A DNA stretch of 64,000 nucleotides from Heterodontus francisci (taxonomy: Eukaryota): contig NC_090387.1 of NCBI RefSeq assembly GCF_036365525.1, positions 76,445,300-76,509,299 on the forward strand, read 5' to 3'. The notes under the pieces were generated by a model that made no database searches, was not told the origin of the DNA, and saw nothing but the letters and a program-made list of their open reading frames with translations. This document shows, piece by piece, positions 1 to 64,000 of the stretch; the first letter of the stretch is position 1; each line of letters begins with the position of its first letter. The translations under genes and the position numbers were made by a program.

Positions 1-1154
1 TAGTTCTAATTCTGAAGTTCTTCTGATTTTGGATTTTGTTTTTAAATATTTACACTGAAAATTGCAACATGGAAGGATTAAATATTTATTTCACACTATC
101 TCAATGACTTGAAAATGACTTGAGTTCTCAGCAAGAGCCACGTGATCATTAAGAATATGGAAATGTTGGGATCATTGTAGTGTTGCACTTCATTGTACCA
201 GTAGTTTGTGTTAGAACGTTACCTGTGGCAGATGCTGTGATATAGGTTTTAGAAGTGCTGTCACTTGGATTGTTGTGGGCATGTATAATTCATACTGGTT
301 GTGTGCTGCATGCAATTATACAGTAATATATTTCCTTCCAAAGCCAGTCGATGCCTGGAGAGAGCTGTATAAACCGTCAAGTCGGGAGGTGAGAATGGGT
401 CTGTCACTGCTGAGTGGTGAGAAAATGAGCTTGCATTGCCTAAGTAGTTCAAAGCATTTGGCTTAAATGGGGTGTCCCTGGAATTCAATGGTCTCTCACT
501 GTAACCTTGGCAACCCATGAGATATGATAAATGGTTCTTTACACTCTATGGTACAAAAATGCTTGATAGCCTTGTGCTTCCACTACATTGCACCAAACTA
601 TAGACCATTGATATGAATACTCTAACAGCTGACATGTTTATGTAAATGTTGGTCAGACTTTATATCCTATTCATGTAGTAAAGCTGAGCATTTTCTTCCA
701 AATGCGTTGAAAAACCTCTGATTAAACCCCTCTATTGTTCATGGGGGCATTAAAACCTGGGCATAGATCTTGCGACTTTTTTCCTTCTGAGCATTTGTGT
801 TCCTGAAAGTACCTTTCTAGACATAGTCGTGCTAACCTGGAAATAAACTGATTTACAATGGTGGAACCATGGGTCTACGTTCGAATTCTGTTAGAGCCAT
901 TTATCGATCTACAGCTTATGTTTAAACTTTGCTGGGTTCAGCCAGTTGGCACATTTTGCCACACCAGAATGAAAGCTGCTCCATCTTGGACCACAGCCCG
1001 AGTGCATGTTAGCTGTGCTGTCTCTTTGACGCTGTTGGATCTATAGGGTTCGACTCCAATTGAGCTGTGTTTCTCCTGGAGTGACGACAAACAAGTTGTT
1101 TCTGTGTTTCAAGAGTTGCTGTCTGTACTGTATTCAACTCACCAGCTTGAGTAA

Positions 1155-4030
1155 TAAACATAGGAACATAGGAAGATAGGAACAGGATTGGGCCATTCAG
1201 CCCCTCGAGCCTGTCCCGCCATTCAATGAGATCATGGCTGATCCGTGGCCTAACTCCATATACCTTCCTTTGGCCCATATTCCTTAATATCTTTGCTTAA
1301 CAAAAATCTATCTATCTCAGATTTAAAATTAACAACTGTTCTAGCTTCAACTGCTGTTTGTGGGAGAGAGTTTAAAACCTCTACCACTCTTTGCGTGAAG
1401 TAGTGCTTCCTAACATCTCTCCTGAACGGCCTGCTCCTAGTTTTTGGACTATGCCCACTAGTTTTTGGATTTCCAACCAGTGGAAATAGTCTTTTCCTGT
1501 TAATATCTTGGACCTCAATCAGATCACCCCTTAACCTTCTAAATTCTAGTGAAAACAGTCCTAAGTTGTGTAATCTCTCCTTGTAACTTAACCCCTGTAG
1601 TCATTCTTGTAAACATACGTTGCACTCCCTCCAAGGCCAATATATCCTTCCAAAGGTGTGGTGCCCAGAACTACTCACAGTATTCCAAGTGGGGTCTAAC
1701 CAGGGTTTTGTACAGCTGCAGGATAACCTCTCTGTCTTTCTACTTCAATCCTCTAGATATAAAGGCTAGCATTCCATTAACCTTTTTGATTATTTTCTGC
1801 ACTTGCTCGTGGCATTTTAAAGATCTATGCACCTGAACCCCCAAGTCTCTTTGGACATCCAGTGTATTTAACCTCTTCCCATTTAGAAAGTACCTTGCTC
1901 TATCCTTTTTTGATCCAAAATGGATAACCTCACACTTGCCCACATTGAAATCCATCTGCCACTGTTTTGCCCACTCACCGAGTGGGTCAATGTCTCTTTG
2001 CAATTTTATGCTATCATCTAGACTGTCTACAATGCTGCCTAACTTTGTATCATCGGCAAATTTGGATATGTGACTTACTATGCCATCATCCAAGTCATTA
2101 ATGAATGATACGAACACAAATCCCTGCGGGACACCACTAGTTACACTCTGCCAAACGCTGTACTTACCCATTATCCCCACTCTCTGTCGCCTACCACTCA
2201 ACCAACTTTCTAACCATGTCAATAATTTGCCCTCAACTCCATGGGCTTCTACCTTAGTTAACAGTCTCTTATGTGGGACTTTATCAAATGCCTTCTGGAA
2301 GACCATATAAATAACATCCATAGACACTCCCCTGTCCACTACCTTAGTCACCTCTTCAAAAATTCAATGAGATTTTTCAGTCATGACCTTCCCGTCATGA
2401 ATCCATGCTGGCTGTCACTGATTAACTGAATGTTTTCTAAGTGTTCAGTCACCCTATCCTTGATTGTAGACTCCAGCAACTTGCCCACCACAGATGTCAG
2501 GCTAACTGGTCTGTAATTTCCTTGGTTCACCCTTCTTAAAAAGTGGAGTGACATGTGCAACTTTCCAATTCAGAGGGACCACTCCTGAATCTAGGGAACT
2601 CTGAAAGACTATAGTTAGGACATCTACAATGTGCTCCCCTACTTCCTTTAACACCCCCGGATGGAAACCGTCAGGTCCTGGGGATTTCTCACTCTTTATT
2701 TCCATTAATTTCCTTGTTGCTGATGATTTACTTAAGTTAATTGTATTAAGTCCCTGTCCCCTATCGGCTATTAATTTTTTCGGGACTTCCGGCAAGTCAT
2801 CCTCCTTTTCAACTGTAAATACTGAGGCAAAGTAATTGTTCAACATGTCTGCCATTTCCCCATTATCAATGACAATATGTCCAGTTTCTGCTTTTAGTGG
2901 GCCGACATTACTCTTGACCACCCGCTTTCCGTTTATGTAGCTATAAAATTTCTTCTGATCGATTTTGATGTCCCTTGCAAGGGTGGCACAGTGGCGCAGT
3001 GGTTAGCACCGTAGCCTCACAGCTCCAGGGACTTGGGTTCAATTCTGGGTACAGCGTATGTGGAGTTTGCAAGTTCTTCCTGTGACTACGTGGGTTTTCG
3101 CCAGGTGCTCCGGTTTCCATCCACAGCCAAAAATTTGCAGGTTGATAGGTAAATTAGCCGTTGTAAATTGCTCCTAGTGTAGGTAGGTGGTAGGAATTAT
3201 GGGATTATTGCAGGGTTAGTATAAAAGGGTGGCTGCTGGTCGGCACAGGCTCAGTGGGCTCCTAATTAAATTTGGCTCATTACTCATAACTAAATCTAAT
3301 ATTGCCTGTCCCCTTATTACATCTAGGACATATTGCTGTAGGGAACTATCCCGGACACATTCCAGAAATTCACTACCTTGCTGACAGGTGCTCGTCTGCC
3401 TCTTCCAATCCATGTGTAAGTTAAAATCCCCCAATAATACTACTCTGCCTTTGTTACACACTTGCCTAATTTGTGCATTTATACAATCTAACACCTCAGA
3501 ACAGCTACCAGGAGGTCTATACACAACACCCATTACAGTTTTAGATCCTTTTCTGTTCCTCAATTCCACACATAAGGTCTCCACTGGATTCTTTCTCATT
3601 ATTATATCCTCCCTCACCAATGAGGTGATATTATTTCTAATCAGTAAGGATGCTCCACCCCCTGTGCCATTTTCCCTATCCCTCCTGTAAACTTTATAAC
3701 CAGGTATATTTATTTCTCAGTCCCGACCATCCTGCAGCCACGTCTCCGCAATTGCCACCACATCATGATTTTCCATTTGAATTTGCGCCTGCAGTTCATC
3801 TAATTTATTTCTTATACTCCGTGCACTTGCATTTTGAACTCTTATTTGGGCTATACCCCCTAACCTGTCCCTCAGCATTGATACTTTATTCGCCTGTTTA
3901 TTATTTCTCTCTTCTGGTTTAACCAGTTTGGTAACAATCAGCCTCACCATTAACCTGCACTCCTACCTTCTCCTTCAACTTCCTGTTTTTCCATGCAACT
4001 GAACCCGTTCCCACTATTTAGTTTAAAGCC
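1155..4030 (-). mobile_element. Degenerate CR1-clade LINE (APE endonuclease and RT fragments), interrupted by a SINE
   Basis: Minus ORFs 3717-3950 (NARSIRNK, ETWL), 3216-3620 (GVVYRPP, LLGDFN), 2502-2921 (KSPGPDG), 1740-2351 (KAFDKVPH, GVPQG, FADDTK); microsatellite 3' tail (AACATAGG on +) near 1157-1175. Confidence 0.9.
2981..3259 (+). mobile_element. tRNA-derived V-SINE (HE1-like), 3' truncated
   Basis: tRNA-like head GGTGGCACAGTGGCGCAGTGGTTAGCAC...GGTTCAATTC, central GGTGCTCCGGTTTCC motif; near-copy at 27312-27662. Confidence 0.85.
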
Positions 4031-4839
4031 CTATCTAAAAATGAGTCTCTATTGATTATTCATGCTATATTGCTTTTAATTTTATTTAAAATGGTATATT
4101 TAGTCATGTTTCCTTCTTAAGGATAAAGCTTATTTTTGTCCTGTGCGTGTTAAGCTTGTCTGACCCTCTGTTGCAACTGGGCTACTTCAAAATAGGATCT
4201 AGAATAGGATCAGTTCGGCGCATTTTGTGGGGTTATGGGTTTATTTGCTTTCCCCTTCCTTCTCTCTCCTGTAACCGAAAAGACCACAATACAAATAGTA
4301 TTTACAGCGAATGATGTTATAATTTGTTAAACGATAGTAAATATTCATCTTTAAAAAGTTGGATGATTGGCACTTTCTTAGACTTCAAGGGACTCCTTAT
4401 GATTTGACCATGCAAGCTTAATTTTAAGAACCATCACAAGTTACCAGGGCAATTTTTTGATTACCATTGGTTGATATTGCGGCAAAAAACATCTCACATG
4501 TTTGAAATCCAGAACATACGGACTTGAATACATTTTCAACATGCCGCCCGCGTAAATCCGGCTTTGCAAACCCTGCTCTCGGCTGCTTCTATAATAGGCC
4601 GACGACTAATTCCGCCAGTTTACTGCCTCATTATTGAAGGTGAAAATCAATATTTCCCCCACCCCTCTCAACACACACACAGACACACACACGAGATGAG
4701 TGTGATGTTCCAGAATGTTACTCCTTAGTCTAGCTGCAATAAATAAAAACAATGATAGACGCACATTTAATGACGTATAATCGAATACCCTTGAGCGACA
4801 CCCATAAATACCACACTTCTTCGGACTGTGTTTAGATTC

Positions 4840-4958
4840 TCAGCTTCTCTCTTTCGTTATCACGTTTACTTCAGCATACACTGCGCTCTTGTCTTGATCA
4901 GGTTTTGATGTTTTCTTGGAATCAGCGTAAGTCAGCTTGTTATCACCGCCTCTTTATT
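4840..4958 (-). pseudogene. Gene A terminal cytoplasmic exon, damaged
   Basis: Acceptor ttttacAG; homologous to 21776-21925 but with a 4-nt deletion near its start and a 15-nt deletion removing AALQL from LTYAAL; retains AVYAEV. Confidence 0.75.
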
Positions 4959-5182
4959 CTGTAAAAGTAATATTTAGTATCACTCGTTAATCTATTGCCC
5001 ACTCATTGCTTGAGGTAATCGAGGTTTGAAAAAGGCTGTAGTGAAATTTCTTCTCATCAATTACCAACTTCAGATTGTAACCGGATTTTGTATTAGTTTA
5101 TTTCTCTCTGCAAACAATTCATGTTGCGTTACAATTTCAGGCCCTCCCCTAAATCTTATTGGTATTCCCCTGAAACCTTCAG

Positions 5183-5340
5183 ATAAAATTAGTTCTGATG
5201 TAACAGGTCACAGACCTGTAATATTATATGTTTCTCTCTCCATCGATGCTGCCAAATCTGCTGAGTATTTCCAGCACTTTCTGTCTTTTTTGTCCAGATT
5301 TCCAGCATCCGCAGTATTTTGCTTTTATAAAATTAGTTCT
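5183..5340 (+). mobile_element. Short Penelope-terminus-derived element with decayed hammerhead core
   Basis: Similar to 14049-14187; flanked by direct repeat ATAAAATTAGTTCT; equivalent copy at 22161-22315. Confidence 0.7.
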
Positions 5341-6132
5341 CCTGCTGATGCAGCCCATTTAAGGGAGCAGATTGATACTTCAATTAAAATAGAAACATGA
5401 GTTTCATACTGGTCTGTTCATGGTATTTGGAATGATGAAATTATAAATCACCGTTTTTAAGGCCCTGTTGTTTGAGCCTCGACAGCCAATGCGCCCTTAC
5501 CCCATGGGCGACGCTCCAAGGTCACATTTTTCAGCCGCCTTTCCCCTCGCCCCGCCGATCTCTGAGACACAAAGGTCAAATGTGATGAATCTTGGCTGAG
5601 ATCAGCTATCACAACGCAGTGGTAGATTAAACCTGGGATCTTTGCAATTCCTGCAGCCCAGTGTCGTAACCTGTCGTAATATGAGCTGTACCTAGGCATA
5701 CACCGTACTCTGCTCCTTCTGTCAGTGTTTCGCTTTGTTTCTGGTCCTGGTTTCGACAGTTGCATAGGGCAATTCTTGTTTTGTCTGTAAAATAGATATT
5801 TGCCAGTCTTACCAGGCGAGTTTATTATTTTTTAATTTGTAATCGTTATTACAGCCAGACCCGAAAGCTAAATGGGGCTAATTTTGACTGACTACTGTCG
5901 TGTCATACGGATGAAGAGTCCGCAACCCGTTTTACATCTCTCATGATTTCGATTTCCAACCAAGTCAGCGGGAGAGCTGCCGATTCGCCAGCACTCATTA
6001 CATACTGTCCCATAAAGTCAAAACTACCTCGGTAAATTCTGTATAGGTTGTTAGAGTTGACTCTGTTGTCACAGAGTGTTGATTTTGTGTAGAAATGGTT
6101 TGGATATCATTCGTGCCAATCGCTCGCCCTAC

Positions 6133-6245
6133 CTGGGGATAGACGGTGTGCTCTATTCTCATGCCTACGTTTGGGGGGTTCCTTTGTCATCTCTCAAGTT
6201 TAGAGTAGCGTAGGCGGCAATTTGCTCATTTGTTCCTTGTCTAAC
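6133..6245 (-). pseudogene. Gene A cytoplasmic exon 2 (VRQGTNEQIAAYATLNLRDDKGTPQT*)
   Basis: ttttgacAG ... CAG|gtaggg; 113 nt versus 111 nt in the paralog; a +1 shift in a C-run gives an early TAG; the downstream HTVYPQ motif is out of frame. Confidence 0.75.
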
Positions 6246-6721
6246 CTGTCAAAATAGATATGAAATACTGATAGCTGAGAGTCGAATACAGCAGCCAGCT
6301 ATCATCAATTGGAACGGAGTCTGAAAGTGTCAATATGGACACATGAATATGAATTGGATAGTTATTTCAAATACAGTAACCGATAAAATTAGGGCTTAAT
6401 TGCATTTTGTCCACTCTCAATGATTTCATTCAATATCCCATCTATAGGGTGAGTAATAATGTTCCAAATATGATATCCGGACAGTTCAAATATTCCTAAT
6501 CCTCTGTCATCCTAGCCTATTGAAAGACCTTCCAGGCCGAGCCTGAAATTGTTCTCGCTCCACTTCTAGCCATTTTCACCCCGAGCAGGAAATCAGCCGC
6601 TGGAACCCTTCCCCCCGCAGCTGCCCAACCCAGGAGTTCGGGGTGCAGGTCAATTCGGTACCGATAGCCCTGTCCCAGCCAACACACCAGATTTGGGGAC
6701 GGCACCAGGGACGTTCCGATT

Positions 6722-6872
6722 CTAAAAGCAAAATACTGCGGTTGCTGGAAATCTGAAAGATAAACAGAAAATAATGGAAATACTTTGTGGAGAGAGAAGC
6801 AGAGTTAACCTTTCAGGTCTGTGACCTCTCACGGAAGGTTACACGTCTGAAACGTTGGCTCTGTTTCTCTTA
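6722..6872. repeat. Palindromic Penelope-terminus-derived repeat (paralog at ~23690-23835)
   Basis: GAGAGAAGCAGAGTTAACCTTTCAGG ... CTGAAACGTTGGCTCTGTTTCTCT inverted arms. Confidence 0.65.
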
Positions 6873-6999
6873 CCTTCCTAATCTGTCTGGTTGTGCTGCA
6901 CAATATCTCAATCAGGCAACTGGGCATCTCCGATTTTTAAAATAATTTGAATTATGAAAGAGGAAATTGTCAGAAGTATATGTTACAGTAAATACAAAT

Positions 7000-7610
7000 T
7001 TGTATCTTGGCCTTAAAATCAAGATATCGTGTACAAAAACAAGGAATTTATGCAAAACCTTTCTAAATCACTGGTCAGGCCTCAGTTGGAGCACTGTATT
7101 CAATTCCGGGCACCACACTTTAGGAAAGATGTCAAGGCTTTCGAGAGCATGCAAAGCAGATTTATTGAAATGGTATCAGGGATGAGCGACTTCAGTTATG
7201 TTGAGGAGACTAGAGAATCTACGATCGTCCTCCTTGGAGCAGAGAACGTTATGGGGAGATTTAATAGAGGTGTTCAAAATTCTGAGAGGTTTTGATAGAG
7301 TAAATAAGGAGAAATTAATTTGGGTTGGGTTGGTATCCAGGGGACAGCTTTTTAAAATAATTGGCAAATAATCAGGGAAGACAAGGATATTTTTAATGCA
7401 GCCGCTGTTGTGATCTGGAATGCACTGCCTGAAAGGGTGGTGGAAGCAGATTCAATAGAAACTTTCAAAAAGGATATATACTTGCAATGAAAATATAATG
7501 TAAGGCTATTGGTAAAGAGTCGGCGAGTGGGACGAATTGGATAGTTATTTCAAAGAACCGGCACAGGCACCCTGGCCTCCTTCATTGCTGTAGGATTCTA
7601 TGATTCTATT
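7000..7610 (+). mobile_element. CR1 LINE 3' fragment (paralog at ~23970-24565)
   Basis: LVRPQLEHCIQF-type C-terminal ORF2 remnant and ATTCTATG-like tail. Confidence 0.8.
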
Positions 7611-7680
7611 AAATTACATTAATATCTTCTAGTCTATACACCCGCCTCTTTTTGGAAGATGAGAAACATTGCCACCTTAC

Positions 7681-7724
7681 CGGCTCTTCAGCCTGACTCG
7701 CTTCCTCAGAATTATTCTTATTGC
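7681..7724 (-). CDS. Gene A 44-nt juxtamembrane exon (GNKNNSEEASQAEEP)
   Basis: ctttccctcAG ... CCG|gtaagg; phase 1 to 0, joining the TM exon to the next exon in frame; same length in the paralog at 24654-24697. Confidence 0.75.
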
Positions 7725-7965
7725 CTGAGGGAAAGAGATGTCCACAATCAATAGCTTAATCAGTGTATAAGCAAAACAACTTCATACTTACGATGATAAA
7801 CACAGGTACTGTGTAAAGTAAGGAAACTTGAAGGTACAGATCTCTCCGAAGACGTTAAGCAGTATCAGCCAAAACAGTGCAGCATGCTGTGCATTACCTT
7901 CTCAAACCCCGCAGTGGTGCTGCACCTAATGGAGTAGACATTGCCTTTGTGCGATAGTGCAAAAC

Positions 7966-10412
7966 CAGGCCGTCCAATATTTTCGCGGTACGCGGGGTGG
8001 GGGGTGGGGAGGGGGCACAATACAATTTGTTTCTGACATAGGGGCTGGTGAGACAATTTTGGAAGGATAAAGGCATTAAAAAAAATCTTACTATTAAAAC
8101 AACAAATGTGCAATTTTTGAGAGGACGCTTTAAATAAGATTACTTTATTAACTTCTTTTCTCAGCACTATATTAGACACTGAGGCACAGTGTGGCTTTCG
8201 TGCAGAGAGATCGACTATTGACATGCTGTTCTCCCTTCGTCAGATACAGGAGAAATGCCGTGAACAGCAGATGCCCCTCTACATTGCTTTCATTGATCTC
8301 ACCAAAGCCTTTGACCTCGTCAGCAGACGTGGTCTCTTCAGACTACTAGAAAAGATCGGATGTCCACCAAAGCTACTAAGTATCATCACCTCATTCCATG
8401 ACAATATGAAAGGCACAATTCAACATGGTGGCTCCTCATCAGAGCCCTTTCCTATCCTGAGTGGTGTGAAACAGGGCTGTGTTCTCGCACCCACACTTTT
8501 TGGGATTTTCTTCTCCCTGCTGCTTTCACATGCGTTCAAATCCTCTGAAGAAGGAATTTTCCTCCACACAAGATCAGGGGGCAGGTTGTTCAACCTTGCC
8601 CGTCTAAGAGCGAAGTCCAAAGTACGGAAAGTCCTCATCAGAGAACTCCTCTTTGCTGACGATGCTGCTTTAACATCTCACACTGAAGAATGCCTGCAGA
8701 GTCTCATCGACAGGTTTGCGTCTGCCTGCAATGAATTTGGCCTAACCATCAGCCTCAAGAAAACGAACATCATGGGGCAGGATGTCAGAAATGCTCCATC
8801 CATCAATATTGGCGACCACGCTCTGGAAGTGGTTCAAGAGTTCACCTACCTAGGCTCAACTATCACCAGTAACCTGTCTCTAGATGCAGAAATCAACAAG
8901 CGCATGGGTAAGGCTTCCACTGCTATGTTCAGACTGGCCAAGAGAGTGTGGGAAAATGGCGCACTGACACGGAACACAAAAGTCCGAGTGTATCAGGCCT
9001 GTGTCCTCAGTACCTTGCTCTACGGCAGCGAGGCCTGGACAACGTATGCCAGCCAAGAGCGACGTCTCAATTCATTCCATCTTCGCTGCCTTCGGAGAAT
9101 ACTTGGCATCAGGTGGCAGGACTATATCTCCAACACAGAAGTCCTTGAAGCGGCCAACATCCCCAGCTTATACACACTACTGAGTCAGCGGCGCTTGAGA
9201 TGGCTTGGCCATGTGAGCCGCATGGAAGATGGCAGGATCCCCAAAGACACATTGTACAGCGAGCTCGCCACTGGTATCAGACCCACCGGCCGTCCATGTC
9301 TCCGTTATAAAGACGTCTGCAAACGCGACATGAAATCGTGTGACATTGATCACAAGTCGTGGGAGTCAGTTGCCAGCATTCGCCAGAGCTGGCGGGCAGC
9401 CATAAAGACAGGGCTAAATTGTGGCGAGTCGAAGAGACTTAGTAGTTGGCAGGAAAAAAGACAGAGGCGCAAGGGGAGAGCCAACTGTGCAACAGCCCCA
9501 ACAAACAAATTTCTCTGCAGCACCTGTGGAAGAGCCTGTTACTCCAGAATTGGCCTTTATAGCCACTCCAGGCGCTGCTTCACAAACCACTGACCACCTC
9601 CAGGCGCGTATCCATTGTCTCTCGAGATAAGGAGGCCCAAAAGAAAAGAAATTAGACACTGATTTATTGAGATTCCTAACATTTTTTTTGCTTGCCCAAG
9701 TAGTCAATATTTGCCCCCACACCTGTTCTAGTGATGTGAAATATTCTGGATAGATGTCTATCTGTCAGTAATGATCTTGATCACAATCTCTCCCTCTCAA
9801 TCCCTGTCTCTCTCCCTGTGTTCCCCTGCTCTGTGTTGTTCCGCCCCCCCCCCCCGTTGTCCTTGCTGTCTGTGTCCCCCTCACTGTCTCCCTCTTTCTC
9901 TGTCACCCCTCTGTCACCTTTCACTCTCTGCTCCCCTCCCTCTCTGCCGCCCCTCCTTCCCCTTTTCTCTCTCACAGTTACAGAGAGTGGGAAAGCTCAG
10001 CAGAACAACTTTGTGGTTGGTTAATTTAAAAAAAAATCTCAAGCTAGTTTCACAGTTGACAGGTGCTGGGAGCTGGAAGAGCTGTTTCCGAGCTTCGGAC
10101 GAATTTAGGGTTTTCCGATGGGTGCCGACCTTTTTTTATAAAGCGCGCCGGAAAACGCTAAATCAGTCCGAAGTTTGAAAACTGCTGTTCCGCCTCGCAG
10201 CACCTGTCAGCTGTGAAACCGACGCTAATTGTTTTTGTCAAAAACCCGACCTGGAAGAAGAAGCCAATGAGAAATTGCTCATTTCCGAAATTACCAGTCA
10301 TGGAGACCTTGCGAGGATGAGGAACGGCCTGGTACAGTTTCCATCCGTGGGCCGGAAGGAACCCTTTGGCAGGCCGGATCCTGGCTCGCGGGCGGTATGT
10401 TGGATAACCCTG
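7966..10412. mobile_element. Non-autonomous hAT-like DNA element hosting the RTE insertion
   Basis: Right terminus GTTGGATAACCCTG is the near reverse complement of left terminus CAGGGGTGTCCAAC (clear in the paralog at 24938, decayed at 7966); flanks GTGCAAAA / GTGTAAAA resemble an 8-bp TSD. Confidence 0.55.
8183..9650 (+). mobile_element. Young 5'-truncated RTE-clade LINE
   Basis: Uninterrupted 456-aa ORF 8223-9593 (FIDLTKAFD, GVKQGC, LFADD, YLGS, C-terminal CxxC..H..C finger); (AAAAG)n tail; perfect 12-bp TSD ATTAGACACTGA at 8171-8182 and 9651-9662; empty site in the paralog near 25180. Confidence 0.95.
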
Positions 10413-10899
10413 GTGTAAAATATATAATCGAGTTGGCCGGCCATTTTACACCTCGAAATTACAATGCAAATAAAATTCGAGCGACATGTAAAATAGGTTG
10501 CCCCTGCCAATTCGATATCACCCATTTTACAGTATCGCAGAAAGTCAAAATCTACACTAAAGCGTTTACACTTCAAGATCTGGACCCGCAATGATAGCAA
10601 CAACAAAAAAATGCAAAACGTTAAGGATTCCGCGTATTGGAAAATAGAAGTGAAAAAGTCGAATGAATAGTTGGAATAGGAAGGTGAAATACTTGCATTT
10701 CAAGATCCAGTATACATGGTCATATTCAACTACCAATGATAGAAAGCTCTTGTGTTATCAACTTCATTCTTTAAAGATGCAGTAAGGTGCTCTTTATTCT
10801 TCTATAATTAATGACGTTTCACCTGCCCTTTCTGTATTGTAAAAATACAACTGGGCCTTTGAAAATAAAAGTATTCGGCGGAATAAGAAATATTATTAC

Positions 10900-11004
10900 C
10901 GTCTGATGCCTTTAATTTGAGTCCGGTCAAAATTGTTATTAATAGTAAAATTGCCAGTATGCCACCTGCACGTCCAAAAGTCGGCAGAAATTTGTAATCA
11001 GTAC
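10900..11004 (-). CDS. Gene A transmembrane exon (GTDYKFLPTFGRAGGILAILLLITILTGLKLKASD)
   Basis: cctgcAG ... GACG|gtaata; 105 nt, phase 1 to 1; hydrophobic stretch followed by basic KLK. Confidence 0.75.
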
Positions 11005-11314
11005 CTGCAGGATCAGCAGATAATTGAAACAAGAAACTATGGAGCACAGCGAGATATATACCGAGAGAATCGTGGGTCAGGCACGAGAGGACGAGTTGCA
11101 AAGGTATTTCTCGGGATAACGGCGTCTACTGTCAGTGGGGCTAAACCCCTTTTATTTCTAATGTACCAAACAATGGCAACTGTAATCCAGTAATGCAATT
11201 CATGCGACACCAGACTGATCTGCAACGGCTGCAAAGGTGGCAAAGTCTTCCATTCTTGATCGCTGACATGCATCAGCAGTGTTACAAGAGAATACCTACT
11301 GCAACATTTAGTAG

Positions 11315-11530
11315 GTAACAAGTAACTTGCACTTATACAGCACCTTTAACATAGTAAAACGTCAAAAGGCACTTCACAGAGAATCACCAAACAAAATTTT
11401 AAGAGCCACATAAGGGGATATGAGGACAGGTGGAGTTAGAGTTCAAGGAGCGTCTAAAAGGAGAGAGAAATAGAGCCGGAGAGGTCGCGAATTTTAAAGG
11501 TTAGGGTCTAGACAAATGAAGGCACGGTGC
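11315..11530 (-). mobile_element. Probable L2-type LINE 3' remnant
   Basis: AACTTGCACTTATACAGCACCTTTAAC...GGCACTTCACA resembles the reverse complement of the L2-type tail that ends the Deu-SINE near 48540. Confidence 0.45.
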
Positions 11531-11697
11531 ACAGAGAATAGATGAATATAATGATATTCCCATATATTCAACTTAAATTCACGGGATGTCAAGTGGCTCT
11601 GGTCGAACCGATCCATTTTATGTGTAGTTTCATTTTATTTGGCAAGAATTTGAGGAGGAATAATCTTTCAAGTATTGAGCAGCTCGCACGTCAACCT

Positions 11698-14187
11698 CCC
11701 CCCGACCAGCAGACCCATTCACACATCTCCAGCATTCTCCCTCTACCTGGACCCCACCCCCTGACCTCTTACCCACTCTTGATGTCTTCATTGAAAACCG
11801 TCTGCGAGACATTGGTCATCTCAATTTTTCTGTCCCCCTCACTCACTCTAACCTGTCCCCCTATGAACCTGAGGCACTCCATTCTCTCAGGTCAAACCCC
11901 GACATGGTCATCAAACCTGCAGACAAGGGTTGTGCTGTTGTTGAATGGCGTACCGACCTCTACCTTGCAGAAGCTCAATGCCAACTCACAGACACTTCCT
12001 CCTACCTCCCTCTGGACCATGACCCCACCAGCGAACATCAAGCTACTGTCCAGATGACTGACCTCATCTGCTCTCGAGATCTTCCCTCTACAGCTTCCAA
12101 CCTCATAGTCCCGCAACCCCGGACAGCCCGCTTCTACCTCCTTCCCAAAATCTACAAATGGGACAGTCCTGGCAGACCCATTGTGTCAGCCTGCTCCTGC
12201 CCCACTGAACCTATTTCTTCCTATCTTGACAATATCTTTTCTCCGCTGGTCCAGTCTCTTCCCACCTACATCCGTGACTCTTCTAACACCCTACGTCATT
12301 TTGACAACTTCCAGTTTCCTGGTCCCAACCGCCTCCTCTTCACTATGGACATCCAATCGCTCTAAACCTCCATCCCCCACCAGGATGTTTTAAGGGCTCT
12401 CCGCTTCTTCCTTGAACAGAGGCCCAACCAGTCCCCATCCACCACCACCCTCCTCCGCCTGGCTGAACTTGTTCTCACATTGAACAACTTCTCCTTCAAC
12501 TCTGCTCACTTCTTTCAAGTAAATGGTGGTGTTGTGGAGACCCGCATGGGTCCTAGTTACGCCTGTCTTTTTGTGGGATATGTCGAGCATTCTTTGTTCC
12601 AGAACTACTCAGGCCCCCGCCCCCAACTCTTTTTCCCTTACATTGATGACTGTATCGGTGCAGTTTCCTGCTCCCGCCCTGAACTGGAAAACTTTATCAA
12701 CTTTGCTTCCAATTTCCACCCTTCTCTCACCTTTACATGGTCCATCTCTGACACTTCCCTTCCTCGACTTCTCTGTCTCCATCTCTGGGGATAGGTTGTC
12801 TACTAATATCCATTATAAGCCCACCGACTCCCACAGCTACCTGGACTACACTTCTTCACACCCTACCTCCTGTAAGGACTCCATTCCATTCTCCCAGTTT
12901 CTCCGTCTCCGACGCATCTGCTCTGATGATGCCACCTTCCATGGCGGTGCTTCTGATATGACCTCCTTTTTCCTCAACCGAGGATTCCCCCCCACTGTTG
13001 TTGACAGGGCCCTCAACCGTGTCCGGCCCATTTCCTGCACCTCTACCCTCACCCCTTCCCCTCCCTCCCAGAACCGTGACAGGGTTCCCCTTGTCCTCAC
13101 TTTCCACCCCATCAGCCTCAATAACCAAAGGATCATCCTCTGCCATTTCTGCCACCTCCAGTGTGATGCCACTACCAAACGTATCTTCCCCTCCCTTCCC
13201 CTGTCAGCATTCCGAAGGGATCATTCCCTCCACGACACCCTGGTCCACTCCTCCATTACCCCCACCACCTCATCCCCGACACATGGCACCTTCCCGTGCA
13301 ATCACAGGAGGTGTATTACCTGCCCATTTACCTCCTCTCTCCTCACTATCCCAGGCCCCAAACACTCCTTTAAGGTGAAGCAGCGATTTACTTGTACTTC
13401 TTTCAATGTAGTATACTGTATTCGCTGCTCACAATGTGGTCTCCTCTACATTGGGGAGACCAAACGCAGACTGGGTGACCACTTTGCAGAACACCTCTGC
13501 TCAGTCCGCAAGCAGGACCCTGAGCTTCCGGTTGCTTGCCATTTCAACACTCCCCCCTGCGCTCATGCTCACATCTCTATCCTGGGCTTGCTGCATTGTT
13601 GCACTGAACATCAACGCAAGCTCCAGGAACAGCATCTCATTTTCCATTTAGGCACACTACAGCCTGCTGGACTGAACATTGAGTTCAATAATTTCAGAGC
13701 ATGACGGGCCCCCCATTTTACTTTTATTTTTAGTTATTTTTTCTGTTTCATTTTTACATTTTTTACAATTTTTTTCTTTTGTTTATTTCATTTCATTGTA
13801 GTTTGCTCAATCTGCTTACCCACGGTTTTTTTCATGTTTGTACTTGCTGCTCTTCAATCTCAGTCCGTTAACACCCTATCTGTACTAATGCTTTGTCTTT
13901 CAACACACCATTAACATATTGTTTGCCTTTGCTCCATGACCTCTTGGTCAGCTAGGCGGCCTTGTCCAATCTACACCTTCTCCTTTGTTATCTCTTGCCC
14001 CACCCCCGGCTCACTTGCTTATAACCTTTGACATTTCTAATATTTGCTAGTTCCGAAGAAGGGTCACTGACCCGAAACGTTAACTCTGCTTCTCTTTCCA
14101 CAGATGCTGCCAGACCTGCTGAGTAGTTCCAGCATTTCTTGTTTTTATTTCAGATTTCCATCATCCGCAGAATTTTGCTTTTTATTA
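11698..14187 (+). mobile_element. Penelope-like element (probably Neptune group): RT plus GIY-YIG endonuclease, frameshifted
   Basis: IKPADKG, FYLLPKI, GRPIVS, MGPSYA, YIDD, YKPTD; Cys-rich linker CNHRRCITC; VVYCIRCSQCGLLYIGET; ~14-bp TSD TCGCACGTCAACCT (11684-11697) / TCGCATATCAACCT (14188-14201). Confidence 0.92.
14049..14085 (+). ncRNA. Minimal type I hammerhead ribozyme motif (U4C variant) in the Penelope 3' terminal repeat
   Basis: AGTT-CCGAAGA-A-GGGTC act GACCC-GAAA-CG-TT-AACT: helix I AGTT/AACT, 5-bp helix II, palindromic ACGT helix III. Confidence 0.65.
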
Positions 14188-15123
14188 TCGCATATCAACC
14201 TTCCGTTTCAGATCGCTTCCGGGAAATACTCAAACACGGGCATTGTGTACCTTTACTGTTCTGCAAGCTGGAGGACTTGGGGTGGAATCCAATATTCAGG
14301 GTAAGATCAACACCTCCTTCTGACTGGGTTGTAGGATCCATTTGTAAAAAGAGTTTGGTATCTCAAACAAGTTATCAATCGACACAAGTGCGTAGCACAA
14401 ATTGCGGACATAGGAACAGGAGTCAGCTATTCAGTCCCTCGATCTTGCTGCGCCACACATTTAAATTATAGATGATTCGCACATTAACTACATTTTCCCG
14501 AATTAATTCCTTTCCCTTGATACCCATACCTAATAAAAATCTATCCACTTCAAATATCGGACAATATGGTATAGAAAGTATTAGGTCGGCAATTTTGAGC
14601 AGTGGAAAGTTATCTTGTGCGAGAAATATTCAGGGCGGTAGTAGGAAAGTGTTCACCTGAGTTTGTAACGAGTCACATTATTGGGGCGGATTAGATGGTC
14701 TTTAATGTTGTATAAAAGACTTGACCTCGGAGGTGTTAACATTCGTCCCATTGTCGCAGTTTGGCACCGTTATTTTGGTGAGAAGGAACCTGGACATCTT
14801 ATCCTATCGGTTAATTTCAAACTAAGGTTTAAACATTTTTTTTCACTATCTTGGCTTAATAACAATTGTACCTGCACCAAAACCACTCAATGGGTAAAAA
14901 GCACTTTGAAATGTTATGAGGACAATGAGCAGGTGAAATTGGTCTTAAGCAGTAGCGAAAAACTGGCGATCGCGAATCAACGGTCGTTGTACACCGGCGT
15001 CAATGGAAAAGAAAATCCCTAGATGTGTAAAACGAATTTGTTATCAGCATGGTTACGGCCAGTGAAATTACATATATTGCACACAGCTGAGAAAGTCCCA
15101 CTCCCTGGGACAATGACACTTAC

Positions 15124-15429
15124 CGTACACAGTAAGCTTGGAACCACTTCCATCTCCAATAGATCCCGTGATATTTTTCATGACAGTAATACATTCCGGA
15201 GTCTGCAACACTCGCATTCAGAACATCAAATGAACTACTTCCCTTTTTTTTACATTAAATCGCTTTCTGCTGTCTGGTTCCAGAAACAATCCCTCGCCGC
15301 GTTTCCACCAATAAACATCGGGCGGATCTTGAAATAGGGGAAATGTACAGAACATGGAAGCATTCGCACCTCTGGCAACCTTCAAGAATTTAGGGAACTG
15401 ATCCACTTTGTCCAAAGTTACTTCAGCGG
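15124..15429 (-). pseudogene. Gene A Ig V-set exon with J-like G strand (VJ type)
   Basis: AEVTLDKVDQFPKFLKVARGANASMFCTFPLFQDPPDVYWWK...DSGMYYC...GDGSGSKLTVY; tttctaatAG acceptor, G|gtaagt donor; 306 nt; two compensating frameshifts with TGA at 15218-15220 between them. Confidence 0.88.
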
Positions 15430-15642
15430 CTATTAGAAAATAAACAAGAACGGTGGTAACAGTTGCATGCATCAGATATAGAAAATTAACTAAGAGAAAT
15501 AAAAAATCAAGAACCATTAAAAACATCAACAAGCGAATTGGAGAAATGCAGTATGTAATTTTACAATGCATAACAGCTGCAGAATGTTCCAGAATATGAA
15601 TTAAGCTATTCTGAAAGGGCAGCATATACTAACTAAAGGTAC

Positions 15643-15697
15643 CCGGCCAAATCATTCCCAAAAGAGCCATGTACTGAACTGAAGCTCTCAACGACAT
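15643..15697 (-). CDS. Gene A leader exon (MSLRASVQYMALLGMIWP)
   Basis: ATG at 15697, 55 nt, phase-1 donor G|gtacct, splices in frame to the V exon 213 nt downstream. Confidence 0.7.
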
Positions 15698-15794
15698 GTT
15701 GCAAATAAAACGCCAGTTAGCTACTTGGTGTAAATGAGAATGGTAACCTGAATGGTTTGGGCAAGAAATGGATTTGATAGGTAAATATATGAAA

Positions 15795-15856
15795 CACGTG
15801 ACCATTACATGAGATGTCACATGACTAAAACTGCGTATTCAGTCGGATTTTATATA
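15795..15856 (-). promoter_or_regulatory. Candidate proximal promoter of gene A: two E-boxes and a TATA-like motif
   Basis: CACGTGAC (15795-15802), GTCACATGAC (15816-15825) and TATATAAAA on minus (15856-15848), about 100-160 nt upstream of the ATG; motif match only. Confidence 0.3.
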
Positions 15857-17204
15857 CTTCTGCGCGGGAGTCTGGGAAGTAGGAGGTCACCTGCTGGCTG
15901 AAAAGTCTCCATCGAAAAAATAATGCTTTTACAGCTCTTCCCTGCATTTCGATCCGACAATCGTCTATTCCAATACCTGACTTAGATCCTCTTAATCCTG
16001 AAAATGACGTTTCAGACCTCAGGGGCGGGGTCTCCGTCCAGACCTCAGCTCAGGGAATTTCCTTCCTGCAGGAGCATGGACAGTGAGAGTGACAAATATT
16101 TAGTCCTGGGCGCAGAGAGTCTAGTGCGATCTCTCCCAGCCTACATCCACCAGGACTTCTCGCAGAAGTCGCTAGAATCGCAATTAGAATTAATAACCCT
16201 GCTCTTCGCTCTTTCTCCACTCCAAAGCTGGTGAGGCCTATTTTAGCCTCATCCAAGACAGCGATACAATTTTGGACCTATATCCATGTCGTTCAATGTT
16301 ACAGTTTTGTTCCCAAAAATATACTTCATTCAAAAATAATTGCAAAAATACATTACAACACAGTTCAAAACAGTTCGAATTTCGCATTTCAGGAAGTACA
16401 ATCGACATCAGATTTATTCGATACAGAAAACATGAAGTGCCTCACAGTTCTTCTCATTCTATATTAAATGCAATGTGCATTGACATTGCATAGAAAAAAA
16501 CATTTTGTTGCATACAGCCGGAGGGGTTATACTCAGGTTCCAGACCCTCAGTATACTATGGCGGGTGGACCTTACACAGTGGCTTTTCCCCATTGAGCCT
16601 TTGTGAGGGCTGCCCAAAGCTTTAATGCCTCCCTCAGCACATAGCCCATATGCCAGTCTGCAACACTCGGTGGCGGGCAACGCTTTGCTCTGGAAGACCA
16701 GCTAGTTTCGGGCTGACCAAAAAGCCTCCTTCACCCAATAGATCGTCCTCTAGCCACAGGTGATGTTTATCTTGGTGTGTGTTCCGGGGAAAGCCCGTAG
16801 AGCACAGAGTCCTGTGTTACAGAGCTTCTCGGGATGAACCTCAACAAAAACCACTGCATCTCTTTCCAGACCTGCTTCATAAAGACCAGCAAGCTTGAAA
16901 TGGAGCAAGGAACATTCACGATGGGTGCAGTTGAAACTTCGAGGAGAAACTTACTAGAATGACCGCATTTAACTGACTGTAAAGAGAAATGAGATTTCAA
17001 TGGATGTGAGGTCCGTCATTCATGGCATTTTGTAGGTTCCAGTTTCCAAATCTGCTCCTGTCGAGTTAGTTGATCTGAAGCAGGAGGTGAAAATCATTCA
17101 GGAGTCTTGTTTCTAACAGCCGACCAGTTGAGCTGTATGAACTTTCAGTAGCAGCAGGACTGGGCTAGGCTGTAACTCACTTCTGCCACAAATCTCACAT
17201 CCTC

Positions 17205-17645
17205 TGATTCTTTTGCCAATCACCTTAAATTTCTGTCCTCTGATTACCGATCCTTCTGCCACTGTGAACAGTTTCTCCTTGTTTGCACTATCAAAACTGT
17301 TTGAACTCCACTATCAACCCTCTTAACTTTCTTGACTCTAAGGAGAACAACGCTAGCATCTCTAGTCTCTTCACATATCTGATGTCCCTCAATCCTGGAA
17401 CTGTTCTAGCAAATCTCTTCTGCACCTCCTCTAACTCATTGACAACCTTCTCAAGGTGTGGTGCCCAGATTGGAACCTATCACTCCAGCTGAGGCCTAAC
17501 TAGGGCTTTATCAAGGTTCAGTATAACTTCATTTCCTTGTACGTTATGTCCCTTTCAATAAAGCCAAGGATCTCCTGTGTTTTAACAACCTTTTCATTTG
17601 TCCTGCCACCTTCAAAAAATTGTACAAACAACCCCAGATCTGTAC
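17205..17645 (-). mobile_element. CR1 LINE 3' fragment
   Basis: Decayed VRPQLE/QFWAP-type coding remnant on the minus strand. Confidence 0.7.
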
Positions 17646-18054
17646 TTTCATTGACATTTCCTTTCGCTTTGCAATCAGTAAAATGTGAGTCATTCTCCTC
17701 ATAGTTCCATCTTTAGGTAGGGTTGGAATGATAGCAGGCCTCAAAAGTGAACATAGAAAGCGGTGTCCTAACATCTGAACCAATTAGGGACAGAGTGCTG
17801 AAAGTTATTCTATTAAACTGCATTCAGTGTTGTAGTTTGGTAACGTATGAGTATAAATTCACTATAGCTGTGAGTTATATAATAATGTAATAAAACAGAT
17901 AGTACTCCTATTTGCTCCAGTCTGATCGCAAGGAGTGAACTGGTGGTAGCAGCTTGACTGGTGAAGATTGATTATTCACCTCAGTTGTCCTCTCTCATTG
18001 AAACACAACAATTGGCCCGCTCATCGCTCTGAATTATGAATACGAACATACATC

Positions 18055-18810
18055 CAAGCATATGAATTAGGAGCAGCAGTAAGCCATTCAGACCCTCAAG
18101 CCTGCTCTGCCAATTGATAAGATCATGGCTGATCTGATTCTGGTCTCAACTGTACTTTCTTGTCTACCCACTATACTCTTTGACTCCATTGTCAGTCAAG
18201 AATCTATCTAACTTAGCCTTAAAATATTCAATGACCCTGCATCCACTGCTCTCTGAGGAAGAGAATTCCACAGACTAATGACCATCAGAGAGAAAACAAT
18301 TCGCAGCTCTCTCATAAATGGGAGACCCCTTATTTTTAAAATCTGTCCCCTAGTTCTCGTCTCTTCCACAAGGGGAAACATCCTCTCAGCATCCACCCTG
18401 TCAAGTCCTCTCAGGATCTTATATGTTTCAATAAGATCACCTCTCATTCTTCTAAACTCTAATGGATACAGGCGCAACCTGTCCAAACTTTCCATATAAG
18501 ATATTCCCTTCATGTCTGGAATCAGTCGAATGACCCTTTTCTGAACTGTCTCTAATGCAATTATATCCTTTCTTAAATAAGGAGACCAAAACTGTTTACA
18601 GTACTCCAGATGTGATCTCACCAACACCTTGTATAACTGTATCAAACCTCCCTACTTTTATGTTAAAATCCCATTGCAATAAATGAGAACATTCCATTTG
18701 CTTTCCTAATCACTTGCTGCACCTGCATACTAACATTTTGCGACTCATGTGTCAGCACACCTTCTGTACCACAGAGTTCTGCAATCTCTCGCCATTTAAA
18801 AATATACTGC
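18055..18810 (-). mobile_element. CR1 LINE 3' fragment
   Basis: ORF 18208-18645 LVRSHLEYCKQFWSP...RGDLIETYKI...WNSLP. Confidence 0.88.
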
Positions 18811-19764
18811 TGTTATTCCCGCAGAGATTTGTCATGAAGAACTTCGAGGGCCATCGCTGGAGCAGGGGCGAAGTTCCACAATACAAGCCTGCGTTGTTCG
18901 TGATGTTTCTCGTTATTGCTACTGACATTCTGAAGGGAAGAACAAGGCTGCGTGGTCTTTTCCATTAGGAAAGCTTGTAGTGGGTTACTAAACAAAGAAG
19001 AGCACAAGTATAGGCCAGAGATCAAGAATATCGCATACAACAGAGAATTTGGATTAATGAAAATTAAATCCTGAATGTTGGATACATGAAACATAATGTA
19101 TTGGAAGTACATTAATGACCCTCCAGCATCTGCAGAAAAAGTTATGAGTCACAGCAGGATTGTCAACTGTAGTTTGATGCTTTCCTGGTGATTTGATCAT
19201 GCGACATTGCTCATGTGATGTTTAATCACATAGATACAAGAGTCAGCTATTTCGCTGTTCCAGCATGTTCTACCATTCAATGAGATCATGTCTGATCTGT
19301 AAACTAACACCTGATACCTGACGTTTGATCACGTGACCCTAGCCCATTGTAGATGTTACTGCATTTACATCAGTTGATTTTCTTACTATCTAACAAGCCC
19401 TGAATAAAGTATTAGATTTTTTGTTTTATAGTGAGATGGATATTTTAATTCATAAATCAAAGAAAGAACTCACAAGATTAGAAATATCTCAGAGTAAAGA
19501 ATTTTAAAATAAAAGCTGCTCCTTTGATATTTCTACTGTGTCAACCACAATAAAAAAAATCAAGTAAATACTGCTGATTCAACAACAACATAATTAATAT
19601 AAGTAAAGTCTAACTAAAGTTCTCATACAAATGTATGACGCTTTACAACACATAAAAAGTTATAACAGCAATAAATAATACAAAAGCTAATTTAATTCAC
19701 TAAGTCCCACACCCCACTACTAAGGCCCAGGTTCAGGGAGCAGAGACTCAGTTCTCAGTTCAAC

Positions 19765-20215
19765 AACACTCAGGTGGCTTGACACTATCCTGGACCAAGC
19801 AGCTCGCTTGATCGGCATCGCATCCAACACCTTAAGTATTCGCTCCCTCCACCACCATGCACAGTGGCAGCAGTTTGTACCATATACAAGATGCACTGCA
19901 GCAATTCAGCACACCTCCGTCAATGGCACCTTCCAAATTCACGACCTCTACCACCTCGAAGGACAAGGACAGCAGACCCATGGGAACACCACCACCTGCA
20001 AGTTCCCCTCCTAGCCACAAACCATCCTGACTTGGAAATGTATTGCTTTTCCTTCACTGTTGCTGGATCTAAATCCTGGAATTCCCTCCCAAACAGCACT
20101 GTGGCTGTCCCTGCAGCAGATGGACTGCAGCGATTCAAAAAGGCAGCTCACCACCACCTTCCCAAGGGCACGTAGGGATGGGCAACAAATGATGTCGATA
20201 TACCATGAAACGAAT
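19765..20215 (+). mobile_element. Non-LTR retrotransposon 3' end (CR1/L2 group); related fragment at ~35380-35590
   Basis: SLHHH..VAAVCTIYKMH...WNSLP...LQRFKKAAHHHL; the same 3' sequence recurs at 35475-35580. Confidence 0.65.
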
Positions 20216-21775
20216 AAACAAAAACAGCGACAAAGCTCCCTGGCTCCCGAAAACAAAACATCAGCACATATCACAGGCGGGCATGAACACTCCCTCTCTA
20301 CAATGTGTGCTGCTGTTTTTCTTGCTCCCTCCACTAGTTTGTGTTTCTGTCTGTCCTCTTTCTCCAGTTTGTTTCTCTCTTCTGCCAGTTTGCGTTGCTG
20401 TCTCTCCCTTTCCATTTCACCAGTTGCTCTCTTCGGACACAAGGAATTTCCAGCTGATTTTCATTGGTGCTGAATCCACCATTTTCACAAGTGGCAATTA
20501 AACTGTGCTTGTAAACAGCAGGGGGAACCAATCAACAGTGCATCAAGTACGTTTCTCCCACGTCACCTGCAGCAGCGCTCGGGAGACGAATCATCCATTT
20601 CGGTGGTTCCCATCGAAAGCGGAGGATTGGGCACCCTAACTCAGAGTCCAGCCCAGAGTTGTCAAACATACAACCTGCAGGCCAGAATCCGGCCGGCTGG
20701 AGGTTTCCATCCAGCCCGCCAGTCATCTGTGACTGATAACGGGCTGCGCGTGGCTCGCCTGTACGTCCGAAGTAGGGGCAGGCCGGTGGACACCACAGGG
20801 GCTGGAGTGCATCATCAATGCCGACAATGCTATTTTAATTTGAGTTTTTGTTTATCCATCTGTTTTTTTAATAAAGTTATTTTATAAAATGCATATAAAG
20901 GGGGCCTAAAGAATAAAGGTCCCCTCAACGAAGGAAAACAAAATATATAAAAGGGGCCTGGGGTATAAAGGACACCTTTAAAAAAAGGGTTAGATACAGA
21001 GTAAAGCTCCCCCTTACACTGTCCCCATCAAACAAAACAGAAGAGGTAAAAATAAGGCGTAGGGGTAGGTGGGACCGGTGTTGGAGGGAACGTGGATGCC
21101 TGTCTGTGATTGGTCACTGTCTGTGAATGACAGCGGGCTTCCTGGGTGAGGTGAGCACTGATTGGCGGTTCGCTGTGCAGACACGCTGGAATCGGTTGCC
21201 CCTGCTGTTTTTGCGCATTAAGGGAGTGGGCGGGAATGGGAGCGAGGAGCATTGAGCCATGAGTGGCTAACGATGAACGACGTGTGGTGAGTGGAAATCT
21301 GTGAACCATGAGCAGGGAATGCGGGGAGCACGAACCGCGAGGAAAAGGGGTGAACTATGAATGAGGAGTGGCAAACCATGAGTGGGAAGCGACGAACCAT
21401 GAGCAGGGAATGCGGAGCGGCGAGCCCTGAGCGGGCAGTGACAAATTATCAATAGCAAACAAATATTGGGGCGCGGCAAATCATGAGACACAAAGAGGGA
21501 ACAGGGGGAGAGAGAGGGAGAGACAGTAAGAGGGTGGGGGGTGGGGGGGAGAGACACAAAGGGAGTTCGGTGACGGAGAGACAGAGGACGGAGAGAGAGA
21601 CACACAGAGAGGAAGGGTGAGAGTGACAGAGAGAAGGAGAGACGCGCGGAGAGAAGGGGAGAGCGATAGACACAAAGACGGGAGAGAGTGGGGACATCCA
21701 TCTGGAATACTCTGCATCTCTACACCAAGTGGGTGGGCAGAGATTACTAATGCAAGAAAACACAATGTTAAAAAG

Positions 21776-24697
21776 TCAGTGTTCAAGATTCTCAACTTCT
21801 CTATTTAGCACGTTTGCTTTAGCATACACTGCGCTCTTGTCTTGTTTAGGTTTTGATGTTTTCTTGGAATCAGCAAGCTGCAGAGCGGCGTAAGTCAGCT
21901 GGTTATCACCGCTTCTTTGTTTAGTCTGTAAAAGTAATATTTCGTATCACCCGTTAGTCTATTGCCCACTCATTGCTTGAGGTAATCGAGGTTTGAAAAA
22001 GGCTGTAGTGAAATTTCTTCAATTGCCAACTTCAGATTGTAACCGGATTTTGTTTTGGTTTATTTCTCTCCGGTTTCTCCCCTCTCTGCAAACGATTCAT
22101 GTTGTGTTCCAATTCCAGACCCTCCCCTAAATCTTATTGGCATTCCGCATTAACCTTCATATAAAATTAGTTCTGAAGAAAGGTCACAACCTGAAATGTT
22201 AACTTTGTTTCTCTCTCCATTCATGCTGACAGACCAGCTGAGTATTTCCAGCACTTTCTGTTTTTTTTCCAGTTTTCCAACATCCGCAGTATTTTGCTTC
22301 TATAAAATTAGTTCTCCTACTGATGCAGCCCATTTACTACTTCAGTAAAAATAGCAAAATGAATTTCATGCTGGTCTGTTAAGGGCATGTGGAATGACGA
22401 TATTGTAAAGCACCGTTTTTAAAGCTCTGTTCGTTGAGCTTCGATAGCCGATGTGATCCTTACCCCATGGAGGAGGCTCAAAGGTCACATTTTTCAGCCG
22501 CCTTTCCCCTATCCCCGCCGATCTCTGAGACACGAAGGTCAAATATGATGATCCTAGGCTGAGATCAGTTGGCACAACATAGTGGTAGATTAAACCTGTT
22601 ATCTTTGCATTTCGTGCAGCCTAGTATCGTACCACTTAACATTGCTGATGTGTCAGTGAATGATTTGAGCTCTACCTGAGCATACACCGTCATCTGCTTC
22701 TTCTGTCGGTGTTTCGCATTGCTCCTGGTCCTGGTTTCGACAGTGGCGTAGGGCAATTCTTGTTTCGTCTGTAAAATAGATATTTGCCAGTCTTACCAGA
22801 TAGGTTTCTTCTTTTTTCATTTGTAATCGTTATTACAGTCAGACCCGAAAAAAATGGGGATAATTTTGACTGACTGCTGTCGTGTAAAACAAATGGATAG
22901 AATCCGCAACCCGTTTCACATCTCTCCTGATTTCTATTTCCAACCAAGTCAGCGGGAGAGATGCCGATTCGCCAGTACTCGTTTTATACTGTCCCATAAA
23001 GTAAACACTACCTCGGTAAATGCTGTATAGCTTGTTAGAGTTGACTCTTTTATCACAGAGTGTTGATTTTGTGGAGAAATGTTTTGGATATCATTCGCGC
23101 GAATCGCTCGCCCGACCTGGGGATAGACGGAGTGCTGTATCTCATGTCTACGTTTGTGGGATGCTTTGTCGTCTCTCAAGTTTAGAGTAGCGTAGGCGGC
23201 AATGGGCTCATTCGGTCCTTGTCTAACCTGTAAAAATAAGGTATGAAATACTGACAGCAGAGAGCTTAATACAGCAGCCAGCTACCACCAATTGGAACTG
23301 AGTCTGAAAGTGTAAATATGGAGACAGTAACGATAAAATTAGGGCTTATTTGCATTCTGTCGTCTCGCAATGATTTCATTCAACATCTCATCTATAGGGT
23401 GAGGAATAATGTTCCAAATGTGAAATCTAGAGCGCTCAAATCTTCTTAATCCTCAGTCATCCCAGCCTATTGAAAGACCTTCCAGGCGGAGCCTAAAATT
23501 GTCCTCGCTTCACTTCCAGCCATTTCCATCCCGAGCAGGAAATCAGTTGCTGGGACCCTGGCCATTCGCCCGCTCCCCCCGCAACTGCCCAACCCAGGAG
23601 TTCAGGGCGCAGGCCAATTCGGTACCGGTAGCACTGTCCCAGCTAAAACACCATAGGTGGGGATGGCACCTGGCACGTTCTGAATCTAAGAGCAAAATAC
23701 TGCGGTTGCTGGAAATCTGAAATAAAAACAGCAAATAATGCAAATACTTTGTGGAGAGAGAAGCAGAGTTAACCTTTCAGGTCTATGACCTCTCATGGAA
23801 GGTCACAGGTCTGAAACGTTGGCTCGGTTTCTCTCACCTTCTTAATCGGTCTGGTTGTGCTGCACAATGTCTCAATTAAGCAACTGGGCATCTCCGATTT
23901 TTAAAATAATTTGAATTATGAAAGGGGAAGTTGTCAGAAGTATATGTTACAGTAAATACAAATATTTATTTTGGCCTTAAAATCAAGACATCGTGCACAA
24001 AAACAAGAATTCATGCAAAACCTTTCTAAATCACTGGTGAGGCCTCAGCTGGAGCACTGTGTTCAATTCCTGGCACCACACTTGTGGAAAGATGTCAAGG
24101 CCTTCGAGAGCATGCAAAGGAAATTTACTGAAATGGTATCAGGAATGAGCGACATCAGTTATGTTGGTGAGACTATAGAATCTACGATTGTCCTCCTTAG
24201 AGCAGAGAACGTTAAGGGGAGATTTAATAGAGGTGTTCAAAATTATGAGAGGTTTTGGTAGAGTAAATAAGGAGAAACGGATTTCACTGGTGGTTGGGTC
24301 GGTATCCAGGGGACAGGGATTTAAAATAATTGGCAATTAATTCGGGAAGATGTGGATATTTTTAATGCAGCCCGCTGTTGTGATCTAAAATGCATTGCCT
24401 GAAAGGGTGGTAGAAACTTTCAAAAAGGATACATACTTGAAATGAAAATAAAATGCAGCACTATTGGTAAAGAATTGGCGAGTGGGACTAATTGGATAGT
24501 TATTTGAAAGAGTCAGCACATACACCATGGGCTCCTTCCTTGCTATAGGATTCTATGATTCTACGAAATTAAATTAATATCTTCTCGATTTAATGCAAAA
24601 TGTCCTGCTATACCCACGCCTCTTTTTGGAGGATGAAACACATTGTTAGTTACCGGCTGTTCAGCCTGACTCACTGCCTCAGAATTTTTCCTGTTGC
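21776..24697 (-). CDS. Gene B: three intact cytoplasmic exons encoding a four-tyrosine ITIM-type tail
   Basis: Exons 24697-24654 (GNRKNSEAVSQAEQP), 23227-23117 (VRQGPNEPIAAYATLNL...HSVYPQ), 21925-21776 (TKQRSGDNQLTYAALQLADSKKTSKPKQDKSAVYAKANVLNREVENLEH*); GT-AG, in frame, no stops. Confidence 0.78.
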
Positions 24698-25890
24698 CTG
24701 AAGGAAAGAGACGTCCACATTGAATAACTTATCAGTATATAAGCAAATCAACTTCATGCTTTCGATGCTAAACACAGGTACCGTGTAAAGTAAGGATACG
24801 TAAAGGTACAAATCTCTCTGAAGGTGTTAAGCAGTACCAGCCATTACAGTGCAGCATACTGTGCATGACCTTCACATACCCTCGCAGTGGCACTGCACCC
24901 AATGGAGTCGACCTTGCCTTTGTGCAATAGTATATGCCAGGGGTGTCCAACCCTTTCACGTGGTGGCGAGTTGTGTGGTGTGGTGGGGTGGGGGGTGGGG
25001 GGGAGGGGGTGCGCAGAATACAATTTTAGTCTGACATAGGGGGCTGGTGAGACAATTTCGGAAAGATAAAAACATTAAAAATTTTCTTAATATTAATCAA
25101 AGCAACAACAAATGTGCATTTTTGTGAGGAAGTTTGAAATAAGATGGTTAATTTATTGACTTACTTTGTTTTCATTATGTTAGACACTGATTTAATGAGA
25201 TGCTTGACATTTTTTTTGCTTGCACAAGTAGTCAATGTTTGCCTGCACACCTGTTGTAGTGATGTGAAGTACTTTGGATAGACGTCGATCTGTCGGCAAT
25301 GATCTTGATCACAATCTCTTCCTGTCTCTCTCTCCCTGTGTCCTCTTTTCTTTGCTTCCCTGCTCTGTGTTGTCCCCCACCCCCCCCCCCCCCCCCACAA
25401 CCCCAACCCCCTAGTTATCCTTGCTGTCTGTTTCCCCCATCACTGTCCCACTCTTTCTCTGTCAACCCTCTCGCACCTCCCTCCCTCTGCCCCCTCTTTC
25501 TCTGTCACCACCCCTCCCCCGCCCGAATCTGACAGTTGCAGAGAGAGGGAACGCTCAGCAGATCAGCTTTGTGGTTGGTCATTATTAAAAAAAAAAATCG
25601 CAAGTCAGTTGCACAGCTGACAGATGCTGAGAGCTGAAGCAGCTATTTCCGAGCTTCGGACGAATTCAGGGTTTTCGGGTGGGTTCCGACTTTTTTTTAT
25701 CAAGCCCGCCAAAAAACGCTACATCTTTCCGAAGTTCGGAAACCGCTATTCCGTCTCGCAGTACCTGTCAGCGGTGAAAGTGACAATGTTTTTTTTTCAA
25801 AAAGCCAGTCTGGAAGAAAAAGCTAATGAGAAATTGCTCATCTTCGAAATTACCAGTCATGGTCACCTGGCGAGGATGAGAGATGCCCGG
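21780..25890. repeat. Segmental duplication copy 2 (paralog of ~4840-10330)
   Basis: Direct colinear similarity that ends abruptly at the start of the 37-bp array. Confidence 0.9.
22169..22204 (+). ncRNA. Minimal type I hammerhead ribozyme motif with canonical core, at the 5' end of a ~150-bp element (22161-22315)
   Basis: AGTT-CTGAAGA-A-AGGT caca ACCT-GAAA-TG-TT-AACT. Confidence 0.6.
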
Positions 25891-27311
25891 AACAGAGGAC
25901 ATCCTTAATATCTGGATCATGACAGTAGATGAGAGTGATCCCAAACACCTAGATCGTGCAGGTATACGAGAATGATCATCAATATATAGATCGTGATGGT
26001 AGGTGAGAGTGATCCCCAATATCGAAATCATGAGGGTGGGCGAGAGTGATCCCTAATATCTAGATTGTGAGCCTGGATGAGAGAGAGATCTACAATATCT
26101 AGATCAGGAGGGTGGAACGTGGTGATCACTAATATCAAGATCAGAAGATATGAGAGCAATCCCCTATATCTGGATCAGATGTTTACGAGTGTGATGCCCA
26201 ATATTCAGATAGTGAGGGTAGGCGAGTGTGATCTCCAATATCTATATTTTGAGGGTAGAAGAGAGTGATTCCTAATCTCTAGATCACGATGGTAGACAAG
26301 AGTGATCCCAAATATCTAAATCATGAGGTTGGACGAGACTGAACCCCAATATCTAGATTGTGAGGGTAGATGAGAGTGATCCCTAACATTAGATCGTGAG
26401 GGTAGGCGAGAGTGATCCCCAATATATAAGTCAGATTGTAGACGAGAGAGATCCCCAATATTTACATTGGGAGGGCGGACGAGAGTGATCCCCAATATCC
26501 TGGTCATGAGGATGGATGAGAGTGATACACAATATCTAGATCATGAGGCTAACGAGAGTGATACCTAATATGTTGATTATGAGGGTTGGGGAGAGTGAGC
26601 CCTAATCTCTAGATCATGACAGTAGACCAGAGTGATACCCAATATCTAGATCTTGAGGGTAGGTGAGAGTGATCCCTTATATCTACATCAGGAGGGTGGA
26701 TGAGAGTTATTCCCTCTATCTAGATCAGGAGGGTGTGTGAGAGTGATCCCTAATATCTAGATCAGGAGGTTGTGTGAGAGTGCTCCCTAATATCTAGATC
26801 GTGAAGGTGGACGAGAGTGAGCCCCAATATCTAGAGCGTGAGGGTGGACGAGAGTGATCCCCAGTATCTAAATCAGGAGGGTGGACGAGAGCGATCCCCA
26901 ATATCTAGTTTGTGAGAGTTGTCAAGAGTGAGCCCTAATATCTAGATCATGACAGTGGACGAAAGTGATCCCAAATATCTAAATTGTGAGGGTGGACGAG
27001 AGTGATGACCAATATCTAGATCAGGAGGCTGGATGAGAGTGATCCCTAATATCTAAGTCAGGAGGGCGTGCGAGATTGATCCCCAATATCTCGATCAGGA
27101 GGGTGTGCGAGAGTGATCTCCAATATCTAGATCATGAGGATGGGCAAGAGTGATCCCTAATGTCTAGATTGTGAGCCTAAGTGAGAGAGATCCCCAATAT
27201 CTAGATCAGGAGAGAGGACGAGAGTGATCCCCTATATCGAGATCAGGAGGGCATACAAGTGTGAACCTCAATATCCAGATCATGAGGGTTGGCGAGAGTG
27301 GTCCCCAATAT

Positions 27312-27662
27312 TTATTTCTTTAGAGATACAGCACTGAAACAGGCCCTTCGGCCCACCGAGTCTGTGCCAACCATCAACCACCCATTTATACTAATCCTAC
27401 ACTAATCCCATATTCCTACCACATCCCCACCTGTCCCTATATTCCCTTACCACCTACCTATACTAGGGGCAAATTTTATAATGGCCAATTTACCTATCAA
27501 CCTGCAAGTCTTTTGGTGGTGGGAGGAAACCGGAGTACCCAGCGAAAACCCAAGCAGACACAAGGAAAACTTGCAAACTCCACACAGGTCGTACCCAGAA
27601 TTGAACCCGGGTCGCTGGAGCTGTGAGGCTGCGGTGCTAACCACTGCACCACTGTGCCGCCC
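27312..27662 (-). mobile_element. Full-length HE1-like V-SINE inserted in the minisatellite
   Basis: tRNA head with A/B boxes, V-domain, CR1-like tail GGGCCGAAGGGCCTGT and A-rich end. Confidence 0.9.
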
Positions 27663-29469
27663 TAGATTGTGAGAAGTAACAAGAGTGAGCCTTAATATCT
27701 AGATCGTGACAGTGGACGAGAGTTCTCCTAACTATCTAAATCGTGAGGGTAGACGAGAGTGATCCCCAATATCTAGATCAAGTTGGTAGATGAGAGTGAT
27801 CCCCTGTATCTAGAGCATGAGGGTGGACGAGAGTCAACCCCAATATCTAGATCATGTGGGTGGATGAGAGTGATCCCCAATATCTAGAGCGTGACGGTGG
27901 ATGAGAGTGATCCCCAATATCTAGATCATGCGGGTAGATGAGAGTGATTCCCAATATCTAGAGAGTGAGGGTGGACGAGAGTGATCCCCAATATCTGGAG
28001 CGTGAGGGTGGACGAGAGTGATCCCCAATATCTAGATTGTGAGAGGTGACGAGAGTGAGCCTTAATATCCAGATCATGAGGGTGGACGAGAGTGATCCCC
28101 AATATCGAGAGCGTGAGGGTGGACGAGAGTTCTCCCAACTATCTAAATCGTGAGGGTGGACGAGAGTTCTCCCAACTATCTAAATCATGAGGGTGGACGA
28201 GAGTTCTCCCAACTATCTAAATCGTGAGGGTGGACGAGAGTTCTCCCAACTATCTAAATCGTGAGGGTGGACGAGAGTTCTCCCAACTATCTAAATCATG
28301 AGGGTGGACGAGAGTGATCCCCAATATCTACATCGTGAGAGTGGACGAGAGTGATGACCAATAATTATTTCAGGAGGGTGGACGAGAGAGATCCTCAATA
28401 TCTAGATCAGGAGGGTGTACAAGAGTGATCCCCAATACTAAGATCGTGAGGGTGAAGAGAGGGATCCCTAATATGTAGATCATGATGGCGGACGAGAGTG
28501 AACCCCAATATCTAGATGATGAGGGTAGGCGAGAGTGATTCATAATATCTTGATCTTGAGGGTGGATGAGAGTCTCCCCAATATCTATATCGTGAGGGTA
28601 GGCAAGAGTATCCCCAATATCTAGATCATGAGAGGGGACGAGAGTAATCCCTAATATCTAGATCATGTTGGTATACGAGAGTGACCCCAATATCTAGATG
28701 GTGAGGGTTGGTGAGAATGATCCCTAATATCTAGATTGTGACCGTAGATAAGAGTGAACCCCAAAATTTCGATCCTGAGTGTATACGAGAGTGATCCCCC
28801 ATATGTAGCCCATAAGAGTAGATGAGAGATCCCCAATATCTAGCTCATGCAGGTAGACAAGAGCGATCCCCAATATCTAGATTGTGAGGGTAGATGAGAG
28901 TGATCCCCAATATCTAGATTGAGAGGGTAGATGAGGGTAATCCCTAATATCTAGATCATGAGGGTAAGCGAGAGTCATCCCCAATATCCGGATCATGAGG
29001 GTACATGAAAGTGATCCCAATATCTAGATTGTGAGGGTTGGTGAGAGTGATACCCCAAATCTAGATCACGATGGTGGACAAGAGTGTTTCCCAATATCTA
29101 GATCATGAGTGTGGATGAGAGTGATCCCCAATATCTAGATCGTGAGTGTAGGTGAGAGTGATCCCCATTATCTAGATCAGGAGGGTGGGTGAGAGTGATC
29201 CCTAATATCTAGTTCGTGAGCCTAGGTGTGAGTGATCCCCAGTATCCAGATCATGAGGGTAGGTGAGAGCGATCTCCAATATCTAGATCAGGAGGGTGGA
29301 CGCAAGTGATCCCCAATATCTCAATCATGAGGGTATACAAGAGTGATCCCCAATATCTAGCTCATGATGGTAGATGAGTGATCCCCAAATCTAGCTCATG
29401 AGGGTAGACGAGAGTGATCCCTATTATCTAGATCACGAGGGTATATGAGAGTGATACCTGATACTTAGA

Positions 29470-32400
29470 TTAGAATTAGAATTAGAACCTTACAGCGCAG
29501 TACAGGCCCTTCGGCCCTCGATGTTGCGCCGACCTGTGAAACCATCTGACCTAAACTATTCAATTTTCATCCATATGTCTATCCAATGACCACTTAAATG
29601 CCCTTAAAGTTGGCGAGTCTACTACTGTTGCAGGCAGGGCGTTCCACGCCCCTACTACTCTCTGAGTAACAAAACTACCACTAACATCTGTCCTATATCT
29701 ATCACCCCTCAACTTAAAGCTATGTCCCCTCGTGTTTGCCATCACCATCCGAGGAAAAAGGCTCTCACTATCCACCCTATCTAACCCTCTGATTATCTTA
29801 TATGTCTCTATTAAGTCACCTCTCCTCCTCCTTCTCTCCAACGAAAACACCCTCAAGTCCCTCAGCCTTTCCTCGTAAGACTTTCCCTCCATACCAGGCA
29901 ACATCCTAGTAAATCTCCTCTGCACCCTTTCCAAAGCTTCCACATCCTTCCTATAATGCGGTGACCAGAACTGCACGCAATACTCCAGGTGCGGTCTCAC
30001 CAGAGTTTTGTACAGCTGCAGCATGACCTCGTGGCTCCAAAACTCGATCCCCCTACTAATAAAAGCTAACACACCATATGCCTTCTTAATAGCCAGATTA
30101 ACCTGGGTAGCAATTTTCAGGGATTTATGTACCTGGACACCAAGATCTCTCTGTTCATCTACACTACCAAGAATCTTCCCAATAGCCCAGTACTCTGTAT
30201 TCCTGTTACTCCTTCCAAAGTGAATCACCTCACACTTTTCCGCATTAAACTCCATTTGCCATCTCTCAGCCCAGCTCTGCAGCCTATCTATGTCCCTCTG
30301 TACCCTACAACACCCTTCGGCACAATCCACAACTCCACCGACCTTCGTGTCATCCGCAAATTTACTAACCCACCCTTCTACACCCTCTTCCAGGTCATTT
30401 ATAAAAATGACAAACAGCAGTGGCTCCAAAACAGATCCTTGCGGTACACCACTAGTAACTAAACTCCAGGATGAACATTTACCATCAACCACCACCCTCT
30501 GTCTTCTTTCAGCTCGCCAATTTCTGATCCAAAGCTCTAAATAACCTTCAACCCCATACTTCCGTATTTTCTGCAATAGCCTACCGTGGGGAACCTTATC
30601 AAACGCCTTACTGAAATCCATATACACCACATCCACTGGTTTACCCTCATCCACCTGTTTGGTCACCTTCTCGAAAAACTCAATAAGGTTTGTGAGGCAC
30701 GACCTACGCTTCACAAAACCGTGCTGACTATTGCTAATGAACTTATTCTTTTCAAGATGATTATAAATCCTGTCTCTCATAACCTTTTCCAACATTTTAC
30801 CCACAACCGAAGTAAGGATCACAGGTCTATAATTACCAGGGCTGTCTCTACTCCCCTTCTTGAACAAGGGGACAACATTTGCTATCCTTCAGTCTTCCGG
30901 CACTATTCCTGTCGACAATGACGACATAAAGATCAAGGACAAAGGCTCTGCAATCTCCTCCCTGGCTTCCCAGAGAATCCTAGGATAAATCCCATCTGGC
31001 CCAGGGGACTTATCTATTTTCACACTTTCCAAAATTGCTAACAACTCCTCCTTGTGAACCTCAATCCCATTTAGCCTAGTAGTCTGAATCTCAGTATTCT
31101 CCTCGACAACATTTTCTTTCTCTACTGTAAATACTGACGAAAAATATTCATGTAACGCTTCCCCTATCTCCTCTGATTCCACACACAACTTTCCACTACT
31201 ATCCTTGATTGGCCATAATCTAACTCTAGTCATTCTTTTATTCCTGATATACCTATAGAAAGCCTTAAGGTTTTCCTTGATCCTATCTGCCAATGACTTC
31301 TCGTGTCCTCTCCTGGCTCTTCTTTGCTCTCCCTTTAGATCCTTCCTGGCTAGCTTGTAACTCTCAAGCGCCCTAACTGAGCCTTCATGTCTCATCCTAA
31401 CATAAGCCTTCTTCTTCCTTTTGACAAGTGCTTCAACTTCTTTAGTAAACCACGGCGCCCTTGCTCGACAACTTCCTCTCTGCCTGACAGGTACATACTT
31501 ATCAAGGACACGCAGTAGCTGCTCCTTGAATAAGCTCCACATTTCGATTGTGCCCATCCCCTGCAGTTTCCTTCCCCATCCTACGCATCCTAAATCTTGC
31601 CTAATTGCATCATAATTTCCTTTCCCCCAGCTATAATTCTTGCCCTGCGGTATATACCTGTCCCTGCCCATTGCTAAGGTAAACGTAACCGAATTGTGAT
31701 CACTATCACCAAAGTGCTCACCTACATCGAAATTTAACACCTGGCCGGGTTCATTACCCAGTACCAAATCCAATGTGGCATCGCCCCTGGTTGGCCTGTC
31801 TACATACTGTGTCAGAAAACCCTCCTGCACACACTGGACAAAAACTGACCCATCTAAAGTACTCGAACTGTAGTATTTCCAGTCAATATTTGGAAAGTTA
31901 AAGTCCCCCATAACCACTACCCTGTTACTCTCGCCTTTGTCGAGAATCATCTTCGCTATCCTTTCCTCTACATCTCTGGAACTATTCGGAGGTCTATAGA
32001 AGACTCCCAACAGGGTGACCTCTCCTCTCCTGTTTCTAACCTCGGCCCATACTACCTCAGTAGACGAGTCCTCAAACGTCCTTTCTGCCGTTGTAATACT
32101 CTCCTTGATTAACAATGCCACACCCCCGCCTCTTTTACCATCTTCTCTGTTCTTACTGAAACATCTAAATCCCGGAACCTGCAACATCCATTCCTGCCCC
32201 TGCTCTACCCATGTCTCCGAAATGGCCACTACATCGAGATCCCAGGTACCAACCCATGCTGCAAGCTCACCCACCTTATTCCGGATGCTCCTGGCGTTGA
32301 AGTAGACACACTTTAAACCAAGTTCTTGCTTGCCAGAGCCCTCTTGCGTCCTTGTGACCTTATCCCTGACCTCACTACTCTCAACATCCTGTACACTGGA

Positions 32401-33153
32401 ACTACAATTTAGGTTCCCATTCCCCTGTGAATTAGTTTAAACCCCCCCAAAGAGCACTAGCAAATCTCCCCCCCAGGATATTGGTACCCCTCTGGTTCAG
32501 GTGAAGACCATCCTGTTTGTAGAGGTCCCACCTACCCCAGAAAGAGCCCCAATTATCCAGGAAACCAAAACCCTCCCTCCTACACCATCCCTGCAGCCAC
32601 GTGTTCAACTCCTCTCTCTCCCTATTCCTCGCTTCGCTATCACGTGGCACAGGCAACAACCCAGAGATAACAACTCTGTTTGCTCTCGCTCTAAGCTTCC
32701 ACCCTAGCTCCCTGAATTTCTGCCTTAAATCCCCATCTCTCGTTCTACCTATGTCGTTGGTGCCTATGTGGACCACGACTTGGGGCTGCTCCCCCTCCCC
32801 CTTAAGGATCCCAAAAACACGATCCGAGACATCACGAACCCTGGCACCTGGGCGGCAACACACCAACCGTGAGTCTCTCTTGTTCCCACAGAACCTCCTA
32901 TCTGTTTCCCTAAATATGGAGTCCCCAATGACTAATACTCTGCTCCTCTTCCCCCTTCCCTTCTGAGCAACAGGGACAGACTCTGTGCCAGAGACCTGTC
33001 CCCCATTGCTTACCCCTGGTAATTTATCCCCCGCAACAGTATCCAAAATGGTATACCCGTAGTTGAGGGAAAAGGCCACAGGGGATCCCTGCATTGCCTG
33101 CTGGTTCCCTCTCCTTCCCCTGACGGTAACCCATCTACCTACATCTTTTACCT
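29470..33153 (-). mobile_element. CR1 LINE copy A: partial ORF1 (SGNH esterase) and ORF2 split by one TGA
   Basis: ORF1 GDSI/HIGTND/DGLHL (32432-33150); EN half 30889-32274, RT half 29560-30867; (TTCTAA)n tail. Confidence 0.95.
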
Positions 33154-35589
33154 GAGTGAGTGAGTGTTGGCAAGTGATTCCCAAGATCTAGATAGTGAGG
33201 ATAGGCGAGAGTAATCCCTAATATCTAGATCATGATGGTGGATGAGATTGATCCCTAATATCTGGATCTTGACGATGGATGAGATTGATCCTCAATATCT
33301 AGATCATGAGGGTATTTGAAAGTGATCCCAAATATCTAGATCGTGAGGGTATGCGATAGTTATCCCCAACATCTAAATTGTAATGGTAGACAAGATTGAT
33401 CCCCAATATCTATATTGTAATGGTAGACAAGATTGATCCCCAATATCTATATTGTAATGGTGGACAAGAGGGATCCCCAATATCTAGATTGTAATAGTAG
33501 GCAAGTGTGATCCCCAATATTTAGACTGTGCAGATGGTTAGAGTGATCCCCAATATCTAGGAGTATAGTATCCCTTATTGAGGTTATAAGCTAATATAGT
33601 CCATGGGCTTTAGATGTCATGGGACAGGTGGGCCTTTAATCAGGAGCAAGCTATAGCTTGGATAGATAATAAGATTACTTTTCAGTCTTTGCTGTTGATA
33701 AAGTCCAGCCTATATTGTTATAAACTGCCCTTTAGACAATCTAACATGACATAAACACTTGAAATTATGGAGAGTTGCCACAATATTATATGTAGACTTG
33801 CAAGGAAACTCCAGAACTCCAGGCCAGCACAACATGACTTTGCTTGCATTATTAATACATACCACTCTTTTCTATCTACCGGTAATGGGACAGAGCTAGA
33901 CTGCAGCTCCGCACTGTGAAAGATATAATAATGGGATAGTTGATGCAATACATGGTGTAACTATTTATGGCAGCGATCCAGTATTTTGTCTCTCCTGCAA
34001 TAACTGAGATACTTCATGATTTACTCCATTCACATATCAAACAAGTAACTGAAGAGTTTGTATGGTGATGCACAATAAATACTATATTATTCAGCACAGA
34101 AGAGTATCAATTTCCCAAGTGTTCACTGAACTTATTTTTAAATCCATGAGTACAGTTGCTTCAGACAAATATAATTCACTTACAATATCACTTCAGTTCA
34201 ATGTGACTTGTGTTTATATAAATCATATTGAACATTCTAAATTTAAACTGTTTAGTAAAATATGGCAATCTTACCTCTGCATACACAGAATTTACAAAAT
34301 ATTGATGTAACCAGAAGCAGCAGGAGGAAATCTCCACTCCCTTTTATAGATACAGATCCACCAGGGTAGAATATCTGATTCTTGCTCTGCAATATCTCAA
34401 ATGTAAATACATGTCTCAACGTAATAGTTATATCATACCACTGGAAAGGTATGAACAATACAACGCAGATGTGTGAACAATACAACACATGCACCTTTCA
34501 ACACTTAAATTCAAACACTGATATACACAGTAACAATGTGATTTAATCTGACAATACCACATCCAGGTTAGTAAACATAGAGATTGTAAATAATACTGGT
34601 TAGAAATATACATGTATTTTTGTAACATTAAGTCAGAAAAATAATGGTACAATGGGTAGAGGAGAAATGTTTCAATTTACCTTCTATGTTCTCTCCTATT
34701 CTAGCCGTGCCCTCATTCACTGCCAAAACCTACCCTTCTCTTTGACAGACCCGCATTCCCTCTTATTGATGGACTGGAAGATCACACCTTTGCTGTTGAT
34801 CCTTCTCTGTGACAGACCTGGACTGGAGAATCTCACCACTGCTGTTGAGACCCTCTGTGAGAGACCTGTAGTCTATCTCACTGATGGGCTGGAGAATCTC
34901 ACCGTTCCTGCAGGCACTTCTCTATTCCAGACCTACACACAATCTCACTGTTGCTGCTGAGCTCCTGCTAAAAGTTGTCAACGTCATTTAAAATTGAACA
35001 GATTCGACTTAAATTTCTGAATTACACAGACAGGAGTTTTCTGAAATTAAAAAATATTGCTAACTAAACTTCGGGAGCAGGCATTTGATAAAATATTTCT
35101 TTGCTTACAAGCACCTTAAGAAGCTACTTGAATCACATGAAAGTATATGATTGTGTCAATTCCAGATCACATTGTCACAGCAAAAATTATGCATTGCTGT
35201 TTTGGTCTTCACGCTCCAATAAATATAGGTGTGCTAAACACTTTCTGATGAAAACTCTGTACCTTTAAAATGAAGCGTTGCCACCCAAGTGACTTTGAAT
35301 TAAGCTGCCTGTTAGGACTGTGATCCTTTTTGTTGAGATACATCCTGTACATTGTATCATAATTTCTCCTCTCCATTGGCATCAGCGCTGGAACTGTGAC
35401 CGAGTGGGACTGCTCCTGGGTTAAAATCCTGAAACTCCCTTCGTAACAGCAATGTAGGTATACCTGGCCCACATGGACTGCAGCGATTCAAGAAGGCAGC
35501 TCACCACCACCTTCCAAAGGGCAAGTAGGGATTGGCAATAAATGCTGGCTTAGCCAACGACGCTGACATCCCATGAACGAATTAAAAAA

Positions 35590-36060
35590 AAACACTACTG
35601 CTATCCCAGTCTACATTCAGATGATAAAAGTTGTCCATTATAACCACTCTATAACACTTGCACCTCTCTTTAATTTCCTTACAAATGTGTTCCTCTATAT
35701 CTTTCCCACTAGTTGGTGGCCTGTAAACTACACCGAGCAATGCAATTGCACCTTTTTTGTTCCTCAGCTCCAGCCGAATAGATTTGGTCCTCGACCTCTC
35801 TGGGATATCCTCTCTCTCGAGCACTACAATGCTCCCCTTAATCAATACGGCCACCCCTCTCCCTGTCCTTTCTTTCCTGAATATCTTGTATCTGGAATTA
35901 TTTAGCAGACAGTCCTGCCCTTCTTTGAGACAGATCTCCGTTATTTCCACAACATCACACTTCCATGTGGTTATCTGCGCTTGCAACTCACCGATCTTAT
36001 TTGCCGCACACTGTGTACTCACATGTGTGCATAGTAACCCTAATTTAGACTTTATTACAT
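35590..36060 (-). mobile_element. CR1 endonuclease fragment
   Basis: ORF 35582-36022 with GVAVLIK and GVVYRPP. Confidence 0.8.
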
Positions 36061-37004
36061 TCCCTCTTAATCTGACCCAACCTCATAACTTTTCTATTTC
36101 CTACTCTAGTACAATCTGTCTCTCCCAATTCTCTATGCTCAAAGTCATTATCCCAGAAGTTTTCCATTAGCTGCTTCCACTCGGAGAGAAACGCCACTGA
36201 TATTATGAAATCATACAGCACAGGAGGAAGCCATTTGACCCATCGCTCCTTTGAGATGGTTATTCGGTTAGTCCCATTCCTCTGCTCTTTTCCCACAAGA
36301 CCTGGATAGTTTTCCTTTTCAAATTTATATTCAATTTCCTTTTGAAAGTTATTATTTCACCGCCGGGGTTTACGGGCAATGTATTCCAGGTGGAAGGCAT
36401 CTCTCCCCTCCATAGTTCTCGCCACCTATAAACTGAAGGCCAGTTGAAAACTGGTGTCAATCGCGTCCATTGTTACTAAGACGGGAGTGACCCAAAATAT
36501 CCGTTATGATTTCACTCTATGTTATTGCTTTATTAAAATACCCAGAATGGATGTGAACGTTTCCCCTCCGTTACCACTAACAAAACAGGGGTAAACCAGG
36601 AGATTATTCCCACACAGAGGGTTGAATTTTATTCGGGCACCGAGCTGGCAGCGGCGCCCTTTCAACTCAGCGCAGCGCCCGCATTTAGCAGCCGCCACAG
36701 AGCCCCCGCAATATTACGCGCGGGGGCTCATTAGCATCACAGCGCCGAGCCTCTCCCCAGATATTATGTGGGGAGAGGCGGGACATTTGGCGTAGTGTGG
36801 AACCCTTTGACAGTTGTGCAGCAGGTGGTGGGGCCCTATTTTAAGCGCCCCAGCACCTGCTTTCTGACAGCTGTCAAAGAAAAGTTTACCTGACTACTGA
36901 AGAGTAGGGCTACTGTCAATCTGGCAGCAAAGCGGAAAGTGCTGCAGATATCCAGTAGGTCAGGCAGCATCTGTGGAGAGAGAAGCAGAGTTAACTTTTC
37001 CAAG

Positions 37005-39970
37005 ATGGGAACCTAAATTGTAGTTCCAGTGTGCAGGATGTTGAGAGTAGTGAGGTCAGGGATAAGGTTATAAGGACACAAGAGGGCACTGGCAAGCAAG
37101 AGCTTGGTTTAAAATGTGTCGACTTCAACGCCAGGAGCATCCGGAATAAGGTGGGTGAGCTTGCAGCATGGGTTGGTACCTGGGATCTCGATGTTGTGGC
37201 CATTTCAGAGACATGGGTAGAGCAGGGACAGGAATGGATGTTGCGGGTTCCGGGATTTAGATGTTTCACTAAGAACAGAGAAGATGGTAAAAGAGGGGGG
37301 TGGGGGGGTGGGGGGGTGGCATTGTTAATCAAGGAAAGTATTACAGCGGCAGAAAGGACGTTTGAGGACTCGTCTACTGAGGTAGTATGGGCCGAGGTTA
37401 GAAACAGGAGAGGAGAGGTCACCCTGTTGGGAGTTTTCTATAGACCTCCAAATAGTTCCAGAGATGTAGAGGAAAGGATAGCAAAGATGATTCTTGACAG
37501 GAGCGAGAGTAACAGGGTAGTGGTTATGGGGGACTTTAACTTTCCAAATATTGACTGGAAATACTATAGTTCGAGTACTTTAGATGGGTCTGTTTTTGTC
37601 CAGTGTGTGCAGGAGGGTTTTCTGACACAGTATGTAGACAGGCCAACCAGGGGCTATGACACATTGGATTTAGTACTGGGTAATGAACCCGGCCAGGTGT
37701 TAGATTTAGAAGTTGGTGAGCACTTTTTTGATAGTGATCACAATTCGGTTAGGTTTACCTTAGCGATGGGCAGGGACAGGCATATACAGCAGGGCAAGAA
37801 TTATAGCTGGGGGAAAGGACGTTATGATGCGATTAGGCAAGATTTAGGATGTGTAGGATGGGGAAGGAAACTGCAGGGGATGGGCACAATCGAAATGTGG
37901 AGCTTATTCAAGGAGCAGCTACTGCGTGTCCTTGATAAGTATGTACCTGTCAGGCAGGGAGGAAGTTGTCGAGCGAGGGAGCCGTGGTTTACTAAAGAAG
38001 TTGAAGAGCTTGTCAAGAGGAAGAAGAAGGCTTATGTTAGGATGAGACGTGAAGGCTCAGTTAGGGCGCTTGAGAGTTACAAGATAGCCAGGAAGGATCT
38101 AAAGGGAGAGATAAGAAGAGCAAGGAGAGGACACGAGAAGTCATTGGCGGATAGGATCAAAGAAAACCCTAAGGCTTTCTATAGGTATATCAGGAATAAA
38201 AGAATGACTAGAGATAGGTTAGGGCCAATCAAGGATAGTAGTGGGAAGTTGTGTGTGGAATCGGAGGAGATAGGGGAAGAGTTAAATGAATATTTTTCGT
38301 CAGTATTTACAGTCGAGAAAGAAAATGTTGTCGAGGAGAATACTGAGATACAGACTACTAGGCTGGATGGGATTGAGGTTCACAAGGAGAAGGTGTTAGC
38401 GATTTTGGAAAGTGTGAAAATAGATACGTCCCCTGGGCCAGATGGGATTTATCCTAGGATTCTCTGGGAAGCCAGGGAGGAGATTGCAGAGCATTTGTCC
38501 TTGATTTTTATTTCGTCATTGTCGACAGGAATAGTGCCGGAAGACTGAAGGATAGCAAATGTTGTCCCCTTGTTCAAGAAGGGGAGTAGAGACAGCCCTG
38601 GTAATTATAGACCTGTGATCCTTACTTCGGTTGTGGGTAAAATGTTGGAAAAGGTTATAAGAGATAGGATTTATAATCATCTTGAAAAGAATAAGTTCAT
38701 TAGAGATAGTCAGCACGGTTTTGTGAAGGGTAGATCGTGCCTCACAAACCTTATTGAGTTTTTTGACAAGGTGACCAAACAGGTGGATGAGGGTAAAGCC
38801 GTGTATGTGGTCTATATGGATTTCAGTAAGGCGTTTGATAAAGTTCCCCACGGTAGGCTATTGCAGAAAATACAGAAGTATGGGATTGAAGGTGAATTAG
38901 TGCTTTGGATCAGAAATTGGCTGGCTGAAAGAAGACAGAGGGTGGTGGTTGATGGTAAATGTTCATCCTGGAGTATAGTTTCTAGTGGTGTACCGCAAGG
39001 ATCTGTTTTGGGGCCACTGCTGTTTGTCATTTTTATAAATGACCTGGATGAGGGTGTAGAAGGAAGGGTTAGTAAATTTGTGGATGACACGAACGTCGGT
39101 GGAGTTGTGGATAGTGCGGAAGGATGTTGTAGGTTACAGAGGGACATAGATAGGCTGCGGAGCTGGGCTGAGCGATGGCAACTGGAGTTTAATGCGGAAA
39201 AGTGTGAGGTGATTCACTTCGGAAGGAGTAACAGGATTGCAGAATACTGGGCTAATGGGAAGATTCTTGGTAGTGTAGATGAGCAGAGAGATCTTTGTGT
39301 CCAGGTACATAAATCCCTGAAAGTTGCCACCCAGGTTAATAGAGCTGTTAAGAAGGCATATGGTGTGTTAGCTTTTATTAGTAGGGGAATCGAGTTTAGG
39401 AGCCACGAGGTCATGCTGCAGCTGTACAGAACTCTGGTGCGGCCGCACCTGGAGTATTGCGTGCAGTTCTGGTCACCGCATTATAGGAAGGATGTGGAAG
39501 CTTTGGAAAAGGTGCAGAGGAGATTTACTAGGATGTTGCCTGGTATGGAGGGAAGGTCTTACGAGGAAAGGCTGAGGGACTTGAGGTTGTTTTCGTTGGA
39601 GAGAAGGAGGAGAAGAGGTGACTTAATAGAGACATATAAGATAATCAGAGGGTTGGACAGGGTGGATAGTGAGAGCCTTTTTCCTCGGATGGTGATGGCA
39701 AACACGAGGGGACATAGCTTTAAGTTGAGGGGTGATAGATATAGGACAGATGTCAGAGGTAGTTTCGTTAATCAGAGAGTAGTCGGGGCGTGGAACACCC
39801 TGCCTGCAACAGTAGTAGACTCGCCAACTTTAAGGGCATTTAAGTGGTCATTGGATAGACATATGGATGAAAATGGAATAGTGTAGGTCAGATAGTTTCA
39901 CAGGTCGGCGCAACATCGAGGGCCGAAGGGCCTGTACTGCGCTGTAATGTTCTATGTTCTATGTTCTAAG
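37005..39970 (+). mobile_element. CR1 LINE copy B (ORF2 only), same subfamily as copy A, inserted in a palindromic repeat
   Basis: ORFs 37031-38548 and 38570-39886 are in the same frame, separated by TGA 38546-38548; (TGTTCTA)n tail; hairpin arms at ~36925-37000 and ~39970-40050. Confidence 0.95.
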
Positions 39971-40479
39971 TTCACAGGCCTGAAATTTAACTCTGCTCCA
40001 CTCTCCACAGCTGTCGCCTGACCTGTTGAGTCACCCCAGCACTTTCTGCTTTCCTGCCACATACTTACCCTGCTGTGTCTCAGTGTCCTGTGAATTTGCG
40101 ATTCTCTTTTCCCACTCAAGAGTAAAATTCCTTCTTGTAGTCGTGCTGCACTTGGGTGAATAATCTTAAACTTGCACATTCCTGGACGTGACACTTAAAT
40201 ATACCATAAAAAGTATTACAGAGATTTACAGAAAACACACGGACACAAATGGGAATGCACGGGTGTCACAGAAATGTAAAAACGTCTTTCACTAAATGTT
40301 TCTCATCAATATGTGTGTCCTTGTCTCTGAGCCAATGATGTGTGCCAGCATGCAACGCTAATGCCACTCCCTTTGCACCGTTGGCCGTTCAGAAGAGCCA
40401 ACATGTGCTTTAACATCATTACCATGCCACCAGTACGCATGAGCGTCTCCATAGATGCAGTGGCATGGACATTGGCTCA

Positions 40480-42512
40480 ATGAGCTGCTACCTCCAATAG
40501 TTTACACAGGGATGCTGCTGATGTGGACTTGTGCACAGCAGGTGAGCGAGGGTGATGTGTGGCTTGCAGAACTCATGTTGGTTCCTATGGAGCAGACAGC
40601 CTTTGTCTGATAAGCCACTTACGTACATCCCTTCCTCACTGCTAGCCCTGTGTGCAGAGCCTGGGTGCCATATGCCCTCCCATGCGTCTTTCATATTGTA
40701 GGCATCCACCATCCTCATAGTCTGGAGAGGAATCCTGTTGAAATCTCTCCTCATCATGCCAAGCCTGGCCCCTATTGTGTGCTTAATTGGGCAGAACAGC
40801 AATGAATGGAGCCAGCTTTTTTGGCCCATAGTACAGGGCATCACACTACCCATACAGGTATTGGATGTGCTCTTTCAGCATGCTGATCTCCTGCTCAACG
40901 GTGGCTCATGTAGCTCAGTAGCTGAGGTTGTATCTCTCCTGTGCAGCAGTGGTGGAGTCTCTCACCGGGGTTGGGAGTCATTTCTGCAAAGGATAGCCCT
41001 CAATCTCCAAGGAGCCATCCCTCCATCTGAGCCAGTTCAGTGAACAGCGGTGGCAGTCGGGACTGGCGCAAGACCCGGTTGTCATGGCAGCAATTCACGC
41101 ATTCGCTGCAAGCGTCTGTGGTTTTCACATACCAGCTTCACCTAGATTGAGAGGTCTCCTTTAATGGTGATGTCTGTAGGTGGTAGCCTAGCAGAAGGCC
41201 TGATGGCCACAAGAGTGCAGTCTATGAACATTACAACCTATGGTTCTCTGGCAATGGTGCCAGAACCAATGGCCCTCTGGGTCTGGCTGTGAGAGTCCGT
41301 CCTGAAGCAGACATACTCACTGGCCCTCCGGTGCAGGGCATTGGTGACCTCCTGATGCAGCGTTGCACTGCTGACTGTGTGACCCCACAATGGTCTCTGT
41401 TGGGCCCCTAACAGGTTGCAGAGGCACCAGGCTTGGAAATCGCTGCCACTATGAGGAACAAATGCATGGGATGTCCACCGGAGCCCATGGGCTGCAGTTT
41501 CTGCTTGAGCAGGGCACAGAGATGTGTCACCATACTCTCTATATGCGCAATCTCCTCTGACACTGGTGCTCTGACATACGATGGCATATCATGTGAGGCT
41601 TGTAGATGCACGGCAACCATAATGGCAGGCTCCCCTTGGGGGCTGCTGCTCACGACCGGTGCCCTCTTTGTGGATCACACCTGCCTTTTGATTTTGCCTC
41701 CGGTGCATGCAGATCCTCACGTGCAGAGGATCACACAATGTAGGATGAGCCATACCGATTTCCATGTGATAAACAAAGTTGAACCCTGCATGCATTCGAA
41801 GGTTCCTAACAGGGCGTGGATTGGTGTTGATGGATACATCAGCTGCTTTTCTGGATCAACTATGTGATGTGCCATAGCATTGCCCATCTTGGCCTAAACT
41901 CAGAGTGGCACAACATTCTGTGTTGTATAACTGTATGACCACATCAAGATCCTACCAGCTGGATCATTTATCCCCATCATCCATAAAACCTTAATGCTCC
42001 TGACTTTCTGGCACCCTCCCCACACACAGGATGCTTAGTGTGCCATTGCCCATTCACAAGCACTGTTAATGGAGGGATGGTACACGGTACCTCCCTTCAT
42101 GCCAGCACAGCTTTCCCTCCAGTAATCCCAGACCCCTTCCCTTTCAGAATGCAGAGTGCGACCTCTGTGTATCCCGCTTCCCTGCTCCCTTCCGTAATGC
42201 AGAGTGAGGAGCTGCCGGCTTTTCAAATCATGAATGGGACGGCATGTGACGGCCACCCGTTCAACGCAGAATCCGGCAGTGTCAGCGGAGAGGCACTGGG
42301 CTTCATAATCAGCATAGATAAGTAATCATTACCAAATGTTGATTGCGGTGCCGCCGCCGTGTGTTGGGGGGCCGCACCGAGGTCCCGCCACCGCCGGTAA
42401 AATGCAGCGGGCCCGTCTCGATGTCGTGGTTTGAGATGGGCCTCTCCTCTCGGCATTTTTCTGGCCCCTGTGCCGCGATCCGCGCCATCGAAGGACTGGT
42501 AAAATTCAGCCC
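40480..42512 (-). mobile_element. Decayed PIF/Harbinger DNA transposon (HARBI1-like DDE transposase remnants)
   Basis: Minus-strand fragments EVTNAL, IDCTLV, HD..VLRQS, LGD.GYPL, TRATVEQ.I.MLK; terminal GGGCTGAATTTT at 42512-42501. Confidence 0.7.
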
Positions 42513-45500
42513 AATGAGATGGCACAAAGGCTGTTCTTGTTGCATATAAGTTAGTCCGTGAAGCTTACCGTCAGATGTTTAGGAATTTATGGAGATTGAC
42601 TGGGCAGACATATTTAGAATTTGAGACGGTGAAGCAAATGAACTTTGACCGTTGGATATGGGCATGAAAGATAGAAACCACATATGAGAATTGATTCTCT
42701 TAGAAGAGTTTAAAAACTCCATTCCTTCAGTAGTGAGAGCGCAGATAGATAACCTGAAAGTTTTGAAAGCTAGGCAAGCAGCAGAGATTGCTGATGATTT
42801 GAGCTTGTGAATAAGCCAACCTATCTTGTCTGTCACAACCATAAACCCGAGAATGATAGAAAGTGGGAGAGTGAAAGGAAGACAAGTAGCCAGGGACAAG
42901 AAGGAACAGCTGGGATTGCCCCAGGATCACTTCCTCAGATCAAAAACGGTAGAAGTGAGGTTCACAAGCTAAAGTGTTATCATTGCAACAAAACGGGTCA
43001 TCTTCATTCAGAGTGATGAAAATTGTGAGGTAAGCTTATAGGACTTGTTGGGGTACACAAAGTTATTGCAGAGGAAAAGACTCTGACTGAGATAGAGCAG
43101 ACCAGGTTATATCTTTAATGACAGCTGTGAATGTGAAACCAGATACTAAGTGTAGAGGTTATGAATAAAATATCTGAGCATTATAATGAATTTTTGTCAA
43201 ATGGGAGAGTAAATCCTTATCCTGCAAATGAGGCAAGAAAACCTATCATTATACTCAAGGACACAGGAGCAACCCAAACTCTCTTGCTGGGGAAAGATAT
43301 GAGGTTTCCACCAGAGACAGCCTTAAATGCTAAAGTTTTAGGAAATGGAATTAGCGGGGCGTATTTCAGAATACGCTTGTAAAAAATACGCCTAGAAAAT
43401 GACTTAATATCTGAGATAGTTACTGCAGGTATTGTCCACAGTTTACCAGTGAAGGTAATTGATGTACTCCTAGGAATTGATTAGGCTGGATCAAAAATAT
43501 CAGTTTTTCCTATAGTTACAGAGGAACCAAGTGAAATTAAGGAAATGGAGCAATACAGGAACAATCCATGAATATTTCCTGCGTGTGTAGTTGCCCGAGC
43601 AATGGCTAAACAGGATCCATTGTTGGAGGTAAAAGGGGAACCACAAATAGATTGCCAAGTATCTGAAGCCTTATTTGGGGATTTAGATAATCCAAGTGAG
43701 ATGTTTGACAGCACATTGCAGCACAGCAAGCTGATCCGGAGATATACTGAATAGCACAAATGGCTCTGTCAGAAGCTGAGGCAAAACGAGTTCTGGAAGG
43801 CTATTATATGGCAAAAGGGGTTTGAGGAGGAAGTGGAGACCACCTCATAGGTCTGCCGACCAATACTGGACTGTTGTTGAACAGATCGTGGTGCCACCTA
43901 AATATCGACAAGGATTATTAAGTTTAGCAAACAGCATTCCTTTTGCAGGACATAGGGGAATTCAGAAAACCAAATCACACATAAGCCAGCATTATTACTG
44001 GTCAGGTCTCACAAAGGATGTGAGACAATTTCGTAGGACATTCCATACCTGTCAAATGGTGGGCAAATCACAAACTACCATAAATCCAGCACCACTAGTT
44101 CTCATTACAGTGATTGAGGAACCATTTAGCAGGGTATTAGTCGACTGTTAGGTCCCTTGCCGAAAACAAATGTGGAGCATCAATACTTACTTAGTAACAT
44201 GGATATGGCTACTCGATTTCCAGAGGCCATTCCGTTGAGGAAAAATACTGCTAGAGTAGTGGTAGAAAATGTATCCCGATTCTTAGTGAGATATGGGTTG
44301 CCACTTGAAGTTCAATGAGATCAAGGTTCTAATTTCATGTCCAGTATATTTCAAGAAGTCATGGGTAATTTGGAGATTAGACAGTTGAAATATTCAGCAT
44401 ATCACGCACAGTCACAGGGAGCTTTAGAGAGATATCACCAGACTCTCAAAACGATGATTAGAACATACTTTCATGAATATCCACATGACTGGGATAAAGG
44501 ACTGCACTTTCTTTTATTTTCCACCAGAGACTCACCGAATGAGTCTATAGGCTTCAGTCCTTTTGAATTGGTTTATGGACATGAAGTAAGAGGTCCTCTA
44601 GAACATATAAAGGACAGATTCCTAGAACAAAAGAATGAAACATCTCTACTAGGCTATATATCTGTGCTCTGGGAAAGACTCACAAAAGCTTGTGGGGTGG
44701 CTCAGGAACACCTTAAAGCATCCCAAGCCAATATGCAAACATGGACAGATAAGAATGCAAACGCCCATGATTTTCAACCAGGGCATAAAGCATTGGTGTT
44801 GTTGTCATTACAGGGAGAACCATTGAAAGCACGGCTCAGAGGCCCATATAGAGTGCGTAAGGTAGATTACTTGATTGACACCCCTGATCACCGGAAGAAG
44901 AACCAGTTGTGTCACATTAATATGCTCAAACAATATTACCGCAAGGAGGAGGATATGCCAGGACATGTATATCAAGTAATCGGGACTGTTGAGAAGGAAA
45001 AGGATAGCAAAGACGAGGGAGAAGTAGGCCTAGGAAATTCTCAGATTGAATCTCCAACTGTCAGATTAACGAATACCGAATGGCTAGGAAAATCAGGTGA
45101 TATGCTTTTACACTTACAGGCAAAACAACGTGAAGACCTACCCAGGCTTTTCACAACGTTCCAAAAGGGATGATCCAGGATGCACAACCTTAGCCACACA
45201 TGATGTGGATATAGGGGGAAACGTTCCTTTAAAACAACATCCTTACCACTTGAGTCCAGACAGACAGGCCCAAGTGGAAGCAGTGGTACAATGCCTGCCA
45301 AAGGACAGCTTAGGTGAACCTTGTCAGGGCAGCTGCAATTCGCAGGTGGTCTTGATGTCTAAACTTGGTTGGTTGGCTTAAACGTGCATAGACTCTAGAA
45401 AAGTCACTGTGGTCAAGAAGGGAGATTCCTACCCAAATTCTCATTTAAAGGACTGTATGGACAGAGTGGGCAACAGCATATGTCTCAAAGAGACAGATGT

Positions 45501-46943
45501 GTTCGAAGGATACTGTCAAATTCCTTTGACACCCCAGGGCAAGAAATAAAATAGCTTCTCTTACACCGGACATGGGTTTTCCAATGTCAAGTGATGCCAC
45601 ATAGGTTAAGGGGTACTCAAGAAACCTCCCAGAGAATAGTGAAATCAGTGTTCTTAACTGTACAGTTCACCTGGCTGAGATGATGGACAATAAGGACACT
45701 TGGAAGGAAAATATGAAACAATTGGAAGACTATGCTTGTAAATTTGAAATGGATTAATTGGAACAACCTTGTGAAAAATTAAAGCCGAAATGTTCTGATG
45801 GAACTTGTTGCTGCAGTCTTAACATTTTAGAAAAATGTATGCCTGTAAACGTGAGAAAACACTTAGTTTTTATTTCAATTTGTTTTTTTTACCCATTGTA
45901 ATGAAACGCATTTCAGGAATGGCATTTCATCCCGCCAGGGGCGGAGGTGTTATGATCCTATAGTTTTTTTTTAGGAAGAATGCAGTGTACCTTTAAGGCT
46001 GTAAAGAGAGCAGTACTGCTTTAAGGCAGCAAGCTCTAAAAAACGGAGTCAAAGAATGCATTCTCGTTGCCCAGGATACGGCCATTCGGAGACTGTGAGT
46101 CAAAGAGTGCATTCTTGTTGCCCGGGATATGGCCATTCAGAGACTGTGAGTCAAACAGTGAATTTTCGTTGCCCGGGATGCGGCCATTCAGGACCAAAGA
46201 TCGAGAGATACAATGTTGCAATTTACTATTGAACTGGTTTATCGTGGAAACAGATGGTTCTAACTCAGAGAAACAGACAGACAGCTGTGTGTTAGCATCT
46301 GAAAAGAGGGCTCTCAGACCATTTAAAGCAAGGAAGAGAATTTATTCTGTTTACTTATTATTCTCTCTCAAAATTTTAAAAGTCAAGCCAAAACAGAGTC
46401 TTCTGATAATTTAAACCGAAGGAACGGAAGTTAGACTGTGACATTCTTTTATCTCTCAACAATTCTAAAGCCAATTTGATTCATAAAAAAAAGTGTTTGC
46501 AAGTTGTTAATTATTAAAATCAATCCCTGGAGAAGGAGCACCAATTTTGACTTCTGGATTAAACTACGGACTGTTCTGCTGTTGAAGAACCTTTTTTCCC
46601 CATCGGATGGCTGTGAAGACTTCAAGCAGCCTTGGACTGTTGCACATCCGGCAGGAGCGTAAATCTGCAAGGACTCTATTTTTTTCTATTTTAAATGTTG
46701 TTTATATCTTAGTGTGTTTAAGAATGTATTTTTCTGATTAAATATTTAATTTGTTGATTTTAAGACACCTGGGATTAATAGATGTTACCATTTGGCTGGG
46801 TCTTTCTTTAATTTGGGAAGTTTAAAATGATATGTTAGGCAATCTGTGGAGGGACGGTATTGAATTAACAGTGTGTTTCTCCCACCACAATCAGAATTGT
46901 ATATTTTGATTGGGGTCTTTGACAGGAGCGGTCGGTCATAACA
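42513..46943 (+). mobile_element. Gmr1-like Gypsy LTR element 1 (5' truncated): gag, protease, integrase, partial RT, 3' LTR
   Basis: LEEFKNSIP, CYHCNKTGH, DTGATQTLL, H..H/C integrase finger, QSQGALERYHQTLK, then RT start (HPY.LSP); polypurine tract then LTR TGTTATGA...TCATAACA at 45948-46943. Confidence 0.88.
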
Positions 46944-47129
46944 AAACTACACACACATACACAATGAATAAGTGCAGATGCATTGAGAATTACTCCAGTT
47001 AATTTCAGTAATCCAAGTCTTACATTCATCTCACATCTTGTGTCCAGACTTGGTTATAAATCAATTGAATAATTTCGGGCAAAATGTTAATGGATGGCTA
47101 GCTCTTGGATGGTGAAGAGACTTTTAGCT

Positions 47130-48160
47130 AAGTTGGAATTGATTGCAAATTATTGACCTGGTGAGCAAATTAGCTGAGCAGCAGAAGACAAAGGACAGGA
47201 ATAAAAAGTAGGTACTTTAATTGGCAGGCTGTGACTCGTGGTGTCCCACAAAGATCTCTGTTGGTGCCTCAACTATTCACTGTATTTATTAACGACTTAG
47301 ATGATCGGATAGAAAGCCACATATCCATACTTGCCCATGACACAAAATAGGCGGCATTGTAAACAGTGTAGATAAAGTATAAAATTACAAAGAGATTTAA
47401 TAAATTGCGAATGGGAAAAACTGTGGCAAATGGATTCCAATATAGGCAAATGTGATATCATCCACTTTGGAGCTAAAAGGATGGAACAGGATACTTTCTA
47501 AATAGTGAAAATTTAGAATCAGTGGAGGTGCAAGGAGATTTGGGGGCCCAGATACATAGATCACTAAAATTCAATGAACAGGTGCAGAAAATAATCAAAA
47601 AGGCCAATGGAATGCTGGTCTTATATATCTGGAGGACTGGAATACAAGGGGGCAGAAGTCATGCTTCACTATACAAAGCCCAGGTTAGACCATACCTGTG
47701 TGCCGTTCGAGGCACCACACCTTCGGAAGGACATACTGCCCTTGGAGGGAGTGTTATATAGAACATACCTTTACTCCAAACATTAAATTACAAAGAGTGA
47801 TTACACAAACTTAGATTGTATTCCCTTGAGTTTAGAAGGTTAAAGGGTGATTTGATCAAAGTTTTCAAAATATTAACGAGAACAGATAGGGGAGAAACTA
47901 TTCCTGCTGGTTGGGGAATCTAAATCTAGGGGGCAAAGTCCAAAAATTAGAACCAGAACTTTCAGGAGTGAAATTAGGAAACACTTCAACACACAAAGGG
48001 TAGTACAAATTTGGAACTCTCTTCTGCAAATGGCAATAGATGATAGATCAGTTATAAAATTTAAATCTCAGATTGATAGACTTTTGTTAGCCAGAGGTAT
48101 TAAGGGATATGGGGCAAAGGCGGGTATACGGAGCTAGGTGGCTGATCATCCATGATGTCA
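47130..48160 (+). mobile_element. CR1 LINE 3' fragment, heavily decayed
   Basis: GVPQ, INDLD, QGDLGAQIHRSLK remnants. Confidence 0.8.
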
Positions 48161-48164
48161 CACC

Positions 48165-48545
48165 TCACTCGGGACTGGAGTATACAAATCTTGGCTGACA
48201 ATCCATGTCGTACTGAAGGCTGCAGCACTGTTGAAGGTGCCTTCTTTCTGATGAGACATTAAACGGAGGCCCTTCTGCTCTCTCAGGTGGATGTAACAGG
48301 TCCCGTGGCGCTATTGTGAAGAAGAGCAGAGAAATTATCCCTGGGTGTCCTGGCCAATATTCATCCCACAAAACAGATTGCCTAATCATTATCACATTGC
48401 AGTTTGTGGGATCTTACTGTGCGCGCAAGTTGGCTTCCGCCTTTCCTGCATTACAAAGGTGACTACACTTTCGATGTACTTCATTGGCTGTAAAGCGCTT
48501 TAGGAACTCCCGTGGTCGGGAAAGACGCTAAATAAATATAATTTT
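48165..48545 (+). mobile_element. Deu-SINE (SacSINE1/AmnSINE-like), 5' truncated
   Basis: Deu-domain-like GGTGCCTTCTTTCTGATGAGACATTAAACGGAGGCCC and L2-type tail TGTAAAGCGCTTT...GCTAAATAAAT. Confidence 0.75.
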
Positions 48546-48970
48546 TCTACAAAATTGTTTGGAAACAATAATTGGTCCGATAACCAGGCGGCTGCATGTT
48601 TACTCCCGTTTAATAACTGGGGGAAATTTCCCCTGGTTGCTATTTATAGTGAAATCTTAAATGGCTTCTTTTAAAACACTTCCACTATTTTCCTAGAACA
48701 TGAAAATCCTCCAAATTTCTTCGCAACGTTGCTAACCCATAGAGACCAGAGGAGATCAGAGTCGTTTGTGAGGAGATATAAACTTTGGACCAGCTAATGT
48801 GTCGAGATAATATCCGATTACTTTCAATGTGTAAATTGTGAGCAAATGTCCACCTTCAAAGAACCTTCATTTTCATCTCCTATCGGTTAACGCGACGTTA
48901 TTTACTGACTTACAACAACGATTTGTTCTGTCAAGCGGCGATGCACTCTGGTAATAAACGCATTTCTTAC

Positions 48971-49085
48971 CTTTGACAGTACCTTCACTTAAAATAATTC
49001 CCAACGATGACTATCAGCACCATTATTATCAATATACCCACCAACTGCCGAGACACCAAAAAGAGGGTAGCGACATTAGCAGCAC
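48971..49085 (-). pseudogene. Decayed transmembrane exon of an Ig receptor paralog
   Basis: ...GILIIMVLIVIVGNYFK* followed by strong donor AG|gtaaga; acceptor damaged (gtcg); ~310 nt downstream of the C1 exon. Confidence 0.6.
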
Positions 49086-49394
49086 CGACAAACACAGAGT
49101 AACGGAGATATAGTACCGACGGGCGCTAATGTCAATTAAACCAACAAGAAAACCCAGGGATACACGGGAACAGAACTAATCGTGTAAAGGCCATTTAATA
49201 TAAATAAAGATCATGTTTAAAAAATATTCAAGTAAAATTCCAACAAATGGAACAATTCACAACCTGACCAATAAATCATCAATGTAATAAACGAATGCAA
49301 TAACAGCAAATGCTAACACGTGTTCACAAACTTGTGCTGGCATTAAGAAAAACGATAAATGAAAGAACGTTTCTGAAAAATGAATTGACCATAC

Positions 49395-49701
49395 CTTCAA
49401 AGTTGTAATTAACATTGGTTGGAGTCTGAAGAGAGACATGAGACACTTGGCAGCTGTATGTAACTCCACTGTGAGATGGCGCCGGATCATTTAAAGTGCT
49501 GGAAATCTCATAGAGTCCCACCCTGGTTTGCTGTTTAGTAGCATTGATCCCGATTCCCGGTTACAATTTTTATATTTTTCTTATACCAATTCACATTGAG
49601 ATCTTCAGGGTAAAATTTAGCTGTTTTACACAGGAGAATCGGAGAAGTGGATGGACAGAATTCAGACTCAACTAATTAGATCCTCAGAGGAGTGGGCGGA
49701 A
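49395..49701 (-). pseudogene. Ig C1-set exon, pseudogenised
   Basis: VPPTPLRI*...LLCKTAKFYPEDLNVNWYK...GLYEISSTL...YSCQVSHVSLQTP; cctcccaAG acceptor, G|gtatgg donor, phase 1 to 1; TAA at 49678-49676 and a 7-nt insertion near 49549-49555. Confidence 0.88.
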
Positions 49702-52700
49702 CTTGGGAGGAAAAGAAAATTATTTTATGTTTGAAACATTAATTAATGTTTTATTTCTGTAGTCTATAATTTAGAACACGAGTTTAGAAAGGGTCCCTCT
49801 AACACTATATTTCATTGGAACATTTTTAATGTCTTCTTTTCCAAATATTATTGAACGTGGAGCTAGAAATTACATGTGTTATGATCCTGTAGTTTTTCCT
49901 TTCTGGGAAGTATGTGGTGTGCCTTTAAGGCTGTAGCAGGATCAGTACTGCTTTAAGGTAGCAAGATCCAGAGACTGAGTCAAAGAATGCATTCTCGTTG
50001 CTGTAGGATACAGCCACTCAGGACCAAGGGCACGAGATACATAGATCCCAATTGACGTTTGAAATGAGCTGAAAAACTGGCTTTTGATGCAGACACAGAC
50101 AGCTGGAGCAGCATATACTGAAGGAAAGAGAGCTCTGTCTCTCAGTTTATTGAAATCATATTTATTATGCTCTCAGAATTCTGATGTCAAGCCCGATTAA
50201 TTTCTTAAAGTGAAATAATCAAATTCTTTTAACTACTGAACTACCATTGCTGAAATTCATCGCTGTAAAAGTGGAGCATCAATTCGACTGCTGAATTAGA
50301 CTATGGATTGTTCTACTGTAGAAGAACCTCACCTCCCCCCCCCACCCAGCCCCCCATCTGACGGCCATGAGGACTTAAAGCAACCTTGTACTGTTCCACA
50401 TTGGAAGATTTCACTTTGGCAGGAGCATAAATATGCAAAGACACATTTCTTTCTGTTTTAAATGTTGTTTATACCTAGCAGTGTTTAAGAATTTAGTGTT
50501 TCTAATTAAACATTGTTCAATTTGTTGTTCTAATGACATCTAGTTTGGGTAGCCTCCTTCTGGTGTTAATAGAGGGTACAATTTGTCTCGCTCTTTCTTT
50601 AATTTAGAAAGTTTAAAAATGATATGTTAGACGATCTGTGGAGGGACGGGACTGAATCAACAGTGTGTTTGTCCTACCACAATCACAATCGTATATTTTG
50701 ATTGGGGGCTTTGACTTGAGATGCCAGACATAACATATTAATTGGGGCTCATCTGGGATCAGAATCAGACTATTTTGGAGGGCTCACATCTGGAATCATA
50801 TTAGCTACTCATCTCTGGGATATCAGATTTAAATTGGGGTCTCACATTTGGCATCATATTTAATTGCTCTTGCATCTGGGATCATAGAAATTGGAAACTC
50901 GATTGTTGGGATCTAGATCTAACACCAATTACGAAGAAATTTAAAGAACCAGTTCTCTTGTATAATAAGGTGCAGTCTACAGCATTGTAATAGCATTAGT
51001 AGTTGTAGCAGAGTTGTTGGGAAAGCAGAATATTTCTATGAGTGACTTGATAACTTTAACTAAGAACAAACTTAAAAGAATTGGCAGTGAAATTGGAGAT
51101 GGAATTGAAATCGGTGGCCAAAACAGCAGAGATAATTGACATAATAGCCGAATTAGCAGAAGACGATGATGATGAAGCTGAAGGGGAATACGCGTAACAG
51201 GAAAGGGAATACGAGAGACAAGAGGGTAGTAGGTCCGAGAGTGATGCAGTGGTATTGGCTAGGATTCAGTTATAAATAAGAAAACGTGTACTTCAAAGAG
51301 ACAGTGAAAGAGAAGAGAGGAAATTTATATCAAAAGAGATGAGACGAAGACAAAGGGATAGTCTTAAATCCTGGGAAAACTCTGGGCAGGAAGAAGCTGA
51401 ATTTAGCTCAGAACCCAGCGAGAAATTGTTCAGATTTATACAGGCAGTTCCTCAGATCGAGGAAAGGGACCTCGAGGCATTTTTCATATCTTTTGAAAAA
51501 ATAGCTAAATGGATGAAATGGCCGGGAAAAAATAAGCTGGACATTGCTTATGCAGGGCAGATTTTAAGGCAGAGCTCATGAAGCTTATGCCATGCTTCCT
51601 GAAGAAGCTTCCGCAGATTATGAGATGGGAAAAATGCTATTCTTGCTGGATATGAGTTAGTCCCTGAAGCTTACTGTCAGAAGTTTAAGAGCTTATGGGA
51701 ATTGGCTGGGCAGACATATTTAGCAGTTGAGACGGCGAAGCAAATTACTTTTGACCGTTGGATAAGGGCAATGAAGATATAAATCATCTATGAGAACCTT
51801 CGAGAACTGATTCTCTTAGAAGAGTTTAAAAACTCCATTCCTTCAGTAGTGAGAACTCACATAGATAACCTGAAAGTTTTAAAGCTAGGCAAGCAGCAGG
51901 AATTGCTGATGATTTTGTGCCCATGAATAAGCCAACCTATTTTGTCTGTCACTCCCATAAATCCGCGAAGGATAGAAAGTGAGAGAGTGAAAGGAAGGCA
52001 TGTAGCCAGGGACAAGAAGCAACAACTGGGAATGCTCCAGGATCACCTCCTCAGGCCAGAAATGAAGGTGCTGAGGGTAGAAGTAAGGTTTGCTAGCCAA
52101 AGTGTTATCATTGTAACAAAACGGGTCATCTTCATTCAGAGTGCTGTAAATTGCGAGGTAAACCCATAGGACTTGTTTGGGTACGCAAAGTTAGTGCAGA
52201 GAAAAAGACTCTGACTGAAAGTCCAGCAGACCAGGCTGTAGCTTTAACGACAGATGTGAAACCAGATACTAAAACTGACAGCAGTGTACAGGTTTAAGAA
52301 TAAAATACCTGAGAGTTATGATGACTTTTTGTTAAAGGGGAGAGTAACTTCGTATCATGTAAGTGAGGCAGGAAAACTTATCATTATACTCAGGGAAACA
52401 GGAGCAACCCAAACACTCTTGCTGGGGAAAGATATGGAATTTTCAGGGAGAGTATAGCCGTACCTTTGTATAAAGTACGCCTAGAGAGTGACTTAATATC
52501 TGGTATAGTTACTGTAGGTGTTGCTACAGTTTACCAGTGAAGGTAATTGATCTACTGCTAGGCTTTGGCTGGATCAAAAGTATCAGACTCTCCTATAGTT
52601 ACAGAAGAACCAAATAAAATTAGGAAAATGGAGCAATTACAGGAAAAAGTTTCAGGAATATCTCCTGCGTGTGTAGTCACCCGAGCTTTGGCTAAACAGG

Positions 52701-55700
52701 ATCCATTTTTGGAGGTAAAAGGGGCACCACAAATAGACAGCCAAGAGTCTTTTCCTCTGCACTAACTTTGCATACCCCAACAAGTCCTATGGGTTTAGCT
52801 CGCAATTTCCAGCACTCTGAAAGAAGATGACCCGTTTTGTTGCAAAGATAACACTTTGGCTAGCAAACCTCACTTCTACCCTCAGCACCTTCCTTTCTGA
52901 ACTGAGGAGGTGATCCTGGGGCATTCCCAGCTGTTGCTTCTTGTCGTCGGCTACTTGCCTTCCTTTCACTCTCTCACTTCCTATCCTGAAAGCTTATTTG
53001 GGGATTTAGATAATCCAAATGAGTTGTTTGACAGATCGTCTATCATTGCAGCACAGAAAGCTGGTCCAGAGATATACCGAAAAGCACAGACGGCTCTGTC
53101 AGAAGCTGAGGTGAAAGGATTTCTGGAAGGTTATTAAATGGCAAATGGGGTTTTGAGGTGGAAATGGAGACCGCCTCATAGACCTGCAGACGAAGATTGG
53201 ACAGTTGTTGAGCAGATAGTGATACAACTGAAATATCGACACGCATTATTAAGGTTAACACACAATATTCTTTTTGCAGGACATGGGGGAATTCGGAAGA
53301 CCAAATCATGCATAAGCTGACATTATTCCTGGCCAGGTCATACAAAGGATGTGAGAAAATTTTGTAGGATATGCCATACCTGTCAAACGGTGGGAAAACC
53401 ACAACCCACCATAAAATCAGAGGATGAAGTATTAGTGTTGTTACCATTACAGGGAGAACCATTAAAAGCACGGTTCGGTGGTCCATATAGGGTGATCAAA
53501 AGAGTGGGTAAGGCAGATTACTTCTGCTCGCTGGAAGAAGAACTGGTTGTGTCACATTAAAATGCTCAAACAATATTACCGCAGGGAGGAGGATAAGCTA
53601 ACACAGTTATGTCAGGTAATTAGGAATGTTGAGAAGGAAAAGGATAGTGAGGATGACGCAGAAGCAGGCCAAGGAAATTCTCAGATTGAACCTCCAACTA
53701 TCCTGGTAGTGAATACAGAACGGCTAGAAAAATTAAACAATAGCCTTTTACACTTACAGGCAAAACAGCGTGAAGTCCTAACCAGGCTATTCGCAACGTT
53801 TCAAAAAATTTTGCAGGGATAAGCCAATATATACAATCTGGGCTATACTTGATGTGGCTATAGAGGAACTCTTCCTTTAAAACAACATCCTTGTCGCTTA
53901 GCTCCAGACAGACAGGCCAAAGTGGACGCAGACAGACAATGCATGCTGAAGGGGAGTTTCGTTAAACCTAGTCAGGACAGCTGGAATTAGCAGATAGTCT
54001 TGATGTCTAAACCTGGTGGGTCAGCTCAAACTTGCATGGAATCTACAAACGTCACTGTGGTAAAAAAGGCAGACTCCTACCCAAATTCTTATTTCAGGGA
54101 CTGTATGTACAGAGTGGGCAACACTATGTGTCTTAAAGAGACAGATGTGTTGAAAGATGCTGTCAAATTCCTTTGACACCCCTGGGTAAGAAAAAGTAAG
54201 CTTCTGTTTACACCGGACATGGTTGTCCAGTGTCACGTGATGCCACACAGGTTAAAGGGTCCTCGATAAACTTCTCAGAGAATAGTGAACCCAGTCGTGA
54301 TCTGTGCTCCCAGCTGTGCAGTTCACCTGGCTGAGGAGATGGACAATTGGGATACGTGACAGGAAAAGACAAAGCAACTGGAAGACAATGCTTGGAAATT
54401 TGAAATGGGCTAACTGGGACAACATTTTGAAAATGTAATTACGAAAATGACCTGATGGAACTTGTTGCTGTAATCTAATCATTTTAGAAGACTATATATC
54501 TGTAAAGTTTTTACACAATGTAATGAAATGCATTGCAGGAATGGCGTTTTATTCTTCCTGGGGCAGGGGTGTTATGATCCTGTAGCTTTTTTTTCTTTTC
54601 TGGGAAGTATGTGGTGTGACTTTCAGGCTGTAACAGGATCAATACTGCTTTAAGGCAGCAAGCTCCAGAGACTGCTTCGACAGACTGATTACCAGAGATC
54701 TCTGTTTTTGTTTGATATTTTGAGAGATAATAATTAAACAGACAAAAATCCTGTTTCCTTCAGTTTAAATGGTTGAGACCTCAGTTTCAGTGCTGACACC
54801 ACAGCTGTCTGTGTCTTCTCTGTGTGTTCAAACTGTCTTACTAACTGCCAGTTCAAAGTGAATTGTAACAAATGTATCGCATCAGGCTCTCTCCCAGTGG
54901 CTGTTTCCATGTTATCGAGAATGCACCCTTTGAATCGCAGTCTCCAAATGGCTGTTTCTAAGGAAACGAAAATGCACCTTCCTATAACTCCTAAGGCTTG
55001 CCAAGTCTTAAAGAAATACTGATCCCTTGCAAGCCTTAAAGGCGAACTGCATATTGCGGGGGGGAAAACCTACAGGACCATGACACCTCTGCCCCTAATG
55101 GAATGAAATACCATTCTTGAAATGCGTTTCATTACAATGGGTAAAGAAAAACATATTGAAGAAACGCTAATACTTTCCTTTCCACGCATTTACAGATATA
55201 CACATTTCTAAAAATAAAATGTTTAGACTACAGCGACAAGTTCCACCAGAACATTTCGGCTTTAAATTTTCAAAAAGGTTGTTCCAAATAACTCAATTCA
55301 AATTTACATGCATAGCCTTCCAACTGTTTCGTGTTTTCCTTCTAGGTCTCCCTAATGCCCATCAGTTCAGCCAGGTGAGCTGCACAGCTAGGAGCACTGA
55401 CCACTACTGGGTTCATTATTCTCTGAGAGGTTTCTCGAGTACCCCTTAACATGTGTGGCCTCACTTGATAATTGAAAAACCTGTAAAAGAATCTGTTTTT
55501 TTCTTACCTTGGTGTGTCAAAGGAATTTGACAGTATCCTTCCAACACATTTGTCTCTTTAAGACATATTGTGTTGTCCACTCTGTCCTTACAGTCCTTTA
55601 AATGACAATTTGGGTAGGAGTTTGCCTTCTTTACCACAGTGACTTTTCTAGAGTCTAGGCAAGTTTGAGCCAACCCACCAGGTTTAGTCATCAAGACCAT

Positions 55701-57541
55701 CTGCGAATTCCAACTGTCCTGACTAGATTTATCAAAGCTGCCCATCAACATGCATTGTACCTCTGCTTCCACTTGGGCCTGTCTGTCTGGACCTAAGCAA
55801 CAAGGATGTCATTTTAAATGAATGGTTCCCCTATACCCACATCATGTGTGGCTAAGGTTGTACATCCTGGCTTATCCTGGCTGACTTTTTGAAACATTGT
55901 GAAAACCCTGGTTAGGACTTCACGCTGTTTTGCCTGTAAAAGGCTATTGATTAATTTTCCTAACCATTCTGAATTCGCTATTGGGTTAGTTAAAGGTTCA
56001 ATCTGAGAATTTCCTAGGCTTACATCTGCCTCATCCTCACTATCCATTTCCTTCTCCACAGTCCTGATTACCTGACATACCTGTACTGCATATCCTCCTC
56101 CCTGTGGTAATATGGTTTGAGCATATTAATGTGACACAACCGGTTCTTCATCCATCAATCAGGGGCGTCAATTAAGTAATCTACCTTACCGACTCTTTTG
56201 ATCACTCTATGTGGGCCACTGAACCGTGCTTTTAATAGTTTTCCCTGTGATGGTAACAACACTAATACCTCATCCCCTGGTTTCATGGTAGGTTGTGGTT
56301 TTCCCACCGTTTGACAGGTGCGGCATGCCCTACAAAATTGTCTCACATCTTTGTAAGACCCGGTCAGTAATAATGCTTGCTTATGTGTGATGTGGTCTTC
56401 CAAATTCTCCTATGCCCTGAAAAAGGAATGTCATGTGCTAACCTTAATAATCCTTGGCGATATTTAGGTGGTACCACTATCTGTTCAACCACTGTCCAGT
56501 CTTCATCAGCTGGTCTATGAGGCAGTCTTCACTTCCTCCTCAAAACTCTGTTTACTATATAATAGCCTTCCAGAACTCCTTTCACCTCAGATTCTGACAG
56601 AGTCGTCTGTGCTATTTGGTAGATCTCTGGATCAGCTTGCTGTGTTGCAATGATAGACGATCTGTTAAACATCTCATTTGGATTATCTAAATACCCAAAT
56701 AAGGTTTCAGATGCCTGATTATCTATTTCTGGTGCCCCTTTTACCTCCGACAATGGATTCTGTTTAGCCATTGCTCTGTTAACTACACACCCAGGAAATA
56801 TTCTCGGAACTTGCTCCTGTAATTGTTCCATTTCCTTAATTTCACATGGTTCCATTGTAACCATAGGAGAAACTGATATTTTTGATCCTGCCAAATCATT
56901 TCCTGGGAGTAGATCAATTCCCTTCACTGGTAAACTGTGGACAACACCTACAGTTACTACAGTTACTACCACAGTTATTAAGTCACTCCCTAGGCGTACT
57001 TTATACAAAGGTATGGGTATACACACCCCGCCAATTCCATTTACTGAAACCGTGGCATTCAAGGCACACCCTGATGGAAACCTCATATCTTTCCCCAGCA
57101 AGAGTGTTTGGGTCGCTTCTGTATCCCTGAGTATAATGATAGGTTTTCCTGCCTCACTTACAGGATACGGATTTACTGTCCCCTTTAACAAAAAAATCAT
57201 TATAACTCTCAGGTATTTTATTCTTAACCTCTACACTCCTCATAGTTTTAGTATCTGGTTTCACATTCGCAGCTGTCGTTAAAGCTATAGCCTGGTCTGC
57301 TATACCCTCAGTCAGAATCTATTCCTGTGCACTAACTTTGTGTACCCGAACAAATCCTATTGCTTTACCTCGTAATTTCCAGTATTCTGAACGAAGATGA
57401 CCCGTTTTGTTGCAATAATAACACTTTGGCTTGTGAACCTCACTTTTACTCTCAGCACCTTCCTTTCTGACCTGATGAAGTGATCCTGGGGCATTCCCAG
57501 CTGTTCGTTCTTGTCCCCAGCTACTTGCCTTCCTTTCACTC

Positions 57542-58756
57542 GTCCGTATTTAGCGTGGAGAAGGTCATGGAAGCTAGTGAGTTCAAGGGAGGGAACAGCG
57601 ATATTCTGGAGCATATCAACATTACAAAGGAGGAGGTGTTGGAGCTTTTGAAGCGCATTAAGGTGGATAAATCCTCAAGGCCTGACCAGGTGTATCCTAG
57701 GATGCTATGGGAATCAAAGGAGGAGATTGCTGGGGCCCTGGCAGAGATTTTTGTATCATCGTTAGCCACAGGTGAGGTACCGGAAGACTGGAGGATAGCT
57801 AATGTTGTGTCTTTATTTAAGAAGGGCAGCAAGGATGAGCCAGGGAACTACAGGCTGGTGAGCCTTACATCAGTGGTGGGAAAGTTATTGGAAGGGATTC
57901 TGAGAGACAGGATTTATATGCATATGGGAAGGCATGGTCTGATTAGGGATTGTCAGTATGGCTTTGTGTGTGGAAAATCATGTCTCACGAATTTGATTGG
58001 GTATTGTCGAGGAGGTGACCAAAAGGATTGACAAGGGCAGGCCAATGGATATTGTCTACATGGACTTTAGCAAGGCCTTTGACAAGGTCCCGCATGGTAG
58101 GCTGGTCCAGAAGGTTAGAACACATGGGATCCAGGGTGAGCTAGAAAATTGGATACAAAATTGTCTTGGTGATTGGAGGCAGAGGGTGGTAATGGAGGGT
58201 TGCTTTTCAGATTGGAGGCCAGTGACCAGTGGTGTGCCGCAGGGATCGGTGCTGGGCCCTCTGTTGTTTGTCATATATATTAATGACTTGGATGTGACTG
58301 TAGGAGGCATGATTAGCACGTTTGCAGATGACACCAAAATTGGTGGTATAGTGGACAGTGAAGAAGGTTGTCTAAGGTTACAACAGGATATAGATCAACT
58401 GGGAAAGTGGGCAAGGGATTGGCAAATGGAATTTCACGCAGACAACTGTGAAGTTATGCATTTTGGGAAGTTTAACCAGGGCAGGACATATACAGTGAAT
58501 GGCAGGGCCCTGGGGAGTGTTGTTGAGCAGAGAGACCTTGGGGTGCAAGTACATAGTTCCCTAAAAGTGGCAACACAGGTAGACAGGGTGGTGAAGGAGG
58601 CATATGGCATGCTTGCCTTCATCAGCCGAGGCATTGAGTGCAAGAGTTGGGACATCATGTTACAGTTGTACATAACATTGGTTAGGCCGCATTTGGAGTA
58701 TTGTGTACAGTTCTGGTCGCTGCTCTACAGGAAAGATGTGATTAAGCTAGTGAGGG
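57542..58756 (+). mobile_element. Internal CR1 ORF2 fragment inside gag of Gypsy element 3
   Basis: VPEDWRIANV, KAFDKVPH, GVPQGSVLGP, FADDTK; no 3' tail. Confidence 0.9.
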
Positions 58757-60936
58757 TTCCACTTTCTATCCTTCTCGGGTTTATGGGGGTGACAGACAAA
58801 ATAGGTTGGCTTATTCACAAGCTCAAAATAATCAGCAATCTCTGCTGCTTGCCTAACTTTCAAAACTTTCAGATTATCTATATGATTTCTCACTACTGAT
58901 GGAATGGAATTTTTAAACTCTTCTAAGAGAAGTAATTCTCGAAGGTTTCTGTCTTTAATGCCCGTATCCAATGGTCAAAATTCATTTGCTTCACCCTCTC
59001 AAATTCTAAATATGTCCGCCCAGTCAATCTCTGTAAGTTCCTAAACTTCTGATGGTAAGCTTCAGGGACTAACTCATACGCAGAGAGAATAGCCTTTTTT
59101 GCCATCTCATAATCTTCAGAAGCCTCTTCAGAAAGCATGGCATAAGCTTCATGAGCTCTGCCGACTAACCTGCCCTGCATGAGCAATGTGCAGCTTTCTT
59201 TTGGCCATTTCATCTGTTTGGTTATTTTTTCAAAAGATATAAAATGCCTATACGTCCCTATCCTCGAACTTAGGAAGAGCCTGTATAAATTTAACCAACA
59301 TCTCGTTGGATCTTGATCTAAATTCAGATTCTTCCTGATCCGAATTTTCTCTGGATTTAGGACTACCCCTTTGTCTTAGTTCCATCCCTTTTAATTCAAA
59401 TTCCGTCTCTTCTCTTTCACTTTCTCTCCGAAATGTTCTCTCTTTCTCTCTTTCCTCTTTTTCCAATTCAAGTTTTCTTAATTCTTTTTCTGCCTCAAGT
59501 TTTTTGTTTCTTTTTCCTGCTAATGCTCCAGTTTTTTTCATTTCTAACTGAATCCTAGCCAATTCCACTGCTTCAGTCTCAGAACTATTACCTTCATGTC
59601 TCTTGTATTCGCTTTCTTGTTTCTCGTATCACCCTTCATCTGTATTATACTCCTCATCATCTTCTTCTACCAATTCCAGATGTCCAGCTATTATGTCAAT
59701 TATCTCTGCTTTTTGGGCAATTTCGCTGCCAATTCTTTTAATGTGTTCTTAGTTAAAGTTATCAAGTCACTCAGGGAAACATTCTGCTTTTCCAGAAACT
59801 CTGCTACAACCACTCATGCCATAACAATGGTATAGACTGTACCTTATTATACAAGAGACCCGTTTCTTTTAATCTCTTTGTAATTGGTGTCAGATTTAGA
59901 TCCAAACAATCAAATTTCCAATTGATAAGATCCCTGATTCGAGAACAATTAATCTGATGCCAAACGCAAGACCCCAATTTAAATATATTATCCCAGAGAC
60001 GAGGAATTAATATGATTCCAAATCTGAGCCCTCCAAATTAATCTGATTCTGATCCCAGATGCAAGCCACCACATTAAGTATGATTGAACTGCGAGCGAGC
60101 CCCCAATTAAGATACAATTCAAATCCAGAAACCCAATTATTATGTGATTCAAATCTTGAGTGAGCCCCCAATTAATATGTCATGACCGAACACTCCTGTC
60201 AAAGCCCCCAATCAAAATATACAATTCTGATTGTGGTGGGACCAGCGCACTATTCATTCAATCCCGTCGTTCCACAGATTGGCTAACATATCATATGAAA
60301 CTTTCCAACTTAAAGAAAGACCCAGCCAAATTGTACCATCTATTAAACCCCGAAAGAGGCTAACCAAACCAGGTGTCTTTAAATCAATAAATTAACTCTT
60401 TAATTAGAAGAATTAAATTCTTAAACACTATGAACATATAAACAACATTTAAAATATAACAAAAAGTTAGAACCTTTGCAGATTTACAGTCCAATGTTGC
60501 TCGAAGCCTTCACAGGATGTAGCTCGAAGTCCTCACAGGATGTTTTTTGTTGAAGCCCTCACAGAATGTTTCTTTCCTTCTCCAGCGAATTTCAATAATT
60601 AACGACTTGCAAACTCTTTCAATGGAATCAATCTGACTTTAGAGTTTTTTTAAAGGGATAAAAGATTGTCATAGTCTAACTTCCCTTTCTTCAATTTAAA
60701 TTACCTGAGATCTCTGTCTTTGCTTGATGTTTTTAGAATTTTGAGAGATAATAATTAAACAGACAAAAATCCTATTTCCTTCAGTTTAAATGGTTGAGAG
60801 CTCTTTTTCAGTGCAGACACCACAGCTGTCTGTGTCTTCTCTGTGTGTTCAAACTGTCTTACTAACTGCCAGTTCAAACTGAATTGTAACAAATTTATCG
60901 CAAAAGGCACACTCCCAGTGGCTGTTTCCATGTTAG

Positions 60937-61694
60937 ATGACTAATTGGGGGGTTAGGATTAGTAAGCTCGTGGATGACACAAAGACTGGCCGAGTTGTTA
61001 ACAGTGAGGTGGAGTGCCTTAGGTTACAGGAAGATATAGACGGGATGGTCAAATGGCAGAAAAGTGGCAGATGGAATTTAACGCTGGAAAGTGTGAGGTG
61101 ATACACTTTGGAAGGAGTAATGCGACACGGAAGTATTCAATGAATGGCCTGACACTGGGAAGTTCTGAGGAACAAAGGGACCTTGCCCTGTTTGTACATA
61201 GATCTCTGAAGGCAGAAGGGCAGGTTAATAGGGTGGTGAAAAAGGCATATGGGACACTTGCCTTTATCAATAGAGGCATAGATTACAAAAGCATGGAGGT
61301 CATGTTGGAGTTGTACAGAACTTTGGTAAGGCCACAGCTGGAGTACTGTGTGCAATTCTGGTCGCCACATTATAGGAAGGATGTGATTGCATTGGAGGGG
61401 GTGCAGAGGCGATTCACCAGGATGTTGCCTGGGATGGAACATTTAAGCTATGAAGAGAGGTTGGATAGGCTTGGGTTGTTTTCGTTGGAACAGAGAAGAC
61501 TATTCGAGGTGTACAAGATTATGAGGGGCATGGACAGGGTGGATAGGGAGCAGCTGTTCCCCTTAGTTGAATGGTCAGTTACGAGGGGTTACAAGTTTAA
61601 GGTGAGGGGCGGGAGGTTTAAGGGGGATTTTAGGAAGAACTTTTTTACCCAGAGGGTGGTGACGGTCTGGAATGCCCTGCCTGGGAGGGTGGTA
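60937..61694 (+). mobile_element. Internal CR1 ORF2 fragment inside the 5' LTR of Gypsy element 3
   Basis: ORF 61053-61709; absent from the sister LTR at ~54915; no 3' tail. Confidence 0.88.
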
Positions 61695-62669
61695 GAATGC
61701 ACCCTTTGAATCGTAGTCTCCAAATGGATGTTTCTAAGACAACGAAAATGCACCTTCCTATAGCTCCTAAGGCTTGTCGGGTCTTAAAGAAATACTGATC
61801 CCTTGCAAGCCTTAAAGACAAACCGCATATTCTGAAAACAAAAGTACAGGACCATGACAATACAGACACAGACAGCTAGACCAGCATATACTGAAAGAAT
61901 TAGAGCTCCCTCTCACGGTTTATTTAAACCCTATTTAATATACTCTCAGAATTCTAATGTCAAGCCTGATTAATTTCAGAAAAGAAAATATCCAAATGCC
62001 TTTAACTTCTGAACTGTCCTTGCTGTAATTCATCACGGGAAAAGAAGAGTATCAATTCAACTGCTGAATTAGACTGCATACTGTTCAACTGTTGAAGAAC
62101 CCTTTCCCCCCATCGGATGGCTGTCAGGATTCATGCGACCTTGGACTACTCCACATTGGAAGATTTCACTTCAGCAGGAGCGTAAATATGCAAGGACACT
62201 ATTATTTTTTCTATTTTAAATGTTGTTTATTACTTAGTAGTATTTAAGAATTTAGTTTTCCTAATTAAACAGTTAATTTGTGGATGCAAAGCCCAAACCT
62301 GGTTTGGTTAGCCTCATTCAGAGGTTAGTAGATGGCACAATTTGGCTGGGTCTCTCTTTAATTTGCAAAGTTTAAAAATGATATGTTGGGCAATCTGTGG
62401 AGGGAGCGGACTGAATCAACAGTGTGTTTCTTGCACCACAATAAGAATCATATATTTTGATTGGGGGCTTTGACGAGCGGTCGGTCATAACTCATGGAAT
62501 CCCTAATGAAAAATTGAAACTGTAGTATTTGGTAGAATCATAGAGCCATCGATCGTAGAAGGAGGCCATTGGTCCATCTTGCCTTTGTTGGCTCTTTGAA
62601 AGAGCTGTGAAATTAGTCCCACTCCCTTGCTTTTTCCCCATAGCCCTGCAAAATATTCCTTTCCTAGTA

Positions 62670-64000
62670 CACATCCATATTCGGGCAAGATTCCATGACA
62701 TTGGAAAATAGCGAATGTAACTCCTTTATTCAACAAGGGAGGGAGGCAGAAAGCAGGAAACTACAGGACAGTTACCTTAACATCTGTCTTAGGGAAAATG
62801 TTAGAAGCTATTATTCAAGACGTTTTAGCAGGGCACTTAAAATAAATTCAAGGTAATCAGGCAGAGTCGACATGGTTTTTTGAAAGGGAAATCATGTTTA
62901 ACCAATTTATTGGAGTTCTTTGAACAAGTAACGTATGCTGCAGATCAAGGGGAACCGGTGCATGTACTGTACTTGCATTTTCCGAAGGCATGTGCTAAGG
63001 TTATTCAAAGGTTATTGCGAAAACTAAAAGTTGATGGTGTAGGGGGTAACATATTGGCATGCATAAAACTTTGGTTAGCTAATAGGAAACTGAGATTAGG
63101 CATAAATGGGTCGTTTTCTTGTTGGCAAGATGCAATGAGTGATGTGCCACAGAAACCATTTCTTGGGCCTCAAATTTTGCAATTTATATTAATGACTTGA
63201 ATGAAGGGACCAAAAGTATGGTTGCTAAATTTGCTGATGACACAAAGACAGGTAGGAAGGTAAGTAGTGAAGCCGACATAAGAAGGCTACAAACGGATAT
63301 AGGTAGGTTTAGTGAGTAGACAAAGATCTGACAAATGGAGTATAATGTGGGAAAATGTGCAATTATCCATTTTAGCAAGAAGAATAAAAAAGAAACATGT
63401 TATCTAAATGGTGAGAGATTGCAGAGCTCTGAGATGCAGATTGATCTGGGTGTCCTAGTGCATGAATCGCAAATGGTTAGTATGCATGTTCAGCAAGTCA
63501 TTAGGAAAGCTAATAGAATGTTATTGTTTATTGCGAGGGAATTGAATACAAAATAGGGAGGTTATGTTTCAGTTATACAGGACATTGGTGAGACCACATC
63601 TGGAGTACTGTGTATAGTATTGGTCTCCTTATTTAAGGAAGGATGTAAATGAATTGGAAACAGTTCAGAGAATGTTTAATTTGACTAATACCTGGAATGG
63701 GTGGGTTGTCTCATGAGGAAAGGTTGAACAGGCTAGGCTTGTATCTGCTGGAGTTTAGAAGAGTCAGAGGCGACTTGATTGAAACATATAACATGCTGAG
63801 GGGTCTTGACAGGGTCGATGTGGAAAGGATGTTTCCCCTTGTGGGTAAATCTAGAACTGGGGGTCACTGTTTAAAAAATAAAGGCTCACCCATTTAAGAC
63901 AGAGATGAGGAGAATGTTTTTTTTCTCTGAGGGTCATGAACTCTTCCTCAAAAGGCAGTGGAATCAGAATATTTATAAGGCAGAGGTGGGAAAATTCTTG
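62670..64000 (+). mobile_element. Decayed CR1 LINE RT region running off the window
   Basis: KSCLTNLLEFF, FADDTK, RGDLIETY remnants. Confidence 0.85.

Follow-up and report, generated by a model that had tools for sequence, protein, structure and literature searches.

The window analysed here, a whole stretch of 64,000 nucleotides of horn-shark DNA, most probably represents a decayed stretch of a tandem multigene cluster in which a pseudogene (gene A), orphan exons, and a duplicated receptor tail are all non-working; we put the probability of this reading at about 85%. The window is a gene graveyard beside live, annotated relatives, with every copy broken or orphaned, and no intact family member with an open frame through all exons was found in its 64 kb. 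Its exons are pieces of a large, never-rearranging V-J plus C1 receptor family of sharks, rays, and chimaeras, of which three subfamilies are represented here by broken exons. A preliminary description had proposed a hidden cluster of immune receptors. The cluster in the window does not function, and it is not hidden, as RefSeq annotates close paralogs, still intact, elsewhere on this chromosome.

All exon types lie on the minus strand, and the interval 4840 to 49701 is bounded by the stop codon that closes the last tail exon and by the first base of a C1 exon. The leader, V, C1, transmembrane (TM), and tail exons of the preliminary description, with their consistent phases, are all present with the boundaries it gave them. 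Searching with the intact paralog P0033 by tblastn recovered the V (1.8e-36), C1 (4e-16), TM (1e-10), and tail exons (1e-9 to 2e-18), and a family HMM run over six frames of the window recovered the same exons and nothing else. The similarity to family members is significant and co-linear, the TM and tail matches keep the expected order and phase, and no exact match to the window exons was found among the horn-shark proteins P0033, P0041–P0045, P0059, P0068, and P0069. The window contains no N runs. Lesions were read straight from the DNA and include nonsense substitutions together with 4-, 7-, and 15-nt indels, none of which is a homopolymer error. Three frameshifts do fall in short homopolymer runs (A8, C6, and A4), which counts against decay. 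The exons had needed "repair" in the preliminary description because they are truly broken.

A phmmer search of 1.84 billion representative sequences with the V piece led to full-length relatives. Exons were searched singly, and the family surfaced only in this representative search, not in Pfam or PDB searches of single exon pieces, which yielded matches that were below threshold or generic to Ig domains. The matches come from chondrichthyan species only (31/31 and 42/42), and no member outside cartilaginous fish was found at the sensitivity used. Several intact, RefSeq-annotated horn-shark paralogs, such as the SIRP-alpha-like XP_067906043, lie on one 99.65-Mb record. RefSeq names most family members SIRP-alpha-like, and the names in use include [quoted passage not shown] and similar. 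No published description of a chondrichthyan VJ-C1-TM family was found in the cartilaginous-fish SIRP, UrIg, and PRARP literature, a comparison that stopped short of the original PRARP description.

Members of the family are type I membrane receptors with a leader, a V-J unit that is germline-joined within a single exon, one C1-set domain, a membrane-proximal cysteine, a TM segment, and phase-0 tail exons. In the intact paralogs, both V-set and C1-set domains score above Pfam cut-offs (34–57 bits for C1-set), and alignment and Pfam agree on a V domain and a single C1 ahead of the TM segment. The family tail carries the ITIM LTYAALQL and further tyrosine motifs; one canonical ITIM (LTYAAL), a TxYxxL motif, and other tyrosine motifs are conserved among the intact paralogs. 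Six tyrosine positions can be counted in the homologous tail, against the four motifs of the first count. In the PDB, P0033 alone finds SIRP-alpha (2wng, 1.4e-10) as its best single-receptor match, and the family profile finds UrIg2 (4e-31), SIRP-alpha (2e-25), and Ig light chains (~1e-22). The proposed SIRP-alpha-like character of the tails thus agrees with both the RefSeq names of the paralogs and the single-receptor PDB match. In intact members, the V domain would most likely bind a ligand, and the motifs suggest that tyrosine phosphorylation would recruit SH2 phosphatases, as in SIRP-alpha.

Gene A (15697–4840, minus strand) is a young type I pseudogene with at least eight disabling lesions and no C1 exon left. 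Its leader exon (15697–15643) runs from an ATG to a phase-1 donor (G|gtacct) and is 89–90% identical to the leaders of P0033 and P0042. The V exon (15429–15124) is a 306-nt AG/GT exon of phase 1-1 with the J-like strand inside it: GDGSGSKLTV, which the preliminary description had placed in the V exon, ends 4 nt ahead of the splice donor of that single exon. Two extra A residues in an A8 run (~15247–15254) and one extra base in the CDR3-like loop disrupt the frame, putting the F strand (..DSGMYYC) out of frame and a TGA in the main frame. Because of these frameshifts, the V-set hallmarks (Cys23, Trp41, and D-x-G-x-Y-x-C) and the G-x-G J motif are split across two reading frames, in which the family HMM matches at 6e-23 and 2e-8; Pfam V-set matches to the two pieces are co-linear. 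Read through, the V domain is ~92% identical to P0033.

Downstream, the connecting-peptide/TM exon (11004–10900, phase 1-1, HMM 4.9e-6) encodes Arg in place of the membrane-proximal Cys of the intact paralogs. No C1 exon was found between 15124 and 11004 by tblastn and the family HMM, so that the V exon would splice directly, and in frame, to the TM exon. A similarity to the final part of a C1 domain, itself questionable, lies immediately ahead of the TM exon. A membrane-near Arg combined with a disabled, truncated tail is what one would expect of an inhibitory receptor converting to an activating or decoy form that is still made as protein. We regard this as very unlikely, since the breaks in the V exon, which shift the F strand together with the second cysteine into another frame and place a TGA in the main one, leave no receptor ectodomain, and the Arg sits at the edge of the helix, not within it.

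The tail of gene A has four exons, and all splice sites of the gene are retained. Tail exon 1 (7724–7681, phase 1-0) is open. Tail exon 2 (6245–6133, phase 0), which encodes ..AAYATLNL.. and ..TVYPQ, has two 1-nt insertions relative to the duplicate copy described below (copy B), with a net frameshift. Tail exon 3 (5784–5692, phase 0) has two nonsense codons, a TGA in place of the paralogs' Arg and, as the final codon, a TAG in place of their Gln. The last exon (4958–4840, phase 0) is 4 nt short at its 5' end, contains a TAA in the homologous frame, and has a 15-nt deletion that takes ALQLA out of the ITIM-like motif LTYAALQL; both AVYAEV and the stop codon survive.

Contigs from sequencing reads bear on whether these lesions are real. 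This evidence consists of Logan contigs, for which the RNA label is a guess and which may derive from near-identical paralogs. An independent DNA contig matches 15061–15208 exactly, including the second V frameshift. One other DNA contig has two A residues fewer at 15244; its sequence would undo the first V frameshift and could reflect an allele or a paralog. Contigs with the guessed RNA label, for which a paralog origin is again possible, touch the bins that cover the TM exon and the 5' half of V, so gene A may still be transcribed; the leader and the 3' half of V have none, and no V-to-TM joint appears among the contigs listed. One could imagine a live gene A, a V-only short form in which the disruptions arose in assembly or are confined to the haplotype assembled: homopolymer runs hold several of the shifts, the V insertions total 3 nt so that the exon ends in frame, the contig with two fewer A residues exists, the splice sites persist, and a V-TM-tail form occurs naturally in a ray (Mobula P0008, from the representative search). 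We give this only a slim chance, smaller than that of the activating or decoy form. The two nonsense substitutions, the TAA, and the 4-nt and 15-nt tail deletions are not homopolymer artefacts, an exactly matching DNA contig confirms the second V shift, and even if the run were A6, the J strand would be lost to the later +1 shift. In addition, the retrieved RefSeq proteins do not match the window exons exactly.

The other exons in the window belong to no complete gene. The C1-set exon (49701–49395, minus strand, phase 1-1), a pseudogene exon upstream of gene A, is interrupted by a TAA in frame at codon 8 and by 7 inserted nucleotides near 49556. It retains the C1-set motifs FYP..(I/L/V).W and Y.C.V.H and matches the family HMM (1e-11 and 2e-16) and C1 domains in the PDB (~1e-5), whereas in Pfam its half-exon scores 16.2 bits for C1-set, below the 21-bit cut-off. 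The preliminary description had spliced V and C1 into one gene. On the coding strand, however, the V exon comes 3' of the C1 exon, which is therefore part of a different gene. In a tree built, like the counts of derived changes below, from read-throughs with X at the breaks, it falls outside the type I and type III clades on a long branch, and it belongs to a subfamily other than that of gene A. No V exon to accompany it was found up to position 64000 by tblastn and the family HMM. A candidate TM exon at 49080–48997 was rejected (HMM E 0.48, wrong phase, and in-frame stop). An orphan TM exon of a third subfamily (34386–34275, minus strand) resembles horn-shark P0069 (..LPWWI..), with 81% and 92% identity on either side of a frameshift caused by one extra A in an A run.

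A second copy of the tail (copy B) occupies four minus-strand exons (24697–24654, 23227–23117, 22768–22676, and 21925–21776) with open frames and intact splice sites. It lies in a segmental duplication: copy A of the duplication, the tail module at 4828–10321, is 80–84% identical to copy B at 21779–25880 and is interrupted by a LINE insertion (~8183–9651, RVT_1) that copy B lacks. The upstream edge of copy B abuts a 37-bp minisatellite of ~96 copies (25907–29455), and a second array of the same unit lies at 33173–33560. In tail copy B, AVYAEV has become AVYAKA and the stop is displaced by five codons. No usable V, C1, or TM exon was found upstream of it in the window. Constraint on tail copy B was rejected: exon identity is not in excess of non-exon identity (89.3% vs 86.8%, p = 0.22), and relative to P0033 it has accumulated more derived amino-acid changes than copy A (15 vs 9). 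Tail copy B, a partial segmental duplicate of the gene A tail, is thus probably drifting neutrally, with its four open exons leaving room for a use that was not found.

Such a use could be as the working module of a chimeric "tail swap" gene, in which copy B is spliced to the 34.3-kb TM exon of type III, or else to exons beyond the edges of the window. The intact splice sites and open frames would allow this, the TM exon ends in phase 1 where tail exon 1 of copy B starts in phase 1, and the single extra A is the only lesion in that TM exon. We nonetheless find a working chimera highly improbable, given that the window has neither a V exon nor an intact C1 exon upstream, that copy B has lost AVYAEV and changed more than the dead copy A with no excess of exon conservation, and that the exons are 9.6 kb apart with the minisatellite and a CR1-like element between them. 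The window may also record a family that reshuffles its signalling ends, with a four-exon tail copied as a block, its edge at the 37-bp minisatellite, and landing downstream of exons of other subfamilies, including a phase-compatible type III TM exon. This is unlikely in our estimation, if less so than any of the alternatives considered here. If block transfers also occur among live members, they would provide a route for swapping inhibitory tails between VJ-C1 receptors; were this true, the family as a whole would constitute an undescribed chondrichthyan set of antigen-receptor-shaped, non-rearranging genes.

The exons could in principle be chance similarities or parts of ordinary rearranging Ig light-chain or TCR clusters, as the V and C1 pieces alone match TCR V and Ig C domains weakly. 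Rearranging Ig and TCR loci have separate, RSS-flanked V and J segments. Here, V and J share one exon that ends in a splice donor, and RSS-like heptamer-spacer-nonamer sites number zero in 64 kb on either strand, in agreement with the earlier view of non-rearranging VJ(-C1) exons. E-values against family members reach 1e-36, and the relatives are membrane receptors with tyrosine tails. An origin in ordinary IgL clusters, which the preliminary description had named as an outcome that would undo it, or in chance is therefore barely conceivable.

What the window contributes is a record of rapid birth and death: wreckage of three subfamilies, loss of a C1 exon, and partial duplication of a tail. 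Together with the transposon insertions, these features bear out the fast turnover proposed earlier, and birth-and-death evolution combined with transposon insertion would explain the pattern. In annotation, these exons call for a pseudogene or orphan-exon label rather than recognition as a new receptor cluster, and database entries for the family carry inconsistent automatic names. The family is a large cartilaginous-fish receptor group with the shape of one antigen-receptor chain but without rearrangement, and it deserves immunological study, for which the live members elsewhere on the same chromosome are the targets.

Among known systems, SIRP-alpha (SHPS-1, PTPNS1) and the SIRP family share with these receptors a V domain at the N terminus whose exon also encodes a J-like G strand, one or more C1-set domains after it, one TM helix, and a tail that holds several tyrosines, among them an ITIM of the LTYA(A/D)L type; the match to 2wng spans both V and C1. 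SIRPs have three Ig domains (V plus two C1-set), whereas the intact shark members have V plus one C1, six tyrosine positions compared to four in SIRP-alpha, and a membrane-proximal cysteine. SIRP is not a closer match in sequence to the shark family than Ig chains or UrIg2 are, and the copies of the family in the window are dead. UrIg and UrIg2, non-rearranging VJ-C1 antibody genes of sharks (PMC12227049, PMC10751288), likewise place a germline-joined elasmobranch VJ exon ahead of C1, and UrIg2 (9dmx) is among the top profile matches. The solved 9dmx chain is V-C1-C2-C3, in contrast to the V-C1-TM arrangement with tyrosine-motif tails of the shark receptors, which also form a large, fast-turnover multigene family. 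NKp30 (NCR3) and PRARP are other VJ-type non-rearranging genes (PMC10751288, PMC11599192). NKp30 has a joined VJ-type V domain in a membrane receptor, and gene A resembles it in passing directly from the V exon to a TM exon with Arg near the membrane, but this layout arose by C1 exon loss in a type I member, not by NKp30 ancestry, and NKp30 is absent from the best PDB matches of P0033 and the family profile. The "pre-rearrangement architecture" first proposed is a resemblance common to SIRP, UrIg, and others and is not evidence of ancestry. Ig light chains and TCR chains share the V-J plus one C1 layout, a hinge beginning VPPTP, and the C1 hallmarks FYP..(I/L/V).W and YTC.VSH, and many Fab light chains match over both domains; the shark family differs from them in having no V/J split, RSS, or rearrangement and in carrying a TM segment and a signalling tail.

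We mapped minus-strand exons directly from the DNA sequence of the window, which is rich in transposons and contains no runs of N. Gene A has a leader exon with an ATG and a phase-1 donor (15697-15643), a 306-nt V exon with AG/GT borders and phase 1-1 (15429-15124), a TM exon of phase 1-1 (11004-10900), and four tail exons (7724-7681, 6245-6133, 5784-5692, and 4958-4840). The J-like strand of the V exon, GDGSGSKLTV, stops just short of the splice donor. The same strand also carries a C1-set exon of phase 1-1 (49701-49395), a second TM exon (34386-34275), and a second set of tail exons, copy B (24697-24654, 23227-23117, 22768-22676, and 21925-21776). The preliminary description had placed such exons at 4840-49701, and this observation is confirmed, as the stop codon ends at 4840 and the C1 exon starts at 49701. 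A tblastn search of the window with the intact horn-shark paralog P0033 recovered the V (E = 1.8e-36), C1 (4e-16), TM (1e-10), and tail exons (1e-9 to 2e-18), and the family HMM matched the mapped exons and no others in all six frames. No RSS-like heptamer-spacer-nonamer is present anywhere in the 64-kb window, so the proposed label "non-rearranging VJ" is correct. The assignment of V and C1 to one gene does not hold, as the C1 exon lies upstream of the gene A leader on the coding strand.

Taken singly, the V piece gives only generic or sub-threshold Ig matches (TCR V, Robo) and the C1 piece matches TAPBPR and Ig C domains with E of about 1e-5; both score under the Pfam V-set and C1-set cut-offs. 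A phmmer search among 1.84 billion representatives with the 69-residue V piece recovered full-length relatives, the closest being horn-shark XP_067906043/45 (P0033/P0003), named SIRP-alpha-like in RefSeq. P0033 is 380 aa long and passes both Pfam cut-offs. Its order is a leader, a V domain with IGDGSGSQLTVY, a VPPTPL hinge, one C1-set domain (motifs FYPEHLEISW and YTCLASH), a membrane-proximal Cys, a TM helix, and a tail with six tyrosines, LTYAALQL among them. Two wider searches returned 31 and 42 family members, all from sharks, rays, or chimaeras, under inconsistent automatic names (SIRP-alpha/beta/gamma-like, NCR3LG1-like, tapasin-related-like, Ig lambda-like, and TCR beta-like); one 99.65-Mb record carries several intact horn-shark paralogs. 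Against the PDB, P0033 alone matched SIRP-alpha (2wng, E = 1.4e-10) across V and C1, and the family profile matched Ig heavy and light chains, UrIg2 (4e-31), SIRP-alpha (2e-25), and SIRP-gamma (1.6e-21). These matches reflect a general VJ-C1 resemblance and do not demonstrate SIRP orthology.

Gene A (15697-4840) is a pseudogene. Its V exon contains an A run with two extra A and, about 70 nt further on, one more extra base within the CDR3-like loop; as a result, SSFDVLNASVADSGMYYC is read out of frame and the main frame contains a TGA. The TM exon encodes Arg where the family has the membrane-proximal Cys. Tail exon 2 carries two 1-nt insertions, and in tail exon 3 an Arg codon has become TGA and the last Gln codon TAG. 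The last exon lacks 4 nt, its homologous frame contains a TAA, and its ITIM core has been lost to a 15-nt deletion. Nonsense substitutions and multi-base indels of this kind cannot be homopolymer errors. Among public reads, examined as Logan contigs, one DNA contig is identical to 15061-15208. In another DNA contig (depth 23 of 170), the A8 run assembled at 15244-15254 is shortened by two A, to the length that keeps intact paralogs in frame; this contig may represent an allele or a paralog. Removing the two A would still leave the later V shift, which would ruin the J strand. With the breaks bridged, the V domain shares about 92% identity with that of P0033, so gene A is a young type I copy.

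No C1 exon was found between V and TM of gene A. The interval contains a highly repeated, transposon-like segment with long plus-strand ORFs at 11.5-13.7 kb. Contig depth at 11635-14306 is very high in the DNA run and in the runs labeled RNA, a label that is itself a guess (summed word depth reaching about 3 million and 0.6 million, respectively); a highly repeated and, it seems, transcribed transposon family occupies the expected place of the C1 exon. Directly upstream of the TM exon and in the same frame, 11005-11104 (-) reads VLSCLTHDSL, loosely like the C1-domain end VYTCLASHISL. The family HMM match does not reach into this segment; it may be a relic of the missing C1 exon, or the likeness may be due to chance.

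Neither the 49.4-kb C1 exon nor the 34.3-kb TM exon is part of gene A. The former has a TAA at codon 8, a 7-nt insertion, and just 40-53% identity to any known member; in a C1-domain tree, it falls on a long branch outside the type I (98/96) and type III (100/100) clades, both of which are well supported. The TM exon is divided by a 1-nt shift, and its two parts share 81% and 92% identity with horn-shark P0069, which represents a third subfamily marked by an LPWWIY-type TM. Neither exon has a V exon upstream of it within the window. A TM-like candidate at 48997-49080 (-), which starts 310 bp downstream from the C1 pseudo-exon, is a hydrophobic ORF bordered by AG/GT; it was rejected (HMM E = 0.48, wrong phase for the C1 exon, in-frame TGA). 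A long repeated sequence that is probably a retroelement is present in three direct and inverted copies at 42514-46115, 51297-54506, and 54918-59427 (79-88% identical) and occupies the region where the V exon of the 49.4-kb C1 exon would be expected.

Copy B belongs to a segmental duplication of blocks 4828-10321 and 21779-25880 (80-84% identity). A LINE whose uninterrupted 490-codon RT ORF (Pfam RVT_1, 1.9e-26) spans 8121-9590 (+) is present in copy A only; since copy B lacks it, the LINE arrived after the duplication, and it may be young and possibly active. All four tail exons of copy B are open. They show no sign of constraint, whether in exon versus non-exon identity to copy A (89.3% versus 86.8%, p = 0.22) or in derived amino-acid changes relative to P0033 (15 in copy B, AVYAEV to AVYAKA among them, versus 9 in copy A). 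We interpret copy B as an orphan tail that is drifting.

On its upstream side, copy B borders a 37-bp minisatellite of about 96 copies (25907-29455), and the unit recurs in the same orientation in a second array (10.5 copies) at 33173-33560. The CR1-like element between the arrays begins exactly where the first one ends, as though its insertion had split a single array in two. An inverted pair of 2.95-kb repeats (29470-32420 and 37005-39969, 94.6% identical) flanks a segment that contains both the second array and the orphan type III TM exon.

In gene A, contigs with the presumptive RNA label fall in the bins of the TM exon and of the 5' half of the V exon. They cover neither the leader nor the 3' half of the V exon, where gene A departs most from its paralogs. 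None of the contigs listed contains the V-to-TM joint. The pattern is compatible with transcripts of near-identical live paralogs and is proof neither way.

The domain architecture of intact members is established. In these proteins, the V domain would bind ligand, the membrane-proximal Cys may permit disulfide-linked dimers, and the ITIM and other tyrosine motifs could recruit SH2 phosphatases in the manner of SIRP-alpha. None of the copies in the window can make a receptor; they are a record of birth-and-death evolution in the cluster.

Our literature search found no paper on a chondrichthyan VJ-C1-TM receptor family. Because the family is already present in RefSeq, the window does not reveal a new kind of receptor; it holds dead members of a kind already recorded there, though unstudied. 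Among named families SIRP comes closest, but the chondrichthyan proteins do not have the V-C1-C1 layout that defines it. VJ-C1 is common to this family and to UrIg/UrIg2, which have been presented as non-rearranging antibody genes (PMC12227049, PMC10751288), although the solved UrIg2 chain is V-C1-C2-C3, unlike the chondrichthyan family. As for NKp30, the V-TM look of gene A is due to loss of its C1 exon.
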